DNA from: a virus
Lineage: Duplodnaviria > Caudoviricetes
Length of the DNA: 64,000 bases
IMG/VR virus record: IMGVR_UViG_3300029288_000066
Span: 96,001 to 160,000 of that record
Strand: one strand, 5' to 3'
In this document: piece by piece, positions 1-64,000 of the stretch
Layout: the number at the start of each line of letters is the position of its first letter
Position numbering within the stretch: the stretch's first letter is position 1
Made by a program: the position numbers and the translations under genes
Notes under the pieces: generated by a model
The model's database searches: none
What the model was told of the DNA's origin: nothing
What the model saw: only the letters and a program-made list of their open reading frames with translations

Positions 1-424
1 CACATAATTCTATCCAACTTCTTTTCATTTCATTGTTCTGGTCAAAAATCTTCATAGACTGAAAATTTGCACTTGAGAAATCCAAAGAAAGCATAAAATT
101 ACCTTCATACATTTTCAGGTGGTCTTTCGTATAGAACTTGGTCTGAGAATAATCAAATTCTTGGCACTTTTTATAAGCTTCTGACGTGGCTAAATAGTTT
201 TTGATGGTTTCATATACATAGCCCATTTTGTAATGTCCTACGTTGTTATATCCATTTTCTTTCAACCAATCTTCAAATTCAGAATAATTATTTACAGTCA
301 AAACAATATCCTTAAACTCAAAAGACTTTGAAAGTGTGTTGATATAGTATTCAAAATGTTCTTCAACAGGAATGTTGAGCTTAAAAAGCTTAGCGAATTC
401 TGCAATCTCTTTAATCTTTTTCAT
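1..424 (-). CDS. Hypothetical protein, truncated by window edge (MKKIKEIAEFAKLF...SLDFSSANF...)
   Basis: Manual translation from ATG at 424, open to position 1; overlaps stop of upstream gene. Confidence 0.8.
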   Translation of the reverse strand, partial: MKKIKEIAEFAKLFKLNIPVEEHFEYYINTLSKSFEFKDIVLTVNNYSEFEDWLKENGYNNVGHYKMGYVYETIKNYLATSEAYKKCQEFDYSQTKFYTKDHLKMYEGNFMLSLDFSSANFQSMKIFDQNNEMKRSWIELC

Positions 425-1592
425 AGAATTCTTTTCTTATTTTATTTGTTAAATTTTCAATAAATTTATGGTCGACTTTGTTTGGAAGATTTGATTTTTC
501 AAACAATTCATCCATTTTCGCAATTTTTTCTTCTGCGGTTTTAATCAAAGTGTCCAAATCAACTTTTCCGTGCCTGATATCAAGCAATTCTTTTGCATTT
601 GGTCTTCTTACAACAATTCCTTTGCCTTCGGCAATTTCGATAGACATATCAATTAGCCTCATACAATGAAGCATGTTTTTCCCATCAATTTTTTGTCCAT
701 GACTCTCAACATCAACCCATCTCTGCATATTTCTTGTTTTCAGCCAATTTTGATATTTGCTATAATCTTTGCAGTGCTGGGTATAAGCATCTTTGTTATA
801 AGAGAAAACGCAAACTGGTTTTTCTCCCTTCGGAATAGAACTTAATCTTAAATTGTTGGAAATCCCTGCGTTTTCTGAGCCGCCTTCTTTTTCGAGACCC
901 TTATATCCTAACCCAACGGTTTTGCTTTGTTCCTTAAGAACTTTTTTGTTGTGTTCTTTATCTACTTCTTCCATACACTTTGCAAAACAAAGATGTGCTT
1001 TCGAATCATAGAAAAGTGCGAACATATTCGTTGCGTTTGATACGTTTACGACGCCACAAAATTTTTGTTCATAATTATAATCCTTTAAAAACCCCTTCAA
1101 TTTTCTTGTTCCATATCCATCAATCACAAAGCAAAAGTCAATAGGGTTTTTTCTGGTTACCTTATTCTTTTCCCAGTTCATCATTTTATCCTGGCCTTTA
1201 GCTTTTTTTATTTGAGCTCTGGAATAGCCCCCAAAAGAATCAGCACATTTTTTTGTGATAAACTTATCCATTTCATTCAAAACCAAATCAAAAATTGGGT
1301 GTTTTGACACAACACAATCTTTGGGACTGTTCAAAAGCTCCAATAGTGTAGGATTTGCAGTTTCAATAAGCTGCATAAATTCGCTTAATTCAAATCCAAC
1401 AAAATCTTTATTAACGTGAACTTGTGGAATAAACCCGTACAAATAATCAGGAAGAATGTAAACAAATTTTTTGTCCACATCACTTTCTGGAGTATTCGTT
1501 CCATATGCTTGAGAACCGACAATTGTTTCAAAAACAATCCAATTGTTAGCTTTCAAAAATTCATAAAACTTTTCCGAACTTACATTTACCAT
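411..1592 (-). CDS. DNA pol-beta superfamily nucleotidyltransferase (RlaP/YcgL/T4 NrdC.11-like)
   Basis: GSQAYGTNTPESDVD motif, NPTLLELL, C-terminal KNMLHCMRL...LLDIRHG...SNLP. Confidence 0.85.
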   Translation of the reverse strand: MVNVSSEKFYEFLKANNWIVFETIVGSQAYGTNTPESDVDKKFVYILPDYLYGFIPQVHVNKDFVGFELSEFMQLIETANPTLLELLNSPKDCVVSKHPIFDLVLNEMDKFITKKCADSFGGYSRAQIKKAKGQDKMMNWEKNKVTRKNPIDFCFVIDGYGTRKLKGFLKDYNYEQKFCGVVNVSNATNMFALFYDSKAHLCFAKCMEEVDKEHNKKVLKEQSKTVGLGYKGLEKEGGSENAGISNNLRLSSIPKGEKPVCVFSYNKDAYTQHCKDYSKYQNWLKTRNMQRWVDVESHGQKIDGKNMLHCMRLIDMSIEIAEGKGIVVRRPNAKELLDIRHGKVDLDTLIKTAEEKIAKMDELFEKSNLPNKVDHKFIENLTNKIRKEFYEKD

Positions 1593-2662
1593 TATTTCCT
1601 TGGTTTAATATTTTCTGAATCTTTAATCTTTTCAAAAATCTCTTTTTCTTTATCAGATAAGTTTTGTGGAGTAAAAACACGGACATCAATATATAAATCT
1701 CCTCTATAATTTGTTCCCGCTTTATACATTCCTTTTCCCTCAACCCTTAATCTTGTTCCACTTTGAACTCCTGGTGTAATGACAACCTTTATTGTTCCCC
1801 CCTCGATTGTCTTAACTTCCAAATCTTTTCCAAATATTGCTTCACATATACTAAGGTGACACGTTGTATATAATTCAGAATCTTGACGTGTTACTGAATC
1901 ATTAAAAGCTTCTTCAACAATAACAAACAAGTTTCCGTTTGGTCCTCCATTCTTAGATACATTTCCAGCACCAATAAACTGTAATGTGTCACCGTTTTTC
2001 ACACTTCTTGGTATTTGCAAATCGACTTCTTCGTCTTTAAATGTTGTTTTTTTACCACCACAAGAACTACATGTTGCTTGAATTATTTTTCCGCTTCCAC
2101 CGCAATTTTGACAAGGTTCTTGCGACATAAAACTTCCGACCATGGTGTTTTTTACTCTTTTTATCCATCCAGAACCTTGACAGTCTGGACATGGATGAAC
2201 AGAAGAGTCGTTTGCTGCACCAGTACCTTTACAAACTTCACAAAGGACTTCCCTTTTATATTTTACCTTTTTTGTTATTCCAGAGAAAACATCTTCCAAA
2301 TCCAGAGTAATCTTCATTCTTAAATCTGTTCCTCTGTTATGTTGTTGATTTGCTTGTTGAAATGGGTTTCTTCCGCCAAAGAACTGTTCGAATATATCAT
2401 CTACATTAAAACCCCCGCCAAAACCCCCAAATCCACCTGGCATTCCCTGAAAATCTCCACCATCATATCTCTTTCTTTTTTCTTCGTCACCAATTACAGA
2501 ATAAGCCTCTGCAATTTCTTTAAACCTCTCCTCAGACTGTGCATTTCCTGGGTTTTTGTCAGGATGATGCTTTAACGCCAACTTACGATAAGCTTTTTTT
2601 ATCTCATCCAATGACGCCGCCTTGGGAACTCCCAAAATTTCATAATAGTCTTTTCTAGCCAT
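1592..2662 (-). CDS. dnaJ: DnaJ chaperone
   Basis: J-domain with HPD, G/F-rich linker, four CxxCxGxG-type zinc motifs, C-terminal domain. Confidence 0.97.
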
Positions 2663-2732
2663 ATTAGTTTATACGAAAATAATAGAAAAAAGTTTTAAAA
2701 AAACCCCAGATTATACTGAGGTTTTTCCTAAT

Positions 2733-3689
2733 TTATGCGGATGGACTTTCAATAGATTCAGGAGGAGGAAGTTGTACGGGTGGCACAAAAACCTTAACTT
2801 CTTCTGTCATCGATTTAATTCTAAGATAATTGGTTGCTAATGCGACGACATCCTTTTCACAATATTTTGCAATTCTTGGCAAATCTTTTTCAACCCAGAA
2901 AATATCCTTTACCTGGCTTCCGTCAATATCATCTTTTGATGATGCCGTGCCAAATATGTCAGAAAGAGAATCAAGGCTTACGGCGGCATCCCACACGCCA
3001 AAACTCCAAGTTTCCTTGGTATCAATGATGGGATTTTGCTCCCATGGTTTCAAGTGAGCATAATCAAACATTGCAGGAAGCTGGAATCCGTTTATAATCA
3101 TTCTTTTTGCTATAAAAGGAAAATCGAACACTCTGCCGTTGTGTGCACAAAGAGCCCAAAAATCGGCTGGATTCTTTTCATATTTTCCAGCAAGCTTGTT
3201 TAAGATTGGTCCCAATTTTTCATGATTAATCAAATCATTCAAAAGAACTTTTTCATCTTCATTGGAAAAAGTGATGATTTTAATAGAGTAGAAATCTTTC
3301 CCTTCATCCTTCCACATTACACCAATAGAGATACAGAGAATTCTTCCAAACTCTGGGAAGATTGGAGCTTTAGTGTTATACAATTCTGTCCCAACTTCCA
3401 ACTTAAATCCCTTAAAAACATCCTCTGTGGTTAACTCTTCTGCCTTTTTCTTTTTTACAGTTTTCTTTTTTCCGCTTTCTGGTTCCGCTACGGCAACTTC
3501 TTCTTTTAACGAAGATTTTGAGCTAAGAAATTCTGTGTATCTTAAATTCAAGGCAGCTTCGAATTCTTTTTTAAATCTCTTTTGGAAAAGCCCTTGTTGA
3601 TGTTCGGTCAAATCACAAAAGTTTGCCTTTTGACTTGTTGTTTCTATATCAAGAAACAAAATTCGGTTTAATGGTTTTAGGTCTAGCAT
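2733..3689 (-). CDS. PolB-related DEDD 3'-5' exonuclease
   Basis: FLDIET, AHNGRVFDFPF, YCEKDV exonuclease motifs. Confidence 0.85.
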   Translation of the reverse strand: MLDLKPLNRILFLDIETTSQKANFCDLTEHQQGLFQKRFKKEFEAALNLRYTEFLSSKSSLKEEVAVAEPESGKKKTVKKKKAEELTTEDVFKGFKLEVGTELYNTKAPIFPEFGRILCISIGVMWKDEGKDFYSIKIITFSNEDEKVLLNDLINHEKLGPILNKLAGKYEKNPADFWALCAHNGRVFDFPFIAKRMIINGFQLPAMFDYAHLKPWEQNPIIDTKETWSFGVWDAAVSLDSLSDIFGTASSKDDIDGSQVKDIFWVEKDLPRIAKYCEKDVVALATNYLRIKSMTEEVKVFVPPVQLPPPESIESPSA

Positions 3690-3701
3690 AGGTTTGGTTT
3701 A

Positions 3702-4577
3702 TTATTTTAAGTTTTCTTTTTTCTTGGTAAACACATTCTCTGTTGAATCTGATGTAATCCCATATTCAAACTTAATCCTTTCACACTTTAATATTTTATT
3801 ATAAAAGTTGTTTGGAAATGTATCCAGCAGTGTGTTGTTCTGATTTGCGAGCACCTGACACTCTTTTTCAATATTAAAATAGCCCTCACGTTGACTTGTG
3901 ATAAAATTGCTTAAATCCGCATAAAATTTCGTGAACTCATCATAAGGAATTTGCTGATTTTCTTGTATCCACTTCCACGTTACCTTTTCACCATCTTTAC
4001 GGTTTTCCATTATTATTTTAGTAACCTGAATAAATGTTTCCTTGTTGACATTTGTTATTTTTTCTTTTTGTAAATAAGTTTTCCACAACTTATCATAGAA
4101 ACCCTTTTTTTCTTCTACTTTCTGAGTGTAGGTATTGTGATACATTTTTGATTTGTTGTAAACATTTTTACAGTCAATAACAATAGATTTAAGAAATCCA
4201 AACAAATAAAAAGCAGCCACAATTGCCACTATCCACCAAATAATTTTTTTGAAGTTTATTTGCTTTTTTGGTGTGTCCTTTTCCTCTCTTTCTGTCCTTT
4301 CACTCCTTGGTTCATAGTTTTTGTAAAGAAAGGACAAAGGTCCTTTGTCTTCATCCGACATAACCAAGTCAGCAATAACACATATAGTAAATACCGCCGT
4401 AATTCCAATTGTTAATGAAGATATTATTACATGAAATGCTCCAAATGACAGGTGTGCTCCATCATCATCTCCAATAAGTGGCACATCCCACAATGCCATT
4501 GTAATGCCAATTAATAAAAATGACACTATTGCACCAAGCACAATAGCCCAAGTTCTACTCATTAAATTTTTTTTCAT
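3702..4577 (-). CDS. Membrane protein (3 TM) with LemA-like C-terminal region
   Basis: Three hydrophobic segments; LLDTFPNNF motif. Confidence 0.5.
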   Translation of the reverse strand: MKKNLMSRTWAIVLGAIVSFLLIGITMALWDVPLIGDDDGAHLSFGAFHVIISSLTIGITAVFTICVIADLVMSDEDKGPLSFLYKNYEPRSERTEREEKDTPKKQINFKKIIWWIVAIVAAFYLFGFLKSIVIDCKNVYNKSKMYHNTYTQKVEEKKGFYDKLWKTYLQKEKITNVNKETFIQVTKIIMENRKDGEKVTWKWIQENQQIPYDEFTKFYADLSNFITSQREGYFNIEKECQVLANQNNTLLDTFPNNFYNKILKCERIKFEYGITSDSTENVFTKKKENLK

Positions 4578-4637
4578 TTTATATAATTTTTAAATTATTG
4601 TTTTTATTTCCTTTAATACGAAAAAAAATGAAAAATG

Positions 4638-5201
4638 TTATAGCTTACTCAATTCTTTAAGTATTCGAGCTGTATTTATGGCATCATCGACTCCTCTGTG
4701 ACAAGTCCCTTCGAATTCAACTCCCATCTTTTTCAAAGCATTTGAAACGCTCGTAGATTGTTTCAGCCCATACTTAAAGGCGTACCATTCTCCTAAATTA
4801 AAATGTGTTTTTCCAAATGGATATTTAACTTTTTTAAGAGCGCACTCTTTTTCAAACGCAACCCTGTCATAATCTCCCCAGCTGAACCACATTCTTTTGT
4901 CTGCCTGAAACTCATCAATCAAAATCTTGCATGCTTTTTTAAACGAAACCCCATTTTTTTCAACAAACTCAGGAGTTAATGTAGTTAATTTTGTACAGAA
5001 CTCGCTTATTTCTGAAAGTGCTGGCTTAACAATTATGCTTCTTGATTGTATCATTTCTTTCGTAAAATAATCCACACAGGCAACCCCAATTTCAATAATT
5101 TCTTTGTGCTGGCCGATTGGCGGATTCCCCATCCAACAACACGCCTCAATATCCACAACCAATGCGAAACTATTCTTTTTTTCTCTCTTTATTTTCATCA
5201 A
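4638..5201 (-). CDS. ERI-1/KapD-like DEDDh 3'-5' exonuclease
   Basis: VVDIEACC, EIIEIG, SWGDYD, HRGVDDA. Confidence 0.88.
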   Translation of the reverse strand: MMKIKREKKNSFALVVDIEACCWMGNPPIGQHKEIIEIGVACVDYFTKEMIQSRSIIVKPALSEISEFCTKLTTLTPEFVEKNGVSFKKACKILIDEFQADKRMWFSWGDYDRVAFEKECALKKVKYPFGKTHFNLGEWYAFKYGLKQSTSVSNALKKMGVEFEGTCHRGVDDAINTARILKELSKL

Positions 5202-5754
5202 TTTTTATGTATTTAGGAGGAACCGCATCTGTCAAATAAACATCATTATCTGTTTTGTAGAATTTATATCCCTCATTATTCATTTGTTTTGCTTCAATTA
5301 TTAGCACTGCGGCCTCAACTCCCTTTTGGTGTCTTGACCCTGTGTTTTTTGCCTTATCCATATTTTCTTCTGAATACAAATGAACGTGATGTCTATTCAT
5401 CTTTTTCAACCCTTCTTTCATAATAGAAGGTAAAAATCTTGGCGCTGTTCCGTGATACAACTTAAACGGAGGAACTATCGGCTTCAATTGTAAATCAACA
5501 TCAATTGAGTGTCCTTGATTTGCCATTATGAGAGTTTCATCATCATTAAATTTGAATCTTTGTTTATCGGAGGTTTTTACCACTTCTTTCAAATCTTCAA
5601 AAGTAAATTCAATTTTGTCTTGAGACTTCTCTATCAACAAATCAACATCAGCCCATCCATTCTTGTCCAGTGTAATCCCAATGGCACCTGGATTGTGCCG
5701 TAAGACATATGATAAATGCTTACTAATCTTTGTTATCTTTTCTTTATAATTCAT
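5170..5754 (-). CDS. kptA: RNA 2'-phosphotransferase Tpt1/KptA
   Basis: LSYVLRH, DKQRF, ANQGHS, LYHGT, MNRHHVHL. Confidence 0.95.
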   Translation of the reverse strand: MNYKEKITKISKHLSYVLRHNPGAIGITLDKNGWADVDLLIEKSQDKIEFTFEDLKEVVKTSDKQRFKFNDDETLIMANQGHSIDVDLQLKPIVPPFKLYHGTAPRFLPSIMKEGLKKMNRHHVHLYSEENMDKAKNTGSRHQKGVEAAVLIIEAKQMNNEGYKFYKTDNDVYLTDAVPPKYIKIDENKERKKE

Positions 5755-5796
5755 AATTCATGCAAAAGTAATAAATAAAAACCATATATCAAAACA

Positions 5797-6678
5797 TTAT
5801 ATTTCAACTTTTGTTGTATTGATAAATGCGTTATACAATCCTATTGGGTTTTGATTTGGCGCAAGACCCGACACCTGGCCATCTCCTGTTTCAACAACCA
5901 TCCAACCACCATTTTCCTTTTCAGCAAAATCAACCGTGTAAAAAACACTAGCTGCACGCATAGCATAAGCCACTGCGTTTATTAGATTTTCTGGAGGCTT
6001 TGGTAAATCAATTAAAGCAGAATCAATATTACTGTTCTGTTCCGCCGCAGCAACTTTTCCTTTAAATACAAATATTCTCCACTCATTAACTTCACCAGCA
6101 TATTTTTTCAACTCAACAAACTCACGGAAAGCAACTCCTTCATTGAAAAGCTTTCCTCTGGCTTCAATAAAACGATTTACAACGTCTTCCAGTTGTTCGT
6201 GAGTGGTTTCCTTCGGAATCCTGAATAAGCCAGGAATGAATTTTTCTGATTTTACATAATCTTTAAGAACTATTCCATCAGGGAACTGGTCAAACATTTC
6301 TCCCAAAGTTTCTTTATCAAACTTATCGGAAAACAAAGTTTTTGCTGTATATGGTTCAATAAACTTATATGAATTTTTCAAATAATGACATTGAGCATAT
6401 GCGCCTGGATTTGTGTAAAGATAGTGACCTCTTTCTGAGAGCGATTTAAATAACTTTTCATACTCAGTTGGCGTTAGCATCCAACCCCTAAGAATAACTC
6501 TGTAATTCCCTTCTTTAATGTTGGAAAATTTAATTTTTCCTTCGTCAGCTAATAGGTCATGGTCATATCCCAAAGCCTCAAACCCTAATAAATTAGAAAT
6601 TTTTAATTCGTTCTCAAAATTAGAATCTACCCTATCTGATTTGCAAGGGTCGCAGGGAAATAGTATTTTTGGTTGCAT
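5797..6678 (-). CDS. ATP-grasp protein (R2K/DUF4343-like)
   Basis: RGWML, KDYVKS, NEWRIF, FYTVD...ETGDGQVSGL. Confidence 0.8.
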   Translation of the reverse strand: MQPKILFPCDPCKSDRVDSNFENELKISNLLGFEALGYDHDLLADEGKIKFSNIKEGNYRVILRGWMLTPTEYEKLFKSLSERGHYLYTNPGAYAQCHYLKNSYKFIEPYTAKTLFSDKFDKETLGEMFDQFPDGIVLKDYVKSEKFIPGLFRIPKETTHEQLEDVVNRFIEARGKLFNEGVAFREFVELKKYAGEVNEWRIFVFKGKVAAAEQNSNIDSALIDLPKPPENLINAVAYAMRAASVFYTVDFAEKENGGWMVVETGDGQVSGLAPNQNPIGLYNAFINTTKVEI

Positions 6679-6688
6679 AAATTATGGT

Positions 6689-6886
6689 TTAATAGCAATC
6701 AAATGTTGCTTTCATTTCTTCTAAAAAATGTTTTTGTTTGTCTGACAATTTACAGCCAGGGGCTGTCATAGTAAACCCATGCTCGATATATTCAACAACT
6801 TCTTTTGTCGTTACATCTAAGGCTGCTGCAAGCAATTCAATTGCTTCTTCGGCCTTTACTAAATTAATTTCTGTAATTTCTCCCAT
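6689..6886 (-). CDS. Hypothetical protein
   Basis: ORF, likely start MGEITE, tightly packed in operon. Confidence 0.6.
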   Translation of the reverse strand: MGEITEINLVKAEEAIELLAAALDVTTKEVVEYIEHGFTMTAPGCKLSDKQKHFLEEMKATFDCY

Positions 6887-6888
6887 TG

Positions 6889-7347
6889 TTATGATTCTTT
6901 TAATTTGTAATATCCATAAACACATCTTGTTCCATCACGACTGCAGTCATGAGTGTCATTTATAATCCCATCAATCACTGCAACCATATGCTTGCTTACA
7001 CTAACCACCAATCTGCCCTTTGGAAGCTCTTCTTCTTTCAAATGCACTTTACATCCTTGCCCCACAAACATCGTTGGAACCCATATAAGCCCAAGAGACT
7101 CCATATAATCATTGAACCATTTTCTTTTCGAATTTATTCCATGTGCAGCAGTACGTACACCTTCTTCGTGTTTTGCTTTTTTTCTCTTTCCTTTTCTTTG
7201 TGTCGCATTACCATTCGCCAACACATCATAAACCTCTTGATATGGCCTCCCAGTTGCAATACAAATTGCACGACAAACACAATCGTCAGCATGCCCTTTA
7301 TATCCAGCCGCTGCTCGTCCTCCGTCGTTTTCTTTAAATTCTGTCAT
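6889..7347 (-). CDS. Conserved phage hypothetical (DCVCRAI...H...DG..NDT; peptidase-like Cys/His/Asp)
   Basis: ORF track; motif pattern. Confidence 0.6.
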   Translation of the reverse strand: MTEFKENDGGRAAAGYKGHADDCVCRAICIATGRPYQEVYDVLANGNATQRKGKRKKAKHEEGVRTAAHGINSKRKWFNDYMESLGLIWVPTMFVGQGCKVHLKEEELPKGRLVVSVSKHMVAVIDGIINDTHDCSRDGTRCVYGYYKLKES

Positions 7348-7352
7348 GTTTC

Positions 7353-8246
7353 TTAAAATATTAAACTCCCGTGGTCATCCCACCTCGAATATAATTTACA
7401 ATTTTCTCTCAGAATGAGATATTTATATGTGTCCTTTACTTCTTTTGACATACAGTCTTCATCAAGAACAACTCCCATCCCATTATAGCTATATTTGACC
7501 GCTCCAAATGGAAGAATTTCTAACGACTGTCCCTGAGATTTTATAAAGCTACCAATGTTTTCAAACCTATCTTCATTCATTCTGTTTTCTTCTATCCAAG
7601 TGTCAATATCCTTATGTTCATTTGTTTTGGAAGAATACAACTTTCTGAAAGTAACCTGGTCGGCGCCAAGGTCTGCTGCACGTCTCAACATCATAGCTGG
7701 GGCATCTTTATCATAAACATTTGTCATATTAAGCGACAAACGGAGGTTGAAATTGTTTTCTTTTATTCTTTTACATACATCTTCAATTTCAAAAAACAAT
7801 TCTGGACTTATTCCACAAATTTTAGCGTTGTTTGTATTGTCAAATATATCTGACAAGGATAATGAAATGGTAGTAACTCCAATCTTTTCTTTTAAAAAAA
7901 GAAGATTTTCGTTTGTTAGCATAACTCCAGATGTTTGAATCTCAACCCAAAGATATGGACTTGGCAATTCTTTGTTTATATTAGAAAAAAACGTGAGAAA
8001 CCTTCTGTTTTGCAACGCCTCTCCAGTTCCTGTTAACATTACAGTGTTACAATTGTTATCTCGTGAAAATTTTAACCTTTTATAAAATTGATTTCTGTAT
8101 TCATCAACAACTTCATCCCTATCTTCTATATTTCCCCATGTACGCAAACATGGATAATCGTTTTCGTGAAGCCTTGACACACAAAACTTGCATTTGTTAA
8201 CACAACCCTTTGTTGGCACGCATACTGATAAACTTTGTACATTCAT
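7353..8246 (-). CDS. Radical SAM protein
   Basis: CVNKCKFC (CxxxCxxC), TGTGEA. Confidence 0.9.
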   Translation of the reverse strand: MNVQSLSVCVPTKGCVNKCKFCVSRLHENDYPCLRTWGNIEDRDEVVDEYRNQFYKRLKFSRDNNCNTVMLTGTGEALQNRRFLTFFSNINKELPSPYLWVEIQTSGVMLTNENLLFLKEKIGVTTISLSLSDIFDNTNNAKICGISPELFFEIEDVCKRIKENNFNLRLSLNMTNVYDKDAPAMMLRRAADLGADQVTFRKLYSSKTNEHKDIDTWIEENRMNEDRFENIGSFIKSQGQSLEILPFGAVKYSYNGMGVVLDEDCMSKEVKDTYKYLILRENCKLYSRWDDHGSLIF

Positions 8247-8422
8247 TGTCTTTTATTTTTAATTCTTATACTAATTTATACGTTTTTTCAACAAAAAAGT
8301 TTCAAATCAAAAAATTTAAAAAATTTTTTTATATTTAATATTGAGCAACCTTTCCTTTGAATTGTATTTGGGGGTTGTTTTTTATTTTTATTTATTTAAA
8401 ACACCTAATTTATGAATTGACG

Positions 8423-8800
8423 ATGGAAAACAAATCTTTTGGACCTCATTTGACACTTGATTTAAGCAAGTGTAACAAAGACAGATTATCAGATTATAAT
8501 TTTGTTTTTAAACTCTTAAACGAGTTGCCCGAAATAATAGGAATGACGAAAATAATACAACCGTATGTGTTCCCATATAACGGTCTGGTGCCAGAAGATA
8601 AAGGAATAACGGGTATAGTAATTATAGCCGAAAGCCACATCTCAATTCACACATTCGAAGAAAAAGATTATGTTTTTATAGACGTGTTCTCTTGCAAGGG
8701 ATTTGACGTAGAAATTGCAAAGAAATACTTCGTGGAAGCATTCGAAGCAAAAGAAGCAACCATAAATGTTGTCGAAAGAGGATTGGACTTTCCTAGATAA
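8423..8800 (+). CDS. speD: S-adenosylmethionine decarboxylase-family pyruvoyl proenzyme
   Basis: GPHLTLD, IAESHISIHTF self-cleavage motif, DVFSC; likely start MENKSFG. Confidence 0.88.
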   Translation: MENKSFGPHLTLDLSKCNKDRLSDYNFVFKLLNELPEIIGMTKIIQPYVFPYNGLVPEDKGITGIVIIAESHISIHTFEEKDYVFIDVFSCKGFDVEIAKKYFVEAFEAKEATINVVERGLDFPR

Positions 8801-8803
8801 TTT

Positions 8804-9772
8804 TTAATATCCAAGAATATGAGCAAAAATCAAAGGAGCAACAATAGTTGCATCGCTTTCTATCCAATGTCTTGGAGTGTTTATTGATAGCTTTTGCCAT
8901 GTGATTTTTTCAGAAACTTGACAATTAGAAAATCCGCCAAAACTAGTGTGCCCATCTGTAATTTGGCAATAATAACTCCATTCTTGAACATTAATTTTTA
9001 AATCTTGTATTAATAATGGCACTAAAGTTTGACACGAATCGCCACTTATGCCTCCCCCAATCTGAAAAAATCCAATTCCTTGTCCATCACAATTTTTTTG
9101 ATACCAGTCGATAGTTGAAATCATATATTCCATTCCAGTTTTAAGAATTTCAATATTAATGTCTTTTCTAATGCATGCAGCCGCAAACATATTGCCAATT
9201 GTTGAATCTTCCCATCCAGCAACAACAATAGGCAAGTTTTTTTCAGCAGCAGCCACCACCCAAGAATTCTTTGGGTCAATCTGATAATATTGTGCAAGTT
9301 TTCCGCTAAGTATAAGCTCATAAAAGTATTCATGTGGGAACCTTCTTATCCCATTTTTTTTATCGTCTTTCCAAAGTTCCAACATGTGCGATTCAATTCT
9401 TCTAAAAGCTTCTTCTTCTGGAATACAAGTGTCTGATACACGGTTCATTTGTCTTTCAAGCAATGCCTTATCATCTTCTGGTGACAAATCTCTCCAATTT
9501 GGCACTCTCTCGTAAAAAATATGAGCCACCAAGTTAAAAACGTCTTCTTCGAGATTGGCACCAGTGCTGGAAATTGCATGCACCTTGTCCTGTCTAATCA
9601 TTTCTGCCAGCGTTTTTCCTATCTCAGCTGTACTCATTGCTCCAGCAAGAGAAATCATCATTTTTCCACCTTTTTTAAGATGCTCTTCATACCCTTTAGC
9701 TGCATCCACCAAAGCTGCAGCGTTAAAATGCAGAAAATTATCCTGCAAGAATTTTTTTACTTCTCCGTTCAT
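8804..9772 (-). CDS. Deoxyhypusine synthase-like protein (probable homospermidine synthase)
   Basis: LAGAMST, TGANLEED, IGGG, EKITWQK, ESDATIVAPL. Confidence 0.9.
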   Translation of the reverse strand: MNGEVKKFLQDNFLHFNAAALVDAAKGYEEHLKKGGKMMISLAGAMSTAEIGKTLAEMIRQDKVHAISSTGANLEEDVFNLVAHIFYERVPNWRDLSPEDDKALLERQMNRVSDTCIPEEEAFRRIESHMLELWKDDKKNGIRRFPHEYFYELILSGKLAQYYQIDPKNSWVVAAAEKNLPIVVAGWEDSTIGNMFAAACIRKDINIEILKTGMEYMISTIDWYQKNCDGQGIGFFQIGGGISGDSCQTLVPLLIQDLKINVQEWSYYCQITDGHTSFGGFSNCQVSEKITWQKLSINTPRHWIESDATIVAPLIFAHILGY

Positions 9773-9951
9773 GATTGTATTTTATTTTTTAATAAGGAAA
9801 TTTGTAATTTAAGCATTGCAATTTCAACTTGGAGAAGTGCTTCTTTCGTTTCAAAGGTCTCATCATTTTCACCAGACCTTATCATTACAGCTTCATCGTG
9901 TATCTCCTGACAAAAAGCTGGTCTTAATAATCTTTCTTTAATTTCGCTCAT
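9769..9951 (-). CDS. Hypothetical protein
   Basis: Likely start MSEIKE, downstream of TATATTTG promoter. Confidence 0.55.
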   Translation of the reverse strand: MSEIKERLLRPAFCQEIHDEAVMIRSGENDETFETKEALLQVEIAMLKLQISLLKNKIQS

Positions 9952-10001
9952 AAGTATAAGTTTTAGAATGCAAATATAATAATTATTTTTTAGAAACAAA
10001 A

Positions 10002-13000
10002 TTACATTTTCATCCCAGTAATATAAATAAATTTATCTCTACGTTCAATTTTTCCAACGATTTTGAATCCAGCTTCGGTAATTAAATTAGCAAGCTCTTC
10101 TTCTGAACCTTCTTCTTCATATTTCTTTGCAGTTTCTGCAATATGAATTACACCACCAAAAGCTAATACACGGTAGGCCTCTGTAATATATTCCTTGTAG
10201 TTGGTTCCCCACAGTGCCAAACTGAATACGGCAACATCTACACTTTCGCTCTCCAAATGTGCACTTACATCTTTAATGTCGCAAGCAATAACAGAATCGT
10301 CACAAGCTATGTGGTCAAAAGCAAATACCTGATTGTTTGGTATGCAATGACGCATTTTGTTTTCTCCGCAACCAAAGTCAGCAACAATAGACCTTCGGTT
10401 CTTAATTTTTGTGGCAATATATTCATAAGGAATTTCATTCCACTCCTTCATGCTCTCATTACGTAATGCATGATAATGGAACCAAGAGTCTGGATTGTCA
10501 GCAAATTCGTTGTGCATTGTGGTAGAATGTAATGTTTTTCCACGTCTGTTGAATTCTGACAATTCTGAATTAATTCTATGTCTGCGTTCTTCACCTTCAA
10601 TTATTTCAGGATAAAGATTAATTTGTGTAGCACTTCTTTCTTCCCCAATAATTTGTCCTTGATTAATTCTGTCTTTCCAAAGTTGGAGTGATTTCTGCGA
10701 CTTTTTAAACATTGTGCCTGCTGTTGGCATAATTCTAGAAGGAATAATTCCATCGACAGCGGCATCGGCCAACGTCTTTTTATTTTTAATTAAATTAAGT
10801 CTTTGAATGTCCCATGACCAAATTTCTCCTTCTCCCAGCTCTACTTTAACTTGAGGAATAATAAATTCTACATTATCAAAAATTGAGCCCTGGCGAAAAA
10901 TTCTTCCCTTTAGCTGAGTGTATTCAGAATCAGTCCAAGGAAGCGTAATTAAAATCATTCTATCGCAAATTTCCTGAAGACCATCAACGCCAGTACCAAT
11001 GGGTTTGGAGCCAATAAGAACATCAATATTCCCATCAACAAAATCTGCTAAATTTTGGTCTCTAAAGTAAGGAGACTCGTCCCCTGTGTATGTCGCAGTT
11101 GTAAATCCAAGTGACTGAACAAATTCTTCAATTCGTTCTACAATTCCTGTGGTAAAATAAGTATAGATAATAACGCCTTTGCGAATATAATTGGCTATCA
11201 TCCTAAACTTTTCATCCAATAACATTTTCTCAACATCAACGTATTCACTTGGTCGAAGTGCTAACAAATCATCTAACAAATAATTCGCAGTAGCACTAAG
11301 ATTCGTCATGTTCTGACCAGTTAATTCGTTGACGCCAATGTCATATTTGGGAATAAATCTCAACCCATTAAGAATTAATTGTCTGAAAATGTTAAGGGCA
11401 TTTGCAAGACTTTTTCTTGTTTCCAAATCTTCATACTCAAGTCCAGTCATAAGATTAAGAAGCGATTTCGCTTCAAAAAGATTATTAATTACTGGTGTTG
11501 CAGACATAACCAACGTATAGAAACTTGCGTTTGTTTCTCTAATTCTCCCAAGAAGTCTGTTTAAGACAATTCTCCTCAATGTCTCATTGTTATCGTCACG
11601 TTGTTTTGAGTTATGAACTTCATCAATGACAACAAAGTCAACCTGATTATTGTTTGTCAAGGATTGACACATTTCTTCAGAATATCCTTGCTGAAATTTT
11701 TCATAATTAAGAATGAGATAATTATGTCTGCTTCTATCAAAAATATAATTATCTTTATATTCAGTAAAAACCAAACTATCTGGATATACATTCTTAATTG
11801 CTTTGCAAGTCTGCTTAATTGTAGAATTAAGAGCAACAACAAGTGTTAAGGCAGCATCAATTTCTCTGCTGGCAATAATAAATGACAAAGTTTTCCCTGC
11901 ACCTGTCCCCGACCAGTTTCCATAAGACTTGTTTTTGAGCAACCTCTGAACTGTTAATTTCTGCATTAAGTTTGGTTCATGCTCAAAAGAATATCCAGCT
12001 GGTACGGTATAATTTACAACCTTATTGTACTCTTCAAAGAATAAATTTTTGATTGTTGTGAAATACGTTCCACCAATTTCATCTCTTAATGTTTCTACAT
12101 AACCAATATCATTTAGAACTTGGTTCCATAATTTACGCAATTTGTACTGTACAAGACTCTCTATTGCCTCTTCGTCCATTGTGGCATATAAAGAGTTGTC
12201 AAGAGAGTGTAAATCGGCTATGGGGTTAATTTGAGGCAATTTTGTTTCATCAATTGCGCTTACTGATGTGATTTCTTCGTCAACATCATCCACTTCAATA
12301 AAATCTTCATCCTCATTATTAATAACTTCGTCAACATCTTCAACAGAAATAATGCTATTTGCATCTGGAGAAGTTTCATTTGATTCATCTTCAAGACGCT
12401 CTCTCAACTCTTGCAAGGTGGCAATACGCTCATCAGTATCAGCTTCAGTGTTAATTAAAGGACGAAAATCAATTGGCAAGTTTCCCTGACCTATGATAAT
12501 TGATAATTCAATTGGGTCCATTGTAAGAAGGTCTGAAGACTCAAGAGAGTTTAATAAAGAAAGCTTGTGAGATTTTCTCCATCCATGATTGCATATTGAA
12601 CAACCTTGCCCCTGCAAGTGATTTGCTGGAATCTGTTCAAACATTCCATGAATTGGGCAAATAATTTTAACTTTAGTATCTGTATTTACATACTCTGCCA
12701 AAGAATAATCATATTTGTCTCCGTGAACCTTTTTGGCCTTATTAAGAAATTCTTCTCGTGAAAGTTTATAAAATCCACTACACCTTGGACAACCTTGACT
12801 TTTTAAGTGAACACTTGGCCTTTGTTCAAATTCACCATGAACTGGACATATAATTTTAATGTTAGTGTCAGTGTTTACATATTTTACTAATGAATAATCA
12901 TAATTATCTCCGTGGATTTGTTTAGCTTTCTTAATAAATTCACCATTTGTTAATTTTATATTTCCTGCACATTTCCCGCACCCATTCCCCATTAAATGAT

Positions 13001-13745
13001 TGCTTGGGACTTGTTCAAACTCTCCGTGTTTTGGACAAATTATTTTTACTTTTGTGCCTGAATTCTTACACTCAACCAATGAATAATCATATTTATTTCC
13101 GTGTATACCTTTAGCCTTTTGAATAAATTCTTCTGTTGTTAAAATCGTATTGCCCGCACACTTTTGACATCCATTACCAGCAATATGAGAGCCTGGCGTT
13201 TGTTCAAATTCATAATTACATTGACGGCATTTAATTTTTACCTTTGTGTTGGCATTGACATATTCTACACTACTGTAATCAAATTTATCTCCGTGAATAT
13301 CCTTGGACTTTTGGACAAACTCTATTAATGTTTGTTTTTGAGCACTATTTGTTTTATCTCTCCCACAAATAGGACATCCAGACCCAAATAGGTGTGAGTA
13401 GGGTGATTGTTCAAATTCATTATTATGTTTTACACATTTAACAACAACTTTGTTTTTACAACCTACATATTTAACCTTTGAATAATCATATTTGTCACCG
13501 TGAATAGCTTTAGCTTTTTGAATAAACGTTTCTGTTGTCAAAGCTACATTGCCCGCACATCTTGGGCAATCTGATTTTTTATCAATATGAGATTTTTTTG
13601 TTTGTTCAAAAATGCCGTGAACATAACACTGAATTTTAACGGGCGTTGTTGTGTTTACATACTCCACCAAAGAATAATCATACTTATCACCGTGAATAGC
13701 TTTTGCTTTCTGGATAAAAGACTCCGTTGTCATTTTCGTTGCCAT
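10002..13745 (-). CDS. Fusion: six DUF723-like zinc repeats + SF2 helicase + Rrp8-like SAM methyltransferase
   Basis: 6x FIxKAKxIHGDKYDYS...CPxC; GTGAGKT, DEVH, SATP, QLKGRIFR; VADFGCG and DVAVFSLALWGTN. Confidence 0.85.
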   Translation of the reverse strand: MATKMTTESFIQKAKAIHGDKYDYSLVEYVNTTTPVKIQCYVHGIFEQTKKSHIDKKSDCPRCAGNVALTTETFIQKAKAIHGDKYDYSKVKYVGCKNKVVVKCVKHNNEFEQSPYSHLFGSGCPICGRDKTNSAQKQTLIEFVQKSKDIHGDKFDYSSVEYVNANTKVKIKCRQCNYEFEQTPGSHIAGNGCQKCAGNTILTTEEFIQKAKGIHGNKYDYSLVECKNSGTKVKIICPKHGEFEQVPSNHLMGNGCGKCAGNIKLTNGEFIKKAKQIHGDNYDYSLVKYVNTDTNIKIICPVHGEFEQRPSVHLKSQGCPRCSGFYKLSREEFLNKAKKVHGDKYDYSLAEYVNTDTKVKIICPIHGMFEQIPANHLQGQGCSICNHGWRKSHKLSLLNSLESSDLLTMDPIELSIIIGQGNLPIDFRPLINTEADTDERIATLQELRERLEDESNETSPDANSIISVEDVDEVINNEDEDFIEVDDVDEEITSVSAIDETKLPQINPIADLHSLDNSLYATMDEEAIESLVQYKLRKLWNQVLNDIGYVETLRDEIGGTYFTTIKNLFFEEYNKVVNYTVPAGYSFEHEPNLMQKLTVQRLLKNKSYGNWSGTGAGKTLSFIIASREIDAALTLVVALNSTIKQTCKAIKNVYPDSLVFTEYKDNYIFDRSRHNYLILNYEKFQQGYSEEMCQSLTNNNQVDFVVIDEVHNSKQRDDNNETLRRIVLNRLLGRIRETNASFYTLVMSATPVINNLFEAKSLLNLMTGLEYEDLETRKSLANALNIFRQLILNGLRFIPKYDIGVNELTGQNMTNLSATANYLLDDLLALRPSEYVDVEKMLLDEKFRMIANYIRKGVIIYTYFTTGIVERIEEFVQSLGFTTATYTGDESPYFRDQNLADFVDGNIDVLIGSKPIGTGVDGLQEICDRMILITLPWTDSEYTQLKGRIFRQGSIFDNVEFIIPQVKVELGEGEIWSWDIQRLNLIKNKKTLADAAVDGIIPSRIMPTAGTMFKKSQKSLQLWKDRINQGQIIGEERSATQINLYPEIIEGEERRHRINSELSEFNRRGKTLHSTTMHNEFADNPDSWFHYHALRNESMKEWNEIPYEYIATKIKNRRSIVADFGCGENKMRHCIPNNQVFAFDHIACDDSVIACDIKDVSAHLESESVDVAVFSLALWGTNYKEYITEAYRVLAFGGVIHIAETAKKYEEEGSEEELANLITEAGFKIVGKIERRDKFIYITGMKM

Positions 13746-14032
13746 AATGTCTTCGTTTTGTTTCTATTATATTATACGAAAAAAACGGAGAAAAGTTACT
13801 TCTTTTCTACCTTTTGTTCATCGCCCACTTTTGGCTTGTCACTTTCCTTTGTTTCTTTTTTAATACGGTTAATATCTTTTCTTACTGGTTCGCTTGGATT
13901 TTGAGTGGTTGTCTTTGTGAATTCTTCTTTTTTAGTTATTTCATTCATAATGCTTTATTTTAAATCAAAAACTGAATTGTTCTCGACTGCTCAAATATAC
14001 TTAAAAATTAAAAATTTTTCAATCTTTTTTTA

Positions 14033-14386
14033 TTAATTCCAATTAAAATGATTCAACCATTCCTCACGCAATGAATCTGGAACTTTTAACCAATTATTCT
14101 TCTCACAAATTTTACCTTCTTCTCCAAAGGTTGGAATAAAACTGATATGAACCTCTTTCTCAAAATCCTCAAAACAATATTTTATTGATAATGCTCCAAT
14201 TTTGTTAAATTCCAAATTTGAAATTTTTACTTGTAAATTTAATTTCTCGAAAAAATATTCTTGTAATTTATTCTTTAAAACCACCATTTCAAACCTGTCT
14301 TTGTCTGGGTCGTATTCTATTGGGCTTTCTTCAAAAAAGTCATTCATTATTTCTACGAGCTTTTGTTCTTTTTCCCCAGTTTCCAT
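14033..14386 (-). CDS. Hypothetical protein
   Basis: ORF track; upstream TATATTTG. Confidence 0.65.
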   Translation of the reverse strand: METGEKEQKLVEIMNDFFEESPIEYDPDKDRFEMVVLKNKLQEYFFEKLNLQVKISNLEFNKIGALSIKYCFEDFEKEVHISFIPTFGEEGKICEKNNWLKVPDSLREEWLNHFNWN

Positions 14387-14492
14387 AAATACAGTTATTT
14401 AATTTGACACAAATATATAAAAAAGTTTCCAAGAAAAGAAATTTTTGTTTTTTAACTGTAATTTTCCTATATTTACTAAAAAATCAAAGTTT

Positions 14493-14633
14493 ATGGCAAG
14501 AGAAAAGAAAAAAACAAAGGAAATAACAATATCTGTATCTGCAAAAGTTTTTAATGAATTAGAAGAAAAAAAATACAACAAAAACAAGTTAATTGTCAGT
14601 TTATTAGAAAAATATTTGTCAGAAAACAAATAA
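14493..14633 (+). CDS. Small ribbon-helix-helix-like protein (RHH-1)
   Basis: MAREKKKTKEITISVSAKVFNELEEKKYNKNKLIVSLLEKYL; paralog at 34399. Confidence 0.7.
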   Translation: MAREKKKTKEITISVSAKVFNELEEKKYNKNKLIVSLLEKYLSENK

Positions 14634-14701
14634 ATTTTTAGCTATTTAGCTAATTTTATTTTTTTTACCTATTTATAAGAAACAATTAAAACTTATAAGC
14701 C

Positions 14702-14857
14702 ATGGGAAGAAAAAAAATATCACCAGAGAATAAAGTGAAAACCTTAAAAGTCTACATTCCAGAAGAGCTCTACAAAAAACTGGAAGAAAAAGACATTAAA
14801 AACAAGTCTAAGCTTTTTAATTGGCTTTTGGAACAACATTTTGGTTTCACTGAATAA
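14702..14857 (+). CDS. Small ribbon-helix-helix-like protein (RHH-2)
   Basis: Manual translation MGRKKISPENKVKTLKVYIPEELYKKLEEKDIKNKSKLFNWLLEQHFGFTE; paralog at 34620. Confidence 0.7.
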   Translation: MGRKKISPENKVKTLKVYIPEELYKKLEEKDIKNKSKLFNWLLEQHFGFTE

Positions 14858-14867
14858 TCTTAACTGT

Positions 14868-15704
14868 ATGGAAAGCGAAGTTATAATAAGAAAATGTGGC
14901 GTATGTCGCATACCAAAGCCGTTAAGCGAATTTGGCAAAAATAAAGCTATGAAATATGGCCATAGATATGTTTGCATTGAATGCAGGCGAAATAAAGTTG
15001 TTAGAGTTAAAGAAATAATTCCAGATGGTTTTAAAAAATGTGGGTTCTGCAAAGACATTAAAGAGATTTCTGAATTTAACGTAGACAAACACACAAAAAC
15101 GGGATTTGCTTCTTATTGTAAAGAGTGCAACAAAGGAAAACTGTTTGTAAAATACAGAAAAACTCATGTTTTAAAAGTTAAAGAAATTTTGCCAGAAGGA
15201 TTAAAACGTTGTAGTAAGTGTAAGGATGTAAAATTAAAAGAAGACTTTGGTATAAATAAAAATACAAATGATGGATTGAGATATTATTGTAAATCGTGTA
15301 GAAATAAAGATTACGATAAAGAAAAAAGACGTAAGTATATTAATAAATGGTCTAATGAATATAACAAAAAAAATCCACACATAATGGCTTGGAGAAACCT
15401 GCTAAAACACTCATTAGAACGTCTTGGGAAGAAAAAAGAAGATTACACATCAAAACTGCTTGGTTATTCTGCTATTGATTTGAAAAGATATATAGAGGAT
15501 TTATTTACGGATGGAATGTCTTGGGATAACTATGGAGAATGGCACATAGACCACAAAAAGGCAGTTTCTAAGTTCAACAAGGACACACATCCTTCTATCG
15601 TTAATTCATTGAGTAATTTGCAACCACTTTGGGCTACAAGTAGGTGGATAAATGGAGTTTTTTATCTGGGAAATCTAAATAAAAACAATAGAGATATCAT
15701 TTAA
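14868..15704 (+). CDS. HNH-type homing endonuclease with three CxxC zinc repeats
   Basis: KCxxC...EF...CxxC repeats; MSWDNYGEWHIDH...NLQPLW. Confidence 0.85.
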   Translation: MESEVIIRKCGVCRIPKPLSEFGKNKAMKYGHRYVCIECRRNKVVRVKEIIPDGFKKCGFCKDIKEISEFNVDKHTKTGFASYCKECNKGKLFVKYRKTHVLKVKEILPEGLKRCSKCKDVKLKEDFGINKNTNDGLRYYCKSCRNKDYDKEKRRKYINKWSNEYNKKNPHIMAWRNLLKHSLERLGKKKEDYTSKLLGYSAIDLKRYIEDLFTDGMSWDNYGEWHIDHKKAVSKFNKDTHPSIVNSLSNLQPLWATSRWINGVFYLGNLNKNNRDII

Positions 15705-16089
15705 CCACTTCGCTTTTATATAAACCCATTTCTTCAAGCATTTTATCAACCTTTTCCCAATCTATAAAAGGCCTTGGATGCAATTCTGGGTCGAACTTAA
15801 GAGGGACGCCCAGGGCAGCATCATCAATAATTAATTGGCCATAAGCTTTTGGACTTTTCGTCCAAGTGTGTTGGTCGGGGTTCTTTTGGATTCCGTATAA
15901 TGGGATTTCATTATCATTAAACCACTTAACCGCAGCGTCTAAAAATTCATCACTTCTCATTGTAAACAAAATGAGATTATGCCCGTTTTTAATAAGTTTT
16001 TTTAAAATTGGTACAGCACCAATATCCCCTCCAATCTCAGGGAAGCTATGCAACACTACAGTCCCGTCATAATCCAAAATTATATCCAT
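15697..16089 (-). CDS. HAD-superfamily phosphatase
   Basis: DYDGTVV, LFTMR, IIDDAALG. Confidence 0.85.
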   Translation of the reverse strand: MDIILDYDGTVVLHSFPEIGGDIGAVPILKKLIKNGHNLILFTMRSDEFLDAAVKWFNDNEIPLYGIQKNPDQHTWTKSPKAYGQLIIDDAALGVPLKFDPELHPRPFIDWEKVDKMLEEMGLYKSEVVK

Positions 16090-16090
16090 A

Positions 16091-16438
16091 TTATATTTCT
16101 CTTTTTAATATCAAGATTTGTTTCTTTGATGTTTTAAGAAATATAAAGTTTTTCAAGAACAATGTCAAATTATTTTCGATGTTTGTGTCAAATAAATTTT
16201 CAAACCCAAAAATATGTATTTTAAGAGCCCAATCTTTATTTGATATGATTCCAAAGAGAAAGTCTCCAACATCAATAGTTTCCACTTTCCCAGATACAAT
16301 AGAACAATTAATATCGACATCTTCGGAAATACTTTCTCCGTTGATGGACATCTGCTTGTTTTTAAATCTAGCCTTTATATCTTGGCTAAACAGACCCTGC
16401 TGTTTTAATATTTCTGATAATTTGATTAGCATATACAC
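16091..16438 (-). CDS. Hypothetical protein
   Basis: ORF track; AAC-N16-CGTATAA promoter upstream. Confidence 0.65.
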   Translation of the reverse strand: MYMLIKLSEILKQQGLFSQDIKARFKNKQMSINGESISEDVDINCSIVSGKVETIDVGDFLFGIISNKDWALKIHIFGFENLFDTNIENNLTLFLKNFIFLKTSKKQILILKREI

Positions 16439-16487
16439 TTATACGGAAAAACACGAAAAAAGTTCATATTTATAAAAAAATATTATT

Positions 16488-16760
16488 ATGAAAGAATTTT
16501 TAGAAAACTACAAGAAAAAAGACTGCAAAACATGGATTGGAAGTATGATACAAATTCTTGTTTTTAACAACCTGGCTAGATTAGGATTTTTTTCTCTTTT
16601 AACAATAATCGGCGGAATTGGAATTGGCATTTTTCAAAGCATTGCAACAATATGGGTTGTTTTATTTTTCTCTGGACTTGTTTATCTTGCAATATTCATT
16701 TTAGTTGCAATTGCTTTTGCATGGATTATAAACCCCATTAGAAGTTTGAAAAATAAATGA
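16488..16760 (+). CDS. Membrane protein
   Basis: Two hydrophobic segments; TATTTATA upstream. Confidence 0.7.
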   Translation: MKEFLENYKKKDCKTWIGSMIQILVFNNLARLGFFSLLTIIGGIGIGIFQSIATIWVVLFFSGLVYLAIFILVAIAFAWIINPIRSLKNK

Positions 16761-17182
16761 TGACTTTTATTTTTATTGTTATTTTGTTAATCGCCGCTGC
16801 AATAAGTGACGCAGCTATGGATACCATAGAATTTCACTTTGAGAGGTCTATATTCTCTGGCTTAAAAAAATGGGACAATTGGTTTAATCCTGCAGTGAGC
16901 TGGAAAAACAAATATAAGAATCATGACCCCCTACAAGGACCAGCGTTCTTTGGAAGTACGACGTTTCTTATTTGGACAACCGATGCCTGGCATTTTTTCC
17001 AAATGCTAATGCTAACCAGCTTTCAAGTTGCTATAATACTTGGAATAAATTATATATTTTTTCAAGGATTTTACTTTTGGAAAATATTGCTGATAGACAT
17101 TGGAATGTTATCAATAGCAAAGCTTCTTTATGGAACAATATTCGAAGCGTTTTGGAGAAAGATTTTTGTTAAGAAGAAATAA
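16757..17182 (+). CDS. Membrane protein (SWKNKY...TDAWH family)
   Basis: Hydrophobic segments; ATGA overlap with previous gene. Confidence 0.75.
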   Translation: MMTFIFIVILLIAAAISDAAMDTIEFHFERSIFSGLKKWDNWFNPAVSWKNKYKNHDPLQGPAFFGSTTFLIWTTDAWHFFQMLMLTSFQVAIILGINYIFFQGFYFWKILLIDIGMLSIAKLLYGTIFEAFWRKIFVKKK

Positions 17183-17373
17183 AACTCATCAAGCAGAATG
17201 GACTTCTCTTGTTTCTGCTTTCGCATCCTTAAGATTATATTTCTTAGACACGGCCAATGTTTCTTTTCTGAAAAAAACACTAAGTAATTTTAATTTTAAT
17301 TTAGAACAAAATCCTAACTTTTTCATTTTTAATAGTATTTGTTATTAGTTTATACGAAATTTTTACGAAAAAG

Positions 17374-18057
17374 TTACCATTCCTTAGAAAAAATAGCTGC
17401 TGGATAATGTTTATGGGCATAGTCCATCCAAATTTTCATTATTTTTCCCTTTTCTTCTTGATTTATAATAGGATTTTCTTCCATAAAGTAATTAAGATAA
17501 CTGCTTGCTACGTCATCTATTGGAATCTTTTTTATTTTTGCCTCTCTGTAAAAACCAGCAATCATTGCTGGAATTTCATCCCTTGATACGAAATAACCAT
17601 ACTTATCTTCAAGTTCCACCCTTTTCCTTATGCTAAGAGGTTTTGCTCTTCCTGGAATATAGTTTTTTCCCTTCTGCTGGGTCAGATGCTCAATCTCATA
17701 CCTTACAACACGATTTAACTCAGCGTTTATGTCAACATACATGAGGCGCTCTATTTCTCTGTTTGGAGCATCTATGTCAACTTCCATTCTAACAGTTTTG
17801 GTACTAAGCAAAGTCTCTCCACCAATCCTATAAAAACCCCCTTCTTTATCTATGGTTCTTTTTACGAAAACATAAAGCTTCATGTTGATTGGCGTCTTAT
17901 ATTTAAAAAGATATCCTTCCTCTTTTTTTCTGCTGACCTTCGAATCTCTTATAAGCTTCCAGATATCGTTAACGATTTTTCCAGAAACCCAGTCAAACCT
18001 TCCCTCATTCAACAAGTCGTCAATAACTTCTCTTACTATTTCCCTTACAATATCCAT
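17374..18057 (-). CDS. Putative virion-packaged protein with degenerate zincin motif
   Basis: N-terminal IVREIVREVI tag; YEIEH...EIPA; TATTTATA promoter. Confidence 0.55.
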   Translation of the reverse strand: MDIVREIVREVIDDLLNEGRFDWVSGKIVNDIWKLIRDSKVSRKKEEGYLFKYKTPINMKLYVFVKRTIDKEGGFYRIGGETLLSTKTVRMEVDIDAPNREIERLMYVDINAELNRVVRYEIEHLTQQKGKNYIPGRAKPLSIRKRVELEDKYGYFVSRDEIPAMIAGFYREAKIKKIPIDDVASSYLNYFMEENPIINQEEKGKIMKIWMDYAHKHYPAAIFSKEW

Positions 18058-18101
18058 AAACAATAATCAACAATTTGTTTATAAATATTTAAAAAAAATA
18101 T

Positions 18102-18368
18102 CTATTTATCAGCCACTGGCTGCCATCTTAGTTTATCATTTTTTATGGCCTTATTTATCCACCTCATTAGAAACATAACCTTTTCTTGTATGTTAAACGT
18201 AGCATCACCAACCTCTGCTCTTTCGCTAACGTCAACAGGAACCGTATACATTAAGTCTTCAACTACATAATTATACATCAAATTAGAACCAATACAGCAA
18301 TCAAGTGTTGCCATATTGCCGTCTTTAACCATTTGTGTTACTGTGTGCTTTAGATTTTCCATCTTCAT
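18102..18368 (-). CDS. Hypothetical protein
   Basis: ORF track. Confidence 0.65.
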   Translation of the reverse strand: MKMENLKHTVTQMVKDGNMATLDCCIGSNLMYNYVVEDLMYTVPVDVSERAEVGDATFNIQEKVMFLMRWINKAIKNDKLRWQPVADK

Positions 18369-18479
18369 TAAATTTTGAAATCATTTCCTTCATTCTGTTT
18401 TCTCGCTTGATTAGCATATTCTTTAATTTCAACTTTGCTTCATCAGAGAGTTCTCCAATTGGGATAAGCGTTATACCAT

Positions 18480-19103
18480 TCATAATTTTTGTTCTTCTAA
18501 ACTGATTAAATATTCAAGCTCTTCATTTATTTCTTTTGAAAATTCTTTGTATAATTCTTTTCCAAGCTTTGTTCTAAACTTTAAAACCTTATAAAAACTT
18601 TCCTGATTCTCCAGCTGTTTTTTATAGTCAATTTTTGACTCCTTCTGCAAACCCAAATAATTTGCCTGCAGTCTCGTCGGTTCAAAAAGTTGTGTCATAT
18701 CAGCATCTCTTATTACCTTTTGCTGGGTACTTAATTTGTCGTCATCAATCTTATAGGGAAATTCCGTTGCATCAAGAATTTCATTAATTTTTTCTAAATC
18801 AAAATCAAGTTCACTTTCTTTCAAAAACTCCTTAACCCCTTCTTTAGCATTCTTTATGTTTACATCATCTTTCTGCTCTCCAGCCGTATGATTGTAATCG
18901 TGAAAAATTGCTGCAATTAATAGCTCCTTCATTTCTTTGTCACTTAGTTTTTCAACCTTACCAATGTAGTAAGAAAAAACCGTTACGATTATGTTGTGAT
19001 TTAAATTGTGATACGGAGAATAGAGAGATTTACTGTTCTCAATAATGAAGCTTAGCGCCTTGCCTAAACATTCAAATTTTTTAAAGACTTTTACGAAATT
19101 CAT
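18480..19103 (-). CDS. HD-domain phosphohydrolase, class I cyclic nucleotide PDE-like
   Basis: PYHNLNH, AAIFHD, IRDAD. Confidence 0.8.
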   Translation of the reverse strand: MNFVKVFKKFECLGKALSFIIENSKSLYSPYHNLNHNIIVTVFSYYIGKVEKLSDKEMKELLIAAIFHDYNHTAGEQKDDVNIKNAKEGVKEFLKESELDFDLEKINEILDATEFPYKIDDDKLSTQQKVIRDADMTQLFEPTRLQANYLGLQKESKIDYKKQLENQESFYKVLKFRTKLGKELYKEFSKEINEELEYLISLEEQKL

Positions 19104-19165
19104 ATACTTATATTTTAATTTTTAATAAATATAATGTTAAAAATTAAAAATATAAATACAATTTG

Positions 19166-19238
19166 TAGAAATGATTGGATTTGAACCAACGACCTTTTCC
19201 ATGTCACGGAAACGCTCTGCCAACTGAGCTACACTTCT
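19166..19238 (-). tRNA. tRNA-Val(GAC)
   Basis: Cloverleaf; anticodon arm TTTCC-GTGACAT-GGAAA. Confidence 0.9.
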
Positions 19239-19240
19239 AT

Positions 19241-19425
19241 AGTAAGAGTCCGAAGTCTTTTTGCCCTTCCTCTTATCCATTCCGCCACAGAATGGCTTAA
19301 GCCTCCAGGGGATGACCGCTGACTGAAGGACTCTCTAGACCCCGTATATCAGCTTTTACATTTTAATTTAAGTGACGGTTTAAACTTATAAATGTCACTT
19401 ATAAATATGTAAAAGTTTTGGGTTG
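19241..19425 (-). ncRNA. Unidentified structured region (two long hairpins) inside tRNA operon
   Basis: GAGTCC/GGACTC-closed hairpin with CCATTCTG/CGGAATGG tip; adjacent CTTTTACAT..TAAGTGAC/GTCACTTA..ATGTAAAAG inverted repeat. Confidence 0.45.
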
Positions 19426-19500
19426 TGGAAACACTTGGATTCAAACCAAGGACCCTCTGGTTGTAGGCCAGATGCTCTAAATCAGCTGAGCTATGCTTCC
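19426..19500 (-). tRNA. tRNA-Val(TAC), C33 variant
   Basis: TCTGG-CCTACAA-CCAGA. Confidence 0.88.
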
Positions 19501-19508
19501 GAAATTAG

Positions 19509-19581
19509 TGGGAGTGGAGGGAATCGAACCCCCTAAAAATTGGATGTAACCCAACTGCCCCAGCCGTTAGACGCCACTCCC
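19509..19581 (-). tRNA. tRNA-Val(TAC)
   Basis: GTTGG-GTTACAT-CCAAT; GGTTCGATTCC T-arm. Confidence 0.82.
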
Positions 19582-19590
19582 GTAAAAAAA

Positions 19591-19943
19591 ATAAGATGAG
19601 CATAGCCAGAGTTCTGTTTTATTTTAGCATTTGTCTGGCAAAATGACTCGTCAAACTGCCGTTAGCCTCTACCAGGTCATTATAGAATTGAAGGTTCCCA
19701 TTCTAGACCCATTTGAGTTGCACACCGCCATTTGGCTATTTATTTAAAATAAACGTTGCACCAGTAATAACGATTGTAATTCGTGGCTTTCGGGTTACTG
19801 ATTTATTTGGCGCACTCTAACCCATTTTTCTATTTTGATGCCAATCCTAACAACTTTAACATTACAATCTTCTGATTCCTTCTTAATGATGTGCTCTGAG
19901 CTTCCTCATGTATTAATTACATGCGCTAAATCCTCTTTCTTAT
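19591..19943 (-). ncRNA. rnpB: RNase P RNA
   Basis: P4 strands GAGGAAGCTCAGAGC and ACAGAACTCTGGCTA; P3 CATGTA/TACATG; P2 TTTAGC/GCTAAA; about 350 nt. Confidence 0.85.
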
Positions 19944-20814
19944 TTTTATTAATTTTCCATCGTTTTTTTTGACAGTTATCCGAACAAAATCTTTTATGAT
20001 TATATTCTGTGTTAAATTTTTTCCCACAAAACCCACAAGTTCTATTTAAATAACTTTCTTTTACTATTGTTTCCCATTTGTGATTATAACATACAACTGG
20101 ACTTATTCCGATAAAATTTAAAAACTCAAAAACCTTTTTATTTGGTATTATAATTCTATTGGTACTCTCTTTTAAATAGGCATCAAACTCATAAAAATTC
20201 AATTTTTCAATTAAAACTTTATTATCTTCTTTGGAAAATGAATCAGTGCAAAAAACAGCCCCAACCTGATTATCTAAAGTCCCATCCCCTAAATACCAAT
20301 GCAGAACAACGGTTCTGTTAAGTTCTATATCTTTGGGAACTATTTTTTTTCCATTTGGATACCACTTTTCTCTTAATTTAGTAAAACACTTATTTGCTCT
20401 TGATGTTATAGTAAAATAATCATTCCCGTTGCTATATCCACTATGCCCTTTTCCGCTGTACTGTGACAACTCAAATCCAAGTTGTTCTGCTAAAAAATCA
20501 ATGTATTCTTTAAAAACACAAGAATGAGTAAAAGATGAATTTTGGTTATTGATTATTCTTTTGCAATGTCCATCAGAAAGTAAAGACCCATTTATAACAT
20601 CTAAGTCATTTTTTGTCAAAACTATTTCTTCTAAATTCTTTTTTGACTCATCTGAACACCTTAAAGAACAAAATCTGTTTGCCTTATGTTTCCTTTTTAG
20701 AAATTCAGCTCCACAAATTTCACATCTTCCTTTAATATAATATTCATAACCAGTACCGCTTTTACGTTTTTTTTTGTAAGAACCATCTTTTGTTATTTCG
20801 AAATCTCCTATCAT
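19906..20814 (-). CDS. LAGLIDADG homing endonuclease with zinc-finger termini
   Basis: INGSLLSDG and HWYLGDG motifs; CxxC...FCSxxC at both ends. Confidence 0.88.
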   Translation of the reverse strand: MIGDFEITKDGSYKKKRKSGTGYEYYIKGRCEICGAEFLKRKHKANRFCSLRCSDESKKNLEEIVLTKNDLDVINGSLLSDGHCKRIINNQNSSFTHSCVFKEYIDFLAEQLGFELSQYSGKGHSGYSNGNDYFTITSRANKCFTKLREKWYPNGKKIVPKDIELNRTVVLHWYLGDGTLDNQVGAVFCTDSFSKEDNKVLIEKLNFYEFDAYLKESTNRIIIPNKKVFEFLNFIGISPVVCYNHKWETIVKESYLNRTCGFCGKKFNTEYNHKRFCSDNCQKKRWKINKNKKEDLAHVINT

Positions 20815-20889
20815 ATATTTATTCTTTTATATAAATATATACAAAAAAGGAGAAAAAACAAAATTATTAAAAATAATGTTTCAAACAAC

Positions 20890-21132
20890 TTATTTTCTCA
20901 TCAGAATCCCACCCCTCCAGGTCAAACCTTTTCCCCAGTAATACTTTCCATCCTTTGACATTGCCCAAACATTCATGGCCTCATCCATGTATACTGGAAG
21001 ATTTTCAAATTGCTCCATGGCAATTTTTGTTTTTGTTCTTCTTCTAAAAATTCTGTTGGCAAATCTTTTATCTTTTTTTTCAGACCCCCCACCAATGCCA
21101 AAAATGGGAGTTTTTCTTCTTGAGTTGCTCAT
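20890..21132 (-). CDS. Small basic hypothetical protein (MSNSRRKTPI...)
   Basis: Likely start at 21132; K/R-rich. Confidence 0.7.
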   Translation of the reverse strand: MSNSRRKTPIFGIGGGSEKKDKRFANRIFRRRTKTKIAMEQFENLPVYMDEAMNVWAMSKDGKYYWGKGLTWRGGILMRK

Positions 21133-21229
21133 GTTTTCTAAATTTAAAAATTTAAAAGACCGCAGAGCTCCTTCCATTAAAATAACTTTTCATGATAATT
21201 TCTTTTTTATAAATATTTTTAAAAAACTG

Positions 21230-21301
21230 TTGTTCTGCAGGGACTCGAACCCCGACTATCTTCATCCAGAGTGAAGCGTGTTGCCATTACACTACAGAAC
21301 A
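21230..21301 (-). tRNA. tRNA-Gln(CTG)
   Basis: CTTCA-CTCTGGA-TGAAG. Confidence 0.92.
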
Positions 21302-21306
21302 ATTTG

Positions 21307-21386
21307 TACCCTCCGCAGGACTCGAACCTGCAATTTCAGCTCCAATTACGATTACAAAGTTCGTAGCTTTGCTCGGCTAGGAAGGC
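21307..21386 (-). ncRNA. Atypical D-armless tRNA-like RNA with ACG (Arg) anticodon arm and 23-nt variable region
   Basis: Acceptor GCCTTCC/GGAGGGT, CAAAG-CTACGAA-CTTTG, GCAGG-TTCGAGT-CCTGC. Confidence 0.65.
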
Positions 21387-21391
21387 ATTTG

Positions 21392-21465
21392 TGACCCTTG
21401 AGGGATTCAAACCCCCAACCCCGAAATCCGTAGTTTCGTGCTCTATTCAGTTGAGCTAAAAGGCC
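21392..21465 (-). tRNA. tRNA-Arg(ACG)
   Basis: CGAAA-CTACGGA-TTTCG. Confidence 0.9.
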
Positions 21466-21470
21466 GTTTG

Positions 21471-21543
21471 TGGAACTGGGTGTCTTCGACACACCGACCC
21501 ATTGCTGTTCAGACAATTGCTCTTCCAACTGAGCTACAGTTTC
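21471..21543 (-). tRNA. tRNA-Phe(GAA), C37 variant
   Basis: ATTGT-CTGAACA-GCAAT; T-loop GTCGAAG. Confidence 0.78.
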
Positions 21544-21551
21544 TTGTTTTG

Positions 21552-21625
21552 TGGAACCTCCCAGATTTGAACTGGGGCAAACCTGGATTTTCGGTCCAGT
21601 GCTCTACCAACTGAGCTAAGGTTCC
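21552..21625 (-). tRNA. tRNA-Phe(GAA), C33 variant
   Basis: CTGGA-CCGAAAA-TCCAG. Confidence 0.85.
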
Positions 21626-21724
21626 ATTAATTCTCAAATCTGAGCGGCTGGGTAGGTAGCATTTTGCATACACCACTCAAACTTGAGAATAATTTTTAAT
21701 CACAACATGTCAAAGACCTTGATG

Positions 21725-21800
21725 TTGCCTCACTAGGATTCGAACCTAGACATGCTTTTTCCGTCAAAGGGAAACGTGCGGCCAATTACACTATAAGGCA
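21725..21800 (-). tRNA. tRNA-Gln(TTG)
   Basis: TTTCC-CTTTGAC-GGAAA. Confidence 0.87.
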
Positions 21801-21805
21801 ATTTG

Positions 21806-21878
21806 TGGAGATAGCAGAACTTGAATCTGCGACTTTCACGTCTTCAGCGTGACACTCTACCATCTGAGTTACATCTCC
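21806..21878 (-). tRNA. tRNA-Phe(GAA)
   Basis: TCACG-CTGAAGA-CGTGA. Confidence 0.9.
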
Positions 21879-21899
21879 ATTATTTAAAGAACTTTCTTG

Positions 21900-21973
21900 C
21901 TATTCTGCCTGGGCTCGAACCAGGACTCTTTTGAACCAAAATCAAACGTGTTTGCCAATTACACCACAGAACA
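21900..21973 (-). tRNA. tRNA-Gln(TTG)
   Basis: TTTGA-TTTTGGT-TCAAA. Confidence 0.9.
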
Positions 21974-21989
21974 ATATTTTAAAGAACAT

Positions 21990-22024
21990 AAAAAAACCCC
22001 AGGGTTTTTGACCTTGGGGTTTTC
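21990..22024 (-). terminator. Attenuator terminator, Gln/Phe/Arg/Val operon
   Basis: ACCCCAAGG-TCAAAAAC-CCTGGGGT + T-tract; 5' arm complementary to GACCTTGG in leader ORF. Confidence 0.85.
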
Positions 22025-22043
22025 ATTAAATTATATATTTAGT

Positions 22044-22139
22044 TTAACGACATAACACAGCCAAGGTCTTTAGTGCTTGTTGCACAAAAAACACCACCTG
22101 AAAAAAGCGCTGACTTGATATGTTTGTTAAATTTTTCAT
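22044..22139 (-). CDS. Attenuator leader peptide MKNLTNISSQRFFQVVFFVQQALKTLAVLCR
   Basis: 12 consecutive Q/R/F/V codons; between promoter and terminator. Confidence 0.85.
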   Translation of the reverse strand: MKNLTNISSQRFFQVVFFVQQALKTLAVLCR

Positions 22140-22150
22140 TACTTTCTTTT

Positions 22151-22216
22151 TTATTTAAATAGTTCAATTTTTTACTTTCTACGCAAAGATACAAAAAAAG
22201 TTACATTAAATGCAAG
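22151..22216 (-). promoter_or_regulatory. tRNA-operon tandem promoter repeat, copy 1 (TTGCA..TATCTTTG host-type plus TATTTAA late-type)
   Basis: Near-identical to 43921-43985 and 59538-59603. Confidence 0.8.
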
Positions 22217-22243
22217 AAAAAATCAAATTATTTTTATTTTATT

Positions 22244-22546
22244 TTATTTTGAGTCGTGTTTTTTAGCAATAGCTGGCGTCTTCATTTTCATTATTTGTCC
22301 AGCATTTGTTCTTCCATCATAGTCAACATCTACTACAATACTGCCACATTCAGTACACCATCTTGCCACTTGAGAACTTCCGCCATAAGTGGATTCTGCT
22401 TCTAATATCACAATTAATTTGTGATTTCCTTTTAAACATTCTTCCATAATTTCACTTTTATATTTTATTACACTTTTCCTGATGCTTGGTATCAGTCCAA
22501 CATTTATCAAACTCTTCACAATTCCTGCAGTGGTCAATGTATTCAT
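22244..22546 (-). CDS. Hypothetical protein (start may be 22447)
   Basis: ORF track. Confidence 0.55.
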   Translation of the reverse strand: MNTLTTAGIVKSLINVGLIPSIRKSVIKYKSEIMEECLKGNHKLIVILEAESTYGGSSQVARWCTECGSIVVDVDYDGRTNAGQIMKMKTPAIAKKHDSK

Positions 22547-22602
22547 CTCCTATAACACCAAATAAATGCAATATATCTTGCATTGCATATCTTCGGTCAC
22601 CC

Positions 22603-22896
22603 TCACTCATCCCGTAAAGCCATTAATATTCCTTTAAGCACCTCCTTTTTGCTCAACTCATACATAAATTCAATCCTATAATATGGTTCTGTGCTCATTG
22701 TTGGAGTTGAATAGTGGACAAGCTTAAATAGAACAATATCTCTATTTTCAATGCTATCACATTTAACTGAACACACATCGCAGCCATCAACATTATAGCC
22801 GCTTTCTTTCATGTATTCTTTTATTTGTTGGCGTAAGTCTGTTTTTTCATTTATTACCACCAAACCAAAATCTTTTTTAATGTCACTGTTTTCCAT
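22603..22896 (-). CDS. Hypothetical protein
   Basis: ORF track. Confidence 0.6.
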   Translation of the reverse strand: MENSDIKKDFGLVVINEKTDLRQQIKEYMKESGYNVDGCDVCSVKCDSIENRDIVLFKLVHYSTPTMSTEPYYRIEFMYELSKKEVLKGILMALRDE

Positions 22897-22903
22897 ATTA
22901 TAG

Positions 22904-23185
22904 TTATGCACAATTAAAACGTATATGAAAGTAATGCTGTGCTATGAATCCATCTTTTACTTTCATAAAAAAAGTTATCTCGTAATTTGGATTTAAATTT
23001 TTTGAACAATAGTGATTATATAATAAATCGTGCATTCTTTTCAAATCGTAATCTATTATAACATCTCCTTCTATATCCATTTCGTGTCCGCAAGAACAAG
23101 TCGTGTTAAATCCATTATCCCTTAATAATTTTACGATTTCTCTTACGGGCTCTTCAATATTTTCTTCGTACCAATTCATATTCAA
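22904..23185 (-). CDS. Hypothetical protein (TTCSCGH motif), within attC-like cassette
   Basis: ORF track. Confidence 0.65.
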   Translation of the reverse strand: MNMNWYEENIEEPVREIVKLLRDNGFNTTCSCGHEMDIEGDVIIDYDLKRMHDLLYNHYCSKNLNPNYEITFFMKVKDGFIAQHYFHIRFNCA

Positions 23186-23200
23186 AAAATTTAATTATTA

Positions 23201-23260
23201 ACTGTGCATAACAAAGTGTAAAAAACATTAAAACGATTTTTTACACTCAACCGTTATGTT
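23201..23260 (+). mobile_element. attC-like imperfect palindrome
   Basis: GCATAAC...AGTGTAAAAAA-loop-TTTTTTACACT...GTTATG; complementary core GTTATGCACA at 22903. Confidence 0.55.
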
Positions 23261-23436
23261 TAATTATTTTTGTTTTAATTCTTCAATCAAAAGTTTTTTT
23301 ACTTGCTTTCTAATTTTTTTAGGTATCACTATTTCTGGGACGCCTTCTTCAACTGTTATTGCAGATTCAATTTGAAAGGCTTCGCATTTAATTATTTTGG
23401 TTTTCAGTTTTAAATTTATCTCTTTCATAATTTATA

Positions 23437-23625
23437 TTATTTTACCTTACGCACTTTCTTTTTAATAAAAATTTCCCTGTGTGTGTCCCATCTACAATAT
23501 TTCCGTTCAACACACATCGGTCCTTGTCCAAATATACATAAGCTACAAGGGTTTTTATCAAGCTGTTCCTTTAACGATTTGTCGTCATCGAAATTTTTAC
23601 TTTCTACAATAAGATTAAGTTCCAT
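23437..23625 (-). CDS. Hypothetical Cys-rich protein
   Basis: ORF track. Confidence 0.55.
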   Translation of the reverse strand: MELNLIVESKNFDDDKSLKEQLDKNPCSLCIFGQGPMCVERKYCRWDTHREIFIKKKVRKVK

Positions 23626-23634
23626 TTTATTTAA

Positions 23635-23928
23635 TTATTTGATTTGTTTACCGTTAAGTATCATTCCCAATGCAGAATCATCACTGCTGTCTTCCCAATG
23701 CTTTTTCAAAATTTGTTTTATTTCATCTATAAGACCCTTTTCAATTTTACCATCTAATTTGAGTATTACATTTTCATAAGCATCAGCCTGTGCTTTTTTG
23801 CAGATATAAACTGCATCGCTTCTGTCTAAGAATTGATGGTTTTCAAATTCTTCTTTGAACAGGTTTCTCCAATATCCTCCAGAACTAACTTGCCTACAAA
23901 AGATATCTTTCCATGATTCTTTTTCCAT
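23635..23928 (-). CDS. Hypothetical protein
   Basis: ORF track. Confidence 0.6.
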   Translation of the reverse strand: MEKESWKDIFCRQVSSGGYWRNLFKEEFENHQFLDRSDAVYICKKAQADAYENVILKLDGKIEKGLIDEIKQILKKHWEDSSDDSALGMILNGKQIK

Positions 23929-23934
23929 ATTTTA

Positions 23935-24411
23935 TTATTCAGTATTTTTAAAAATTCCCTTTTTCTTTAAAAAATATTCTTTCAGCATTTCTCGTCTCAA
24001 CTCGATATGTTTCACTATCCATTCATGCCCAGCATCAACACGTTTTCCCCCATATTCATAATAATGACACAGAGGAAGCGTTGTTCTGCTCAATTGGGTT
24101 GCTTTGTCAAAATATTTTTTTAATTTTACATCTATGGCATTTTTTATCTTGGCTTTAATAACATCGTCAACAACTTTTTCTTCTTTCTTTACAAGTTCTT
24201 TGCCAAGCTTTTTTGCCGCATGACCGCTCAGAGTTTTAAATCTTTCTTCACCTGAAAACAACCAATACCAATATCCTTCGATGGAATCAAAGTCTCCATC
24301 TACTAATGTAATCGGAGTATAGGAAAAATTACTAAGCCATCTTCCAAGTTTCGTTTTTGCCCTGGAATATATGTTAATGTGGGTTGTTCCGTCTTCACCT
24401 TCAATAATCAT
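23935..24411 (-). CDS. NADAR-like phage protein
   Basis: LSNF...FDSIEGYW...AKKLG pattern; likely start MIIEGE. Confidence 0.55.
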   Translation of the reverse strand: MIIEGEDGTTHINIYSRAKTKLGRWLSNFSYTPITLVDGDFDSIEGYWYWLFSGEERFKTLSGHAAKKLGKELVKKEEKVVDDVIKAKIKNAIDVKLKKYFDKATQLSRTTLPLCHYYEYGGKRVDAGHEWIVKHIELRREMLKEYFLKKKGIFKNTE

Positions 24412-24515
24412 ATCAATTTTTATATAAATAATGCTGGATTGCCAACTCACCGTATGGGGCGTGGAGAGTAGGACTCTCGGCCAATGTTGACAGTTTATGC
24501 CCACTCCAGCACATT

Positions 24516-24971
24516 TTATCTACTAACTTTAATGTCTGCTTCTGGGTACCTATAACAAGCACCCAGGTAATCTTCAACGAAATTAACAAGACCGTTGTAA
24601 GTGCCCCACCCGTTTTCTGGGTTAAGTTTTTTGTATTTTTCTGGTTCTATTTTAAGCTTGTGTAATCCTTCACGCAATGGGTCAATCAACTCTTTTGCTT
24701 TTGTAATTTCAAGCTCTTCTGGTCTCCATAAATGTTTGTATATGCCAGCCTCCTCAGCCATATCAGTCAAATTATGAGTGATATTCGCAGAAAAAACCTC
24801 ATCACTTTCAACCTCTTGCGGCACCAATTTGACAGGTTCTCTTCCAGGATTTCTTTTGTTCCATTCCTCTATGGAAATTTCCTTTGTTTGTCCGCCTTCA
24901 CGAACAAATATACCAGATGATTCTTTTACCACCGCAGCACCTTTAAGATTTAAAGAAATATCTAAGCTCAT
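24516..24971 (-). CDS. Conserved phage hypothetical (MSLDI...NITHNL...NPENGWG)
   Basis: ORF track. Confidence 0.7.
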   Translation of the reverse strand: MSLDISLNLKGAAVVKESSGIFVREGGQTKEISIEEWNKRNPGREPVKLVPQEVESDEVFSANITHNLTDMAEEAGIYKHLWRPEELEITKAKELIDPLREGLHKLKIEPEKYKKLNPENGWGTYNGLVNFVEDYLGACYRYPEADIKVSR

Positions 24972-25206
24972 TTTAACCTCCCTTTATTCCAAAGTTATTT
25001 TTCCATTTAAAATATCTTCTCTGATTTTTTCTTTATCTTCAAAGACTTCTTTAATGAAGTGAACACTCTTTGGGTCGGTTAATTCTTCCAGCTGCTGTAG
25101 CAGCATAGCTCTGCCATCTGGAACATTCATTTGTATTACTTTTCCTTTTTCTTTTTCCATGCTTGTAAAATTGGTTTGTCTCTTATACGAAAAAATATTT
25201 TAAAGG

Positions 25207-25566
25207 TTACTTGGATATTGTAATTGTAGAATAAAAATCTATATTAACTGGTGTGCTTGCATATCTAACAAATTTGCCATCTAATTGTGAATCAATCTCT
25301 AAAAGCACATAATCTATTGGCATTTCAGCAAAATAAAGTTTGACGAGATTTTTCCCCATCTTCCCTGGAGAAAATTTGTAATATTTAATTTCTTTATTAA
25401 CTTCATTCAGCATATTCCAAAGATTCTCAGAAAAGATTTCTATCACTGGAGTATATATCGACAAATAATCCTTTTTTTTAGAAATCAAGCCATAATAATA
25501 AAGAAGCCTGTAAACGCCGCCTAATATTTCAAACGATGGAATCTTGTCTTTATATAATATTTCCAT
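25207..25566 (-). CDS. Hypothetical protein
   Basis: Likely start MEILYK. Confidence 0.55.
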   Translation of the reverse strand: MEILYKDKIPSFEILGGVYRLLYYYGLISKKKDYLSIYTPVIEIFSENLWNMLNEVNKEIKYYKFSPGKMGKNLVKLYFAEMPIDYVLLEIDSQLDGKFVRYASTPVNIDFYSTITISK

Positions 25567-25918
25567 TTCCTTCCTTTCTGTGCAAAAAACAATCTTGGGT
25601 ATGATACTGAAATGTGTTTGGAATAAATAAAACATCCTTTTTTTGCTTCTCACAATACCCAAAATTAATCATTGCTTCTTTTTTATTAAACTGGAACTTC
25701 ATAGATTCTGCTTCTGTCATCAGTCTATCCCACATTTCCAAATCATAAAATCTATCTTTATACCACTTTGCTTTTTTAATTATCTTTCCTCTTATTAAAT
25801 GAAAATAGTCTAATTGCATTTTGTGGCTAAAAGCCGATGATTCTTCAAATTTCTGAAGATTTCTTTTCATAAAAAAACAATCGTTACAATTACAGTCTAA
25901 TTTTTGTAACTCTATCAT
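25550..25918 (-). CDS. Hypothetical Cys-containing protein
   Basis: CNCNDC motif. Confidence 0.65.
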   Translation of the reverse strand: MIELQKLDCNCNDCFFMKRNLQKFEESSAFSHKMQLDYFHLIRGKIIKKAKWYKDRFYDLEMWDRLMTEAESMKFQFNKKEAMINFGYCEKQKKDVLFIPNTFQYHTQDCFLHRKEGNGNII

Positions 25919-25936
25919 GCCTGCAGAATTACATTT

Positions 25937-26332
25937 TTAAGTATATTTTATCACAAAATCCACACAAGCGTTATAAACAGCCCTGTGAGATACTTGTAGA
26001 ATTGCATCTTGATAAATTTCTTTATCCGTTTCTTCTTTTTTTAGGTCACAGACCCCTTTATGCTGCACTACATTGACATATCCGTCTGGTTTTGATGTGT
26101 CGTGCCACTCTTGAATGAAAACCTCTGTCTCGTCATCTTTTATCGAAAGTAAAACTCTCATTTTATACCCGTCTCTTGGGTTATGGTTTATTTTGTGCAT
26201 AATCCACCTTAAAAATTCGAATCCAATTACTGGGTCATGTGGAGAAAATTGACTGTAATCTGCTTCATCATATCCAAGATACTTAAAAAGAATCTTGTTG
26301 TATTTTTTTGGATTTGCTAGATAATTTTCCAT
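25937..26332 (-). CDS. Hypothetical protein
   Basis: ORF track. Confidence 0.65.
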   Translation of the reverse strand: MENYLANPKKYNKILFKYLGYDEADYSQFSPHDPVIGFEFLRWIMHKINHNPRDGYKMRVLLSIKDDETEVFIQEWHDTSKPDGYVNVVQHKGVCDLKKEETDKEIYQDAILQVSHRAVYNACVDFVIKYT

Positions 26333-26334
26333 AT

Positions 26335-27063
26335 CTAAAACAACTTTGGATTGTTAATATATGATAAGACACGTTCTGACAACTTTGCAGCAGTGTTTTC
26401 TCCAAAATCATCAATTGTTTCTTCGGTTTCTTCGTTGATTAAATCTCTCCAAACCAATTTGCTTTTTACCGTTGTATATGGTTTTGAAAACGTAAACCAA
26501 CACTTATGCAAAAAACTATAAGCCCTTTTGGGAACTCTTTTGTAAATTACACGCTCAGTTGGGGGTTTCTGTGGAAGAGTCTTCTTAATTTTTTTTTCTT
26601 TTTTTATAGGAGTGCCAAGAATTTTTATTTTTTTATTTTTTAATAGCCATATTAGAACCATTGCCAATGCATTGGAGAGTTTTTTGTTCGATTCTGACAC
26701 CAATATTTCAAGGTCTCTTGACAACTTATTATCTTTATAATATGCAATTGGGGAATCTGTCAAATATTTAATGCATAGACAATAAGAAGACCAACCATTG
26801 TGGTTATGTTTTATTTCTTTTGGAAGAATTTTTAACAACTCTTCTGTGGTAAATGTAGAAGTTATTTGTTTTTGGGTTTCTTTATTTCTTCTATCAAAAT
26901 GAAATCCAAAAACATTAGTATCTTTTACTTTAAAAGGTATAAGAAAACTTGCTTTTGTAAACTGGCTATGGTCATATATTGCATAACTAGTTGTTTGGTC
27001 TACTCCTAATTTTTTAAGAGTTTTTGCGTATTTTAAATCGCAAGTAATATCTTTTAATTCCAC
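26335..27063 (-). CDS. Hypothetical protein
   Basis: ORF track. Confidence 0.65.
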   Translation of the reverse strand: MELKDITCDLKYAKTLKKLGVDQTTSYAIYDHSQFTKASFLIPFKVKDTNVFGFHFDRRNKETQKQITSTFTTEELLKILPKEIKHNHNGWSSYCLCIKYLTDSPIAYYKDNKLSRDLEILVSESNKKLSNALAMVLIWLLKNKKIKILGTPIKKEKKIKKTLPQKPPTERVIYKRVPKRAYSFLHKCWFTFSKPYTTVKSKLVWRDLINEETEETIDDFGENTAAKLSERVLSYINNPKLF

Positions 27064-27067
27064 AATA

Positions 27068-27568
27068 TTAAACTCCCATTAATTTATCAAGCTCCTCCCA
27101 CATAGAATCAACGTGCCCAGGAACATATAACTGCTCTTTAAAATGAGCATACTCTTTTTTGTACATCTTACTCATTCCGTGACCGCTTTTAACAGAGTGT
27201 CTTGTATTTGCAAGTCTGTCGGCCACTTTGATTTTTACCGCTTGAGCATTCTGCTTTAAATCATCATAGAACTTTTGGCTTTTTCTCTCTTTTCTATTCC
27301 TCCCCCTTTCGTCTGTACACAAAAAAACAACTTCGGCAATTTCAATCCCAAATGCTTCTTTCAAGTCATTATAAGACAAATCGGTGCCCTCCAAAATATC
27401 ATGAAGTCGACATTGAATCCTACTTGAGACATCAGCGCAACCATGGTCAATTAAGACCTGTTCTGTTTCATCCAAATGAACATAATACTCCTGGTTTCCA
27501 TATCTCTGCAGAGAATGCCACTTTGCAGCAAACTGTACAGCCTCTAAATATTTTTCACTAAGCTCCAT
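27068..27568 (-). CDS. Small alarmone hydrolase-like HD protein (Mesh1/SpoT HD)
   Basis: H..QRYG..YYVHL, LHDILEGT, KVADRLAN. Confidence 0.8.
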   Translation of the reverse strand: MELSEKYLEAVQFAAKWHSLQRYGNQEYYVHLDETEQVLIDHGCADVSSRIQCRLHDILEGTDLSYNDLKEAFGIEIAEVVFLCTDERGRNRKERKSQKFYDDLKQNAQAVKIKVADRLANTRHSVKSGHGMSKMYKKEYAHFKEQLYVPGHVDSMWEELDKLMGV

Positions 27569-27569
27569 A

Positions 27570-28718
27570 TTATCTATAAGTACGACGAACAACTTTTGTG
27601 TTCCAAATGTTTAAATATTTTTTATTTTTTTTATTCTGTTTTATTGCAAATCTAATTACCTTGGGATGAGAGAAACCAATAGCAAGATTGCATAAATCAA
27701 CACGCCCATTGTCTTTGAAAATATAATCCACTTTTTCGTGCAAATAACTTGCAATTTGTCCTGCCTTTTTGTTAGACAACAGCCCATTTAGAAGTCCATC
27801 AAAAAGAACCACTGTGTTTCTTTGCGCCGTATCCACAACTTCCTTTAAAAAATCTGCATTGAAGCATTCAACATCAAAGAATTCTATAACAGAGTAAAAT
27901 TTGTTTCTTACAATGTCATAATGTTTTAAAAACGCCAGCGCTATTTCCTGATTCATATAATACTTTTCTGCTGTAATTTTTTCTATATAAGGAGGATACT
28001 TTTTTGCGATTTCCAAAATTTGTTCTTCCGTCAATTTACTTGGCTCTATACAACTTAAAAAAAGTGGAGAAACGGAATATGCAAATCCTTGTATTTTTTC
28101 ATTATTAAACACTCTTAATGGAGAAGAGAAATTTTTCAAATGTTGGTCATAAAATTGTGAAACCTTTTCGTCACGCTTTACAATATTAAGAGTAAACAGC
28201 ATCAAGGATTCATCTACAAGTTCTTTTTTGATGTAGTGTATTAACGTCACTTCTTTTTCAATGGCTTTGGCGGCCTGCTCTTTGGTGTAGTTCTTTACCT
28301 TTAATATAGAACTCGGCTTTAAATCAATTGCCATTTGAACATCTTCTTCCGTTGGTTCATTGATATACTCAATGTTGTCGGGGTCTTTGGCAATTACAAT
28401 TGATTTTGAATTTTCATCTTGCACACTGGCAAACTGTATGGCTGCTGGATTTTGATAAATGGCTGTTAAAACCATTTCTTTTGTTTGCTCTGGCATAATA
28501 GAAAGCTGCATTCCATCGACCAGAAGTCTTTGCAACTTGTTTATATACCTTTCAACATTAAGCGTGTTAACGCCATCGGCATTGAGCCCAAGTGCAGCAG
28601 ATTTTACAACAATTTCTTGTGTGAAATCTCCTAAAATCTTAGGATTGTAAATGAGTAGTCCTTTTGAGCTTTTGTTAAGCCTTTTATCAACTTGTTCACT
28701 TGTACAACAATTTTCCAT
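27570..28718 (-). CDS. Helical-repeat protein (DUF4116-like)
   Basis: Repeats of AI.xNP..I.(F/Y). Confidence 0.55.
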   Translation of the reverse strand: MENCCTSEQVDKRLNKSSKGLLIYNPKILGDFTQEIVVKSAALGLNADGVNTLNVERYINKLQRLLVDGMQLSIMPEQTKEMVLTAIYQNPAAIQFASVQDENSKSIVIAKDPDNIEYINEPTEEDVQMAIDLKPSSILKVKNYTKEQAAKAIEKEVTLIHYIKKELVDESLMLFTLNIVKRDEKVSQFYDQHLKNFSSPLRVFNNEKIQGFAYSVSPLFLSCIEPSKLTEEQILEIAKKYPPYIEKITAEKYYMNQEIALAFLKHYDIVRNKFYSVIEFFDVECFNADFLKEVVDTAQRNTVVLFDGLLNGLLSNKKAGQIASYLHEKVDYIFKDNGRVDLCNLAIGFSHPKVIRFAIKQNKKNKKYLNIWNTKVVRRTYR

Positions 28719-28735
28719 GTTTTCAAAATTTATAA

Positions 28736-30166
28736 TTAACGATTTCTTTTCATTTTTAATTCTCTTTGAGCCTCTCTTTCCTGAGTTTTCTTCTTTTCCA
28801 ATCTTCTTTCTTTAAAGGTAGGTCCAGAGTTTTTGTCCTTTATGTTTAATAAAGGCTTTAGTCTATCAATAATGGTAGCAGTCGGCTCAATAGCCGCTTC
28901 AATCATCTTTGAGCTTTTATACGAATTCGGAGCCTCATCTATAGTGCCACGCACAACCGAAGTAGAATATATTCCTTCCATTTGTTTTCTAAAAGTATCC
29001 ATGTCAAGAGTCTCTTTTGCTTTTGTTCTTGACATGCATCTTCCAGCCCCATGAGGTGAAGAAAAATTCCACTCAACATTTGATTTGCCTTCGCAAACCA
29101 ATATTCCATCTCTCATATTGAATGGGATAATCATTCTCTCTCCAACATAAGAACGGATAGCACCTTTACGAATAATAAAATCCCTAAAGTCAATAAAATT
29201 ATGGATACTTTCTATTTTATCAACTGGGATAATTCCTCCTAATATATTACAAACAATATTAAGCATCATTTCTCTGTTGAACTGTGCGTATTTTTGGGCG
29301 ACAAGCATATCAATAAGATATTCAAAAGCAGCGTTTCCTTCCAAAAATTCCATTCCTTTAACATCAAAATCGAAATCAAGGCCTAATTCTTTTTTTGCCT
29401 CAGAAATTAAAGAAGAAATCTTTGATTTATCTTCAGTGTTTTTTGTGATTTCTTCAATTTTGGCTCTTAAAATGTCGTTTCTGTTGTGGTCAAGTCCCTT
29501 CTTTGCCTTGTCCTGGTGATATTCACAAATCATTTTTCCAAAATTTCTTGACCCAGAGTGAATAGTTACCCAAACATCCCCACAACTATCTGATTTTGAG
29601 ACTTCTATAAAGTGATTGCCCCCACCGAGAGTTCCAATTGACAACTCAGCACGATTTGGCTTCATTCCAATCTTCTTACATAAAGCTCCAAAATCTTTAT
29701 AATCGTATTTACTGTAAGAATAGTTAGTTCCAAATTTTACATTATAAGCCCTAATAAAGGCCAGCATTTCATTATTAAGCACTTCCCAATGAAAGTATTT
29801 ATCAAATGAAAATTTATCATTAAAATTGAATTTAAATTCTTTTTCGTGAGTATTAATTCCCATAGGAACGTCTCTTCTTAATCTATCATCGAATTCTTTT
29901 AAAGTAATGGTTAATTTGCTACCAATGTTTGCTGATAGCATACCGCAGCCTATATCCACAGAGACGACATTAGGAATTATTTTAATTCCCATAGGCATTG
30001 TAAATCCAACACAACTTCCCTTCCCTGCGTGTCCGTCTGGCATTACAACAACTCTATTATCGAATGCAACATGACTAATCATCCTATAAACTTGATTAAT
30101 CATTTCCTGTTCAAACTCATCAATTGTTAAATATGCCGTTGTAAATTTCCCCTTAAGCTCTATCAT
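28736..30166 (-). CDS. rtcB: RtcB RNA ligase
   Basis: MPDGHAG, VDIGCG, GTLGGGNHFIE, HSGSR, HN, HGAGR. Confidence 0.95.
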   Translation of the reverse strand: MIELKGKFTTAYLTIDEFEQEMINQVYRMISHVAFDNRVVVMPDGHAGKGSCVGFTMPMGIKIIPNVVSVDIGCGMLSANIGSKLTITLKEFDDRLRRDVPMGINTHEKEFKFNFNDKFSFDKYFHWEVLNNEMLAFIRAYNVKFGTNYSYSKYDYKDFGALCKKIGMKPNRAELSIGTLGGGNHFIEVSKSDSCGDVWVTIHSGSRNFGKMICEYHQDKAKKGLDHNRNDILRAKIEEITKNTEDKSKISSLISEAKKELGLDFDFDVKGMEFLEGNAAFEYLIDMLVAQKYAQFNREMMLNIVCNILGGIIPVDKIESIHNFIDFRDFIIRKGAIRSYVGERMIIPFNMRDGILVCEGKSNVEWNFSSPHGAGRCMSRTKAKETLDMDTFRKQMEGIYSTSVVRGTIDEAPNSYKSSKMIEAAIEPTATIIDRLKPLLNIKDKNSGPTFKERRLEKKKTQEREAQRELKMKRNR

Positions 30167-30261
30167 AATACAATATTTTTAACGTATACGAATTTTTTTA
30201 TTAAAAGTTGCCAATTTAATAATTTTTTATTATATTTATAATAAAGTAAAATTAAAGTAAT

Positions 30262-30414
30262 ATGAAAGTAAAAAAAAATTTTAAGTTGTGTAATTTTCAG
30301 TTGCCAGTTGAGATATGTGATTATCTACAAAATGTTTCATCCAAAGAATATATGTCTATGACCCAATATGTAATTCAATTAATAAGAAAAGACAAAAACA
30401 AAAAAACTAAATAA
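30262..30414 (+). CDS. Small RHH-like protein
   Basis: Manual translation MKVKKNFKLCNFQLPVEICDYLQNVSSKEYMSMTQYVIQLIRKDKNKKTK. Confidence 0.6.
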   Translation: MKVKKNFKLCNFQLPVEICDYLQNVSSKEYMSMTQYVIQLIRKDKNKKTK

Positions 30415-30422
30415 TTTAAAAA

Positions 30423-31505
30423 ATGTTATTAACTACACACTGTATGGTGACTATATATTCAAGTAGAATAAAAAACTACTATAATTCTATAGGATATGAA
30501 TGCAAAATTCATGATAAAATTAAAGTTAAAATAGAGCACATATTTAAAACTGTTAGAGGGAAGGTTGATGTCAAGTGCGACTACTGCGATAAAATACAAA
30601 AAATAAAATATTCGAAATTTTTACGTAGTACGAAGCATAATACATGCAAATATGCTTGCTGTAACTCTTGCGGCGGCCTAAAATCAAAAGAATTTTTAAA
30701 TCAGAATTTTAATGTTATTAATGTAAGTCAACTTGAGTCTGTTAAGAATAAGAAAATAATAAAAAGTCAGCAGGCATATGGAGTTAACAACGTAAGCCAA
30801 TCAAAAATAATACAAAATAAAGTTAAAAGAACAAAGAAAAAAAGATATGACGATGAAAATTATGTTAACATCAAAAAGATAAAAGAAACTAAATTAAAAA
30901 GATATGGAGACCAAAATTATGGAGCATTTGGCAGTATTTACTATAATAAAAAAATAAAAGAAAAATATGGAGACATAAATCCGAGCAACACACCAGAGGC
31001 AAGACAAAAGTCAAAAAACACATCAATTAAAAATTATGGAGTTGAGTATCCTTCTCAAAGTAAAATCATAAAAGACAAAACTGCAAAAACAAACATAGAA
31101 AGATATGGAGTTGTAGCTCCATTACAAAACTCAGAAATATTTAGCAAAAATCAAAAAAACGCTTTTAAATTAAAATTACACAAAGAGACTGGCCTTTATT
31201 ATAGAGGAACATATGAAAAACATTTTTTGGATTATTGTTTTATCCAAAACATTGATGTTGCCCCTGGGTTACCTATGTCATATTTTTATAAAGACAAAAT
31301 GAAAGTTTATCATTCTGATTTTTATTTAAAGCAATATAATTTAATAATAGAGATTAAAAGCAAATATTATTACGAAAAATATTTAGAAAGAAATTTGGCC
31401 AAACAAAAAGCTTGTATAAAACAAGGCTATGATTTTATTTTTATAATAGATAAAAACTATGAGTGTTTTGAAAATATTTTAAATAAAGTTTCTAATTTAC
31501 CTTAA
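30423..31505 (+). CDS. Putative homing endonuclease, PD-(D/E)xK with (K/R)YGV repeats
   Basis: Repeated KYG/YGV..SQ units; YRGTYE, YHSDFY...IIEIKS. Confidence 0.75.
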   Translation: MLLTTHCMVTIYSSRIKNYYNSIGYECKIHDKIKVKIEHIFKTVRGKVDVKCDYCDKIQKIKYSKFLRSTKHNTCKYACCNSCGGLKSKEFLNQNFNVINVSQLESVKNKKIIKSQQAYGVNNVSQSKIIQNKVKRTKKKRYDDENYVNIKKIKETKLKRYGDQNYGAFGSIYYNKKIKEKYGDINPSNTPEARQKSKNTSIKNYGVEYPSQSKIIKDKTAKTNIERYGVVAPLQNSEIFSKNQKNAFKLKLHKETGLYYRGTYEKHFLDYCFIQNIDVAPGLPMSYFYKDKMKVYHSDFYLKQYNLIIEIKSKYYYEKYLERNLAKQKACIKQGYDFIFIIDKNYECFENILNKVSNLP

Positions 31506-31728
31506 TAAATCTGTGTAAGCTAAAACAGTTCTTTAAAATTGGAGAATCGCAAAATCTGCACCAGCTTATGTTGTCATCGAATCCATATAATTCTAGCAAG
31601 TCATCTCCACAGGCTGGGCACTTTAATACAGACCTTACTTTATATGTTTCTTTTATTTTTAAATATTTTGATTTTTCACCAATATATTTAACAATATCAC
31701 CGCTTTTAACAATCTCTTTTTCTGTCAT
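31492..31728 (-). CDS. Hypothetical zinc-ribbon protein
   Basis: CPAC, CRFC. Confidence 0.6.
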   Translation of the reverse strand: MTEKEIVKSGDIVKYIGEKSKYLKIKETYKVRSVLKCPACGDDLLELYGFDDNISWCRFCDSPILKNCFSLHRFIKVN

Positions 31729-32324
31729 CGCTTACACTTTAAATGATACATCCCAGCATAGTATCTATAGCGTGGTGAGCCCACTTTTCTAAAAGGTCTT
31801 CTGTTGTTAAAGAACTTTATTTTATCTATCCCACAGTTTTTAAAAAGTTCATTTACCAAAAGACACTCTTCGATTGGAACCCTAAAATTAGTTCCTGCTT
31901 TATAATAAGAATTTTTATTTGAAATGTCTTTAAACCCCTCTATATCGTGATTTAAATTTAACTCAACTATCTCGAACCCCATACGAATATGTGCTGCAAG
32001 GCTCACTAAATTCATTGGGGATATTTCAAGCGTAAAGTCTCCATATGTTAACATTCTTTCTGTCAAAGTTCTTGCAATGCCCAATCTTCTATATTGCTTG
32101 TCAACATATGTATAACTCAAATAGGGATAAGCGAGAATTCCTTTGTCAAACGTTTTTACAGAAAATGCTATTGGCACCCTATCCAAAAAAGCGGTCACAC
32201 AAGCAAATCTTTTTTCTTTAAACCCATCTTTATATTCATCTTGAAAAACGCCAATATTTCCCCAAATCTTTTTTGCTCTTTCGAATTTAGTTTCTCTAAA
32301 ATAGATTTTCTTTTCTTCTGCCAT
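31725..32324 (-). CDS. GNAT acetyltransferase
   Basis: YVDKQYRRLGIA motif A; N..S...H.RMGF. Confidence 0.75.
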   Translation of the reverse strand: MAEEKKIYFRETKFERAKKIWGNIGVFQDEYKDGFKEKRFACVTAFLDRVPIAFSVKTFDKGILAYPYLSYTYVDKQYRRLGIARTLTERMLTYGDFTLEISPMNLVSLAAHIRMGFEIVELNLNHDIEGFKDISNKNSYYKAGTNFRVPIEECLLVNELFKNCGIDKIKFFNNRRPFRKVGSPRYRYYAGMYHLKCKR

Positions 32325-32337
32325 AAAGCAATGGATG

Positions 32338-33168
32338 TTAATAATTATATTTAGGTTTAAAAGAATACCAATTTGTATTTTCCAACACTGGTGCGTAATC
32401 TGGCGCCTCTGCGTACCCAACCCGTTTCAACCAGTTAGAATATCTTTCCCATTTTCTCATAGGAACTCTTTTTAGCACCAGGTCTTGCCACAGCTTATAA
32501 TCATATAAAGAATACACCCAATGTTTATATTTTGCAAACCCAAACATTGTATCAGTGGACGTGGTTTCACGCTGTCCTGGGAACATCATCCCAAACAAAT
32601 TTCCCCCCTTGACACACAAATCAGAAGTAAACCCAGTTTCCGTAATGATTTGCTTTCTTACATCATACCAATGTTTAATATCCATTTCAGAAGCAAAATA
32701 ATCTAAATTATCCTTTGTCAAAAATGACCTTTCTGCAGGAATAAAGATTGTGTCTGTATTAATTATTAATCCTTTAGAATTCTTTTTAACAGTTTCAACA
32801 TATACCACTTTTGGTTTTTGAATATACAGATTGTAAATCTTATACAGTCCGATTCCCATGCATAGAATAATGCATAAAAAAACAAGCTTTATACAAAACC
32901 TTCTTAACTTATACCTGAAGAAGTTTATCGTTTTTTCTCTAACTATCAAACTAATCAGAGGCCATACGGACTCCATATAAAACCCCAACCGTTCTATGGA
33001 CTCATCAAGCCATGCATCGGTTGGCACCTTATCGTCATGCATTGTTTTTTTAAGCAACCCCCCAAGAACCTTTTCTACCTTTATCCATCCAAACATTTTA
33101 AAAAATGCGCCAAATAATGCTACAATAAATCTCGGATGTTTTTTTCGGAAATGTCTTAAGTTATTCAT
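32338..33168 (-). CDS. Membrane-anchored glucosaminidase/muramidase (GH73-like)
   Basis: TM segment; ITETG, NLFGM, GYAEAPDY. Confidence 0.7.
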   Translation of the reverse strand: MNNLRHFRKKHPRFIVALFGAFFKMFGWIKVEKVLGGLLKKTMHDDKVPTDAWLDESIERLGFYMESVWPLISLIVREKTINFFRYKLRRFCIKLVFLCIILCMGIGLYKIYNLYIQKPKVVYVETVKKNSKGLIINTDTIFIPAERSFLTKDNLDYFASEMDIKHWYDVRKQIITETGFTSDLCVKGGNLFGMMFPGQRETTSTDTMFGFAKYKHWVYSLYDYKLWQDLVLKRVPMRKWERYSNWLKRVGYAEAPDYAPVLENTNWYSFKPKYNY

Positions 33169-33171
33169 AAA

Positions 33172-33489
33172 TTAACCTTTTTTGTTTAACTTTTTTATAT
33201 TTTCTTTAATGCCTTCTAAAATATCATTATCTTCATAATAAAAGAAATCTTTTATTCCATAAGATGGTCCTTCTTTTTTTGAAACTGGGGTGCCCATTTT
33301 TGTACAATTGTATAAAACTTGTCCGAATCTTTGTTTCGGACAAAGCATCCATAACCTCTTTAATTGAACAAGGAATTCATTTATTTCTTTCTCTCTTTTT
33401 GGTAAAGAGAATTTTAGGGTGTTTTTCCCATAGTGCTCAGCCATTTTATCAAGGAAGTTTTCAAAAACATCATCTCTTTCTTTTCCCAT
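33172..33489 (-). CDS. Hypothetical protein (QRFGQ family)
   Basis: ORF track. Confidence 0.65.
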   Translation of the reverse strand: MGKERDDVFENFLDKMAEHYGKNTLKFSLPKREKEINEFLVQLKRLWMLCPKQRFGQVLYNCTKMGTPVSKKEGPSYGIKDFFYYEDNDILEGIKENIKKLNKKG

Positions 33490-33655
33490 AAATTATTGAT
33501 TTACAATGCACATATATGTGTAGTGCATTTCTTTTAATCATTTATACGATTTAATGCAAAAAAAGTTATATTATCGGACATGGGGAAAACACTTATTTTT
33601 AATTTTTGTTATAATTTGCCAAAAAAAATGATATTTATAATAAAAGCATATTTGT

Positions 33656-34348
33656 ATGGGAAATGAAGTTTTAGTAGCGGTGATAGGAGCAACAGCAGTA
33701 ATCTCTACTGCAATAGTTACTGGTGTGTTTAAAGTTATGGAATCCAGAAAAAAGAAAGCGGAGGAAGCAAATAAAAGAGAGCCTATAACACAGATGAAGT
33801 TGTTTGAAAAGGATTTGTTCAGTAAATCCGAATACTGGGTGAACTATACAATAAAGAGATTGGGATTTGAACAGGGTGACAGAAATTGGATTTACGAAAC
33901 AATCATGAGGGTGAAAATAGAAACAATTGCAAAAATGTTTAAAGAATTTCTTCAAAACAACGACTTAATGGCCTTATCAGACACAAGATTTGAAAACTTG
34001 ATATTTGCATTGATATCTGATATAATAGATGAGTATAATGAAGGAATAAGAGTAGAATTTAAAGAGTTCTTTGGAAAAAATAAAGGAGAAAAAATATTCA
34101 ATCTTGTAATGGATAAGCAACCCTCAAAAGAAAGCCCATCGGCAGGATTCAACATTTGGAACGCTCTTACAATAACATATTTGGAAAAGTCAATAAAAGA
34201 CCATTGCGACTCTTTCTATCCTAATAATGTAGAAAAAATGAGCATGATATTAGATGAATTCAAATGTGCCATTGGAGCCGCACATACACACTTATACAAA
34301 ACATTCGGAAACTTCAATGGTGAATTGGATTTCCTATTGCTTACCTAA
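33656..34348 (+). CDS. N-terminally membrane-anchored late protein
   Basis: Single N-terminal TM; TATTTATA upstream. Confidence 0.65.
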   Translation: MGNEVLVAVIGATAVISTAIVTGVFKVMESRKKKAEEANKREPITQMKLFEKDLFSKSEYWVNYTIKRLGFEQGDRNWIYETIMRVKIETIAKMFKEFLQNNDLMALSDTRFENLIFALISDIIDEYNEGIRVEFKEFFGKNKGEKIFNLVMDKQPSKESPSAGFNIWNALTITYLEKSIKDHCDSFYPNNVEKMSMILDEFKCAIGAAHTHLYKTFGNFNGELDFLLLT

Positions 34349-34398
34349 AATATTTTTGCTTTTATTAAAAAAATATTGTATATTTTAATAAAAAACAA

Positions 34399-34554
34399 AT
34401 GAAAAGAAATAAGCCATCGCTGACAATAACAATTTCTCCAAAAATTGCAGAAAAGTTAGAAAAAAACAAATACAACAAATCTAAGCTAATTGATTCATTA
34501 TTAAAGGAATACTTTCAAAACAATGATGAAGTAGAAAATAAATATAAAAAATAA
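34399..34554 (+). CDS. Small RHH-like protein (RHH-1 paralog)
   Basis: MKRNKPSLTITISPKIAEKLEKNKYNKSKLIDSLLKEYF... Confidence 0.7.
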   Translation: MKRNKPSLTITISPKIAEKLEKNKYNKSKLIDSLLKEYFQNNDEVENKYKK

Positions 34555-34619
34555 TCTGCATACAAGCATGATTTTTATTTTTTCTGCATATTTATAAGAA
34601 ATACTAAACTCTTATAATT

Positions 34620-34784
34620 ATGGCACGCAAAAAAATTGACACAAGAGACAAAAAACAACGAATATCAATCGTTGTTTCTCCAGAAAACTTTAATAAAATA
34701 AAACACCTGAGCATTAACGGCTCTAAATTTATAAGCTGGTTATTGGAGGTGCACTTTAATAATTTAGAAAGTGGAGGAAAATAA
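34620..34784 (+). CDS. Small RHH-like protein (RHH-2 paralog)
   Basis: MARKKIDTRDKKQRISIVVSPENFNKIKHLSINGSKFISWLLEVHF... Confidence 0.7.
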   Translation: MARKKIDTRDKKQRISIVVSPENFNKIKHLSINGSKFISWLLEVHFNNLESGGK

Positions 34785-34786
34785 TT

Positions 34787-35485
34787 ATGAAAACATCAGA
34801 AAAGAAAAGGATTTATAACAAAAATCGTTATGAAAAAAACAAAGAAATAATTTTAAAGAAGCAAAAAGAAAGATATGAAAAAGAAAAGATTAGAATTCTA
34901 GATTCTCAAAAAAAATATTATAACAAAAATAAAGAAAAGATTAAAAATTACCAAAAGACTTATAACGCTATAAATAAAGAAAAAGTAAAACAGAGAAAAA
35001 GAAAATGGACAGAAAAAAACAAAGATAGGCTATCTGAAAATTCGAAGTTATATCGAGAAAACAACAAAGAAAAAATAAAAAAATATAAAAAAGACCATAA
35101 TCTAAAAAGAAACGAATTGAGAAAATTAAGAAAAAAAAACGATTATATCTTTAAACTAAGCGAAAACACAAGGTGCTTGGTAAATTATGCATTTAGAAGT
35201 AAAATGAAATATAAATGTAAAACAACATCTCAAATTTTAGGATGCACTTTTAAATTTTTCAAAGAATATATAGAATCAAAATTTGAATCTTGGATGAGTT
35301 GGGATAATCACGGTTTCTATAATGGGAAGTTTAATTGTGGATGGGATTTAGACCATATAATACCAATTTCTACGGCAAAAAACGAAGATGATGTTATTAA
35401 ATTGAATCATTATACCAATTTCCAACCCTTAGACAGCCACATTAATAGAGATATTAAAAAAGACAAATTAATCTTCCATCTCTAA
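34787..35485 (+). CDS. HNH-type homing endonuclease
   Basis: K-rich repeats; MSWDNHG...WDLDHIIP...HYTNFQPL. Confidence 0.85.
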   Translation: MKTSEKKRIYNKNRYEKNKEIILKKQKERYEKEKIRILDSQKKYYNKNKEKIKNYQKTYNAINKEKVKQRKRKWTEKNKDRLSENSKLYRENNKEKIKKYKKDHNLKRNELRKLRKKNDYIFKLSENTRCLVNYAFRSKMKYKCKTTSQILGCTFKFFKEYIESKFESWMSWDNHGFYNGKFNCGWDLDHIIPISTAKNEDDVIKLNHYTNFQPLDSHINRDIKKDKLIFHL

Positions 35486-35761
35486 TTCCAAAAACATTTT
35501 GTCAATTTTCTTTTGTTCAGCTCTGTGATACTTATCACAGGCACACATTGGACAGCTGCAAACGGTTGATATTGTTTTTAAAAGATTCGATACCTTCCAA
35601 TGTTCTTTTACGTCTTTCCAATTTGGTTTGCGAATTCTTACTTCTAAACCATCATCATCCTTATAACGCAACCCATCTATACTATTTGCCCATATTTTAA
35701 GACGTGCAATGTGTTTGACATTCTTCTGATGTCTTCTAAGCGCCCTTTTAAAGTTTTTCAT
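35468..35761 (-). CDS. Small basic protein with CSCPMC motif
   Basis: AGGAGG before MKNFKR; upstream hairpin. Confidence 0.65.
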   Translation of the reverse strand: MKNFKRALRRHQKNVKHIARLKIWANSIDGLRYKDDDGLEVRIRKPNWKDVKEHWKVSNLLKTISTVCSCPMCACDKYHRAEQKKIDKMFLELEMED

Positions 35762-35848
35762 ATTACCTCCTTTTGTTATCGCCAACCCCGCTAGAGCCGA
35801 GGGATTGACTTAAAGTTTGAAGGTAATTCTATCGCTTTTTTTCATGTT

Positions 35849-36034
35849 TTACAATTTCGTAATTTCCAACCTGGATATTCCATTGGTGGGAATAAAAATT
35901 TCTTTTACGTTGGGGTCACCTTTGAATTGTGCATACTCTTCAGCGTATTTATCAATAGCTTCTTTAACACGTTCTCTTGGGTAATTTACCATGTTTACGT
36001 AATGAACAACAATAAGTTTCTTTTTTTTGAACAT
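35849..36034 (-). CDS. Hypothetical protein (paralog of 36914)
   Basis: LIVVHYVNMVNYP vs LILVYYMDVGNLP. Confidence 0.6.
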   Translation of the reverse strand: MFKKKKLIVVHYVNMVNYPRERVKEAIDKYAEEYAQFKGDPNVKEIFIPTNGISRLEITKL

Positions 36035-36035
36035 A

Positions 36036-36911
36036 TTATTTATAATTTAAAACCTTTATTAATACATAGTTTGATTTTTTCTCTTTTTCTTTAACTCCCC
36101 TTTCAAACTCTTCTTCTGTTAGAGCACAATATCCATTTCTTCCGTCATAATATACCACAATTCCGTCTCCTGGAAGATTGTCATCTATAACAACATCATA
36201 TTTTGTTCCTAACGAAAATGTTAAATCATCAAAAAACATTAAATCTTTAACGATGGGAAAAAGAATTGAATTTAATCTTATTTTATTAGCGCTGATAATG
36301 AGATTTTCTTTCACAATGCTTGCAGAAGCTTGATTAATCATTGTCATCAATGTATGGTTCCAATCTCTCTGAGAATAATAATTACTTGCCTCATTATTCA
36401 CCTTAGACTCGTAGTTATAATCCCACTCAAGCTTTTTAAAACACTCCACTTCTTTGCTAAAACTATCAAATTCATCAGAGAAATAAACTATTTTAACATC
36501 ACATTCTTTAAACATTTCGAAAGCAATTCTCCATGATTCTCCCCAACGCTTGTGTGAAAACTCTGGTTCATAAGTCACAAGTGTTTTAATTCCAGAATTT
36601 ATAATCGCTCTGGCACAGTCTATACAAGGAAACATTGTTACATACATTATTCCACCTTTTAAACAAACTCCTGTTCTTACTGCATTGTATATGGCATTTC
36701 TTTCAGCATGCTCTGTGTAAAGATATTTTTGCGGTCTCTCGTATCTACTATCAATTTTGTCATTGGCGCCTCTCGGAAAACCATTATATCCAAAACTTAA
36801 TACTGTATTATCATCATCAACTATTACAGAAGCGTTTTTAGTGCTTGTGTCTTTACTCCAGGTCGAAATGTGCCTGGCTAAATCCATAAATCTTTTGTTC
36901 CAGTTTGTCAT
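36036..36911 (-). CDS. dCMP deaminase with C-terminal extension
   Basis: SKD, GYNGFP, HAERNAI, PCIDC. Confidence 0.9.
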   Translation of the reverse strand: MTNWNKRFMDLARHISTWSKDTSTKNASVIVDDDNTVLSFGYNGFPRGANDKIDSRYERPQKYLYTEHAERNAIYNAVRTGVCLKGGIMYVTMFPCIDCARAIINSGIKTLVTYEPEFSHKRWGESWRIAFEMFKECDVKIVYFSDEFDSFSKEVECFKKLEWDYNYESKVNNEASNYYSQRDWNHTLMTMINQASASIVKENLIISANKIRLNSILFPIVKDLMFFDDLTFSLGTKYDVVIDDNLPGDGIVVYYDGRNGYCALTEEEFERGVKEKEKKSNYVLIKVLNYK

Positions 36912-36913
36912 AA

Positions 36914-37225
36914 TTAATTATTTTTATTTAAAAGTTCATCAAACTTATTTTTTAACTCTTCAAACCTAACTAAAACTTCTGCATAAAGTTTTCCATCAAC
37001 TTTAATAGGATTGATACATTCCACTTTCGTTTCTTGATTTCTTACTGGAATAAGATATTTAATAATTCCATCCTCATTCTTTTTGAATAAACCTTTCGCT
37101 ATTTTTTTCATATAAAGATTTACATCAGCATCTGGTAAATTTCCAACATCCATATAATAAACTAAAATTAATGGTTGTACATTTTTAAAAGCTTTTTTCT
37201 GCTTTCTTGGAGTTCTGTTTTTCAT
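36914..37225 (-). CDS. Hypothetical protein
   Basis: Likely start MKNRTP; host-type promoter upstream. Confidence 0.65.
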   Translation of the reverse strand: MKNRTPRKQKKAFKNVQPLILVYYMDVGNLPDADVNLYMKKIAKGLFKKNEDGIIKYLIPVRNQETKVECINPIKVDGKLYAEVLVRFEELKNKFDELLNKNN

Positions 37226-37273
37226 AATATCTAATTTAAGTAAACAAATATAGTAAATAAATTCATAAAAACA

Positions 37274-37303
37274 AAAAACCCCCAACTTTAAATTGGGGGT
37301 TCT
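37274..37303 (-). terminator. Intrinsic terminator
   Basis: ACCCCCAAT-TTAA-AGTTGGGGGT + T-tract. Confidence 0.75.
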
Positions 37304-37333
37304 TTTATTTTGAGTCTCGATTCGTCGTGTCGC

Positions 37334-38182
37334 TTAGAGTGTTTCTCCACACATGGGGCATACCTTCCATACTGGCTCTACTTTTGTTTGGCACTTGGGA
37401 CATTTACATTTTCCATTAATTGGTGTTGCGCATATTGGGCATACTTTCCAATTGCTCTTTACCTTTGCACCACATTTATGACACTTTAATTTAAGCTCAT
37501 TAAATTCTGCTGGCTTTTGCGATATTGGTAATAATTTGTATATAACCGTATGCAGTGGAAATGTTTCAAACTTCATATCCACAAAGCTAAATTGCTGCCC
37601 AGAGACAGAGCCTTTTTCAACTCTTCCAGTTTCAACTTTTTTGCTTAACTTCCTCTTTGAAACAAATCCCCTTGAAAGTTCTTCTGGGGCATTGTCTATC
37701 GCCGAGTAATCCATCTCCACATCTCCACAAAACTGTTTATAATTTGATGTGTTTGTCGTAAGAGTACCACATCCGTCACGATAAGTTACGGTGCCAGTTG
37801 AACACTGTAAAGAATCAAGAGCAGGTCTTGTGTTTTGCTTTTCTTTAAAAAACTGTATAATGATTTCACCATTATCTTCAATAGCTTTTTTTACTGCTTC
37901 TGAATTTCCATCCACGGTGTAGGTTTCAAATAAGAATCTTTTATCTTCATTAATAAATCTGTCGAGATAACCTCTCATTCCTGGTCTAAGAATTAATCCA
38001 CGATTGGAAATTGGATTTCCATTGATGGAAATCATTGCCATAATGTTGTCTTTGAGTGGGTTGAAAAATTCGAACTCGAATTCTTGTTTGTTTTCTAAGT
38101 AAACAGTGTTAGAACCGTAAACTTTTTTTCTGTCTTTGCCTATAGTTATATAAACTTCAGGTCTTACGAAATTTTTTTTCAT
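37334..38182 (-). CDS. Conserved phage protein with C-terminal double zinc ribbon
   Basis: LILRPG...LDRF...FETY; 2x CxxC..WKVCPxC. Confidence 0.75.
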   Translation of the reverse strand: MKKNFVRPEVYITIGKDRKKVYGSNTVYLENKQEFEFEFFNPLKDNIMAMISINGNPISNRGLILRPGMRGYLDRFINEDKRFLFETYTVDGNSEAVKKAIEDNGEIIIQFFKEKQNTRPALDSLQCSTGTVTYRDGCGTLTTNTSNYKQFCGDVEMDYSAIDNAPEELSRGFVSKRKLSKKVETGRVEKGSVSGQQFSFVDMKFETFPLHTVIYKLLPISQKPAEFNELKLKCHKCGAKVKSNWKVCPICATPINGKCKCPKCQTKVEPVWKVCPMCGETL

Positions 38183-38341
38183 AGTTTTTAATCTCCTTTT
38201 TTAATTTTTTCATATTGTTAACTTATTGTTGCCATTTAAACAACTCAACGGTCAATTACTCAACCGAAGTCAACAAAACGAGACTCGAAAATAAATATAG
38301 AAAAAAAATATTTTTATATCAAGGGAAAAATGATTTATTTT

Positions 38342-39457
38342 TTATATCAAAAACTTCGAATAATTTTTTAGCTCTTCCCAGAACTCATCTCCACCTTCAC
38401 TATCATAATAATAAGTCGTTAAAGCATGGTGATAAATTTTGTTAGAATTGGAGCTGCTTATGTTATGAAAAATCTCTTCCGCTATCTGTTCTCCATACCA
38501 ATCATACTTTGGGTTACAATACTCAGTTACAACATTCTTGTTTGGAAACAAATTTATCGCTTGAGATACAATTTTATGTCTTGCTTCCAAACTCATATTC
38601 TTTGCTCTACCGACCCAATATTTAAAGAACTCATCTGGATTATAAATTATTTTTATAGAATTGTTTCCTTCTTCGTTCTTATACATTAAGAGGTTTTCGT
38701 TAAATCTTCTGACAAAATCCTTTTTTACAGCATCAAAAAGATTTAAAACAGAATCAAGTTGAAAATACTGTACACTTAAAAAGTCTCTAAAAACGGATAA
38801 TTTATTTAATTCTTTTAATACCTCGTCATGTGATTTAGCGCCAAGTTTTAGTTTAATGTTTTCCATTTGATTATATGCTTCATGAACCCTGGCATTTACT
38901 TCTTGCGGCAAACTCAAATAAAAAATATTCATGAAATTTTTTAATTCTCTTATATCTCCCAAATAACGTAACTTTTCCATTTCATTTCTAGCCTTATATA
39001 AAGCCTTTGAATAGCCGTTGGTATCAGTATCAACTATATATTGGAATGCATGAAATAGTTCATGAGAAAAGACCTTTTCAATGCTGCCCGTTAAATCAGT
39101 TTTATAATCCCAGTTTATTATATAAATTTCAAAATCTGCAGAATATCTAAACTCACTTTTAATAAAATCTTGCTTCAAATTCATAAACCTACCTGAGACA
39201 CAATTCTTTTGTTTATTGTCTTCTTTGCTTGGGATTATCCGTATATCAATGTTCCATATCTTAGATATTTTTCTATCTTCTGGAGGCAACTCCTTCTGTA
39301 TACGTAGGTTGTCATAACTATATAATTCTCTCTTCTCTTCTTGGAATTTGTTTAACAATATCTCCATTATCATCTTTGCGTACCTATTCGACACATCATC
39401 CAACGGAAAATAGTGACCAAGAACTTCTCTGATTAATTTTCTTATTTTGTTTTCCAT
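38342..39457 (-). CDS. Zincin-like metallopeptidase, putative virion-packaged
   Basis: IRKLIRE tag; HELFH...EVNAR. Confidence 0.65.
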   Translation of the reverse strand: MENKIRKLIREVLGHYFPLDDVSNRYAKMIMEILLNKFQEEKRELYSYDNLRIQKELPPEDRKISKIWNIDIRIIPSKEDNKQKNCVSGRFMNLKQDFIKSEFRYSADFEIYIINWDYKTDLTGSIEKVFSHELFHAFQYIVDTDTNGYSKALYKARNEMEKLRYLGDIRELKNFMNIFYLSLPQEVNARVHEAYNQMENIKLKLGAKSHDEVLKELNKLSVFRDFLSVQYFQLDSVLNLFDAVKKDFVRRFNENLLMYKNEEGNNSIKIIYNPDEFFKYWVGRAKNMSLEARHKIVSQAINLFPNKNVVTEYCNPKYDWYGEQIAEEIFHNISSSNSNKIYHHALTTYYYDSEGGDEFWEELKNYSKFLI

Positions 39458-39489
39458 GTTCCTTGTTCCTTTTAATAATAAATATTGGC

Positions 39490-39714
39490 TTAAAAATAAA
39501 AAAAGCCTCTACGATTGTAAAGGCTTTTTTCAATTTTATTCTCATACTCCTTCTGCAGTTCTTCCAATATCGGCGCAATCACTTTACAAGGACCACAATA
39601 ATCGGCATAAAAGTCCAATATTATAGGCTTTTCGCCTTCAAACTTCCAATCATCATTGTTGCTGAAATTCTTAACTTTTTCTTCGAAAGCTTCTTTTGTT
39701 AAATGTTCTATCAT
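39490..39714 (-). pseudogene. Truncated thioredoxin
   Basis: IILDFYADYCGPCK..APILEEL then runs into terminator hairpin; C-terminal half missing. Confidence 0.65.
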
Positions 39715-39772
39715 GGGTTTAAATTTTGTACAAATATAATGAAAACACAGAATAAAGCAAAGAAGATTAGCT

Positions 39773-40840
39773 TTATTTAACCTGATTGGTCTTCCACGCC
39801 TTGTATTCATCAGAATCGTAGTCATGTGCCATATAATGTTTATCTCCAAAGTCTTTTGGGTGCACCGCAGGAATTTCTTCAATAGAAACCTTTGACATAG
39901 CGTTTTTAAACAACCCTATTGAATGGTGTCCAAAGTTGCCTTCGCTTTCTATTTGTGCATGGTCAGGAATTTTTATTCCATCATATCCTGCTTCCTCTAC
40001 TTTTCTAAAAAGTTCTACTTTGTGATAATCTGGGTCAAGAAGACTAGCTTCTCTTGTGCCACCTGCAGTATAATCAAATATTTTCAAATTTTCTTTGGGT
40101 GTAATTATAAAAAGTCTTCCTTGGTGCCTATAATCAGCTGGTAAAACTTTTTCTTCTCCACCATTATATTCAACCTTTAACTTCCAAGAATTACTCCCCC
40201 TATATGAGTCTACTTCTCTAGGCTCGTATCCAAGTTCGGCAAGCTTTTCGTTTACGTATTTGTTTTTTTTCTTTTCAATATCATTTGCAAAATATTCTTT
40301 TTTTGCCTGTTCTATTTTATCTTTTAATTCAATTTCTTGACGTATTTCTTCATTTTTTTCTTCGGGTGATAAACTTGGCCATTTTACAGAAAGCTCTTTT
40401 TTAAATTTTTCGAACACATCCATCAATTTGTTATATTTATTCCATGATTCATAATAAGCATCTGAAATTCCATTGAACACGGGTGCTTCTTTATAAGATT
40501 CAACATGTGAATTTCCAACAACATCTGAATACTCTATTCCAAATTGTTTTTGTATTGATATTGTTTCTCTTCTTGTTGAAGGTTTTGAAAGATACTCTGT
40601 GTTTGTATAAATGGACATGCCAGCAACAGGAATATAGCTTTGAGAAATCGCAGATTGTTCAGTTGTCCAAAAAACCCCATCATATCCGCCTGGTCTTGAT
40701 TTATTATAATCAAATTCCTCTCCAGTTCCATGAAACAATTTGTGCCCAGCAGGAATTGTTAAGTCATCAGTAGAGTCCGATTCTTTTAATAGACCAGCAA
40801 GCTTCTGAATTCTATGCCTATATGATTCTGATAAGTTCAT
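39773..40840 (-). CDS. ADP-ribosyltransferase-like protein with coiled-coil insert
   Basis: LSESY tag; LFHGT, GVFWT, GYDGI. Confidence 0.55.
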   Translation of the reverse strand: MNLSESYRHRIQKLAGLLKESDSTDDLTIPAGHKLFHGTGEEFDYNKSRPGGYDGVFWTTEQSAISQSYIPVAGMSIYTNTEYLSKPSTRRETISIQKQFGIEYSDVVGNSHVESYKEAPVFNGISDAYYESWNKYNKLMDVFEKFKKELSVKWPSLSPEEKNEEIRQEIELKDKIEQAKKEYFANDIEKKKNKYVNEKLAELGYEPREVDSYRGSNSWKLKVEYNGGEEKVLPADYRHQGRLFIITPKENLKIFDYTAGGTREASLLDPDYHKVELFRKVEEAGYDGIKIPDHAQIESEGNFGHHSIGLFKNAMSKVSIEEIPAVHPKDFGDKHYMAHDYDSDEYKAWKTNQVK

Positions 40841-41412
40841 TATTTATCATCTTCCTTTAATAATTTCAACTCATTCTCCACCGATTTCTTTTCCGATTCT
40901 AACATTATTTTTTTATGAAAAGTTATAACTTCTTTCTCTACAAACTCTAACAAATTACCTGACTCGTTTAATCCCATACGTTCTTCAAAATGTTCTTTTA
41001 ATTTCCAATAATTTTCTTTAAAGAAATCTAGAAAAGCTTCCTTTCCTTCATAAATGGTTTTTCCATCATCTCCAAAGACTTTTGCGTTTTCTAATTTCAT
41101 ATTCCACTCAGGAGATTCTACCTGTGGAGGAATTGCCTGGTCTACGGTTGCTCCCATTACAGCTGGTGTGTAAGAACCAGAACTGGTTATGTCAAAATCT
41201 ATATATAATTCAGCACCATATGGAAAGTTTTTATCATTTGACCCAATTATAACGTGAATTTTCCCAATTGAAAAATCTATGTCTGGAGTTTCTATGTACT
41301 CAAACCCGTTTTCTTTTATGTTGGAAACTAATTGCTGCGCAATATTAATATCTCCCACAGATTCTGTCAAAATCTTAAAAACTTCTTTGCGAATAATTTG
41401 CCTTACATCCAT
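40840..41412 (-). CDS. Hypothetical late protein with IIRKEV tag
   Basis: ORF track; TATTTATA promoter. Confidence 0.65.
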   Translation of the reverse strand: MDVRQIIRKEVFKILTESVGDINIAQQLVSNIKENGFEYIETPDIDFSIGKIHVIIGSNDKNFPYGAELYIDFDITSSGSYTPAVMGATVDQAIPPQVESPEWNMKLENAKVFGDDGKTIYEGKEAFLDFFKENYWKLKEHFEERMGLNESGNLLEFVEKEVITFHKKIMLESEKKSVENELKLLKEDDK

Positions 41413-41467
41413 AACTGTTATTTTCTATATAAATAGGAAAAAAAACCCGATTCCTATTCGATTCTGT

Positions 41468-41555
41468 TACAAAGAAAAACCCCCACGTCTTTCGACGAAG
41501 GGGAACTTTTAGTTTTTCTAATCGGGCTCTATCGTATGATGAAGCGCAATCTAAT
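41468..41555 (-). ncRNA. Putative sRNA (about 85 nt)
   Basis: AAC-N16-CGTATA promoter at 41560-41584, own terminator, no ORF. Confidence 0.5.
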
Positions 41556-41596
41556 AATGTATACGTAATAGTTTTAGGAAAGTTACAATTATTAGC

Positions 41597-41768
41597 AAAA
41601 AGAAACCCCCGCATCTCGTAAATACGGGGGAAACTTTCGTTTGTCGCAGGGGTTTAGCCCACTAGCTTCAAGCTTTCATCTAGGACGCACGGATTAAAAA
41701 AACACTGACCTTATCTGAAGGGTAAACGAGTTTTACCAGGAGTTTCCTAATCACAAAACAGAATCTTC
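41597..41768 (-). ncRNA. Putative sRNA (about 170 nt)
   Basis: AAC-N16-CGTATAA promoter at 41773-41798, terminator CCCCCGTAT/ATGCGGGGG, GC-richer, no ORF. Confidence 0.55.
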
Positions 41769-41941
41769 AAACTTATACGCAAACTTTTAAAAAAAGTTTC
41801 AATTTTATTTATTTATTAACGCAATTAGTTTTTTCGTTGCGTCATATGTACGAAAATAAAACCACCAATATTTATGATGGCCTTCAAAGATTTTCATTTT
41901 GTGATAATATATATCAATTTTCATAATTCAAAATTTATTTG

Positions 41942-42025
41942 TAGCTAAGAAAGGACTCGAACCTTCAAATTCTTACGAATCACGGTTTCTGAAACCGCTG
42001 CGTCAACCATTTGCGCCACTTAGCC
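41942..42025 (-). tRNA. tRNA-Leu(CAG)
   Basis: GCGGT-TTCAGAA-ACCGT, long variable arm. Confidence 0.9.
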
Positions 42026-42224
42026 ATTTATTATTCTATTCACAAAGTCAAAAAGTTCCATTCCTCTTATGAATTTATCTTTTGCTTCTTTATATGTCGG
42101 CGCATTAGTCACTGCTCCCCCACTCCATTGTACGATATTCCAACACCATCTTCATCTTGAACAATTAATACATCCCATTTTTCTATTTTCTCAACTCTAA
42201 TTTTCATAATTCAAAAATTATTTG

Positions 42225-42309
42225 TGACATCGGAGGAAGTCGAATCCTCATGAGTATTAACTCGATAGCCCCTCAAGCTATTGCGTATAACCAATTTCGC
42301 CACGATGCC
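42225..42309 (-). tRNA. tRNA-Leu(GAG)
   Basis: ATAGC-TTGAGGG-GCTAT, long variable arm. Confidence 0.9.
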
Positions 42310-42315
42310 ATTTTG

Positions 42316-42397
42316 TACCCCAAGAAAGACTCGAACTTTCACACCTTTCAGTACCAGGTTTTGAATCTGGGTCGGCTACCATTTTCGACATTGGGGC
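42316..42397 (-). tRNA. tRNA-Leu(CAA)
   Basis: CCAGA-TTCAAAA-CCTGG, long variable arm. Confidence 0.88.
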
Positions 42398-43267
42398 TTA
42401 TTTAAAAATTTTTTTTAATCTTATTAATTCTTTTATAACTTCTTCAGATTCTTTAGTTTTATGTTTGTTTTCAAATAATTCTATTTTTTTTAATAATTTT
42501 TTCAAACTTATTTGCGACTTTACACCCTTAGATTGATTTTTTATGTGTGGCACTAATCTACAATTCGCTGGATGTCTTATTATTATAGGATTTATTCCAA
42601 TTAAAAACCCATCTTTGACTGAAAAAACATGGTCTCTACTAACTCCTTTTAAATTATTCTTCTTATTTGTTGGACTATACCATCCGATTTCTTTAATAAG
42701 TTTTATATTAAATTCTTCTGGAAACATATTTAATGAAAATTTAAATTCACATTCTGCTCTGTAAAATTTATAATATTTTACCTTACATGATTCGCAAATT
42801 GTCTTAAACCCAAAAACTTCACCTCCTTTGCAAATTTTACAATATCTCATTTTTTTCTCCACGGGTTTCTTTTTATTTATTGCTTTTTTTATTTTTCTAC
42901 AATCCTCGCAAATTGCATTATTTAGAGAAGCTCTTTTGTTTATCAGAAGTTCTTTTTCACACTTCTTACAATAGGCCTTTTTTGTTTCTGAATAATTTAT
43001 TTTTCTCAGCTTATTGTTAAATGATGCTGAACAGGATTTAGAACAAAATATTTTATTTTCACTTTTCAAACTTTCAAAAATACTACCACAATTTTTACAA
43101 TTATTATGAACTTTACTTTCTTTTATTAAAGAAATTTTTAATCTGTGGAATTTTAACTGTACCGATTTTTTAGTTCTACCAATAGTTTTAGCTATTTCAT
43201 TACATGAAATATTGGATTTTGCCAACTCAACAATTTTATCTATTTCTTTTGTATCCCATTTTTTCAT
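42398..43267 (-). CDS. HNH homing endonuclease with HTH and zinc fingers
   Basis: SRDHVFS...HPANC...N.SK; CxxC motifs. Confidence 0.8.
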   Translation of the reverse strand: MKKWDTKEIDKIVELAKSNISCNEIAKTIGRTKKSVQLKFHRLKISLIKESKVHNNCKNCGSIFESLKSENKIFCSKSCSASFNNKLRKINYSETKKAYCKKCEKELLINKRASLNNAICEDCRKIKKAINKKKPVEKKMRYCKICKGGEVFGFKTICESCKVKYYKFYRAECEFKFSLNMFPEEFNIKLIKEIGWYSPTNKKNNLKGVSRDHVFSVKDGFLIGINPIIIRHPANCRLVPHIKNQSKGVKSQISLKKLLKKIELFENKHKTKESEEVIKELIRLKKIFK

Positions 43268-43342
43268 ACTATTTTTATTTATAAATAGTATAAAAAAAGA
43301 GTATTACAACCTTTTCGAACCTAAATTTCAAAGAACTTTTTG

Positions 43343-43416
43343 TACTCTACCTCGGACTCGAACCGAGAAAATCATGAGCCTAAATCATGTGGATATACCA
43401 ATTCTCCTAGTAGAGT
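43343..43416 (-). tRNA. tRNA-Leu(TAG), short variable loop
   Basis: CATGA-TTTAGGC-TCATG. Confidence 0.85.
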
Positions 43417-43421
43417 GTTTG

Positions 43422-43492
43422 AGGTCAGCAACGGAATCGAACCGTTCTATATGGGTTTGCAATCCACAACTTAACCAATCAGACAGCTGACC
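43422..43492 (-). tRNA. tRNA-Cys(GCA)
   Basis: Loop TTGCAAA, U73 discriminator. Confidence 0.85.
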
Positions 43493-43501
43493 TTATTTTT
43501 G

Positions 43502-43590
43502 TACCCCAGGAGAGACTTGAACTCTCACGCTACTATTATTTCGCCTCGGATTTTAAGTCCGATATGTACTACCAATTTCATCACTGGGGC
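43502..43590 (-). tRNA. tRNA-Leu(TAA)
   Basis: TCGGA-CTTAAAA-TCCGA. Confidence 0.9.
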
Positions 43591-43596
43591 ATAAAT

Positions 43597-43737
43597 AATC
43601 AAGGGAAAATTTGAAAAAGTGTAACCCTTTCGGGATGGCGGGATTTGAACCCGCAATGACCTTTCGGTCACCAGATTTTTAGTCTAGTGTCTGTACCAGT
43701 TCGACAACGAAGTAACTTTTTCGATTGCCACTTGATT
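43597..43737 (-). ncRNA. Scaffold (Y-RNA-like) ncRNA 1 carrying Leu-type tRNA body
   Basis: GTGGCAATCGAAAAAGTTACTTCG...CACTTTTTCAAATTTTCCC enclosing D, anticodon (loop CTAAAAA), variable and T arms. Confidence 0.7.
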
Positions 43738-43765
43738 TTATTTTCAATATTTTAAAGAACGATGT

Positions 43766-43806
43766 AAAAAGAAAAAGGGAGCTAGTTTTTCAACTGCTCC
43801 CTTTTT
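43766..43806 (-). terminator. Attenuator terminator, Leu/Cys operon
   Basis: GGGAGCAGTT-GAAA-AACTAGCTCCC + TTTTTCTTTTT; 5' arm complementary to AATTGCTCCC in leader. Confidence 0.88.
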
Positions 43807-43826
43807 AAGTTTGGTTTATCTCGCAT

Positions 43827-43907
43827 TTACGCAAAATCATACCACGTCAACTTGCTTTGGGAGCAATTGGCTAGTAAGAGGCATAAACACAAAGATATAG
43901 TTTTCAT
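43827..43907 (-). CDS. Attenuator leader peptide MKTISLCLCLLLANCSQSKLTWYDFA
   Basis: TTG TGT TTA TGC CTC TTA CTA run. Confidence 0.85.
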   Translation of the reverse strand: MKTISLCLCLLLANCSQSKLTWYDFA

Positions 43908-43920
43908 AATATATTTCTTT

Positions 43921-43985
43921 CTATTAAATAGTTCAATTTTTTACTTTCTACGCAAAGATACAAAAAAAGTTACATTAAATGCAAG
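43921..43985 (-). promoter_or_regulatory. tRNA-operon tandem promoter repeat, copy 2
   Basis: Near-identical to 22151-22216. Confidence 0.8.
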
Positions 43986-43995
43986 TTTTTTTCAT

Positions 43996-44607
43996 TTATT
44001 TTTTAAATAGCTGATTTACAATCTCTTCTTTTATTATATTTTTAATGATTTTTCTAGCCTCTTCAGTATTTCCATTTTTTTCTACACTTATAATCTCTAC
44101 ATTTTCTGGATTATAAACTATACAGTGATAAACTTTATCAACATCATTGAACTCGAACCCTTTTTTATATAATAACATAGCATCATAGCCCAACTTGCTC
44201 ATTGCACGCATAAACGCCTGGGGTGCTCCGTTATATTGTTCTACCCTTAAAGAGTGCCACACCTCATCCTCTGTATCACTATATTTTATTGCTTCATTTA
44301 TAGCCATTAACTTATCTGTTTCTATATCAGAACTCCAATTATTCGCATAATCTTCATCACTTATCATATCAAGAAACTTCTTCAAATCTCTTCTGTTTGC
44401 TTTAGAAGCGGACTTCATATTTGTTATTACTTTTCTTGGAGCTAAATTCACAGTATATGTAAGTTTTCCCCACATTGCAGCATTTTCTTTAGAATTTGTA
44501 AAATATATTCCAGGACCTTCAGCGTCAGGGACTCCAATTTTCCCTGCAAACTCATCTGAGAACTTCTCTATTTTAGAATTTGAACCGTGATAAAAGACTC
44601 CATTCAT
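43996..44607 (-). CDS. ADP-ribosyltransferase-like protein (ART-PolyVal-like)
   Basis: FYHGS, GPGIYFT, GYDA. Confidence 0.6.
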   Translation of the reverse strand: MNGVFYHGSNSKIEKFSDEFAGKIGVPDAEGPGIYFTNSKENAAMWGKLTYTVNLAPRKVITNMKSASKANRRDLKKFLDMISDEDYANNWSSDIETDKLMAINEAIKYSDTEDEVWHSLRVEQYNGAPQAFMRAMSKLGYDAMLLYKKGFEFNDVDKVYHCIVYNPENVEIISVEKNGNTEEARKIIKNIIKEEIVNQLFKK

Positions 44608-44689
44608 TTAAACTAATTTTTAATATAAATATCAAAAAATTTTTTTAAAAAACAATATTTTTTTTCTATTTATAAAAAACTATAAAGCC

Positions 44690-47600
44690 ATGTTAATAAA
44701 AAACAATAAAGCACACGCAGCAACTTTTTATTATAAAGTTGGGGGAAAAATCTTTCATGTTAAAATTCCTGGATACGTAACAGTTGAAATTCCAGATTTA
44801 ACAAGTACTTCTCAAATTGTATCAAACACTTCTGACCGTAGAATAAGACACATAGAGGATAAATTTGGATATAACTTTGAGACTACTTTTGAGGAACCGA
44901 ATGACCCAGATTTTCCAACATTTTCTATCGTTTCGTCAACATCATCGTTGGGTACAATCCATCCACTTGGAACAAGTAAAATTGCACAAGGAGAAAGTGT
45001 TACTTATACAATGACACCATCAACCTTAGAGTCCTTTCAATTAACTGCTGCTACCACTTATCCAGCATATGGAATAATTAGTCCCAGTGGAAGCTCTTTA
45101 AATGCATCTGGATGCTGTTACTTAAGTGCGTTTGTAGTAGATGGAGCAAGCGCTATAAGTGCTATTACTGGTAATCTTAGTGCAGCTACAACATATCAAT
45201 TCGCTCACGTATTTGCAACACACACAATTGCTTCTACTTTTTACTTGGCACAAAACACATTGTTTACAATGACACCAACAGCAGCTCCTGAATATAGAGT
45301 GTCAGCACATACTACAAATGAACCTTGTGGAACGCTATCTCCAAGTGGGAGCACTGTATATACATCGAATTTTTACTATCTACGTAGCTTTTTAATTGAT
45401 GGTTCGGAAAAAGTCAGTGACGTTACTGGAACAACAAGTGGAGTAACAACTTATTTGTTACATCCAGACACAAACCATTATATAAATCCAATTTTTTCAT
45501 ACGTGCAAGACGTGCCAAGATTCTCAATGACGCCCACAGCCACTGGATATTTAATAACTGCACATACAACAAATCCAAATTATGGGTCTATTACCCCAAG
45601 TGGAAGCTCAATTGGAACACTAAATTATAATTACCTTTCAAGCCTTCTCATTGATTCAGTTGAACAAATCAGTGGAATTACAGGGAATCCTACCGCATCT
45701 ACTCTTTATAATTTATCTATTGATAAAAGCTATGACTTTAATCCAGTATTTAGCCAAGTTCAAACTATTAAAAACTTTACATTGGCACCAACAGCAGCTC
45801 CTGGATACACTTTGTCTGCATGGTCTACAAACCAATCTTTAGGAGCTATTTCGCCAAGTGGAAGTACAATATATACATCAAACTTCTATTATCTATCAAG
45901 CCTTTTTGTTGATGCTGTTCAGAGGATTGCTAATGTTACTGGGACAACAAGCGCTAATACAACTTATGATTTAGCTGTTACAACAAACCACGATGTTAAC
46001 CCAACCTTTAGCTATTCTAGTGATACCAAAACGTTCACAATAACGCCAACAGCGGCTCCTGGATATTTATTAAATGTTCACACAACAGGCACAGCAGATG
46101 GTTCTATTACACCAAGCGGAAGTTCCGTTGGCACAGCAAACTATTATTATTTATCAAGTTTCTTGTTAGATTCAACTGAACAAATTAGTGGAATTACAGG
46201 GACAGCTCCATATAGCTCAACTTCAACTTATGATTTAACCGTTTCTGCAGCACATAAAGTTAATCCTGTATTCACTCAATTCTTAGATACCAAAACTTTC
46301 ACATTAAGCTCAGCTGCCACATTCTTAGTATCGGCTGTAACTTTAGGAAACTCTGGAGGTACAATAACTCCAAGTGGAATGTCAATAACAGCAGATGCTT
46401 ATTTACGCAACTTCTTTGTTGATGGTGATGATAAAGTAGCTCAAATTCCTGGAACAACTTATAACTTGACAGTAACAGGAAATAATGACGTCAATCCTGT
46501 GTTTAGTAGAAACAACACTACCATTACGATGACGCCAGAACGTTATTTTGCAGTAACATCATTTACATTAGATGGTGTAAGCAAAATTGGCGACATTGTG
46601 TCAAATGTTTATACAGGAATAAGCACATCTGGTTTAGTAGAAGTTTTGTTCTCTGAATATGTTCACTGGGAAGAAATGGATAGCTCGCTCAATGGAAGAG
46701 TTTACACCATTCAATTTAGCGGAAGCGATTTATACATTGGAGGAGCATTCTATGATACTATGATGATAGTCAACATGCCAAACAATATCGGAAAATGGAA
46801 CGGAACAAGATTTGTAAACGTCGGAGATTCATCTTCCTTTGGAGCACAATTCGGAATTGTTTATTCTATAGCATTTTCTGGAACAGATGTGTATGCAGCA
46901 GTATCTGATGCTAGTAGCAATTATTATGTTTCCAAATATGATGGAGCAAGTTGGACAAAGTTGGGTGGAAATTTTAATAATCCTGTTCGTGCTATTACTT
47001 TTTCTGGAACTGCCCTGTATGCAGGTGGTGGTTTTACCGCTAACGATGCGACTGCAATGACTGGACTATCTAGATGGGATGGAGCAAGTTGGTCAGAGGT
47101 CGGAGGCGGACTTTTAAATATTTCAGAAGGCGCACAAACTGTTTATTGTTTAGCTGTTTCTGGAACTAATTTATATGTTGGGGGAGACTTTACGACTGCT
47201 AATGGTACAACCACTTCTGCTAGAGGACTTGTTAAATGGGATGGAGAAAATTGGAGCGAAATTGGAAGTGGAGTAACAGTTGGATATACTCCAAAAGTTA
47301 TATGCATGGAACTTGCTAATGACAATATATATGTTGGAGGGACATTTATATCTGTTAGTGGTGGAACAATCGGCATAAGTGGAATTACCAAATGGGACGG
47401 AGTTAAGTGGAACGCAATTGGAGAAGGTATAGCAGCAGAAGCCCAAGTTTCGTCTATAAGAGTTAAAGGAACCGATGTATATGCTGGAGGTTATTTTACA
47501 AGAGTTAGTGGGACAACAATTCCAGTTAATTACCTTGCTAAGTTTGATGGTTCTAATTGGAGTGGTGTTGGTGACGGTACTGGTGGATTTATTGAAAACG

Positions 47601-47707
47601 GTGCAATGGCAATTTATAGCAATAGCTTGTATGTTGGAGGAGAATTTACGACAGTCAGTGCAACAACAATTGCAGCAAAATACCTAGCAAAATACAGGCC
47701 TATTTAA
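44690..47707 (+). CDS. Large S/T-rich fibre/adhesin-like virion protein: Ig-like (TPSG) repeats + C-terminal beta-propeller
   Basis: About 6 repeats of G.I(S/T)PSG...YLSS..VD; LYVGG.F...KWDG..W repeats; TATTTATA promoter. Confidence 0.7.
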   Translation: MLIKNNKAHAATFYYKVGGKIFHVKIPGYVTVEIPDLTSTSQIVSNTSDRRIRHIEDKFGYNFETTFEEPNDPDFPTFSIVSSTSSLGTIHPLGTSKIAQGESVTYTMTPSTLESFQLTAATTYPAYGIISPSGSSLNASGCCYLSAFVVDGASAISAITGNLSAATTYQFAHVFATHTIASTFYLAQNTLFTMTPTAAPEYRVSAHTTNEPCGTLSPSGSTVYTSNFYYLRSFLIDGSEKVSDVTGTTSGVTTYLLHPDTNHYINPIFSYVQDVPRFSMTPTATGYLITAHTTNPNYGSITPSGSSIGTLNYNYLSSLLIDSVEQISGITGNPTASTLYNLSIDKSYDFNPVFSQVQTIKNFTLAPTAAPGYTLSAWSTNQSLGAISPSGSTIYTSNFYYLSSLFVDAVQRIANVTGTTSANTTYDLAVTTNHDVNPTFSYSSDTKTFTITPTAAPGYLLNVHTTGTADGSITPSGSSVGTANYYYLSSFLLDSTEQISGITGTAPYSSTSTYDLTVSAAHKVNPVFTQFLDTKTFTLSSAATFLVSAVTLGNSGGTITPSGMSITADAYLRNFFVDGDDKVAQIPGTTYNLTVTGNNDVNPVFSRNNTTITMTPERYFAVTSFTLDGVSKIGDIVSNVYTGISTSGLVEVLFSEYVHWEEMDSSLNGRVYTIQFSGSDLYIGGAFYDTMMIVNMPNNIGKWNGTRFVNVGDSSSFGAQFGIVYSIAFSGTDVYAAVSDASSNYYVSKYDGASWTKLGGNFNNPVRAITFSGTALYAGGGFTANDATAMTGLSRWDGASWSEVGGGLLNISEGAQTVYCLAVSGTNLYVGGDFTTANGTTTSARGLVKWDGENWSEIGSGVTVGYTPKVICMELANDNIYVGGTFISVSGGTIGISGITKWDGVKWNAIGEGIAAEAQVSSIRVKGTDVYAGGYFTRVSGTTIPVNYLAKFDGSNWSGVGDGTGGFIENGAMAIYSNSLYVGGEFTTVSATTIAAKYLAKYRPI

Positions 47708-47726
47708 TCAAGAACATCAACAAATA

Positions 47727-47752
47727 AAAAGGGACTTCACAGTCCCTTTTTT
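47727..47752. terminator. Bidirectional intrinsic terminator
   Basis: AAAAGGGACT-TCAC-AGTCCCTTTTTT between convergent genes. Confidence 0.8.
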
Positions 47753-47963
47753 ACATCTTGCACTTAAAGTAAATGAATGCCCAAACCGTCCAAACAAAAC
47801 TGACCAAAGCAATAGTTAAACAAATAGAAAATGACGGATGTGGGTTGCTTTTACACATTTCCGCTCCAAAAAAACCAACAGCAAATCCTGGAATTATAAA
47901 AGCCGCTTCTAGTACATCTTTAAAAGCATTTCTCTTAAATAAAAAATCTATAATCTTTTTCAT
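47751..47963 (-). CDS. Small membrane protein
   Basis: Two hydrophobic segments. Confidence 0.6.
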   Translation of the reverse strand: MKKIIDFLFKRNAFKDVLEAAFIIPGFAVGFFGAEMCKSNPHPSFSICLTIALVSFVWTVWAFIYFKCKM

Positions 47964-47965
47964 GT

Positions 47966-48598
47966 TTACACTTTCTCAAATTGATTCTTATAATACTCTA
48001 TACAACTTTTTACATCTTCGGTCACATCCCTTTTGTCATCACTATAAATTCTACGCACATCAATTCCTGAAAACGAAAGTTTATAGTGAACATATTCTGG
48101 CGCATTTTGCTTATTTAATATCTTTTCCATAAATTCTTTTGTCATCCCTTCTCTTCTCATAATTCTTTCTTTTCTTATTTCCAAAGGAGCTTCAACAAAA
48201 ATAGCAAACTCAAAGATTTTATGGAATCTACTCTCTGTAAGAATAGCACTTTCCATCATAACAAATGGAAAATTTTCTTTATGTATTTTATCAGACTTCC
48301 AATCCAGAAATTCTTTTAAAACTGCTGGGTAGACAATATCCTCAATAAAATTTGCATTCTTTTTGTCTGAAAACAACATGTTTCCCAGACGCCTTCTATC
48401 CAACTCTCCATTGTTATAAATATCGCTTCCAAATAAATCACAAAAACTATCAACAACTTTTGAATCTTTGTTCATTATTTTCTTGGCACAATCATCCGTG
48501 TTAAAAACTGGAATCTCATTTTTTTCAAAAATTCTGGAAATAAAAGTCTTTCCACTTCCAACTCCACCCGTTATTGCAACCATTCTGTCAAAAATCAT
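47966..48598 (-). CDS. coaE: Dephospho-CoA kinase
   Basis: AITGGVGSGKT, DRRRLG, ESAIL. Confidence 0.88.
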   Translation of the reverse strand: MIFDRMVAITGGVGSGKTFISRIFEKNEIPVFNTDDCAKKIMNKDSKVVDSFCDLFGSDIYNNGELDRRRLGNMLFSDKKNANFIEDIVYPAVLKEFLDWKSDKIHKENFPFVMMESAILTESRFHKIFEFAIFVEAPLEIRKERIMRREGMTKEFMEKILNKQNAPEYVHYKLSFSGIDVRRIYSDDKRDVTEDVKSCIEYYKNQFEKV

Positions 48599-49479
48599 AT
48601 TTTAATCTCCTGCAGATTAAAACTACTTGGATAAATCTTCATATCTTTTGCATCCAGAAATTTTGACATGATTTCAGGCTCATACAGCGATATTTTTATG
48701 TTATGGCCACCTTTCAGCAGGTAAGGATAGAAATTGGCGCCAAATGCAATCTTATTCTGTTTCTCTGGCAATTTTTGAATGAGGTATTCCCAGTCAATAT
48801 CTTTTTGTTCTGCCCTTCCCTGATTTCCATAAGGCAATAAAACAAAATAATCAATCTTGTCTTTCCAAGAACCATAAATTTCTGCAAAGTAATCAATAGA
48901 TTCTTTGTCTGAAATGATAATGTGAAAATTTAGCCTTATACCTTGTTTACAATATAATCGTGCCGCACCTTCCCAATACCTTTTTAAATGCGGATGACAG
49001 CTAATTGCAACCCCACCACAATATTTCTTCGTAGCATTTAATATACGTGTTTGTTTATCGTTTACAAAAATTGTATCAATAAACATCCCATTTGTGGTAT
49101 AGTTCGGACAAATGTCAAATTCTTCTTTGAGCATTCTTAAGAGCTTAATAAAGTCTGGATGAGAAGTTGGCTCACCACCCCCTAATGCAACCTGAAAAGG
49201 CAAGCTTTCCTTCGGCATTGAGTTAAAAAAGGTGCGAATCTTTTCTACAACATTTTCATTGTGGGCACCTGGCTTGCTATCCATATAACAATATGGACAT
49301 TTTCCCTCACAATTCTCAGTGACTTTTACATCATAAAACTCAGGATACTTAAGTTCCGTGATTGGTTTTGAGGGGTTGATGGCAAATCTCAATGTTTTGC
49401 CACCACACCAGATTGCTCTGTAGTTAGCAGAATCCTCTCTCCTGGTTTTAATTCCAGGGACTTCCATTTCTTTATTCAT
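48595..49479 (-). CDS. Radical SAM protein
   Basis: CEGKCPYC, GGGEPT, TTNG. Confidence 0.9.
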   Translation of the reverse strand: MNKEMEVPGIKTRREDSANYRAIWCGGKTLRFAINPSKPITELKYPEFYDVKVTENCEGKCPYCYMDSKPGAHNENVVEKIRTFFNSMPKESLPFQVALGGGEPTSHPDFIKLLRMLKEEFDICPNYTTNGMFIDTIFVNDKQTRILNATKKYCGGVAISCHPHLKRYWEGAARLYCKQGIRLNFHIIISDKESIDYFAEIYGSWKDKIDYFVLLPYGNQGRAEQKDIDWEYLIQKLPEKQNKIAFGANFYPYLLKGGHNIKISLYEPEIMSKFLDAKDMKIYPSSFNLQEIKI

Positions 49480-49816
49480 CTTTATATTTAAGATTAAGCA
49501 CTGTAAAAAATTTCTCCATGATACCCATCAATATGTTATCATTTTGGTCTATCCGACAAACATACACTTGACTAAAATCAATATCTTCTGGCATGATATA
49601 ATCATCCTTACAACTAGAATCTTCCCAGCTGCTTATTGTTGTTTCATTACAATTACCAGCTTCTTTTTTAATGAATTCAAACATTTCTTTAAGAATTCCT
49701 TCTGCTTTCGAAGTGTCAACAATAAATAATTCTGTTGAACTGTTTGTAATCAAATCTACAACACTGTGTAGTTTGATGATGACTATGTTTTTCTTATCCA
49801 TCTCTTGTTGCCTCAT
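49472..49816 (-). CDS. ITNSS-motif protein 4
   Basis: HSVVDLITNSSTELF. Confidence 0.75.
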   Translation of the reverse strand: MRQQEMDKKNIVIIKLHSVVDLITNSSTELFIVDTSKAEGILKEMFEFIKKEAGNCNETTISSWEDSSCKDDYIMPEDIDFSQVYVCRIDQNDNILMGIMEKFFTVLNLKYKDE

Positions 49817-50270
49817 GGTTTGTTGAATAAAGATATTTTAAAAGTCTGTTTGCTAACTCTGAATACTTTTCATCTTTCGGAAGAAGTTCTAAAGCTGTTG
49901 GATAAGGATAATATTCATAATAACCCTCGCTTTCTTCCGCATTAATCATCCATTCCGGCTTCTCTATTTCTTTTTTAAGAACCTTGAGTTTGGTTTCATT
50001 TATAAAGGCGTCGCTATCCTCTACATCTTCTGGAAATCCAAATTTATTTTCTTCGTCATCTTCATCTTTATAATGATAATTTTTCTTTAAGAAAACATCA
50101 GCATAAAACAAATCATCAAAAGTTTTATCTTCAATACCGAAGATTTTTAACATTTCATTTACAAGCTGCTTTACCGCTTCAATACTTCCCTCACTGTACG
50201 TGAAGATAACTGTGCTCGAATTTGTAATCAAATCCACTGAGCTGTGCAAAATAACTTTAATTGGTTTCAT
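49794..50270 (-). CDS. ITNSS-motif protein 3
   Basis: HSSVDLITNSSTVIF. Confidence 0.75.
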   Translation of the reverse strand: MKPIKVILHSSVDLITNSSTVIFTYSEGSIEAVKQLVNEMLKIFGIEDKTFDDLFYADVFLKKNYHYKDEDDEENKFGFPEDVEDSDAFINETKLKVLKKEIEKPEWMINAEESEGYYEYYPYPTALELLPKDEKYSELANRLLKYLYSTNHEATRDG

Positions 50271-50295
50271 AGACTTATATTGGTTTTAGTTTTTT

Positions 50296-50613
50296 TTAAT
50301 CTGTATATTGTTTGTAAATTTCAAACTTTTCTTTTATTTTTTCTTTTATTGCCCTGCAAGGTTCATGATTAATTTCATAATCATACCAAATTCCATAAAC
50401 GCCCTCAATAGTATTTCCTTTTTCATCCTCCGCCTCATATACAGAAAAACTAACGGCATCACATCCGAACTCTTCCAATATCGCTGACAACGCAGAATAT
50501 AAAACATCTTTTCCCTTTGCCTTCACAGAGCAAAAAATTTCCGAGGAACTATTTGTGATTATATCAACAAACGAATGCGGCTTTACTTCAAATAATAATT
50601 TTCCTTTTTTCAT
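50296..50613 (-). CDS. ITNSS-motif protein 2
   Basis: HSFVDIITNSSSEIF. Confidence 0.75.
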   Translation of the reverse strand: MKKGKLLFEVKPHSFVDIITNSSSEIFCSVKAKGKDVLYSALSAILEEFGCDAVSFSVYEAEDEKGNTIEGVYGIWYDYEINHEPCRAIKEKIKEKFEIYKQYTD

Positions 50614-50820
50614 TTAATATAATTTTTTAAATTTCAAAAACTTCTTCAATCCAAAAGTGATATTGGTTTTTTGTATTTTCCTTGTTGTAAAATTTTCCGC
50701 TAAAGCCGCTTCCATCTTTGTATATCACTTCAATCTTATTGTCAAGTCATTAAGCATTACATAATTTTGAGAGAAAAACTCATCTATGTGCAATACGTGA
50801 AATATTTTCATAATACAATT

Positions 50821-51486
50821 TTATCCTAAATGATAATTGCTACCGCTTAATTGACTATTGATAATATCCCAGATGTCATAAGGGATAGAGTTGTCATCGC
50901 TTCCTGTTATTATAACACAGCCATCCAGCTGTTTGACAAGAGTGCTATTATAGTGATATTCCCATGGTTTTTTCCACCAATCTGGTTTTGTTTTTTTCTT
51001 CTCAATTTCTTTATATATTCTTTCTACTTCTTTTTGACGACTTTGATAGTCGTATTCCCCATCTTTACCAAAAGAAGCCTCTTGAATCCCGCCTTGAAAA
51101 ATGCTTCCATCAGAAATCAAACACGCACGAGAATCACCATATTCAATATAATGTATACGAAGATTTCTTAAAGAATCTGAGTCTTCATCATCACTAAACC
51201 AACCTTCAATAGTATGAAATTTATTGTTCCAATCTTTTTCCTTGCTTTTCTTTTCGCTTTCTTTCCACCTTCTGAATTCCTTGAGGCTGAAAATATATGG
51301 TTCTTCAAACACGTCCATAGAATAACTTCCATCAGTCATCATATTGTAACCGCTGATAATCTTTTGCAAGACTTCCTTTACCATTTCAATAGTTTTCTCT
51401 GTATTACAAACAAATAATTCAGTTGAACTATTGGTAATTTCTGAGACAAAAGAATGAATTTTAATAGTACTAAACATTTTTCCCAT
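50821..51486 (-). CDS. ITNSS-motif protein 1
   Basis: HSFVSEITNSSTELF. Confidence 0.75.
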   Translation of the reverse strand: MGKMFSTIKIHSFVSEITNSSTELFVCNTEKTIEMVKEVLQKIISGYNMMTDGSYSMDVFEEPYIFSLKEFRRWKESEKKSKEKDWNNKFHTIEGWFSDDEDSDSLRNLRIHYIEYGDSRACLISDGSIFQGGIQEASFGKDGEYDYQSRQKEVERIYKEIEKKKTKPDWWKKPWEYHYNSTLVKQLDGCVIITGSDDNSIPYDIWDIINSQLSGSNYHLG

Positions 51487-51600
51487 ATTTATTTTTTTAA
51501 TTATACGTAATTTTATTTTAAAAGTTATAAAATTATTTGTTTAGTTTTCCTAGAATTGTTTTTATTGCTCAAAAATTAAAAACATAATTTATCTGTTTTT

Positions 51601-51843
51601 TTAAACTCCAAAAAAATTATTCGACATTCTTCCTGTGGAAACTGCTCTACTAATAGTGCTTGGTGCTCTATTTACGCTTTTTGAACCTTCTTCAAACGTA
51701 GAAAAAGAACAAATGTAATTTCCATCCTTATCATATTTATATACTTCTGTAGAACCCTTTTCTTTTACCGTCCCAATGTTTTGTTCATTATTCCCAAACC
51801 TCCATTGATTTCCGTTTGCAACTTTTGCTTTTCTGTTACACAC
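51601..51843 (-). pseudogene. NUMOD1-like homing endonuclease remnant
   Basis: VYKYDKDGNYICSFST..E...TISRA; no nuclease domain. Confidence 0.5.
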
Positions 51844-51878
51844 ATTCGATATCGTTACATAATCAGTGTGTGTCTTTT

Positions 51879-52688
51879 CTATGTATTCAATAGCTTTTTA
51901 TTTTCTTTAAACCACTTTTTAATTTGCGCCAATTTTTCTTTCTGTTTTGGCATCTCTTCCGACAATTCGTCAATAGACATTTCTTTGTTGAGAATTCCCA
52001 TAATATAGATGGTCTTCATATCTCGCCAGGAAAACATATCACTGGTATGATATTTTTTTACATCTTCAGATTTTACAAGCTCCATAAGCTCATTGAAGGT
52101 GTATCTTTTCATACCAATTCCCCTATCTCTATTCCATTTTTCTACAGCTTCTTTAATAGACTGTTCCTCATCAAATATACAAATCACTTCATTATTAGAG
52201 GTTGTTTCATAATGAAAAGTCCTTATAACATCTTCTTCTCTCATTCCCTGAGTAGCATTCGAAGATATAAACTCTTTTATCTCAACGGTTTTAATTCCTT
52301 CCGATAACAATTTGCATATTTCTGGCAAATCTCTTTTCCGAAATGTTGATAAATAGTTTAAACACTCAGCTTCATGTTTGGTTCCCCTCGAAATCCTAAT
52401 GTTGGATGCAATGATTTTTGCTCTTGGACATTTTGGCAAAGGTCCAAAACATTTTTCAATCGTATAATCAGTACCCATCATAAGGCCCCAATAAACATAC
52501 TCGTCTCCAGATTTTATTTCTTCATCACTCACAAGCAGAACTTGCTGAGGATACCACTCATCAACATCAATACTATTCGGAGAAATACAAATGTCGTATT
52601 CACCATGTCGAAAATTTCCCTTAAACTGAAGGACATCGCCAGCTTCAATTTCTTTTTTTATTGGAAACGCTATAAGACTATATTCCAT
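51879..52688 (-). CDS. Hypothetical protein (paralog of 52741)
   Basis: Shared SDEEIKSGD/DDEPKDGD and KIIASN. Confidence 0.7.
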   Translation of the reverse strand: MEYSLIAFPIKKEIEAGDVLQFKGNFRHGEYDICISPNSIDVDEWYPQQVLLVSDEEIKSGDEYVYWGLMMGTDYTIEKCFGPLPKCPRAKIIASNIRISRGTKHEAECLNYLSTFRKRDLPEICKLLSEGIKTVEIKEFISSNATQGMREEDVIRTFHYETTSNNEVICIFDEEQSIKEAVEKWNRDRGIGMKRYTFNELMELVKSEDVKKYHTSDMFSWRDMKTIYIMGILNKEMSIDELSEEMPKQKEKLAQIKKWFKENKKLLNT

Positions 52689-52740
52689 TTTTTATGTATT
52701 TTTTCTTATACGAAAATAAATTTATTTTGTTATTCGTATG

Positions 52741-53451
52741 TTATTTTTCTTTTTTAAATTGTTCAAACCAATAGTTTTTTGCAGCATCAGACTTAGCGCC
52801 TTCAATAAAATCGTCAATCGTATTGTTAAAAATTTCATCATTACTATATGGTGCTGTTTCCACATCGTCTTCTAAATGTATAATACATGAATATTCCCTT
52901 GCAGCATCTTCAATTGATAAAGGGAATAAACTAGTACCTTTAAATTTTTCAAATCTTTTTCCCCTTTCATCTATTTCTTCTTTTGTCGGAAGTTTATCTT
53001 TTCGAAGCAACTCAAGAGAGGATGGGTCAATTGTCACATCTGGCAAAAATCCTTTCTTCTCACAATCTTTGCAAGCAGAAGAATAAGCGCTATCACAAGT
53101 TTCTACATCAACACACCATTTGTTAAAAAAACAATTTTCACATTTATGATTGTATCCATCTTTTTCGTAACAATCGAACATTTCACACCCTACTTCAATC
53201 TCATCAACAGGATTCAATGTCCATTCTTCTAAAAAATCTTTTGTAAATATTGGCAAGTTACCAAGCTTAATATTAGAAGCAATAATTTTTTTTCTATTTT
53301 CAGAAATATCAATAATGCCTTTTTGTTCCCCAACATAATTGGAAAATGTATTAATATACCAATCTCCATCTTTTGGCTCGTCATCACCAATAAGGATGAA
53401 CTGTAAAACATCTTTTTTACTAAGTGGTAGAACTATAATTTTATGTTTCAT
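52741..53451 (-). CDS. Hypothetical protein
   Basis: KIIASN motif. Confidence 0.7.
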   Translation of the reverse strand: MKHKIIVLPLSKKDVLQFILIGDDEPKDGDWYINTFSNYVGEQKGIIDISENRKKIIASNIKLGNLPIFTKDFLEEWTLNPVDEIEVGCEMFDCYEKDGYNHKCENCFFNKWCVDVETCDSAYSSACKDCEKKGFLPDVTIDPSSLELLRKDKLPTKEEIDERGKRFEKFKGTSLFPLSIEDAAREYSCIIHLEDDVETAPYSNDEIFNNTIDDFIEGAKSDAAKNYWFEQFKKEK

Positions 53452-54040
53452 ATGTTACAACAGTTACTCTTTTTTCTTTTCTTTGCACGTTCCTACAAAG
53501 ATATGTGGTTTTGTCAATCATGTTTTTATTGCTGTTGTACTTCCCAATTCTTGGGTTGTTTGAGCCCCAAAGAACATACATATATTCAAAACTGTAATAT
53601 TTATCACCCTTTTTAAAAACCAACCTGCAGTCATTGTGTTCATTTCCCTCATAAACGAGTTGATTGCTTATGACTTCGTATTCTTTATATTTAAAGGGGT
53701 TATCAAAATCCAATTCTTCACCTGCAATGCTAATTAACTTTAACAAGTCGTTATGTTTCATCCGCAAATCATCTGGTGATGCACAATTTCTCTTAACCCA
53801 TTCTTCACAATTTTCTTTGGATTCTCCCCAAACGCTAAACGCAGTTCTTCCATCTTTATTATAATCTTTGGGAGACCCTGTTTCAAATACAAGCTTTAAC
53901 CCGTGCGGATACATTATGTATTTGCCGCTGGGAGTGGTCACATAATATTTGTCATCACGTTCTTGTATTCTAACTTTGGATTGCAAATATGCAGCTGGAT
54001 TTATTGTAGTCCAACCGTTTTCAGATTTCTTAATCTTCAT
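53441..54040 (-). CDS. Hypothetical protein
   Basis: ORF track; likely start MKIKK. Confidence 0.65.
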   Translation of the reverse strand: MKIKKSENGWTTINPAAYLQSKVRIQERDDKYYVTTPSGKYIMYPHGLKLVFETGSPKDYNKDGRTAFSVWGESKENCEEWVKRNCASPDDLRMKHNDLLKLISIAGEELDFDNPFKYKEYEVISNQLVYEGNEHNDCRLVFKKGDKYYSFEYMYVLWGSNNPRIGKYNSNKNMIDKTTYLCRNVQRKEKRVTVVTYET

Positions 54041-54332
54041 AATTTGTTTTTTGTGCACCTCATTATACGAGAAAAAACAAATTATGTTACAACTAACGTT
54101 TTTTTGTTGGGAAATATTTTTCGTTGATTTTCTTCTGACATTCTTGCCAGGTTTCTCCTTCGAATTCTTCTACGAATTCATATCCAGCATTGTTTTCTTT
54201 GTCAAACTTACGTGTCTTGCTGTGTAAGAGAATTTGGCCGCTTTCTTTGTTTTTATACACCTGGACTATCATAAATATAAATAGTCTGGGAATGTGGAAA
54301 ATAATAAAAAAATGTGAAAATTTTGTGTAGTG

Positions 54333-54406
54333 TGGACCCAGGAGGAATTGAACCTCCGACCTTTTGATTATGAGTCAACTGCTCTGACCAACTGAGCTAT
54401 GGGTCC
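54333..54406 (-). tRNA. tRNA with CAT anticodon, probably Ile2 (lysidine)
   Basis: Loop CTCATAA; Ile-like body and Ile operon context; Met not excluded. Confidence 0.8.
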
Positions 54407-54412
54407 TTGGTG

Positions 54413-54486
54413 TTGTGAAGGTCGGGCTCGAACCGACATATCTCCTGCTTATAAGACAGGCGCCGTCACCATTTAGCTACTCCACA
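54413..54486 (-). tRNA. tRNA-Ile(TAT)
   Basis: CCTGT-CTTATAA-GCAGG. Confidence 0.87.
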
Positions 54487-54558
54487 GTTTGTGTTTCCCC
54501 AATGGCCTCTGGCTGTGGGGAAACTAACGTATTCGTATATGAATTTGTATCCGCATCA

Positions 54559-54819
54559 TTAAAACATTATTCTATTTTCTTCAATTTGATAATCTTCAAT
54601 TCTTTTATACCATCCACCTAAAATATCGCATCCTTCTGGTATCTTACTTAACACCCTTCTTGCCATGGGAAGAGCATAATCCTCCTCAATTTTGTACTCT
54701 CGTTCACTTTCAAACAACTTAAAAAGGTTTGGATTGCTCGCCCCACTTAAGCCCTTTAGAAGTCCACTATTTTCCCATGACCTAACTATATTTTCTCTCC
54801 GCTCTTGCAAGTTTTCCAT
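54559..54819 (-). CDS. Small protein resembling N-terminus of gp23-type major capsid protein
   Basis: SWENSGLLKGL...LFE...ALPMARRVLSK; own host-type promoter. Confidence 0.5.
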   Translation of the reverse strand: MENLQERRENIVRSWENSGLLKGLSGASNPNLFKLFESEREYKIEEDYALPMARRVLSKIPEGCDILGGWYKRIEDYQIEENRIMF

Positions 54820-54869
54820 AATTTTTTAATTCAAATATATGAAATTATATTTCAAATCTCAAGTTTTTG

Positions 54870-54942
54870 TCGGAATGGAGGGAGTTGAACCCACGACCTT
54901 TTGAATATCAGTCAAATGCTCTACCAACTGAGCTACATTCCG
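54870..54942 (-). tRNA. tRNA-Ile(GAT)
   Basis: TTTGA-CTGATAT-TCAAA. Confidence 0.9.
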
Positions 54943-54949
54943 TTATTTG

Positions 54950-55023
54950 TGGACAAGGTAGGATTTGAACCTACGACCCCGAAGTTATCAGCTTCGTCTT
55001 CTAACCAACTGAAATACATGTCC
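54950..55023 (-). tRNA. tRNA-Ile(GAT)
   Basis: CGAAG-CTGATAA-CTTCG. Confidence 0.9.
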
Positions 55024-55024
55024 G

Positions 55025-55981
55025 TTATAATTGTTTTCCTTTTTCGTATTGCTCCAATTCTTTTTTCCCAAGCATTATGTGATAATATCCTTCTGATAAT
55101 ACAGCTTTTTTCTTTGCTTCTAATTTATCTCTATCACGTTTTTGAAACCATTCTCCCTTCATTTCTATAACTAAATTTCTCTCTGGTAAATAAAAGTCTG
55201 TAACATGAATACTCTTTTCTCCTTCAAATTCATATTCTATTCTTAACGTTTCGTAGAAATACATTTCTTTTCTTTCATCCAAAACATCCATCATTCTTAG
55301 TTCATAAGAACTTCTGTAATAAACCTCCTTCCCATACCAAGTCGTGTGATATCCAGTTTGATATTTAGTATTTACATTTGGAATTGCTCTACCTTCAACA
55401 AACGCCAGTCTTAAAGACTTAGATGTTGTTCTTAAATTAATACCGTTCTTTTTAAAGAAAAAATGTGTTGTATTATACATTATCCCATATTCATTTCTTA
55501 TTTGAATCAGTGCTTTTTTATTTGTAAAATACTCTTTTGAAAGGAGTATTAAAGCATTTTGATTTGACACCTGTAAGTTTTTTTGTAAAACTCCCAATTT
55601 GTTAAACAGATTTTTGTATTGTATGAAAGAACTACATAAATTACAATATTTTTTTTTGTTTTCATTAGAAATTTCCACCCCACAGCTTAAACATATTTTT
55701 TTATCTCCTTTTTTTTCACACAAAGGTCTCGCAGATTTTCTACGATTTCTTTCTTCATCAGAAATATTACAATTATATCTTCCATTGTTTTTACCAGAAG
55801 TTTTTAATATTCTTTCAGTAGACTGTTTTCTTCCTCTTAATTTTTCAGACGCTCTTTCATAGGATTCTTCAGTTCTAAATTTTGATGAGTATGTTCTAGC
55901 GCACTCTCTTGAACAGAATTCTCCTGTGGAATACTTACTGTATTTTATAGCTTCTTTTTTATTACAACTTTTACATTTCAT
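55025..55981 (-). CDS. PD-(D/E)xK (TnsA-like) homing endonuclease
   Basis: YRSSYE, YE.LRI.Y, TDFYL...VIEMKG; N-terminal zinc finger. Confidence 0.8.
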   Translation of the reverse strand: MKCKSCNKKEAIKYSKYSTGEFCSRECARTYSSKFRTEESYERASEKLRGRKQSTERILKTSGKNNGRYNCNISDEERNRRKSARPLCEKKGDKKICLSCGVEISNENKKKYCNLCSSFIQYKNLFNKLGVLQKNLQVSNQNALILLSKEYFTNKKALIQIRNEYGIMYNTTHFFFKKNGINLRTTSKSLRLAFVEGRAIPNVNTKYQTGYHTTWYGKEVYYRSSYELRMMDVLDERKEMYFYETLRIEYEFEGEKSIHVTDFYLPERNLVIEMKGEWFQKRDRDKLEAKKKAVLSEGYYHIMLGKKELEQYEKGKQL

Positions 55982-56063
55982 AACAAACAAATTTACTATA
56001 AATATACAAAAAAATTCGAATATTCGATGCCAGATTAAAAATATTTCAAAGAACTTGTTTTTG

Positions 56064-56136
56064 TGACCCAGGCGGAGTATGATTCCGCAACCCCATCATT
56101 AAAAGTGATGTGCTCTACCAATTGAGCTACTGAGTC
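56064..56136 (-). tRNA. tRNA-Lys(TTT), aberrant T-loop
   Basis: CATCA-CTTTTAA-TGATG; T-loop ATCATAC. Confidence 0.85.
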
Positions 56137-56141
56137 TTTTG

Positions 56142-56214
56142 TGAACCAGGTGGGAGTCGAACCCACATCCTTCGATTTAAGAGACCGAAGCTCCACCAAT
56201 TAAGCTACTGGTTC
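56142..56214 (-). tRNA. tRNA-Lys(CTT)
   Basis: TCGGT-CTCTTAA-ATCGA. Confidence 0.9.
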
Positions 56215-56218
56215 ATTG

Positions 56219-56291
56219 TACTGCTGGAGGGACTCGAACCCTCAACCCACGGAGCAAAAATCCGTTGCTCTACCAATTAAGCTACAACAGC
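56219..56291 (-). tRNA. tRNA-Lys(TTT), G37/C38 variant
   Basis: ACGGA-TTTTTGC-TCCGT. Confidence 0.85.
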
Positions 56292-56301
56292 GAAATGTTT
56301 G

Positions 56302-56372
56302 TGCATTCAGTTGGAGTCGAACCAACCTCTGCGGGTTAAAAGCCCGTGGCGAAGCCGCTTTGCTATGAATGC
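56302..56372 (-). tRNA. tRNA-Lys(TTT)
   Basis: CGGG-CTTTTAA-CCCG. Confidence 0.85.
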
Positions 56373-56478
56373 ATTTTTACAAGTGAACTCACAACAATTT
56401 GCAGCTCACTAGTTACTGTTTTCGTTTACATTTAAATTTTTTCATTTTATTTTATCTTTTTTAATTTTTAACTCAAAT

Positions 56479-56514
56479 AAAAACCCCCCAACTCATTTCT
56501 GCGCTGGGGGGTTT
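56479..56514 (-). terminator. Attenuator terminator, Lys/Ile operon
   Basis: CCCCCCAGC...GTTGGGGGG + TTTTT; 5' arm complementary to GCTGGGAG in leader. Confidence 0.85.
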
Positions 56515-56534
56515 AAGGTTTTTGTTATTTACAA

Positions 56535-56618
56535 TTATGCAAAAATCTCCCAGCCACTAAGTTTTTTAATCTTAATGCTAATAGATTTCTTTATAATTAC
56601 AGTTAACAACATATTCAT
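56535..56618 (-). CDS. Attenuator leader peptide MNMLLTVIIKKSISIKIKKLSGWEIFA
   Basis: ATT ATA AAG AAA TCT ATT AGC ATT AAG ATT AAA AAA. Confidence 0.85.
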   Translation of the reverse strand: MNMLLTVIIKKSISIKIKKLSGWEIFA

Positions 56619-56701
56619 TTTATTTTAAATTGTCTGATTTTAATCAAACATAAATAGTTTCTTTTTTCCTTTATACGTATGAAACAAAAAAAGTTTCATT
56701 T

Positions 56702-57085
56702 TTATTCATTTATTTTTTTAAGTGCTTCAAAATATTGTTTCAATTCGTTTCGAAGAGTCATATATTCTTCATATTCTTCCAGCAGTTTTATTTTTGACTC
56801 TGCCAATGCTTTCAATTTAAAAGCTCTTGTTACAGGAGTATTGTCTTTTGCTTTTACATTTCCTTCTGCGTCAACATACAACTCTCTCCCGTCTACACAA
56901 AAATTGGTTTGAATATTGTATGTTCCTAATCCAGATAAAGAAGCACCAAGACTAATGCTTCCACTGCATATGGTACCAACCATGTTGTTTTCTTCTTCTT
57001 GCTTTGGAACAATGTCATATTCACTCTTAGAGAATTTCACAGACAATTCTATAAATCTCAAAACTTTTTCTATTTTCTTTTCCAT
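56702..57085 (-). CDS. Hypothetical protein
   Basis: ORF track. Confidence 0.65.
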   Translation of the reverse strand: MEKKIEKVLRFIELSVKFSKSEYDIVPKQEEENNMVGTICSGSISLGASLSGLGTYNIQTNFCVDGRELYVDAEGNVKAKDNTPVTRAFKLKALAESKIKLLEEYEEYMTLRNELKQYFEALKKINE

Positions 57086-57173
57086 AATATTTTTATTTAA
57101 TTTTATGAAAATATAAACAAAAAAATAATGAATATCAAATATTTTTTTTCACACTTAATCAAAGAACGTTTTG

Positions 57174-57258
57174 CTGCCGAAGGTGGATTCGAACCACATT
57201 TTAACCTGACCTATTTGTCCTGAGATGACCTTGCAAGGAAAACATCTCTGCTTCAACA
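57174..57258 (-). ncRNA. Atypical tRNA-like RNA (acceptor + T arm, non-canonical middle)
   Basis: TGTTGAAG/CTTCGGCA, GTGG-TTCGAAT-CCAC; GAGATG/CATCTC hairpin instead of D arm. Confidence 0.55.
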
Positions 57259-57264
57259 ATCTTG

Positions 57265-57338
57265 AGCCAACTGGAGGGATTCCAACCCCCGTAATCCGCA
57301 TTACAGGTGCGGCGCATCGAGCACTCTGCCACAGTGGC
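57265..57338 (-). tRNA. tRNA-Thr(TGT), C33 variant with bulged acceptor
   Basis: CCGCA-CCTGTAA-TGCGG. Confidence 0.78.
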
Positions 57339-57345
57339 TTTTCAC

Positions 57346-57422
57346 TGGAGCCGTAGGAGGGATTCGAACCCCCGACATCCTCATTACAAGTGAGGCGCTC
57401 TGGCCAACTGAGCTACAACGGC
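57346..57422 (-). tRNA. tRNA-Thr(TGT)
   Basis: CCTCA-CTTGTAA-TGAGG; encoded CCA. Confidence 0.93.
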
Positions 57423-57431
57423 ATTCTTTTG

Positions 57432-57503
57432 AGCCAATAGAGGGAATCGAACCCCCGAATTCCTCTTTACGAAAGAGGCGCAATACCACTATGCGATATT
57501 GGC
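57432..57503 (-). tRNA. tRNA-Thr(CGT)
   Basis: CCTCT-TTCGTAA-AGAGG. Confidence 0.9.
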
Positions 57504-57512
57504 ATTCTTCAG

Positions 57513-57584
57513 AGCCGACGAAGAGAATTGAACTCTTGACCTCTTCCTTACCAAGGAAGCGCTCTACCTCTGGGCTACGTCGGC
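57513..57584 (-). tRNA. tRNA-Thr(GGT)
   Basis: CTTCC-TTGGTAA-GGAAG. Confidence 0.92.
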
Positions 57585-57590
57585 AGGTTC

Positions 57591-57768
57591 TGTTTAACTG
57601 ATGGGATTCCAACCCACACGTCCTATAACCTGCATTTAATTACCGCACCGCAGCCGCCCTGTGCGAAAAAATTCGAGCCCCGTTAACTGACTAACCATTC
57701 CTCGAATGACGGGGCAAGCGTCGAGGTGTTTACGGTTTAGCGACTAGCAATTCCGCCACAGTTAAACA
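57591..57768 (-). ncRNA. 178-nt tRNA-like RNA with about 120-nt structured insert
   Basis: TGTTTAACTG/CAGTTAAACA stem, D arm GCG..CGC, T arm GTGGG-TTGGAAT-CCCAT. Confidence 0.65.
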
Positions 57769-57769
57769 T

Positions 57770-57846
57770 TGGGTGAAAGGTCGGCTTCGAACCGACAACC
57801 CTCTGAACCACAATCAGATACTCTAACCAATTGAGCTACAATCACC
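57770..57846 (-). tRNA. tRNA-His(GTG)
   Basis: TCTGA-TTGTGGT-TCAGA. Confidence 0.92.
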
Positions 57847-57850
57847 ATAT

Positions 57851-57983
57851 AAAAAAGGGGAAAAGTTAGAACAGGGTTTTTCATGTAAAATCCTGGAGTT
57901 TAACCAGTACCCATTGAATTAAAAGTCAATTGCTCAACACTGAGCTAATTTTACGAAGTAGCTGTTCAGATTGCCACCTTTTT
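57851..57983 (-). ncRNA. Scaffold (Y-RNA-like) ncRNA 2 carrying Lys(TTT)-like tRNA body
   Basis: GTGGCAATCTGAACAGCTACTTCG...CTGTTCTAACTTTTCCCC enclosing TAGCTCAG..GAGC, ATTGA-CTTTTAAT-TCAAT. Confidence 0.7.
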
Positions 57984-58016
57984 ATGTTTTCAATATTTTA
58001 AAGAACTTATTCTTAG

Positions 58017-58090
58017 GGTGTCGAACCAGATTCGAACTGGCGTTGACTAAGGTCACAGCTTAGCCGTAGAAACCAACACTACACCGACAC
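58017..58090 (-). tRNA. tRNA-His(GTG)
   Basis: CTAAG-CTGTGAC-CTTAG. Confidence 0.83.
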
Positions 58091-58092
58091 AG

Positions 58093-58177
58093 AAGGGGAG
58101 GAGGGATTCGAACCCCCGTAAACCCGAAGGCACTAACGTTAACAGCGTTCCGCTCTGACCAACTGAGCTACACCCCC
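58093..58177 (-). tRNA. tRNA-Asn(GTT), long variable arm
   Basis: AACG-CTGTTAA-CGTT; GCC-TTCG-GGT variable hairpin. Confidence 0.85.
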
Positions 58178-58189
58178 ATGTAATTTTTT

Positions 58190-59035
58190 TTATTTTTTAT
58201 AATCTTTTAGCCATTTTCTAATTGCATTGTCAGAAACACCATATTTTTTGCCAACCGCACAATAATTTGTTTTTTTAATTTCTTGCATCAACTGTTCATA
58301 AGACGGCCTTTCAACCCTTCTTCTACTTTTTTTATAACAATCTATACATTCTTTTGCTTTTACATCCTTCTCTTTCCCACATTTGCAAACTCTTGTTTTT
58401 TCACTTTTCCTTTTAATGTTTCTAAAACAATATGTGTTTAACGTAGAATCACAATTTGGACATATGATTCTTAGATTTTTTAATCTATTATCCATATGAT
58501 TTCCATTAATATGGTCAAGAATTAAAATTAATTTATTTCCATTCCAATTTACATCCTGTCCACACAACTCACAACATTCTTTTTTTAAACCTTCATCATA
58601 CAATCTTTTTTTAAAATTAGAAGGTAAGCTTTTTCCAACTACAAAATAATATTCAATTGGGTTCTTTTTGCAACCAGTAATTACACCTTGTTCTTTTAAT
58701 CGCTTATACAGCTCTTTTTTTCCAGTAAAATGTGAAATGTCTACATTATATCGAGCAATATAGTTTTTTATTGTTGTAAAACTTGCAGATGCTGGATTAA
58801 TATTAAGATTTCTTAAAGCATCAGAATAAGAATATGCATTTTTAACAGCTTCTAGTATTTCTTTTTCTGAATATTTCCAAATTCCATACTTTGCAACTTT
58901 TAAACCAAGACGCTTTGCTTTATGAGCTACGGAATGTTTACTCTTGCCTAACTTTCGAGAACAATATATAGCACCATGCTCTTCATAATTGTTCTTAAGA
59001 AATAAAATTTCATTTTCTACCCATTTATATTTCAT
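58190..59035 (-). CDS. HNH homing endonuclease
   Basis: CELC...LDHINGNHMDNRLKNLRIICPNC; C-terminal HTH. Confidence 0.9.
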   Translation of the reverse strand: MKYKWVENEILFLKNNYEEHGAIYCSRKLGKSKHSVAHKAKRLGLKVAKYGIWKYSEKEILEAVKNAYSYSDALRNLNINPASASFTTIKNYIARYNVDISHFTGKKELYKRLKEQGVITGCKKNPIEYYFVVGKSLPSNFKKRLYDEGLKKECCELCGQDVNWNGNKLILILDHINGNHMDNRLKNLRIICPNCDSTLNTYCFRNIKRKSEKTRVCKCGKEKDVKAKECIDCYKKSRRRVERPSYEQLMQEIKKTNYCAVGKKYGVSDNAIRKWLKDYKK

Positions 59036-59101
59036 ATTGACATCTTTATTATAAATATGCCAAAAAATTATTTTTTCAATATTTCAAAGAACTTAATTTT
59101 G

Positions 59102-59188
59102 CGTTTCCTGTAAGATTCGAACTCACGATGGGGATTACTCCTCGTCAGGTTAACAGCCTGATGCCGTCGGCCACTTGGCTAAAGAAAC
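59102..59188 (-). tRNA. tRNA-Asn(GTT), long variable arm
   Basis: TCAGG-CTGTTAA-CCTGA. Confidence 0.87.
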
Positions 59189-59191
59189 ATA

Positions 59192-59349
59192 AATTCGGGG
59201 AAAAGGAGCAAAAGTGTTTTTTCTATACTCTAACCAACTGAGCTACGTGCTCCATTTTTTTTATTATTTGGGAGCACGACTGGACTCGAACCAGCGACCT
59301 TTTGTTATCAAGACAAATGCGAAGTAACTTTTACAATTGCCACCGAATT
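59192..59349 (-). ncRNA. Scaffold (YrlA-like) ncRNA 3 carrying circularly permuted tRNA
   Basis: Order: anticodon-like arm, T arm, acceptor 3' strand, linker, acceptor 5' strand, D arm, inside GTGGCAAT..TTACTTCG/CACTTTT..TTTTCCCC. Confidence 0.75.
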
Positions 59350-59375
59350 ATTTCAAAATTTTAAAGAACGATATA

Positions 59376-59410
59376 AAACAAAAAACCCAGACTCTTTTGG
59401 AATCTGGGTG
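59376..59410 (-). terminator. Attenuator terminator, Asn/His/Thr operon
   Basis: ACCCAGATTC-CAAAA-GAGTCTGGGT + TTTTTGTTTT; 5' arm complementary to GTCTGGGTG in leader. Confidence 0.87.
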
Positions 59411-59431
59411 GCTTTTTGTTTTCTTATATTT

Positions 59432-59521
59432 TTATTTTAAGATAGACATATTACACCCAGACACACATGTATTATTATGTTTGTTGGTCTTCGTGTTAAT
59501 ATGTATACTTAAAGCTAACAT
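59432..59521 (-). CDS. Attenuator leader peptide MLALSIHINTKTNKHNNTCVSGCNMSILK
   Basis: CAT ATT AAC ACG AAG ACC AAC AAA CAT AAT AAT ACA. Confidence 0.83.
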   Translation of the reverse strand: MLALSIHINTKTNKHNNTCVSGCNMSILK

Positions 59522-59537
59522 TTCAATATTTCCTTTT

Positions 59538-59603
59538 TATTTAAATAGTATGATTTTTTTACTTTCTACGCAAAGGTACAAAAAAAGTTACATTAAATGC
59601 AAG
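59538..59603 (-). promoter_or_regulatory. tRNA-operon tandem promoter repeat, copy 3
   Basis: Near-identical to copies 1 and 2 (TACCTTTG variant). Confidence 0.8.
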
Positions 59604-59659
59604 TTTTTTTTCGTTTATTTTTAAAATAATTTTTAAGTTGTTGATTGTTAATAATTTAA

Positions 59660-60004
59660 TTAATCAATTATTTTTCTCTTTGGAACATTATGTTCATCCA
59701 GCAAACTCATAACTTCATCTCTCGCAGAAAGTGGAGCATAACATCGAATATCTTCGTGCATATTTTTTTTACCTTCATTTGTCGCAGTTGATAAATCAAT
59801 TCGTTCATCATCATCTAACTCCTTTGTACAACCGTTATTCCACTGTTCATTAAATTCATCATCAGTTAAAAGTTTATTCTTAAAATCTTCAATTGATTCT
59901 CCCGTATAATGACCAATTGGGCTAATGGCTGACATTGTGCCATCATCATTCCAAATTTCTTTGGTCTCGGTATAATTTCTATATGCTTCCTGTAATCTAC
60001 TCAT
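59660..60004 (-). CDS. Hypothetical protein
   Basis: ORF track; host-type promoter. Confidence 0.65.
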   Translation of the reverse strand: MSRLQEAYRNYTETKEIWNDDGTMSAISPIGHYTGESIEDFKNKLLTDDEFNEQWNNGCTKELDDDERIDLSTATNEGKKNMHEDIRCYAPLSARDEVMSLLDEHNVPKRKIID

Positions 60005-60046
60005 ACACCAAATATATAAAAAAGTTTCAATAAAGTCAAATTGGAT

Positions 60047-60735
60047 TTAAATTTTTTCCAAAATAATTCTCTCAACGATTTTTTTCATATAATTCCAATC
60101 ATCTTCTGATGTTTTATAATTTGGTGTTATGAAAGGGGCGTGTGAATCCCATTCTTCGCCCACTTTTCCTTCTGAAGATTTTATTATCTTTTGAGCTCCA
60201 CTTTTCTGTAAGTATGATGCAAGCCTTCCTTTTTTATTAATGGAAAGCTTTAATATAACTCCTTCACGCAAAACTTCTACATCAACTCTTTTCCCGTCGA
60301 ACATATTTTTGTGGTCTGTTGTGATTAAGTCAAAAACAACAAGGAGAGCTCCATCTTCATCAACACTTATGTTTTTAATATCAATTTTTTTTGGAATTTC
60401 CTCGGCACATAATTTTTCAATTACCCATTTTAATTCAACATCTGTTTCCTTGTCTGTCTTCTCTGGTATTGGAATAATATTAAAAGGGGTTGCCAACACT
60501 CTGTTTCCTGCCGTGAACAAAAGATATTTACCTCTATCTGGGAACCACTTTAAAACTTTATGTCTCCATAGGCTGGCCTAATATTATAAACAGTTCTTCC
60601 TATAAGGTCTTCAAATTTCTCTATTCCCAGGTGTTTTAATTGCTGTTGGTATTCTTCCTTGGAAAAATCTTTAAAGCCCGTCACATCAACTCCTGAGAGC
60701 TCCTGAAGTCTTTTTTTATATGATTCTGTCAGCAT
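60047..60735 (-). pseudogene. LTESY-tagged protein split by a frameshift near 60560
   Basis: ORF 60735-60550 continues in shifted frame as HKVLKWFPDRGKYLLFTAG... to 60047. Confidence 0.55.
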
Positions 60736-60743
60736 ATCTTTAT

Positions 60744-61577
60744 TTATATAACTTCAATATATTTAGGAGGAATAATCCCATTATATTTAACTGAATGTAC
60801 AGTTTTTAAACTAAACCAATAATCTTTTGGATTAATACTAACAACATTGTATTTCTTGTCATATCTTTTTGGATTATTTTTGGCATATAAATTATATAAC
60901 TTTTTTATATTTTTCCATACCATTTCTCTATTGCCCATGCCGTCAACAACAACTGGTTCATCTAATTCATTAAAATCGACCATTAATAAATTGTTGTTTG
61001 GGATTTTAATTTTTAATACAATTGGACTACCACCTTTAAATTTATTTAACTCTTCATCTTCTGATGCTTCAATTGAATAATACTCTGCTTTTTCATATAA
61101 ATCTGTTAAATATGGGTTTTTCAATCCTTTGGTCATAATATTATCTAACACAGCATCCGTTGTACCATGATAAAAAATATTATTGTCGCCAATTATATTT
61201 GATTCCTCAAATATCTTTATTTTACTATATTTCTCCAGTTCGGGGTCATCTTTATAAAAGAATTGAAAATCTACAATTCGCCCATTCCACTTTGGTTTAA
61301 ACACGTCGCTGGTAAATTTTGAATGGTAATGCTCAGTTCTTTTTAAAGAAGAAATTTTATCTGATTTCGGAATTATGATTCCAATATCCAAATCAGAATC
61401 GTCCTTGGCCGTTCCCTTTGCTTCAGAGCCAATAATAAAAGCATTAAGGATTGGATAATCAACTCTCGATGTTAAATTGTTTCTTAGCATAGACACAATA
61501 TCCTTTTTGCTTGGATATTTGAGCATCCTGTCAATTTCCTCTCTAATCAATTTCCTTATGTATTTTTTATCTTCCAT
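60744..61577 (-). CDS. Minimal nucleotidyltransferase + ADP-ribosyltransferase-like fusion
   Basis: IRKLIRE tag; GSEAKG...SDLD; FYHGT...GL..PYLT. Confidence 0.65.
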   Translation of the reverse strand: MEDKKYIRKLIREEIDRMLKYPSKKDIVSMLRNNLTSRVDYPILNAFIIGSEAKGTAKDDSDLDIGIIIPKSDKISSLKRTEHYHSKFTSDVFKPKWNGRIVDFQFFYKDDPELEKYSKIKIFEESNIIGDNNIFYHGTTDAVLDNIMTKGLKNPYLTDLYEKAEYYSIEASEDEELNKFKGGSPIVLKIKIPNNNLLMVDFNELDEPVVVDGMGNREMVWKNIKKLYNLYAKNNPKRYDKKYNVVSINPKDYWFSLKTVHSVKYNGIIPPKYIEVI

Positions 61578-62371
61578 TATCTTAACTCATCAAATAAGTG
61601 AACTTGACTTTTCGGTACTTCTATAATAACATCATCATATCCCAGTTCTTTCATGGAAATCACTCTATGTCTTCCATCTGAAAATCCAAGTCTTCCATAA
61701 TTTATTGAAACGTATGGAGCTTGAAATTCTACATCACCCCAATCGGTTCTCTGATTTGTTTTTCGGTTTATGTACCTTTGGTCTTTTGAGTAATCCATCC
61801 AATATTGCTTTGCTCTTTCAACTCTTCCTGGATGGTCAGCAGTTTCTCTGGTGTCGAAAGCATAATCTGGTTCGTCTTTTTTGTGTCTGGCCAGTAGTTT
61901 ATTTATATTAACAACAATGAGCGTATCATCTTTAGAGTCCCTAAGTTTATATTTTGAGAGCATGCTCTCTGCAGGTGGATAGTCATTGTTCTCAATTTCA
62001 TCTAATCCTTCATATTCATCTGGTCCTTTAGAGACATAAATTTCTTTGGCTTTTTTTACTTCCCCCGAATAAAAATATTCTCCTGGATTATAAGCATCAT
62101 AAACATTTTCGGTTGGGACAAGCGCTTGAATTACATGGAATGGTTCCTCGTGATATACATGATTATTTTCAGCATGTTCTATTGCAAATTTTTTACTTAA
62201 AGTCACATAATCTTTATCTCTAAATTCAAAAACATCATTTGGGGCTGCTCTATATATTGTAACAAATGGAACGTTCATTTGATTACTCAGGCCTTTTCCG
62301 AGTATCCTTGGGGTTTCATCAACACCAGCCAACTCTTGTAATCTTCTTTTATATGATTCTGATAAGTTCAT
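61577..62371 (-). CDS. ART-like + ParB/Srx-like fusion
   Basis: LSESY tag; VTIYRA...DYVTLS..FA.EH; DGRHR. Confidence 0.55.
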   Translation of the reverse strand: MNLSESYKRRLQELAGVDETPRILGKGLSNQMNVPFVTIYRAAPNDVFEFRDKDYVTLSKKFAIEHAENNHVYHEEPFHVIQALVPTENVYDAYNPGEYFYSGEVKKAKEIYVSKGPDEYEGLDEIENNDYPPAESMLSKYKLRDSKDDTLIVVNINKLLARHKKDEPDYAFDTRETADHPGRVERAKQYWMDYSKDQRYINRKTNQRTDWGDVEFQAPYVSINYGRLGFSDGRHRVISMKELGYDDVIIEVPKSQVHLFDELR

Positions 62372-62374
62372 TTT

Positions 62375-63067
62375 TTAATAAGCGTATTTTTTTACTCTAG
62401 AGTCTTGTGAAAAGCTGTATGCATCCGAAGTTTTTGAGTCAAATCCGAAATCAACCACAACAACTCTCGGAACGCCATCTCTCAAAACCTCTCCATAGGT
62501 TGATATTCTTGAGAAATCCCCAGGGAGTGGATATTGAAAATCTTCTGTAAATTGGTTAAGGTCATACGCAAATTCATTTTCGCTTAAATCTCTCCCAGGC
62601 ATTCCCCATCCTACTTTCCCTTGTATGTTTGCCATCCAGGCTGAAACTTCTTCTGGACTAGTACCTGTCAATTCTCTAAATCTTCGTGGAGTTATTTTCT
62701 TTGCAAGTTCCATTTCAATCCACATATCATCATTATCAACATCAAACACTCTTGCTACAACATCATAATTTTGTTTATATGCCCAGGATTCTGCATCATT
62801 TTGAGCACGTCCTCTTTCGTTCAGAGCAACCTTAAGAACCTTTTCGTCATCAATTCTAAAAACTGCTCTTCCGCTTCCCACACCAATTTTACCAAGCAAG
62901 TGTTGTGTTGCATATCTTTGTTTGCCAGCAAAAGACATTATGTTTTTAAATTCTTCAGGATTAAAGTTGGTTGGATAAGCCATTTCATCCATCATAAAGT
63001 CTTGTGCTTCACAAAAAATTTCGTCAAGACATTCTCTTATAACTTTTCTTATGACTTGCTTTTCCAT
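62375..63067 (-). CDS. Protein kinase-like protein
   Basis: IRKVIRE tag; GVGSGRAVF, VLKVA, QN..E, VVVDFG. Confidence 0.7.
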   Translation of the reverse strand: MEKQVIRKVIRECLDEIFCEAQDFMMDEMAYPTNFNPEEFKNIMSFAGKQRYATQHLLGKIGVGSGRAVFRIDDEKVLKVALNERGRAQNDAESWAYKQNYDVVARVFDVDNDDMWIEMELAKKITPRRFRELTGTSPEEVSAWMANIQGKVGWGMPGRDLSENEFAYDLNQFTEDFQYPLPGDFSRISTYGEVLRDGVPRVVVVDFGFDSKTSDAYSFSQDSRVKKYAY

Positions 63068-63103
63068 TAAAAAAATCTTTTTATATAAATAGTTATAAAA
63101 TGG

Positions 63104-63136
63104 AAAAACCCCCAGCGTTTTTCGGAGGGGGTTTTT
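63104..63136 (-). terminator. Intrinsic terminator after scaffold ncRNA 4
   Basis: ACCCCC...GGGGGT + TTTT. Confidence 0.75.
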
Positions 63137-63139
63137 ATA

Positions 63140-63483
63140 AAGTAATTTTATGGGAATTCTAGGTTGAGCGTCACCCCTTAGTCCCACCCAAATCTTTTCA
63201 GACATCACCTAGTGAAGGAATGGGTTTATAGGCCAAGTATTATTAAGGCATTTACTTTTCATCCCAGTTTTTTTAAGGTGTTTACTGTTAACCCATAGTT
63301 TTAAGTTTCATGTCAACTCAGAAATTTTAAGCTTTTAAGAAGCTGCTCTAAACCTTCTAACACCCACACTTAAGTTAAGGCTTTAACCGTTAGCGCCAGG
63401 ATGGCCGCAGAGCGTGCAGACCATTTTTTTTGCTGTTTATGAACATAGAAGTATCTCAAATCTTTACCACAAAAAAATTACTT
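63140..63483 (-). ncRNA. Scaffold (Y-RNA-like) ncRNA 4 with about 280-nt unknown cargo
   Basis: AAGTAATTTT..GTGGTAAAGATTTGAGATACTTC ... CTCAACCTAGAATTCCCATAAAATTACTT; own promoters, boxA-like motif and terminator. Confidence 0.65.
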
Positions 63484-63569
63484 CAAAGAACTTTATGCTT
63501 GTATAAATATACAAAAATTTCAAATTTCTAATGCAAATATATTACAAACGAAACTCAAATGCAAGTTTT

Positions 63570-63959
63570 TTACTTAAAATATCTAAATCCCTGAAACCCT
63601 TTCATTGGAATTGGTTCAATTTTATGGAAAGGACCAGAGCGTTCAATAAACTTTCCTTTCCAGTTCTTTCCAGATGTCGTACAATCAAAATTCTTTTCTG
63701 ACATTCCCACAATTTCCATCCATCCTATTATAGCTCCATCATAAAGCAAGTAACATTTATTGCCAGGTTTCGTTTTTGGGAAACCGCTTACTTTAAAATT
63801 CATGACCTGCTTATAATCCTTTACAGCATCCAACTCTTTGTTATAATCTTTCCATTGGATTGACTTTGGGATAGTTATGATAATATCCAAACCTTTTTCT
63901 TCGTCTTCGTTTATTCCAGCCAATGCTTGAAGTCTGTTTTTATAATTCTTTGTTATCAT
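63570..63959 (-). CDS. ASCH/PUA-like domain protein with RLQALAG tag
   Basis: PGNKCYLLYDGAIIG...PMKGFQGFRY. Confidence 0.55.
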   Translation of the reverse strand: MITKNYKNRLQALAGINEDEEKGLDIIITIPKSIQWKDYNKELDAVKDYKQVMNFKVSGFPKTKPGNKCYLLYDGAIIGWMEIVGMSEKNFDCTTSGKNWKGKFIERSGPFHKIEPIPMKGFQGFRYFK

Positions 63960-64000
63960 TTATTATGTCGATTTTTCCCCCATAATATTCATATGGGCAT

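Follow-up and report, generated by a model that had tools for sequence, protein, structure and literature searches.

Ribosome-mediated transcription attenuation at a leader peptide, sensing how well the operon's own codons are decoded, is likely to control each tRNA operon of this large uncultured phage, as judged from sequence and folding models. Under such control, a given tRNA set would probably be produced only while the decoding of those codons is slow. The analysis was entirely in silico and covered the 64,000-nt stretch of DNA referred to here as the window, the 228,886-bp virus record that encloses it (IMGVR_UViG_3300029288_000066), and related contigs; leader translation, termination at the hairpin, and a read-through response to tRNA supply are the functions that we infer from it.

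Six minus-strand tRNA operons were identified in the virus record. The original count of four such operons is correct for the window (C1 to C4) but not for the genome, and the layout first described was recovered at each of the four window clusters. At all six operons, a promoter box is followed by a leader open reading frame (ORF) of 23–31 codons, a GC hairpin with a T-run, and the tRNA genes. Of the 56 tRNA hits that Infernal gave for the genome, all lie in these operons but one, a lone amber-suppressor tRNA that has no leader. A comparison of the window with Rfam at the gathering threshold returned tRNA as the sole family, with neither the T-box (RF00230) nor any other family detected.

All window features are located on the minus strand. 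Operon C1 (19165..21973) encodes four Gln, three Phe, Arg(acg), and three Val tRNAs and contains an inserted LAGLIDADG endonuclease ORF; C2 (41941..43590) encodes Leu (taa, tag, caa, gag, cag) and Cys(gca) tRNAs together with an inserted 289-aa ORF. Four Lys, three Ile, and Met/Ile(cat) tRNAs are present in C3 (54332..56372), which also carries inserted ORFs, and two Asn, two His, four Thr, and one tRNA with an odd anticodon loop in C4 (57266..59188), along with an inserted 281-aa ORF. The four intrinsic terminators (C1, 21990..22024; C2, 43772..43806, −19.6 kcal/mol; C3, 56479..56514, −23.8 kcal/mol; C4, 59380..59409, also recovered independently by a pattern scan) are GC-rich hairpins of −15 to −24 kcal/mol that begin 9–20 nt 3′ of the leader stop codon and are followed by T-runs.

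Promoter boxes were located at 22168..22215 (C1; a TAtcTTTG −7-like element with TTG approximately 21 nt upstream), 43937..43984 (C2), and 59555..59602 (C4; one mismatch relative to the other two boxes). The identical 48-mer of the box occurs in only three copies in the 229-kb genome, each upstream of a leader, and in relatives the fixed letters of TAnnTTTG are invariant, with variation at the two n positions. Judging by the published consensus, this is presumably a Bacteroidota-type promoter. The leaders and hairpins had been said to share no sequence, a statement that holds for the ORFs and hairpins but must be limited to them, because the 48-nt promoter box and 5′ UTR are identical in three of the four window units.

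The codon run of each leader is best matched to the tRNA set of its own operon. The leader ORFs of C1 (22044..22139; 31 codons; run QRFFQVVFFVQQ), C2 (43827..43907; 26 codons; run LCLCLLL), C3 (56535..56618; 27 codons; run IIKKSISIKIKK), and C4 (59432..59521; 29 codons; run HINTKTNKHNNT) contain best 12-codon windows in which 12, 8, 10, and 9 codons, respectively, can be read by tRNAs of the same operon, and windows scoring as high number only 1 to 85 of 457,702 (whole genome, six frames). The C1 run, with 12/12 codons read by the Gln, Arg(acg), Phe, and Val tRNAs of its operon, is the only such window among the 457,702. In C2, the codons TTG, TGT, TTA, TGC, CTC, TTA, and CTA together represent four of the Leu anticodons as well as that of Cys; the chance that six Leu codons drawn at genome usage cover TTA, TTG, CTC, and CTA is 0.035. 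The 10 matching codons of C3 correspond to Ile(gat, tat) and Lys(ttt, ctt). The pairing of the C4 leader with His/Asn/Thr, as first proposed, accounts for nine of its 12 codons, which include ACG, ACC, and ACA and so sample all three Thr anticodons; its Ile and Lys codons fit the Ile/Lys tRNAs further downstream in the same orientation, and with these counted the match is 12/12.

Across the six leaders, the true leader-to-cluster pairing scores higher than any other of 720 permutations, with 71 matched codons compared with a mean of 26, and together with the genome-wide extreme runs this bears out the match first noted between leader and cluster. The tRNAs of this genome carry 40 distinct anticodons, and 38 of them have a matching codon in their own leader. 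The expectation that the remaining clusters would carry matching leaders was also confirmed at both operons outside the window (Asp/Gly/Ala/Tyr/Met/Pro and Ser/Arg/Trp). Some codons fall outside the set, such as Ser in the C3 leader and, in that of C5, Ser, Ile, Cys, and Thr.

The survey of relatives revealed 23 leaders on 9–10 contigs, one of them a 372-kb phage, and start, stop, frame, and codon set are retained throughout, which agrees with the predicted covariation of leader codons with cluster content. At homologous loci, residue order and terminator sequence drift while the codon set stays, and substitutions inside the run remain within the set (e.g., HINTKTNKHNNT, HINTNTHKHNTT, and HINTTTTNKHNT). 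The C1 frame and run are retained in G001, L038, and L040, as is the C2 run in G001, L050, and L052, and C3 homologues are present in G001, L052, L056, and L058; leaders of the C4 type have their residues shuffled within the same set in four relatives. In the compact relative L054, Asn, His, Thr, Lys, and Ile tRNAs form one block, and its leader mixes N, H, T, K, and I. In this genome and among all relatives, CGY codons occur only in leaders of Arg(acg) operons and AGR codons only in those of Arg(tct/cct) operons. Mismatches include a His codon inside the Gln/Arg/Phe/Val run of L040 and four Asn codons in the Ile/Lys leader of L058, whose cognate tRNAs sit in the preceding operon.

As originally noted, the window leaders have a complement to the 5′ arm of their terminators, 7–10 bp long in all four (dinucleotide-shuffle p = 0.06, 0.002, 0.004, and 0.002 for C1 to C4). 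The antiterminator segments are GACCTTGG in C1 (22060..22068; ORF nt 72–80), which pairs with CCAAGGT(C); AATTGCTCCC in C2 (43858..43869; nt 39–50), with GGGAGCAGTT; GTGGCTGGG in C3 (56548..56558; nt 61–71), with CCCAGCGC; and GTCTGGGTG in C4 (59453..59463; nt 59–69), with CACCCAGA(T). The C1 duplex of the window has an energy of −10.4 kcal/mol; those of relatives reach −12 to −17 kcal/mol, with a shuffle p of 0.002 as opposed to 0.06, and none of 19 leaders of other types pairs as well with the C1 terminator. For C2 (−16.9 kcal/mol), the L050 pairing of GGTTGCTCTC with GGGAGCGGTC includes an A-U to G-C double change. In the C3 leader, the relatives have GAATGGG/CCCATTC, GAAGGAG/CTCCTTC, and GAAGGGG/CCTCTTTC at the same ORF position, with compensatory changes on four different terminators. 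The C4 variant of L058, GAATTCGGG/CCCGAATTC, is orthogonal to the other C4 pairings, its own duplex reaching −15 kcal/mol and cross pairs only −5 to −8 kcal/mol. No other-type leader pairs as well as the own leader at 15 of the 23 terminators, only one does at five more, and the shuffle p is ≤0.03 at 17. Five of the six leader types have a segment just 3′ of the run that pairs with the terminator 5′ arm, with compensatory changes; no significant antiterminator was detected in the Ser/Arg/Trp leaders (shuffle p = 0.54, 0.41, and 0.13). The gap between run and antiterminator is short (3–8 nt), so a stall on the last codons of the run would partly cover the antiterminator.

Folding models suggest how ribosome position could select between the two structures. 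A ribosome inside the run is predicted to leave the antiterminator free, and one past the run to occlude it. At equilibrium, the C1 terminator has a probability of about 0.9, which drops to 0.05–0.12 once a ribosome is placed at F13-Q14 or F18-Q20. The mutual exclusivity of terminator and antiterminator that had been anticipated is obtained at equilibrium for C1 and C5, but not for C2, C3, C4, and C6, in which the terminator wins at every ribosome position and switching depends on a kinetic model of co-transcriptional folding that represents the ribosome by a crude mask. In that model, for all 23 leaders, truncated transcripts are predicted to have the 5′ arm sequestered while the ribosomal A site is within the run and released within one or two codons past its end.

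In the proposed mechanism, host RNA polymerase would start at the Bacteroidota-type promoter and transcribe a short A-rich 5′ UTR and the 23–31 codon ORF, whose central run would present the codons of the tRNAs encoded downstream and sample nearly each distinct anticodon of the operon at least once. When the run is read quickly, the ribosome would clear it and cover the next 7–10 nt segment, allowing the GC hairpin and U-tract to form and transcription to end before the tRNAs. When any cognate tRNA is scarce, the ribosome would stall inside the run and the downstream segment would pair with the terminator 5′ arm; the terminator could then not form, and the tRNA block would be transcribed. Fresh tRNA would relieve the stall, so that the loop would act as a product-level homeostat. 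Amino-acid starvation would stall the ribosome as well, and extra tRNA would not relieve that stall.

An unlikely alternative is that stalling is sensed but acts on how the tRNA precursor is processed, how stable it is, or whether Rho can reach it, with the hairpin serving mainly as a processing or stability element. It would accommodate the Ser/Arg/Trp type, the terminators of four types that are insensitive to ribosome position at equilibrium, and a conserved motif, GTTCTTTAAAATATTG, which lies directly after the T-run and several tRNAs as a processing site might. However, the hairpins have the canonical form of a GC stem with a T-run after it, and the covarying complement in five types targets exactly the 5′ arm, a feature required of a terminator/antiterminator switch but not of a processing signal.

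Still less probable is that promoter, small ORF, and terminator constitute an independent unit or a constitutively leaky terminator, with the tRNAs transcribed from another start such as GTTCTTTAAAATATTG and the codon match having no part in their control. This motif follows five of the six terminators in the genome and is conserved in relatives, and the same promoter box heads leaderless RNAs in L054 (tRNA-Met), L006, L042, and L053. Where the motif is present, there may be an internal start site. Nevertheless, it also occurs before inserted ORFs as well as after tRNAs, which is not promoter-like, and it is absent from G001 C6′ and L038, in which the first tRNA begins 0–1 nt past the T-run. 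The corresponding gap is 16 nt in C1, 25 nt in C5, and 21 nt in C6; in several cases, therefore, the first tRNA lies 0–25 nt past the T-run, leaving no room for a promoter, and its expression needs read-through. An independent unit would also leave unexplained both the match of the run to the adjacent tRNAs and the covariation between leader and terminator arm. That the ORFs encode functional peptides or arose by chance in a structured leader RNA, their likeness to the tRNA sets being coincidental, is disfavoured as the most improbable reading, since although they are short and unannotated, C2 (MKTISLCLCLLLANC) resembles a lipoprotein signal peptide (LLLANC), and Ile, Lys, and Asn are common in this 33% GC genome, the permutation maximum and extreme runs argue otherwise, relatives keep composition and not peptide order, and the C-terminal part of the C3 peptide varies freely (SGWE, NEWD, DEGE, CEGV) with the RNA pairing kept.

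Attenuation by leader peptide, the reading preferred here, is well known from enterobacterial amino-acid operons, which have multivalent attenuators such as thrL, ilvL/ivbL, leuL, hisL, trpL, and pheL. The phage leaders resemble them in the short ORF with a run of regulatory codons, the intrinsic terminator between leader and genes, the antiterminator that overlaps the terminator 5′ arm, and the predicted selection of structure by ribosome position; as in thrL and ilvL, several amino acids would be sensed by one leader. The pheL leader has been described previously (PMC3082878). Different from these attenuators, the phage operons would regulate tRNAs and not biosynthetic enzymes, and the product itself would therefore close the loop. 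They are also phage-borne, have a putative Bacteroidota-type promoter and no Shine–Dalgarno sequence, and sample up to six amino acids and nearly all isoacceptors of the operon. When the trpL leader is untranslated, its region 1 is paired with region 2, whereas truncated-transcript folds predict that most ribosome-free phage leaders already have the 5′ arm sequestered by the antiterminator. Attenuation by the pheM leader controls phenylalanyl-tRNA synthetase (pheST) in Escherichia coli and is similar in that a component of the translation apparatus responds to the decoding of cognate codons; pheM differs in controlling a protein and sensing one amino acid, and to our knowledge it does not act on tRNA genes. 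T-box riboswitches likewise use an antiterminator to make read-through of an intrinsic terminator depend on tRNA status, but bind uncharged tRNA directly, without translation, and control synthetase, biosynthesis, and transporter genes. No case of leader-peptide attenuation of tRNA genes was known at the outset, and a search of the published literature found none.

According to their abstracts, earlier studies describe how T5 tRNAs counter PARIS (PMC11464382), the role of phage tRNA genes in evasion of retrons and PtuAB (PMC11555353), and anticodon-loop variants of phage tRNAs as counter-defence (PMC10264068). The titles and abstracts of these papers concern the action of the tRNAs and say nothing of a transcriptional control that senses demand. 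As far as these abstracts go, the systems are alike in that phage-encoded tRNAs replace host tRNAs lost during infection, and counter-defence against anticodon nucleases is one possible use of a sensor of decoding capacity; consistent with this context, an RtcB tRNA ligase is encoded in the window.

The virus record, of which the window covers bases 96,001–160,000, is 228,886 bp in length, with a GC content of 32.8% and a completeness of 82% as estimated by CheckV. ARAGORN identified 53 tRNA genes in this genome, 31 of which lie in the window and all of which are on the minus strand. Infernal returned 56 tRNA hits across the genome, each within one of six clusters (operons C1 to C6) apart from a lone amber-suppressor tRNA. 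The clusters are sorted by amino acid. Those in the window carry tRNAs for Gln, Phe, Arg(acg) and Val (C1), five for Leu plus Cys (C2), Lys, Ile and CAT (C3), and Asn, His and Thr (C4); outside the window, C5 carries Asp, Gly, Ala, Tyr, Met and Pro, and C6 carries Ser, Arg(tct, cct) and Trp.

The original prediction placed a promoter, a short leader ORF and a terminator upstream of the four window clusters, and a common order of parts was indeed read on the minus strand at each: promoter box, A-rich 5′ UTR with AACTATTTAA at its end, ORF, hairpin with T-run, and tRNAs. All six operons of the genome encode an ORF of 23–31 codons located 50–75 nt downstream of a conserved promoter box (26–31 codons with an ATG start in the window), and all have a GC hairpin (−15 to −27 kcal/mol) with at least five T residues after it. 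The box, TAnnTTTG with TTG 21 nt upstream, fits what we take to be the Bacteroidota sigma-A consensus; in relatives, TA and TTTG are invariant and nn is variable. It is identical between C1 and C2 over 48 nt and differs by one mismatch in C4, and these are the only three copies of the 48-nt box in the genome. In the window, hairpin and T-run begin 9–20 nt past the leader stop; a simple terminator scan recovered the C4 terminator and did not report those of C3 and C1 in the stretch scanned. The distance from T-run to first tRNA is 16 nt in C1, 25 nt in C5 and 21 nt in C6, and 0–1 nt in both the C6 counterpart of G001, a related 372-kb phage, and the related contig L038. A tRNA start 0–25 nt past the T-run leaves no space for a promoter there, and, judged from this layout, tRNA expression would require read-through of the terminator.

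The codons of each leader match the tRNAs of its own operon far beyond chance. By standard wobble rules applied to the anticodons of each cluster, leaders C1 to C6 contain 14, 9, 12, 10, 13 and 13 codons decodable by their own cluster, and 1–7 decodable by other clusters. Of 720 permutations of leaders over clusters, the true one alone reaches the top score of 71 matches (mean 26). The best 12-codon windows contain 12, 8, 10, 9, 9 and 11 own-tRNA codons, scores that are reached by 1, 85, 14, 1, 80 and 2 of the 457,702 twelve-codon windows that the genome has in all six frames. When 1,053 small ORFs are compared, the leader is either alone in attaining its score or one of three. The codon match proposed for the window clusters is thus borne out by a unique best pairing and by runs that are extreme genome-wide. 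From the window alone it had also been predicted that the remaining clusters have matching leaders, and these were found at C5, where a leader with MGGYPSAIDADYGCGTGM lies upstream of Asp/Gly/Ala/Tyr/Met/Pro, and at C6, where one with SWSSRRRSSSR..SW lies upstream of Ser/Arg/Trp.

The match extends to individual anticodons, 38 of 40 distinct downstream anticodons being sampled by the six leaders of this genome. Arginine is encoded by CGC/CGT in C1-type leaders, whose operon carries tRNA-Arg(acg), and by AGG/AGA in C6-type leaders with Arg(tct, cct); in the long ORFs of the phage, CGH accounts for only 17% of Arg codons. Leucine codons of the C2 leader are TTG, TTA, CTC and CTA (p = 0.035 at genome usage), and the Thr codons ACG, ACC and ACA of the C4 leader sample each Thr anticodon once. 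The C4 run (the leader codons matching the operon's tRNAs) also contains Ile and Lys codons decoded by the tRNAs of C3, which lies downstream in the same orientation; when these are counted, 12 of 12 codons are decodable.

Each leader had also been described as containing a segment complementary to the 5′ arm of its terminator, a putative antiterminator, and such a segment was found in all four window leaders, although in C1 with p = 0.06. In C1 to C5 the best pairing site is always immediately past the run and within the ORF: GACCTTGG at ORF nt 72–80 in C1, AATTGCTCCC at nt 39–50 in C2 (p = 0.002), GTGGCTGGG at nt 61–71 in C3 (p = 0.004), GTCTGGGTG at nt 59–69 in C4 (p = 0.002) and CGGGTATGTTTA at nt 46–59 in C5 (p = 0.01), all p values being against dinucleotide shuffles. 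Five of six types have a 7–10 bp complement to the 5′ arm with compensatory changes, significant when set against shuffles and against leaders of other types; the Ser/Arg/Trp (C6) type, whose terminator is very stable, yielded no significant antiterminator (p = 0.54, 0.41 and 0.13). Since MAFFT does not place the terminator arms of different relatives in register, per-sequence duplexes were used instead of column-wise pair counts, and for each instance the 5′ arm was scored for its best-pairing leader among its own and the other types. Leaders of other types never pair as well for 15 of 23 arms, and one does for five more.

Covariation gives the strongest evidence for the putative antiterminators. 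The C3 terminators of four lineages have unrelated sequences, and leader segments at the same codons read GGCTGGG, GAATGGG, GAAGGAG and GAAGGGG, complementary in the same order to their own arms CCCAGC, CCCATTC, CTCCTTC and CCTCTTTC. Because this segment covaries with the arm, the peptide differs there (SGWE, NEWD, DEGE and CEGV). Similarly, the C4 pairing is GAATTCGGG/CCCGAATTC in contig L058 and TCTGGGTG/CACCCAGA in other contigs, with duplexes of −11 to −17 kcal/mol for own pairs versus −5 to −8 kcal/mol for cross pairs.

When whole leaders were folded at equilibrium with a masked ribosome, the structure flipped in C1 and C5 only. The terminator probability of C1 is 0.05–0.12 with the A site at F13–Q14 or F18–Q20 and about 0.9 elsewhere, and that of C5 is 0.03–0.12 up to codon 10 and 0.6–0.8 afterwards. 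C2, C3, C4 and C6 show no switch at equilibrium, the terminator dominating at every ribosome position. In the trp attenuator the terminator is also the more stable structure, and the antiterminator wins kinetically. As the equilibrium switch was confined to C1 and C5, we folded truncated transcripts in which the RNA ends at the terminator loop, with the 3′ arm yet to be made. With the ribosome front in the run, the 5′ arm is predicted in each of the 23 instances to pair with an upstream segment (probability 0.5–0.9), and this pairing is predicted to fall to 0–0.4 within 1–2 codons past the run. For most leaders, these folds also predict that an untranslated transcript would read through. The ribosome-mask model is crude, since it masks all RNA 5′ of the ribosome front; in these modeled folds, the placement of the codons is the arrangement that attenuation would need.

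Relatives were reached by two routes and no other, a relaxed promoter pattern and homology to the small ORF that lies between C4 and C3. Searching GenBank phages with the C1 leader region (blastn) gave a tRNA-Gln in a Microbacterium phage as the sole match and no close relative, the initial promoter pattern had no matches in IMG/VR, and single-protein searches with two genes upstream of the leaders found no relatives. Through the small-ORF homologue we reached the IMG/VR phage G001 and an ENA contig of 455 kb whose tRNA content is identical across the 20-kb locus; contigs of 1.3–90 kb came from scanning IMG/VR and JGI metagenomes for the promoter pattern, and two more from later look-ups. Contigs P0009, P0006 and P0010 lie outside this set, those among them with DNA sequence lacking a tRNA context. 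Every leader was recovered by an automated search for the combination of a small ORF, a T-run hairpin and a tRNA; its extra hits were all out-of-frame by-products. With L038, a manual addition, the final set comes to 23 instances across the six types.

The leader system is real and conserved. G001 has six syntenic operons, each with a leader, and the ORF frame is maintained in the 23 instances, as are leader start and stop in the relatives. Substitutions in the runs remain within the codon set or move into it, as seen in C4 runs across contigs (HINTKTNKHNNT, HINTNTHKHNTT, HINTTTTNKHNT and IIHTITNNHKNTN), in C1 (A and L to V and Q) and in C5 (I to A). In the compact contig L054, tRNAs for Asn, His, Thr, Lys and Ile form one block, and its leader reads NIHITNTIQNKHKN. 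The original prediction that homologous loci keep the leader frame and the codon–tRNA match therefore agrees with the 23 instances, with exceptions such as one His codon within the C1 run of contig L040, and a C3 leader in L058 with four Asn codons, the tRNAs for which are located in the preceding operon. The design recurs in relatives of 90–455 kb from several metagenomes, and leader-gated tRNA operons likely represent a widespread, undescribed regulatory class.

These in silico results are best read as leader-peptide attenuation of tRNA operons, an interpretation that we consider well founded and probably correct. A ribosome slow to decode codons of the operon's own set would stay in the run, leaving the antiterminator free so that the tRNA block is transcribed; upon fast decoding, the ribosome would cover the antiterminator and transcription would stop. 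All structural features of a leader-peptide attenuator were found, the C6 type excepted; as in known attenuators, there is an ORF with start and stop, regulatory codons and an intrinsic terminator. A T-box (RF00230) would instead have a stem I specifier loop and a T-box antiterminator bulge, neither of which was detected here, and it was rejected together with other riboswitches because Rfam, run on the whole window at the gathering threshold, returned tRNA only.

Known leader-peptide attenuators control biosynthesis or synthetase genes, whereas the genes downstream here are tRNAs and inserted homing-endonuclease ORFs; to our knowledge, such attenuation has so far been found to control enzymes and synthetases. 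The novelty is a new target class of a known mechanism, and the target class has no bearing on the mechanism. A full-text literature search found no paper in which tRNA genes, whether of phages or of cells, are under the control of attenuation, upstream ORFs or leader peptides. The closest papers that it returned were on pheL (PMC3082878) and, for phage tRNAs as counter-defence, PMC11464382, PMC11555353 and PMC10264068.

In nature, the system could be triggered by host shut-off, by tRNA-cleaving host nucleases, or by codon demand, the phage being AT-rich. It is possible, but we regard it as rather doubtful, that the six attenuators together act as an inducible replacement of the host decoding apparatus, a sensor-coupled counter-defence. 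Each operon would then be nearly silent until the host tRNAs matching it run low, for instance through phage-driven host shut-off or through host anticodon nucleases of the PrrC, PARIS or retron type; production would be confined to the missing set, and RtcB repair, tmRNA and the amber-suppressor tRNA would act alongside. If true, these would be the first RNA genes under leader-peptide control. The genome encodes an RtcB tRNA-splicing/repair ligase of 476 aa (window 28736–30166, minus strand, 6.6 kb upstream of C1; PHROG 1075, E = 8.5e-118) and, by an ARAGORN call, a permuted tmRNA (tmRNA*) with a tag peptide of 26 residues (genome 84078–84424, plus strand, outside the window). Together with the suppressor tRNA they fit a phage that rebuilds decoding, and do not single out counter-defence.

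Leader-peptide attenuation of tRNA operons, the preferred reading, would form a direct homeostat for decoding capacity, since the regulated product is the sensed molecule. With tRNA genes apparently under its logic, attenuation would gain a new target, which would help explain the expression timing of near-complete tRNA sets in large phages. The leader codons may represent the shortages that the phage expects, which lets codon supply be tested against escape from tRNA-cleaving defence. The units are small, modular and orthogonal in their runs, terminators and covarying antiterminators, and could be of use in engineering as codon-specific sensors of translation capacity.

Several further elements are located around the operons. 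The tRNA arrays of the window contain, or have close by, inserted ORFs of about 280–360 aa, at 19906–20814, 55025–55990, 58190–59035 and 42398–43267 on the minus strand and 30423–31505 on the plus strand. Those between tRNAs are homing-endonuclease-like (LAGLIDADG, endonuclease I-like), and matches of the inserted ORFs comprise LAGLIDADG (E = 7e-25), endonuclease I/DUF7487-like, HTH-bearing and a homing-endonuclease PHROG. These inserts suggest that the tRNA arrays have been shaped by homing-endonuclease traffic, which leaves partial tRNA copies. The gene immediately preceding the C2 promoter (window 43996–44607, minus strand) matches ART-PolyVal, the ADP-ribosyltransferase domain of polyvalent proteins, with E = 1.7e-7, just above the Pfam cut-off. 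Genes with an RF-1/PCRF domain and RNA-ligase genes are found near the tRNA operons of G001, and a PTH2 gene on a contig of a more distant relative.

A motif, GTTCTTTAAAATATTG / GTTCTTT(A/G)AAATATTG, lies directly past five of the six attenuator terminators and is conserved in relatives. It also occurs 5–9 nt past several tRNAs, often before inserted endonuclease ORFs or the GGTGGCAATTG element. The sites, past terminators and tRNAs alike, are at window positions 21987, 43760, 59369, 59092, 58006, 56054, 43336 and 21892 on the minus strand and at genome positions 177589 and 193805. The motif could be a processing, pause or start site. An obligatory promoter is unlikely, since no copy is present at operons whose tRNA directly adjoins the T-run.

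A conserved structured RNA of 170–250 nt occupies the interval from terminator to first tRNA in C4 (window 59189–59379, minus strand) and C2 (43595–43770, minus strand) and in relatives (L008:13915–14164, L056:1376–1565 and L054:5149–5348). In C4, the flanks GGTGGCAATTG..AGTTACTTCG and ACACTTTTGC..TTTTCCCCGAA form a long helix, inside which lie an anticodon-like hairpin, a T-arm, a 3′ acceptor strand, an A-rich spacer, a 5′ acceptor strand and a D-arm, a predicted structure that is a circularly permuted tRNA-like fold. RNAalifold supports 36 pairs, 13 of them with compensatory changes; the acceptor helix is different in every relative, and the anticodon-loop triplet varies (TGA, ATG and TTA). 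The C2 element scores as a tRNA body without acceptor stem (Rfam 30.5 bits, positions 7–64). These RNAs could be permuted or split tRNAs, decoys or processing scaffolds; the phage with this permuted tRNA-like element also encodes RtcB.

Another mini-ORF, in which Lys and Arg (CGA/CGT) codons abound, lies immediately ahead of the first tRNA-Lys (window 56380–56445, minus strand) and in relatives at L003:10628–10690, L052:1090–1160, L056:4050–4115 and L054:4740–4815. It reads MKKFKCKRKQ* in the window and ends in ..VKYKRKR* in three relatives and KRKR* in L056, where the adjacent tRNA is Arg(tcg), decoding CGA. A hairpin without T-run follows, and the mini-ORF is retained even in L054, where there is no separate leader for Lys. 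It may serve as a processing signal or as another gate of a different kind.

In the C1-type leader of L038 (L038:60–215, minus strand), TAG stands in frame at a position that is CAA (Gln) in three relatives, and the conserved frame continues past it. Amber-suppressor tRNA(CTA) genes without leaders are present in this genome (196605–196678, minus strand) and in G001. Taken together, the TAG at a Gln site and the suppressors suggest TAG-to-Gln recoding in this phage group.

In L054 (4420–4534, minus strand), a tRNA-Met(cat) lies about 12 nt downstream of the same promoter box as at the leaders, without leader or terminator, which would leave ungated the start-codon tRNA that every leader needs. 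G001 has a leaderless structured RNA of about 170 nt with a strong terminator at its end and this box upstream (L006:4200–4480, minus strand), and in L042 and L053 the box heads leaderless tRNA-like sequences with long insertions. Since it also lies upstream of leaderless RNAs, the promoter box seems dedicated to stable-RNA genes.

Follow-up and report, generated by a model that had tools for sequence, protein, structure and literature searches.

A probable class A-derived RNase P RNA gene, overlapped by a LAGLIDADG endonuclease gene, among the tRNA genes of a large phage

Can a phage carry an RNase P RNA of its own, and what does it mean if the first helices of such an RNA are also the last codons of a homing endonuclease gene? 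The question is raised by a locus on the minus strand of the window, the 64,000-nucleotide stretch of DNA analysed here, which comprises bases 96001-160000 of a 228,886-bp IMG/VR virus contig (a phage record of 229 kb). The window contains 31-32 tRNA genes, which share the minus strand with the RNase P RNA without exception, and encodes an RtcB ligase alongside a CCA-adding nucleotidyltransferase. The locus as a whole is probably explained by a class A-derived phage RNase P RNA and a LAGLIDADG gene, both on the minus strand and with 42 nt in common. The genes concerned are listed below; the model R1 and the related phages L217 and L220 are described further on.

411-1592 of the window: CCA-adding nucleotidyltransferase
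19509..19581 (-): tRNA-Val(UAC)-like gene; 41 bits with the Rfam tRNA model, no ARAGORN call
19587..19947 (-): phage RNase P RNA gene, 361 nt, bounded by the outermost P1 pair; from pairing, the R1 match and covariation with L220 and L217
19906..19947 (-): overlap, in which the last 13 endonuclease codons and the stop are also the P1 5' strand, J1/2, the P2 5' strand, J2/3 and P3; by direct reading
19906..20814 (-): gene for a LAGLIDADG homing endonuclease of 302 aa that has a Cys4 zinc-ribbon-like module at either end; Pfam PF03161 (LAGLIDADG_2), E 6.8e-25, and PHROG 11023, E 1.8e-30
20890..21177 (-): ORF for a small basic protein of 80-95 aa, upstream of the endonuclease gene, with a conserved position in relatives

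The tRNA-Val(UAC)-like gene starts at 19581, 5 nt past the last P1 pair of the RNase P RNA, in agreement with the earlier note on this DNA, which had placed the RNA among tRNA genes. This tRNA gene has an odd D arm and does not encode CCA, and the missing CCA fits the presence of the phage's own CCA-adding enzyme. The small basic ORF on the other side of the endonuclease gene occupies the same position in L217 and L220, with 60-70% identity, and has no match in Pfam or PHROG; it is absent beside other RNase P loci. The phage record, 82% complete, yielded no RnpA (PF00825), and a promoter scan gave nothing exceeding shuffled expectation and no distinct promoter for the RNase P RNA. In the 455-kb relative, an IS605 OrfB / TnpB-like (Cas12f-like) gene (L217:6527-7687) lies 1.6 kb downstream of the endonuclease-ribozyme pair.

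The catalytic half of the RNA is complete, comprising P1-P7, P15-P18 and the unpaired bases of CR-I, J5/15, L15, J18/2 and CR-V. Its elements, in the order of the transcript except for CR-V, which is given beside its P4 partner, are:

19933..19947 (-): P1 5' strand, pairing with 19587-19600; two compensated pairs in relatives
19925..19930 (-): P2 5' strand, pairing with 19623-19628; pseudoknot with P4
19907..19923 (-): P3 hairpin; stems and loops differ in the four relatives and all pair
19894..19907 (-): CR-I and P4 5' strand, with the bulged U at 19899; three P4 pairs compensated in L217
19604..19617 (-): CR-V (ACAGAA) and P4 3' strand; from direct reading, the signature scan and R1
19888..19893 (-): P5 5' strand, pairing with 19721-19726; two compensatory pairs in L220, also obtained by RNAalifold alone
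19878..19882 (-): P6 5' strand, pairing with the P17 loop at 19690-19694; predicted pseudoknot
19667..19719 (-): J5/15 AA, P15, J15/16, P16, P17 and L15 GGUA (19670-19673); from R1, pairing and covariation
19628..19660 (-): P18 (19637-19660) and J18/2 (19628-19636); four compensatory pairs in P18

All 98 of the 98 proposed pairs, distributed over 17 helical segments, are standard pairs. P1 consists of 10 + 3 pairs, while P2 and P3 have six each. P4, whose strands lie ~290 nt apart, forms 8/8 Watson-Crick pairs around the bulged U; by comparison with E. coli rnpB, four of these eight pairs are changed on both sides and the unpaired conserved bases are kept. The earlier claim that the P4 signature strands and the P1-P3 pairings are present with compensatory changes is thus borne out, since all the helices form and the four P4 pairs differ from E. 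coli on both sides. The start coordinate given at that time, 19591, falls 4 nt short of the end of P1 at 19587. All the catalytic-core positions that were checked are kept, namely the A-A of CR-I, the bulged U, the AA of J5/15, the GGU of L15, J18/2 and CR-V, and the J18/2 motif is common to the window RNA, E. coli and all family members. The P15-P16-P17 arm, the GGU in L15 and the position of the P6 pseudoknot are features of class A rather than class B. The loop of P18 in the window RNA is not a GNRA tetraloop.

Two peculiarities of this half are of separate note. In L217 (L217:5100-5115) the conserved G of the CR-V motif ACAGAA is an A, and three compensatory changes keep P4 fully paired. 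A motif spanning the end of P5 and the start of CR-IV is present in two copies ~38 nt apart (19717-19762, minus strand), both in the window phage and in its relatives, and a shorter version of this duplicated motif is found in L207; it may represent an old internal duplication. An alternative pairing of P5 and P15 through the first copy of the repeated motif, at ~19761, was considered and rejected, as P5 would then have only three pairs, L217 breaks it and R1 aligns to the second copy.

Standard tools give little indication of this RNA. The Rfam RNase P models produced nothing at the gathering score and no match reaching E = 1, the sole sub-threshold signal being an 8-bit local archaeal match, and RF00010 gave no match up to E 10, including a run on the entire phage record. 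The earlier note had proposed a search with RNaseP_bact_a/b and had taken the lack of a match to speak against the RNA. Such a match is indeed missing, but rejection on that ground would be wrong, because the family-specific model, the close relatives and the covariation all identify an RNase P RNA. Folded as a single sequence, the RNA does not exceed shuffles in stability (z = -0.74). BLAST against the phages in GenBank gave no match, and the exact CR-V 19-mer has none in IMG/VR.

The P4 signature, sought with a purpose-written scan, occurs once in the 229-kb genome, as compared with 0.01 occurrences per shuffled genome (300 shuffled genomes). The family-specific model, R1, was built without the window's RNA, on the 3' halves of 18 further RNase P RNAs from phages; five of the 18 score 158-188 bits with RF00010. 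R1 is a sequence-only model because the automatic consensus structure of the 3'-half alignment gave no pairs. In the 64-kb window it has a single match, at 19601-19723 (39.9 bits, E 2e-11), and since the patterns used to gather the training set came in part from the window RNA, much of this 40-bit score reflects motifs that were selected for. The training RNAs gathered by pattern were validated independently, either by Rfam or by a P4 partner lying outside the pattern, and R1 also matches two canonical class A RNAs as well as rnpB as annotated in E. coli (30 bits, E 2e-8).

Relatives were found through protein homologues of the endonuclease. Two related phages, L217 (contigs of 372 and 455 kb) and L220 (84-91 kb), carry the whole RNA, and a 1-kb fragment, L226, contains the endonuclease gene and only the 5' part of the RNA. 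The gene order in L217 and L220 is that of the window: small ORF, endonuclease, RNA and tRNA-Val. In a three-way alignment with these two, 98.8% of cells pair under an 87-pair model that includes the P2, P4 and P6 pseudoknots and was derived from one of the compared RNAs. Changes on both sides are found in 22/87 pairs versus 8.8 +/- 2.3 in shuffles (0/500) and 0-4 in slid controls, the counts being small because only three full relatives exist. Unguided, RNAalifold recovers P1, P5, P7, P15, P16, P17, P18 and both extra hairpins. Within the close clade P2, P6, P15 and P17 are invariant, and P16 contains three compensatory pairs. Across 20 RNAs of the wider family, the 6-nt complement that forms P2 is present and followed by GC in 20/20, in 13 different sequences, and the middle pair of P15 covaries (alignment A1). 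P6 pairs in all three relatives and never varies, the family-level test being non-discriminating for this helix, so that P6 stays a predicted pairing. Taken together, these comparisons support the view that the RNA at 19947-19587 is a true, structurally conserved homologue of bacterial class A RNase P RNA.

The wider family was collected from IMG/VR by a motif-pattern search followed by a filter for P4 complementarity, which gave ~25 RNase P-like RNAs. Nearly all of them lie within phage tRNA clusters, and Rfam misses them apart from five of normal size and one miniature. Around 12 members are miniature, with 159-212 nt from CR-I to CR-V, and have the CR-I variant, the stub helix and the CR-IV motif as in the window RNA; one miniature member is matched end-to-end by RF00010 (70.7 bits, E 1e-19). 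The family features present in the window RNA are the CR-I variant, the stub helix with its conserved joiner, CR-IV directly before P16, and J18/2 with CR-V. In the IMG/VR viral contigs L040, L046, L095, L106 and L116, the tRNA clusters contain class A RNase P RNAs of full size (158-188 bits with RF00010), which indicates that phages carry a range of these RNAs from normal-sized to miniature. A tmRNA gene (L080:5523-5903, 124 bits) was also seen, 1.2 kb from an RNase P-like RNA on a 50-kb viral contig.

Other searches added little to this set. The neighbouring 207-aa protein, used as query, found no relatives, and RtcB found two fragmentary ones with no RNA in their available parts. A subfamily pattern with the stub motif returned only L079 besides chance matches, and a clade-specific 23-mer searched in metagenomes returned only the two known relatives and no endonuclease-free allele of the window RNA.

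The other half of the RNA is strongly altered. P8-P14 and CR-II/CR-III are not recognisable, and only P7, a stub helix and an insertion remain:

19760..19876 (-): specificity-domain remnant, in which P7 (19872-76 / 19760-64) encloses a 9-bp stub helix (19861-69 / 19772-80); one compensatory pair each in P7 and stub
19781..19860 (-): apical insertion on the stub helix, 80 nt; in the window RNA and L220, absent from L217 and L226
19727..19754 (-): two small hairpins between the P7 and P5 3' strands; four and one compensatory pairs, respectively

As far as can be read from sequence, the half of the RNA that would recognize the tRNA elbow is reduced to a stub. The layout of the stub is the same in L079, L109 and the miniature forms, with a conserved joiner after it. 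The 80-nt insertion is missing in two of the four relatives, and the other family members have 7-10 unpaired nucleotides where the window RNA has its two P7/P5 hairpins; it is to such insertions that the window RNA owes its near full length of 361 nt. Insertions at the stub are seen elsewhere as well. The RNase P-like RNA L079:353-654 (-) has a ~133-nt stub insertion with a tRNA-like acceptor stem, T arm and CCA-like end, for which neither ARAGORN nor Rfam gives a tRNA call. The RNase P RNAs L055:1531-1825 and L213:7139-7328 are near-identical and differ only by a ~104-nt insertion at the stub tip, suggesting that the tip is an insertion hot spot.

The endonuclease is a single chain with two LAGLIDADG motifs and their acidic residues, and both motifs and 8/8 cysteines are invariant in 12 homologues. 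A PDB sequence search returned a sole match, which was spurious. The reading frame terminates at a TGA (19908-19906) that takes its first base from the end of P3 and the other two from the start of CR-I. The earlier note had described the ORF as reading through P1-P3 to this TGA with about 38 dual-coding nucleotides, and this holds, the count being 42 nt (39 if the stop is excluded). Four phages (window, L217, L220 and L226) have kept the overlap, with the stop at the same UGA. Changes in P1 within the ORF, one of them Asn-to-Asp and the other synonymous, are compensated ~350 nt downstream. P1 and P2 contain 20 invariant nucleotides, and the 30-nt stretch that holds them is the most conserved window of the endonuclease gene. 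The P3 stem differs in each phage and yet always pairs, and the residues it encodes differ too, while homologues at 48% identity or less end ~9 residues earlier. The invariance of P1 and P2, the pairing of P3 with differing residues, the compensated changes in P1 and the shorter distant homologues all point to the RNA dictating the sequence, with the peptide tail as a by-product; in the overlap it looks to be the RNA that constrains the sequence, with roughly the final nine amino acids as a passenger.

The relation between the endonuclease and RNase P RNA extends beyond the window clade. All ten of ten homologues with at least 38% identity and readable DNA adjoin an RNase P RNA gene, as identified by R1, the P4 scan and direct reading. 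Three layouts are found: in the window clade the endonuclease gene is upstream of the RNA and overlaps it, in L223, L224 and L230 it is 65-90 nt downstream, and in L225, L231 and L232 the two genes converge at the RNA 3' end. None of the six distant endonuclease loci has an adjacent tRNA gene, and in five of the six there is none within 2.5-3 kb; in L232 a single tRNA-Ser is situated ~1.4 kb from the endonuclease gene. The flanking genes differ among the endonuclease-RNase P loci and make up at least five sets. Conversely, 0/21 RNase P loci found by RNA pattern carry this endonuclease, and a homologue of 33% identity, located in a tail module, has no RNase P RNA alongside. An endonuclease whose ten closer homologues all adjoin RNase P RNA genes, and which none of the 21 RNase P loci found by pattern carries, resembles a homing endonuclease with a fixed target. 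Judged from gene neighbourhoods, this lineage appears to home to the RNase P RNA genes of phages. The RNA gene was left intact at all ten endonuclease insertions, which argues that the RNA is under selection.

Several other readings of the locus have to be weighed against these. If the RNA were a chance resemblance, an AT-rich intergenic stretch with RNase P-like motifs, the lack of an Rfam match and the insignificant fold z-score would be expected, but the unique P4 signature, the R1 match, the relatives, the RNAalifold result, the covariation and the variation of P2 across the family speak so clearly against coincidence that its probability is negligible. It is also improbable, though less so, that the RNA is a relative of RNase P and not an enzyme, serving as a decoy or scaffold for host RnpA or pre-tRNAs (and for instance redirecting or throttling host tRNA processing) or persisting as a decaying relic. 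The lost specificity domain, the failure of the Rfam models, the change in CR-V of L217 and the fact that no phage RnpA was found are all in line with that possibility. However, every checked catalytic-core position is kept, and 22 compensatory pairs preserve the helices, a pattern that a relic would lack; the RNA gene is intact at all ten endonuclease insertions, and an E. coli RNA consisting of the C domain only is reported to be catalytic (PMC5839562). An RNA that catalyzes cleavage of pre-tRNAs, as predicted from its kept catalytic core, is the better reading.

For the overlap, functional dual coding would mean that the endonuclease needs the C-terminal peptide encoded by P1-P3. Seven tail residues are indeed identical in four homologues, but their codons lie in the 20 nucleotides of P1 and P2 that never change. 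Where P3 is translated, each phage has other residues and yet retains the stem, and the tail is missing in homologues that are not upstream of the RNA; a requirement for the peptide is therefore very unlikely, and a tail shaped by the RNA is preferred. More weight, although it is still the less favoured view, is given to the possibility that the shared neighbourhood reflects an inherited gene order or a two-gene cassette moving as a unit, with the RNase P gene not being the cleavage target. All the evidence for homing is neighbourhood, no empty site was found for the window RNA, and L224 and L230 share flanking genes. On the other hand, inheritance or joint movement fits poorly with three layouts on both strands and at least five sets of flanking genes, with the absence of the endonuclease from 21 other RNase P loci, and with the more distant homologue that sits elsewhere without an RNA. 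Homing next to the RNase P gene accounts better for this distribution.

Under the preferred reading, that of a catalytic RNA with an RNA-shaped overlap and a homing neighbour, the following course of events is proposed. The RNase P RNA would be co-transcribed with the surrounding tRNA operon, and its 3' end would be freed by an RNase P cut at the tRNA that starts 5 nt after P1. The RNA is likely to work with the host RnpA protein, which is proposed because none is found in the phage record, and would trim the 5' leaders of the phage's ~31 tRNAs, whose CCA ends would be added by the phage nucleotidyltransferase. A free-standing LAGLIDADG gene would have settled immediately upstream, its frame lacking a stop of its own and ending on the UGA of P3/CR-I. 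As the cut at the 5' end of the RNA would remove the last codons and the stop of the endonuclease, the two products would compete on each transcript, and 5' maturation of the ribozyme and a complete endonuclease message may be mutually exclusive for any one transcript. It is possible, but rather doubtful when all its parts are taken together, that the LAGLIDADG lineage homes into the flanks of phage RNase P genes and thereby spreads the ribozyme among large phages, that the overlap makes 5' maturation and endonuclease translation mutually exclusive, and that an elbow-blind ribozyme with host RnpA provides the phage with a tRNA processing of its own that tolerates its atypical tRNAs.

The window RNA is closest to class A RNase P RNA, represented by E. 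coli M1 RNA (rnpB; RF00010), with which it shares helices P1-P7 and P15-P18 in the same order, the bulged U of P4, the CR-I/CR-V bases, the AA of J5/15, the GGU of L15, J18/2 and the position of P6. Unlike M1 RNA, it has no recognisable P8, P9, P10-P14 or CR-II/CR-III and no GNRA loop on P18, and it contains the P7/P5 hairpins and the 80-nt stub insertion, is a viral gene and has no RF00010 score. The miniature phage RNase P RNAs belong to the same family; the window RNA is longer, and it is the first member observed to overlap with a homing endonuclease gene and to be associated with a lineage of such enzymes.

A natural precedent for such a reduction is the RNase P RNA of Thermoproteaceae (Pyrobaculum), in which the specificity domain is nearly absent and which needed a dedicated model to be found (PMC3579882). 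There, too, the catalytic domain of a natural RNA is kept and the specificity domain mostly lost, but the Thermoproteaceae RNA is archaeal, works with archaeal proteins and is an essential cellular gene, and the loss is independent. An engineered E. coli ribozyme consisting of the catalytic domain only is reported to cleave substrates with reduced efficiency (PMC5839562). It is a precedent for activity without a specificity domain, although it is a laboratory construct, whereas the window RNA is natural and has added elements.

The endonuclease may be compared with SegB of phage T4, a free-standing homing endonuclease whose gene lies in the region of the tRNA genes and which is reported to promote the inheritance of its neighbourhood (PMC2330249). 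Both are free-standing endonuclease genes beside stable-RNA genes of a phage, but SegB is a GIY-YIG enzyme associated with tRNA, while the window enzyme is of the LAGLIDADG type with zinc-ribbon ends, and its lineage accompanies RNase P RNA genes also at loci that have no tRNA gene nearby.

The literature search found no paper on a phage-encoded RNase P RNA and no earlier link between a phage RNase P RNA and a homing endonuclease, and a 2024 review of the RNase P field mentions no viral RNase P RNA. As far as could be found, RNase P RNA has been described in print from cells and organelles and not from viruses. The constant adjacency of the endonuclease homologues to putative RNase P RNA genes, as apparent from the genomes compared, seems likewise to be new.

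A class A ribozyme that is natural and conserved and yet lacks the elbow-reading domain would offer a test of how large a part of RNase P is required in vivo, and it raises the question whether phages retune tRNA processing for their own sets of tRNAs. The conserved 42-nt overlap would be a clean natural case of an RNA structure dictating the end of a protein. Finally, a selfish gene family that has a ribozyme gene as its constant neighbour suggests both a route by which the ribozyme may have spread and a new homing specificity.

Follow-up and report, generated by a model that had tools for sequence, protein, structure and literature searches.

The 64-kb window studied here, by which we mean the whole stretch of DNA analysed, lies within a single virus contig of 228,886 bp with a GC content of 33% and an estimated completeness of 82%. 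The contig carries 53 tRNA genes plus a permuted tmRNA (called by Aragorn as circularly permuted, C1:84078-84424, with a 26-residue tag), and its tRNA genes are all on the minus strand, where they form blocks according to amino acid. At attenuator 1, which precedes one of these blocks, the order on the minus strand is a conserved box (the putative promoter), a leader ORF, a predicted terminator, the motif GTTCTTTAAAAT and tRNA-Gln (Table 1). The tRNA-Gln gene, the first of operon 1, starts at 21973, and since only 17 nt separate it from the T-run of the terminator, a standard promoter lacks room between the two. The operon as a whole contains about 11 tRNA genes, for Gln, Phe, Arg (anticodon ACG) and Val. 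The initial annotation had described it as Gln3-Phe3-Arg-Val3; the layout was recovered but the count was not, for Aragorn calls four Gln genes, one of them an atypical gene of 81 nt (21306-21386, minus strand; Gln(ttg) with the anticodon at position 30, scored by Rfam at only 33.7 bits). The third Val tRNA (19509-19581) is an Rfam call only. A convincing minus-strand terminator was not found between the embedded ORFs and the Val tRNAs, and the GC-rich stretch at 19243-19418 (minus strand), located between two of the Val tRNAs, had no Rfam match. Homing-endonuclease ORFs are found inside tRNA operons at two places in the window (19906-20814 and 58190-59036, both on the minus strand). The terminase gene of the phage is split, and an opposite-strand ORF adjoins it (L010). 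Homologues of the ORF at 22244-22546, just upstream of the locus, were located on short contigs without tRNAs and gave no useful synteny.

Table 1. Features of attenuator 1 and operon 1, the other tRNA operons of this phage, and comparable elements elsewhere (positions refer to the window unless a record is named)
Feature	Position	Strand	Basis or remark
Conserved box, putative promoter	22168..22216	-	Recurrence of the 46-nt box
Leader ORF 1, ATG + 30 codons + TAA (31 codons)	22044..22139	-	ORF call and frame control
Putative regulatory run, 12 Gln/Arg/Phe/Val codons QRFFQVVFFVQQ, codons 10-21	22077..22112	-	
Putative antiterminator segment with GACCTTGG (22068->22061), inside the leader ORF	22060..22069	-	Duplex with terminator 5' arm
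Predicted intrinsic terminator, hairpin 22023->21993 (-15.2 kcal/mol) + 7-T run ending at 21990	21990..22023	-	Folding
boxA-like motif GTTCTTTAAAAT	21976..21987	-	Between terminator and first tRNA; recurs elsewhere
Eight tRNA genes: Gln(ttg), Phe(gaa), Gln(ttg), Phe(gaa), Phe(gaa), Arg(acg), 81-nt Gln(ttg)-like, Gln(ctg)	21229..21973	-	Aragorn, Rfam
95-aa ORF embedded in operon 1, no family assigned	20890-21177	-	
LAGLIDADG homing endonuclease embedded in operon 1	19906-20814	-	Pfam PF03161
Stretch of about 320 nt between endonuclease ORF and Val tRNAs	19590-19912	-	
Three Val tRNAs (tac, tac, gac), distal part of the presumed operon	19165..19581	-	Aragorn, Rfam
Leader 2, 7/7 Leu/Cys run (TTG, TGT, TTA, TGC, CTC, TTA, CTA)	43827..43907	-	
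Operon 2, five Leu isoacceptor tRNAs and one Cys	43590-41941	-	
Leader 3, 13/13 Ile/His/Asn/Thr/Lys run (ACG, ACC, ACA; AAG, AAA; ATA, ATT)	59432..59521	-	
Operon 3, Asn, His, Thr (cgt, ggt, tgt), Lys (ctt, ttt), Ile (tat, gat), Met	59188-54332	-	
Leader 4, putative internal attenuator, 10/12 Lys/Ile	56535..56618	-	Downstream Lys x4, Ile x3, Met x1
Leader 5, 13/17 Gly/Tyr/Pro/Ala/Asp/Met			Downstream tRNAs exactly those
Leader 6, 11/11 Ser/Trp/Arg (Arg only AGA, AGG)			Downstream Ser, Arg(tct, cct), Trp
Copies of the boxA-like motif in the window	21976-21987, 21881-21892, 43749-43760, 59358-59369, 59081-59092, 57995-58006, 56043-56054, 43325-43336	-	
211-kb phage, leader with 13/13 Lys/His/Ser/Phe/Trp			tRNAs His, Phe, Ser, Lys, Trp
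211-kb phage, leader with 9/9 Leu/Tyr			tRNAs Tyr and seven Leu
211-kb phage, leader with 17/18 Pro/Arg/Glu/Thr/Val/Ala			tRNAs for those amino acids
211-kb phage, leader with 13/14 Ile/Met/Gln/Asn			tRNAs for those amino acids
211-kb phage, leader with 9/9 Gly/Met/Asp/Cys/Arg			tRNAs for those amino acids
323-kb phage, leader with 22/22 Tyr/Gln/Ser/Leu/Pro/Glu/Cys/Phe			tRNAs for those amino acids
323-kb phage, His-rich leader			Two His tRNAs
323-kb phage, Thr/Ser/Ile leader			tRNAs for those amino acids
323-kb phage, leader with a 23/23 run			11-amino-acid tRNA block
tRNAs linked to GTGGCAAT...GTTACTTCG elsewhere	L014:1137-1265, 1497-1624, 1750-1879; L016:2312-2440		

The initial annotation had also placed an RNase P RNA inside this operon and suggested, on that assumption, that it may be co-induced with the tRNAs. 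This part of the proposal was not confirmed: RNase P RNA gave no Rfam match at gathering score, nor at E<=1 in 18900-22300, and a search of the whole genome with RF00010 at E<=10 found none. The candidate stretch upstream of the Val tRNAs had no match among the Rfam models and folded no better than its shuffles (z -0.4), and BLAST found no homologue of it in the relatives. Near 19908-19893 and 19619-19604, strands resembling P4 can be made out by eye, and the ends of the stretch, GAGGAAGCUCAGAG ... ACAGAACUCUGGCU, might pair as a P4-like helix that has a single bulged U; it is possible that the stretch is a very divergent RNase P RNA. At gathering score, the window contained neither a T-box (RF00230) nor another Rfam cis-regulator, and a search of 18900-22300 at E<=1 gave none either.

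The box upstream of the leader ORF contains an exact match to TAnnTTTG, TATCTTTG, at 22191-22184 on the minus strand, 52 nt 5' of the leader ATG, where it would represent a Bacteroidota-type -7 element. An identical copy of the 46-nt box is located at 43937-43982 and a copy with one mismatch at 59555-59600 (0 expected by chance), diverged copies precede both tRNA blocks outside the window, and the internal attenuator (leader 4) is preceded by a promoter unlike the 46-nt box. The conserved box is a putative promoter, as judged from this recurrence and from the TAnnTTTG match. We take TAnnTTTG promoters to be of the Bacteroidota type, and from them the host is probably a member of the Bacteroidota. 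A search of IMG/VR with the promoter motif gave no matches.

The leader ORF was claimed to carry twelve consecutive Gln, Arg, Phe and Val codons, and this run (CAG CGC TTT TTT CAG GTG GTG TTT TTT GTG CAA CAA) was found intact at 22112->22077. Decoding by the tRNAs encoded downstream was also borne out: under strict wobble rules, all 14 Gln/Arg/Phe/Val codons of the ORF are readable by the anticodons CTG, TTG, ACG, GAA, TAC and GAC. The proposed correspondence between the CGC codon and Arg(ACG) agrees with the genes as well, the Arg codons of the leader being CGC and CGT and the only Arg tRNA of the operon being ACG; four codons are GTG, and the operon carries Val tRNAs. Gln, Arg, Phe and Val together account for 17.8% of the residues in the phage proteins, which gives a binomial p of about 1e-9 for a 12/12 run. 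Of the 1,474 ORFs in the genome (about 229 kb) that begin with ATG and span 20-60 codons, all scored for this set of amino acids, leader 1 was the unique top scorer (9.0 vs 6.6 for the next, as -log10 p). Cognate residues made up 14/31 positions in the reading frame vs 10/31 and 5/31 in the other two frames.

The choice among Arg codons follows the anticodons in the other operons as well. The leader of the Ser/Arg/Trp operon, with Arg tRNAs TCT and CCT, uses only AGA and AGG for Arg, and 12/13 Arg codons belong to the codon box of the Arg anticodons of their own operon (CGN with ACG, AGR with TCT or CCT). For all amino acids taken together, the codon-level match was not above the expectation from codon usage (202/216 codons decodable vs 197 expected), and this test carries no information, since the isoacceptor sets of the operons are almost complete.

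The same design is repeated at 6/6 tRNA operons of the phage, with a promoter, a short ORF, a GC-rich hairpin followed by a T-run and, usually, a boxA-like box. The runs had p values of 3e-11 for the Ser/Arg/Trp leader and 9e-8 for the Leu/Cys leader; the run statistics of leaders 4 and 5 were modest taken alone. When the six leaders were scored against the six tRNA sets (a 6x6 table), the true pairing ranked first among the 720 assignments.

Relatives were found by an exact IMG/VR search for the T-run plus the box, which returned two giant phages of 211 kb and 323 kb, with terminase fragments 27% and 24% identical, respectively, to the terminase of this phage (itself about 27% identical to T4-like gp17). 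These two phages contain nine further operons with matched leaders; the tRNA groupings differ between the phages and the leaders follow their own grouping. Across the three phages, the own tRNA set was the row and column maximum for 15/15 leaders, and 0/300,000 permutations were as good. In the 211-kb phage, the ORF of the Ile/Met/Gln/Asn leader (L016:2798-2968) has no stop codon before the terminator and reads through it. A gene for ribosomal protein bL12 (Pfam PF00542, PF16320; L016:3046-3423) is located between this terminator and the tRNAs, and the ribosomal protein would therefore be under the same gate.

The design is not universal: two other phages have a boxA-like motif before tRNAs and no clear matched leader. 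One is a record among the relatives found through RtcB (52% identity), in which an ordinary gene, instead of a leader, is located directly upstream of the tRNA cluster. The second is a fourth record, L027, where Val, Arg, Tyr and Asp tRNAs are preceded by a terminator and the box; it is ambiguous, with only a 51-aa ORF of no clear enrichment. Among cultured-phage records, a blastn search with 19000-26000 matched scattered tRNAs only.

A segment starting 8 nt past the run, GACCTTGG (22068->22061), had been predicted to pair with the terminator, and it is indeed complementary to CCAAGGTC (22017->22010), which forms part of the 5' arm and loop of the terminator hairpin. The duplex between this putative antiterminator and the terminator 5' arm had a predicted energy of -14.4 kcal/mol vs -7.8 +/- 2.0 kcal/mol for dinucleotide shuffles of the upstream region (z -3.3; 2/500 shuffles as good). 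The terminator hairpin (22023->21993) has one stem mismatch and was missed by a simple terminator scan; RNAfold recovers it. In untranslated (naked) RNA, the antiterminator was predicted to pair upstream with the region of the run (P 0.85) and the terminator to form (P 0.90). To follow the effect of a translating ribosome, the RNA was masked to 10 nt beyond the A site and the ribosome was moved along the leader. The terminator probability was 0.83-0.91 as long as the ribosome had yet to reach codon 12, and again after it had cleared codon 20; an A site at codons 12-13 or 17-19 lowered it to 0.05-0.11 and flipped the equilibrium to the antiterminator. For transcripts truncated ahead of the 3' arm, pairing of the 5' arm with the antiterminator was 92% while the ribosome had not left the run, and pairing of the arm was about 42-50% or less thereafter.

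Across 11 leaders, antiterminators paired with their own terminator arms at a mean of -15.9 kcal/mol and with those of other leaders at -9.1 kcal/mol. The complementarity was better than that of shuffles in 9/11 leaders, with the segment always just 3' of the run, and weak in the remaining 2/11 (z -0.7 and -0.9). For the sister leaders, position-dependent capture of the 5' arm was seen in co-transcriptional (truncated) folds only; in equilibrium folds most of them keep the terminator at every ribosome position. The distance from the stop codon to the terminator 5' arm is 20, 20, 22, 21, 31 and 20 nt in leaders 1-6, and is 20-26 nt in 11/15 leaders of the three phages.

The layout of the locus, the alternative folds, the switch with ribosome position and the 15 recurrences in three distant phages support the original designation of this element as an attenuator. 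Judging from the sequence and its predicted folds, we consider it likely, with a probability of roughly 0.8, that the element is a ribosome-mediated (leader-peptide) transcription attenuator controlling a phage tRNA operon. We infer that the leader ORF is translated, and likewise the direction of the switch, the role of the boxA-like motif and the biological trigger. According to the proposed mechanism, transcription would start from the conserved promoter and a ribosome would translate the 31-codon leader. If decoding of the Gln, Arg(CGY), Phe and Val codons is fast, the ribosome would cover the antiterminator and reach the stop codon; the terminator hairpin, 20 nt past the stop, would then form and transcription would end before the tRNAs. 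If any codon of the run is slow, the matching charged tRNA being scarce, the ribosome would stall on the run and block the pairing between the run and the antiterminator. The free antiterminator GACCTTGG could then capture the terminator 5' arm CCAAGGTC, and RNA polymerase would read through, pass the boxA-like motif, which may confer resistance to termination, and transcribe the Gln/Phe/Arg/Val tRNAs. Leaders that are not translated would terminate, as with smooth translation (the 1:2 / 2:3 / 3:4 scheme). The attenuator would respond to any of the tRNA species in its block, like an OR gate, and, because the product of the operon relieves the stall, it would exert negative feedback on decoding capacity. 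The phage probably makes the tRNAs of a block only when ribosomes decode the codons of its leader slowly.

The same parts could also operate by transcription-translation coupling or by Rho, with no competition between hairpins; a stalled ribosome could uncouple from RNA polymerase and alter termination, or fast translation could promote read-through. We regard this as unlikely, although it would account for the retention of the terminator at equilibrium in most sister leaders and for the two weak antiterminators, and in the 211-kb phage the hairpin could be melted by the translating ribosome, as a leader ORF there continues across the terminator. However, the complementarity that is significant in 9/11 leaders always lies just 3' of the run, and with the stop codon 20-26 nt before the 5' arm in 11/15 leaders, a terminating ribosome would not melt the hairpin. 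The equilibrium of leader 1, moreover, flips as competition between hairpins predicts.

The boxA-like motif, GTTCTTT[AG]AAAT, has about 16 copies on the minus strand, nearly all of them immediately 3' of an attenuator terminator or bordering a tRNA sub-cluster. It occurs also in L005, L011 and L025, and it is common to very distant phages. We take the motif GTTCTTTRAAAT to resemble rrn boxA. By analogy, it may be a loading site for Nus factors that lets a polymerase past the gate complete the long untranslated operon. The phage tRNA operons are like rrn operons in being long untranslated operons of structured RNA, and GTTCTTTRAAAT, which follows each attenuator and marks sub-cluster edges, is reminiscent of the boxA of rrn antitermination (with NusB/NusE). 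In contrast to rrn antitermination, the phage motif, with putative Nus binding, would act downstream of a conditional terminator.

The position of the motif, conserved directly before the first tRNA and found also within clusters, could instead mean that the tRNAs have a promoter of their own, perhaps the GTTCTTTAAAAT box itself, and are ungated, the leader and terminator forming a separate micropeptide or small-RNA unit. The presence of the box in a relative without a leader would fit such an arrangement, as would the fact that the consensus scan did not list the minus-strand terminator (one stem mismatch). Nevertheless, this arrangement is improbable, more so than coupling or Rho: it leaves unexplained why leader composition tracks tRNA content in 15/15 cases and why a leader segment is complementary to the terminator arm, and the box, located no more than 14 nt from the 5' end of the mature tRNA, matches neither the sigma-70 nor the Bacteroidota consensus and resembles rrn boxA. 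Finally, short ORFs rich in a few amino acids might arise by compositional coincidence beside a gene-end terminator in an AT-rich genome, and Lys, Ile, Asn and Phe are common at 33% GC and leaders 4 and 5 are modest alone, but this is effectively refuted by the run statistics of leader 1 and of the Ser/Arg/Trp and Leu/Cys leaders, by the assignment permutations within this genome and across the three, and by the rank of leader 1 among the small ORFs.

Attenuation of each block would make the tRNA supply of these phages responsive to demand as a whole. We lean, with some reserve, towards the view that giant phages run a modular, demand-sensing tRNA supply, with the genes sorted so that each block sits behind its own multivalent leader and is transcribed when the decoding capacity of host and phage together falls. 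Such a fall could occur in a host with a mismatched tRNA pool, or when anticodon-nuclease defences cut the host tRNAs. The window encodes an RtcB-type RNA ligase (28736-30166, minus strand; PHROG 1075, E 8e-118) and an RNA-repair nucleotidyltransferase of the RlaP/pol-beta type (411-1592, minus strand; Pfam PF10127), which together are a tRNA repair kit in a tRNA-rich genome. The proximity of these two genes suggests a possible link between the attenuators and tRNA-cleaving defences.

Several tRNA genes of this phage and its relatives are unusual in themselves. In the window, some adjoin a recurring GTGGCAAT...GTTACTTCG element (at about 59345-59225, 43735-43637 and 57980-57884, minus strand), and the tRNA 3' half, consisting of the T arm and acceptor strand, appears 5' of the matching 5' half, in permuted order. 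Rfam detects tRNAs in the 211-kb relative that are about 128 nt long and contain an insert, about 55 nt in length, that ends in GTTACTTCG. The tRNAs linked to this element may be split, permuted or intron-bearing and need ligation, given the phage RtcB nearby. A suppressor tRNA with the anticodon CTA, which reads TAG, is encoded at C1:196604-196678 (L002:6606-6679, minus strand), and the equivalent CTA tRNA of the 323-kb phage (L036, about 899) is preceded by a terminator and a short ORF; the suppressor may serve stop-codon recoding late in infection.

The 1:2 / 2:3 / 3:4 scheme is that of the amino-acid operon attenuators of Escherichia coli, the mechanism of which is reviewed in PMC1183508, with pheL treated in PMC3082878. 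The phage elements resemble the ilvGMEDA, thr, trpL, hisL and pheL attenuators in their parts: a short ORF, putatively translated in the phage, in which regulatory codons form a run, at times for more than one amino acid; an intrinsic terminator; an antiterminator overlapping the 5' arm of the terminator; and, further upstream, a segment that would keep the antiterminator paired in the absence of translation. Slow decoding leads to read-through in E. coli and is predicted to do so in the phage. Unlike the biosynthetic attenuators, which regulate enzymes, the phage element would regulate tRNAs, so that its output supplies the sensed decoding capacity directly. The phage leaders also differ in sampling up to 11 amino acids that match the anticodons of the operon, in being phage-encoded, with one per amino-acid-sorted tRNA block, and in being followed by a boxA-like motif.

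In the pheM-pheST operon of E. coli, a leader with Phe codons controls phenylalanyl-tRNA synthetase. It is similar to the phage elements as a leader-peptide attenuator that acts on a component of decoding and responds to the supply of charged tRNA, but it controls a synthetase rather than tRNA genes, senses a single amino acid and is chromosomal. T-box riboswitches also sense tRNA status and choose between terminator and antiterminator upstream of translation-related genes; they contain no ORF and recognise uncharged tRNA by direct binding, for which they use a specifier codon and the T-box sequence, whereas the phage signal would lie in a translated frame. A full-text literature search, with many subscription journals outside its scope, found no publication on leader-peptide attenuation of tRNA operons in cells or viruses, and its matches for leader-peptide attenuators concerned biosynthetic, synthetase and resistance genes. 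The mechanism is thus of a known kind, and what appears to be new is the tRNA target, the self-referential logic, the multivalent matching of codons and the provision, in giant phages, of one gate per tRNA block.

The proposed mechanism concerns the regulation of phage tRNAs and the reason for the near-complete tRNA sets of giant phages. As compact, programmable sensors of codon-specific translation speed, attenuators of this type could be of use in their own right. If the proposed mechanism is true, it would represent an attenuator whose output is the very tRNAs that it senses, a direct feedback loop on decoding capacity, and it would provide a functional reason for the sorting of tRNA genes by amino acid. 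It would also mean that tRNAs are expressed on demand in a host-dependent manner, a matter of relevance to host range and to the evasion of tRNA-cleaving defences, and would explain how the expression of phage tRNAs adapts to the host.

Follow-up and report, generated by a model that had tools for sequence, protein, structure and literature searches.

Leader-peptide attenuation is textbook control of amino-acid synthesis genes. Some of its leaders are multivalent: the ilvGMEDA leader samples Ile, Leu and Val and the thr leader samples Thr and Ile, the mix corresponding in each case to a common biosynthetic pathway. T-box elements, which have a single specifier codon as well as the conserved T-box motif, bind uncharged tRNA directly, without translation. 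In the leuL attenuators of E. coli and Salmonella, as in trpL, hisL, thrL and pheL, a short ORF with regulatory codons precedes a terminator; the protector, antiterminator and terminator helices are mutually exclusive, and a stalled ribosome frees the antiterminator (PMC3082878, PMC1183508). Components of the decoding machinery are regulated by the pheST attenuator of E. coli and by the His leader that precedes hisS paralogs in bacilli (PMC2965389); these are synthetase genes for one amino acid each, and none of these leaders controls tRNA genes. Accessory tRNAs are expressed under translation stress in phage tRNA clusters and in the stress-induced tRNA arrays of cyanobacteria, for which attenuators, leaders and terminators are not mentioned in the text of the paper (PMC8421152). 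In the literature we found no account of tRNA genes, cellular or viral, that are controlled through a leader peptide.

Here we analysed a window of 64,000 nucleotides from the 229-kb genome of an uncultured phage. On its minus strand, a promoter, a 26-codon ORF and an intrinsic terminator are followed by five tRNA-Leu genes and one tRNA-Cys gene, an arrangement that we refer to as the Leu/Cys unit. We put at roughly 0.7 the probability that this unit is a ribosome-mediated (leader-peptide) transcription attenuator controlling the phage tRNA operon, such that the phage Leu and Cys tRNAs are probably made mainly when ribosomes read those codons slowly. The unit shares with the leuL-type attenuators the short ORF, the regulatory codons and the terminator, together with the potential for mutually exclusive helices. 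In contrast to them, it would control tRNA genes and not biosynthetic enzymes, and what feeds back is therefore likely to be tRNA supply; the unit is carried by a phage, has a Bacteroidota-type promoter and initiates translation without a Shine-Dalgarno (SD) sequence; and 30 nt separate the antiterminator segment from the stop codon downstream of it. The unit has no sequence relationship to these attenuators. Like the ilvGMEDA and thr attenuators it combines more than one amino acid in one leader (here Leu and Cys), but its codon mix mirrors an arbitrary downstream tRNA set. With T-box riboswitches it would share the readout of tRNA status through a choice between terminator and antiterminator.

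Anatomy of the Leu/Cys unit

The features of the unit, in the order of transcription, are as follows.

43953..43984 (-), promoter module from sequence reading: -33 TTG at 43984-43982, spacer of 21 nt, -7 box TATCTTTG at 43960-43953
43908..43946 (-), AU-rich 5' UTR with A at -3 and the conserved motif ACTATTTAA
43827..43907 (-), leader ORF, 26 codons plus TAA
43817..43897 (-), P1 hairpin (folding): the sensor run pairs with the stop-codon region, with the antiterminator segment in the apex
43872..43892 (-), sensor run, codons 6-12 (LCLCLLL)
43859..43869 (-), antiterminator segment CAAUUGCUCCC, codons 13-17, complementary to the terminator 5' arm
43766..43806 (-), intrinsic terminator: A-tract 43806-43802, stem-loop 43801-43777, U-tract 43776-43766
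43745..43760 (-), conserved motif GTTCTTTAAAATATTG
43597..43731 (-), scaffolded tRNA-like RNA with a conserved terminal stem (Rfam tRNA model)
43501..43590 (-), tRNA-Leu(UAA) (ARAGORN, Rfam)
43421..43492 (-), tRNA-Cys(GCA) (ARAGORN, Rfam)
43342..43416 (-), tRNA-Leu(UAG) (ARAGORN, Rfam)
42398..43267 (-), ORF of 289 aa inside the tRNA array
42315..42397 (-), tRNA-Leu(CAA) (ARAGORN)
42224..42309 (-), tRNA-Leu(GAG) (ARAGORN)
41941..42025 (-), tRNA-Leu(CAG), the final gene of the array (ARAGORN)
41606..41884 (-), terminator-like hairpins (41884-41858 and a strong one at 41630-41606)

The -7 box fits the consensus TAnnTTTG of Bacteroidota-type promoters. Near-identical copies of the promoter stand ahead of three tRNA operons in the genome and diverged copies ahead of two more, and the module is kept in 15 related metagenomic loci. 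No TAnnTTTG box was found between the terminator and the first tRNA. The leader ORF begins with an AUG about 40 nt past the predicted transcription start, and its 5' UTR has A at -3 and no SD sequence. Genome-wide, an SD-like core precedes only 10% of the phage ORFs, and A occupies position -3 in 58% of them. The Leu/Cys run reported in the first-pass annotation, TTG TGT TTA TGC CTC TTA CTA, was located at 43892-43872; it draws on four different Leu codons and on both codons for Cys. Among 49,209 seven-residue windows of phage ORFs of at least 150 aa, not one is composed entirely of Leu and Cys.

The terminator has a 10-bp GC-rich stem with a folding energy of about -19 kcal/mol. A pairing had also been noted from the sequence. 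We found that AATTGCTCCC (43868-43859) pairs with GGGAGCAGTT (43801-43792) and that the extended duplex, CAAUUGCUCCC:GGGAGCAGUUG, spans 11 bp with an energy of -20.7 kcal/mol. None of 5000 dinucleotide-shuffled versions of the ORF and 2 of 5000 81-mers taken at random from the genome gave a duplex this stable, and the pairing is thus non-random. The leader region folds with z = -4.2, and P1 has an energy of -23.0 kcal/mol; P1 would act as an anti-antiterminator and possibly as a pause hairpin. The motif GTTCTTTAAAATATTG occurs after every attenuator terminator and after several tRNAs, and is possibly a processing signal.

ARAGORN identified exactly six tRNAs at 41941-43590(-), namely Leu(taa), Cys(gca), Leu(tag), Leu(caa), Leu(gag) and Leu(cag), in agreement with the earlier reading of five Leu isoacceptors, one Cys and no other canonical tRNA. 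Rfam added only an acceptor-less tRNA-like element at 43637-43708. No Rfam leader family (Leu_leader, Phe_leader, His_leader, Thr_leader or Trp_leader) matched at the gathering score, which only tRNAs reached; the best leader match was to Phe_leader (16.5 bits versus a cut-off of 55, E=3.7). There was likewise no Rfam match to a ribozyme.

Sister units and orthologs

Five sister units with the same layout are present in the same genome, and the codons of each leader match its own tRNAs. No other of the 720 permutations of leaders over operons gives as many cognate codons as the actual assignment, which has 71 (next best 60, mean 26). The summed duplex energy of the leaders with their own terminator 5' arms is -84.1 kcal/mol, and here too none of the other permutations among the 720 does as well (mean -56.0); the Leu/Cys leader reaches -20.7 kcal/mol with its own arm versus -5.0 to -8.7 kcal/mol with the other five. 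The sister leaders sample up to six amino acids. They have promoter, UTR and terminator geometry in common.

The first-pass annotation had also proposed, from the diversity of Leu codons, that individual isoacceptors are sensed. This part is not supported by the Leu codons, as at least four distinct ones among six would arise by chance with P = 0.46. The presence of both CTC and CTA had P = 0.07, and coverage of anticodon species over the six leaders was 37 of 42 versus 34.4 expected (P = 0.13). CTG (CUG), the Watson-Crick codon of tRNA-Leu(CAG), is absent from the Leu/Cys leader. Any stalling sensor works at the codon level. Matching at the anticodon level is seen only in the sister units, where leader A has CGC/CGT with tRNA-Arg(ACG) and leader E has AGA/AGG with tRNA-Arg(UCU/CCU), that is, CGY versus AGR boxes.

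In six orthologous metagenomic loci, drawn from metagenome contigs, two IMG/VR contigs and one mis-binned MAG contig, the ORF with its LCLCLLL run is conserved, as are the antiterminator pairing, the terminator and the Leu/Cys tRNAs. The start codon and a length of 26-27 codons are kept in seven orthologs. In one of them, L056, a 1-nt deletion after the run frameshifts the C-terminus and places the stop 4 nt further downstream, and the C-terminal peptide sequence is therefore not the conserved element. Variable columns among the seven orthologs amount to 1 of 21 in the sensor run versus 17 of 41 in the remaining ORF (Fisher P=0.003), and the run is invariant at the nucleotide level at most synonymous sites as well. 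Its CTC TTA CTA part is invariant, and most of the P1 partners of this part vary.

The terminator is present in 7/7 orthologs at -18 to -26 kcal/mol. The antiterminator helix is paired in 95.7% of cells in the seven orthologs and shows one compensatory change, from A-U to G-C; the lower helix of P1 is 91.8% paired, with one-sided changes only. Covariation in these seven orthologs is weak, because the helices barely vary, and did not exceed the shuffle controls (207/500; 277/500). RNAalifold on the ortholog alignment, which included the promoter, predicted pairing between this untranscribed region and the leader; we rejected the structure as an artefact of that inclusion.

DNA and protein searches of GenBank phages with the region and its flanking genes revealed no relative; the matches were only tRNA or HNH pieces and distant ones of 27-31% identity. 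The flanking proteins had no relatives in IMG/VR, where our first promoter pattern gave only chance matches inside coding DNA. A search of sequencing runs with the region listed no RNA run, and the only full match was a landfill metagenome from which this DNA may have come.

Ribosome-position folding and alternative explanations

When full-length RNA was folded at equilibrium under ribosome masks, the terminator dominated every state in four of the six units, the Leu/Cys unit included. A strong hairpin that wins in every ribosome state is what would be expected of a fixed, unregulated partial terminator, which would set constant low tRNA transcription or insulate the operon, with no sensing role for the ORF. 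We regard this as improbable. It leaves unexplained the cognate codons in six leaders (1/720), the complementarity of each leader to its own arm (1/720) and the position of the run as the most conserved part of the ORF.

Since the dominance of the terminator makes full-length folding uninformative, it was replaced by folding of a transcript cut before the terminator 3' arm, with the ribosome moved along the leader. With the A site anywhere in codons 3-9, sequestration of the 5' arm was worth -14 kcal/mol. This value weakened to -12.3 and -11.1 kcal/mol at codons 10 and 11 and to -4.9 kcal/mol at codon 12, where a stalled ribosome already covers part of the antiterminator segment, and it stayed near -2 kcal/mol over codons 13-21. 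The switch lay at the end of the cognate run in 6/6 units. In the same scan, placing the A site at codons 2-5, none of which encodes Leu or Cys, left the antiterminator available as well. This would suit a general translation-stress sensor, in which any ribosome slowdown opens the terminator, as in erm-type leaders, and the Leu/Cys content is secondary. Such a sensor would have no need of a codon content that tracks the tRNAs of each of six operons, down to the Arg boxes, and we consider it no more probable than a fixed terminator.

The near-complete nucleotide invariance of the run would also be compatible with an RNA-only, T-box-like sensor, in which anticodons of uncharged tRNAs pair with the codon run and the ORF is untranslated. 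This is very improbable. Rfam gave no match to T-box RF00230, either at the gathering score or at E up to 5, or to any other riboswitch; the ORF has kept its AUG, its frame and its length; and in the folding scan the point of switching tracks the position of the ribosome. To our knowledge, seven successive specifier-like codons have no precedent. Least credible is an independent gene for a small lipoprotein or secreted peptide with its own terminator, placed before Leu/Cys tRNAs by coincidence: the peptide does have an N-terminal Lys and a hydrophobic Leu-rich core followed by Cys, and a canonical lipobox is found in two orthologs (LASC and LSSC), but Asn occupies position -1 of the would-be lipobox in the window (L-A-N-C) and in three orthologs (S-N-C), the window peptide does not combine a lipobox [LVI][ASTVI][GAS]C with a conserved mature part, the 'mature' part is variable and frameshifted in L056, the peptide has no family match, and the five sister leaders are not signal peptides despite the common geometry.

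Collectively, the architecture, the five paralogous units, the six orthologs and the ribosome-position folding strongly support the initial reading of the locus as an attenuator. The folding also bears on how such an attenuator would be turned off. At equilibrium, the antiterminator of the Leu/Cys unit is predicted to form both on ribosome-free RNA (-11.3 kcal/mol) and when a ribosome occupies the stop codon (-14.0 kcal/mol). The modelled off-state of this unit therefore depends on the kinetic order of folding and not on equilibrium folding. Units C2 and E showed textbook-attenuator behaviour in folding without a kinetic assumption.

Proposed mechanism and the tRNA-like element

From the anatomy, its statistics, the paralogs and the conservation observed here, we infer a course of events that extends from leader translation and stalling, through the order of folding, to a biological purpose. 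Transcription would start at the Bacteroidota-type promoter and the emerging 26-codon leader would be translated. If charged tRNA-Leu or tRNA-Cys were scarce, the ribosome would stall with its A site in codons 6-11, covering the 5' arm of P1 and leaving CAAUUGCUCCC free to pair with GGGAGCAGUUG, the terminator 5' arm. No terminator would then form, and RNA polymerase would read through to the tRNA-like Y-RNA-type element, the five tRNA-Leu genes and tRNA-Cys. With fast decoding, a ribosome over codons 12-22 would mask the antiterminator segment while the terminator is synthesised, and P1 would re-form after ribosome release; in either case transcription would stop at 43776-43766. The outcome would be negative feedback that adjusts the supply of phage Leu/Cys tRNAs to the demand of decoding, as might arise through depletion of host tRNAs. 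One consideration speaks against the attenuation reading, in that stalling through amino-acid starvation would induce tRNAs without benefit.

If the attenuation reading is correct, tRNA supply can be under feedback control by the speed of decoding itself, and large phages can adjust their own tRNAs separately for each operon; this would be one reason for grouping tRNA genes by amino acid. The phage would also sense the loss of host tRNAs, which bears on anti-phage defences that target tRNA, and ribosome-mediated attenuation would extend to hosts with Bacteroidota-type, SD-less initiation. Six homologous, differently coded switches in one genome offer a natural experiment on the design rules of attenuators. 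More tentatively, the six units may form a codon-resolved homeostat of tRNA supply, in which each operon is opened only by stalling for its own tRNAs. It would counter depletion or cleavage of host tRNAs, as by anticodon-nuclease defences, and would be wired to a phage repair set of Ro60, Y-RNA-like RNA and RtcB, one member of which is the first product of the attenuator. We consider this possible but doubtful.

This first product is the scaffolded element between the terminator and tRNA-Leu(UAA). Its body is of the Leu type (D, anticodon, long variable and T arms), with the anticodon loop CUAAAAA but lacking an acceptor stem, and its core matches positions 7-64 of the Rfam tRNA model with 30.5 bits. 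The same terminal scaffold occurs at seven places in the genome, and its stem covaries in orthologs (GAAAAAGU/ACUUUUUC vs AAAAGAGU/ACUCUUUU). A TROVE/Ro60 ORF (genome 214082-214933, E=2e-21) adjoins one scaffolded element, and the phage encodes RtcB. The elements were initially read as circularly permuted or intron-bearing tRNA genes; a cloverleaf forms when the halves of the operon-C element are rejoined, and our literature search found no permuted tRNAs described in phages. A Y-RNA (YrlA)-like tRNA mimic was preferred because of the TROVE/Ro60 gene. The element is probably such a mimic; no Rfam Y-RNA family matched it.

The 289-aa ORF inside the array matches phrog_23051 (E=4.6e-30) and, weakly, HNH phrogs (E=3e-4), and has no Pfam match. 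It belongs to a phage protein family by sequence similarity and, because of the weak similarity to HNH endonucleases, is probably a mobile endonuclease. Downstream of tRNA-Leu(CAG), the hairpins at 41884-41858 and 41630-41606 probably end the tRNA operon.

Leader, terminator and tRNA array of the Leu/Cys unit

The Leu/Cys unit carries a short leader ORF and an intrinsic terminator ahead of six tRNA genes, all on the minus strand.

Features of the Leu/Cys unit (window coordinates, minus strand)
43984-43982: promoter, -33 TTG
43960-43953: promoter, -7 TATCTTTG
between promoter and leader ORF: AU-rich 5' UTR
43907-43827: leader ORF, 26 codons
43806-43766: intrinsic terminator
tRNA array, in order: Leu(UAA), Cys(GCA), Leu(UAG), Leu(CAA), Leu(GAG), Leu(CAG)

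Leader codons 6-12 (TTG TGT TTA TGC CTC TTA CTA), the sensor run, encode LCLCLLL, and none of the 49,209 seven-residue windows in the phage's long ORFs consisted entirely of Leu and Cys. Directly 3' of the run, as in every such unit of this genome, a leader segment complements the 5' arm of the unit's own terminator. Here CAAUUGCUCCC (43869-43859) pairs with GGGAGCAGUUG over 11 bp, with a duplex energy of -20.7 kcal/mol; 0/5000 dinucleotide-shuffled versions of the ORF and 2/5000 random genomic windows reached this value. A hairpin, P1 (43897-43817, -23.0 kcal/mol), encloses the run and this antiterminator segment. The run, tRNA set and terminator pairing described in the first-pass annotation are thus all present and non-random, and its attenuator reading is supported: at a probability of about 0.7, the unit is a ribosome-mediated leader-peptide transcription attenuator. 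The mechanism would be that of classical leader-peptide attenuation, whereas the controlled genes, tRNAs, form a new class; in full-text literature searches, no publication describing control of tRNA genes by a leader peptide turned up. The new logic of such units would be that tRNA supply feeds back on tRNA transcription.

The leader UAA overlaps an AUG (UAAAUG) opening a 14-codon frame (43829-43785, minus) into the terminator 5' arm. Reinitiation there could influence the terminator; the frame is not kept in the orthologous loci L020 or L058. HNH-type endonuclease-like ORFs lie between tRNA genes within attenuated operons (42398-43267 and 58190-59040, both minus).

Sister units and orthologs

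The promoter and UTR module also heads four further tRNA operons, and the genome holds six leader-plus-terminator units in total, one of them internal.

Sister units (minus strand)
window 22044-22139
window 59432-59521
window 56535-56618
genome 177662-177733
genome 194072-194158

Every leader's run encodes amino acids of the tRNAs in its own operon: Gln/Arg/Phe/Val; Leu/Cys; Asn/His/Thr (plus Lys/Ile); Lys/Ile; Asp/Gly/Ala/Tyr/Met/Pro; and Ser/Arg/Trp. When leader codons decodable by the operon's anticodons were counted over 720 assignments, the true assignment gave 71 and was the sole best (mean 26, runner-up 60). The summed leader:terminator-arm duplex energy, -84.1 kcal/mol, was likewise the sole best of 720 permutations (mean -56.0). 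Terminators are canonical in 6/6 units and start 24-26 nt past the stop codon in five.

Scans of metagenomes (promoter core), IMG/VR (sensor run) and a genome collection recovered six Leu/Cys orthologs (L047, L049, L020, L055, L056 and L058), together with orthologs of four other units; the L055 contig is 372 kb long. All seven leaders share the AUG start, 26-27 codons and the LCLCLLL run, which varies only as TGC/TGT; at all seven loci the terminator, at -18 to -26 kcal/mol, is followed by Leu(UAA), Cys and Leu(UAG) tRNAs. Pairing in the antiterminator helix reaches 95.7% across orthologs versus 33-55% in slid controls, and this helix shows one compensatory change (A-U to G-C) and three one-sided changes. 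In the lower P1 helix, pairing reaches 91.8%. Covariation in these two helices did not exceed shuffle controls among the seven sequences because variation was too small, so support from covariation is weak. Variable columns make up 1/21 of the sensor run versus 17/41 of the remaining ORF (P=0.003), and CTC TTA CTA is invariant while most of its P1 partners vary, which hints, from the alignment, at a constraint acting on the codons themselves. L058 and L057 are two contigs filed under a Candidatus Pacearchaeota MAG; both bear the promoter, leaders and tRNA arrays of this phage group and are probably mis-binned phage DNA.

Although the leader peptide looks similar to a lipoprotein signal, 4/7 sequences carry Asn at -1 and the sister leaders are not signal-like. 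A 1-nt deletion in L056 puts the C-terminus in another frame, which ends 4 nt farther downstream. Conservation thus extends to ORF length and not to the C-terminal peptide, which argues against a functional small protein. No T-box or known leader family was found in Rfam.

Ribosome position and codon choice

In equilibrium folding of the full-length RNA, the terminator prevails in 4/6 units, including Leu/Cys, as it does in classical attenuators. Folding was therefore repeated on a transcript ending immediately ahead of the terminator 3' arm, with 31 nt masked around each position of the ribosomal A site.

Sequestration energy of the Leu/Cys terminator 5' arm by A-site codon
3-9: about -14 kcal/mol
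10: -12.3 kcal/mol
11: -11.1 kcal/mol
12: -4.9 kcal/mol
13-21: about -2 kcal/mol

The drop falls at the end of the cognate run in 6/6 units. Unit C2 and unit E (the Ser/Arg/Trp unit) also form no antiterminator without a ribosome, and in this folding behaviour they are like textbook attenuators. The Leu/Cys unit departs from this pattern: its ORF extends nine codons beyond the antiterminator segment, so the antiterminator becomes available again with the ribosome at codons 24-27; it is also available ribosome-free (-11.3 kcal/mol). Termination under fast decoding must therefore rest on kinetics: either the moving ribosome might hide codons 12-22 as RNA polymerase passes through the terminator, or P1 might form first.

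The diversity of Leu codons had been taken to suggest sensing of individual isoacceptors. Under phage codon usage, six Leu codons would include at least four distinct ones in 46% of cases, and both CTC and CTA in 7%. Anticodon coverage over all leaders is 37/42 versus 34.4 expected (P=0.13), and CTG is absent despite tRNA-Leu(CAG) in the operon; codon diversity is therefore no evidence for isoacceptor sensing. At the sequence level, anticodon matching is visible in the Arg codons of sister units. The Arg codons of the Gln/Phe/Arg leader, and of its three orthologs, are all CGC/CGT alongside tRNA-Arg(ACG), although these two codons supply just about 12% of phage Arg codons; Ser/Arg/Trp leaders use AGA/AGG only with tRNA-Arg(UCU/CCU).

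L026, an ortholog of the Gln/Phe/Arg/Val leader, has an in-frame TAG ~170 nt past its promoter where the related locus L030 has CAA (Gln); beyond the TAG, the frame stays open as far as the usual stop. A tRNA with anticodon CUA is encoded in the window's genome (196604-196678). This phage group may read TAG as sense, perhaps as Gln.

Genome setting and scaffolded RNAs

The virus record (228,886 bp, GC 33%), of which the window covers 96001-160000, has 53 tRNA genes by ARAGORN, all on the minus strand and grouped by amino acid; ARAGORN also called a permuted tmRNA (genome 84078-84424). A Shine-Dalgarno-like core precedes just 10% of long ORFs, A occupies -3 in 58%, and TAnnTTTG is present in promoters ahead of tRNA clusters. 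Such start sites and TAnnTTTG promoters are typical of Bacteroidota. Among public sequencing runs, a landfill metagenome alone gave a full DNA match.

The first product past the Leu/Cys terminator is a tRNA-like body within a conserved terminal stem, not a tRNA.

Scaffolded RNAs and RNA-related genes (minus strand)
window 43597-43731, 57851-57965, 59192-59370; genome 173308, 175258, 175962, 215486: scaffolded RNA family
window 411-2662: RlaP-family nucleotidyltransferase and full DnaJ
window 28736-30166: RtcB

The common, conserved terminal scaffold (5' GGUGGCAAU..AAAAGUUACUUCG, 3' ACACUUUU..UUUUCCC) encloses varied tRNA-like bodies, which are Leu-like but lack an acceptor stem, are Lys-like, or have a 'permuted' order with a loop closing the acceptor stem; in L030 the same scaffold lies within a normal-order tRNA. 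One copy adjoins a TROVE/Ro60 ORF (genome 214082-214933). These are probably YrlA-like Y RNAs, and the encoded TROVE/Ro60, RtcB and RlaP-family nucleotidyltransferase fit a theme of YrlA-type Y RNA and RNA repair. The motif GTTCTTTAAAATATTG occurs at window 43745-43760 (minus) and at 23 more minus-strand genome sites, downstream of every attenuator terminator and several tRNAs; because it lacks a TAnnTTTG box, it may be a processing signal.
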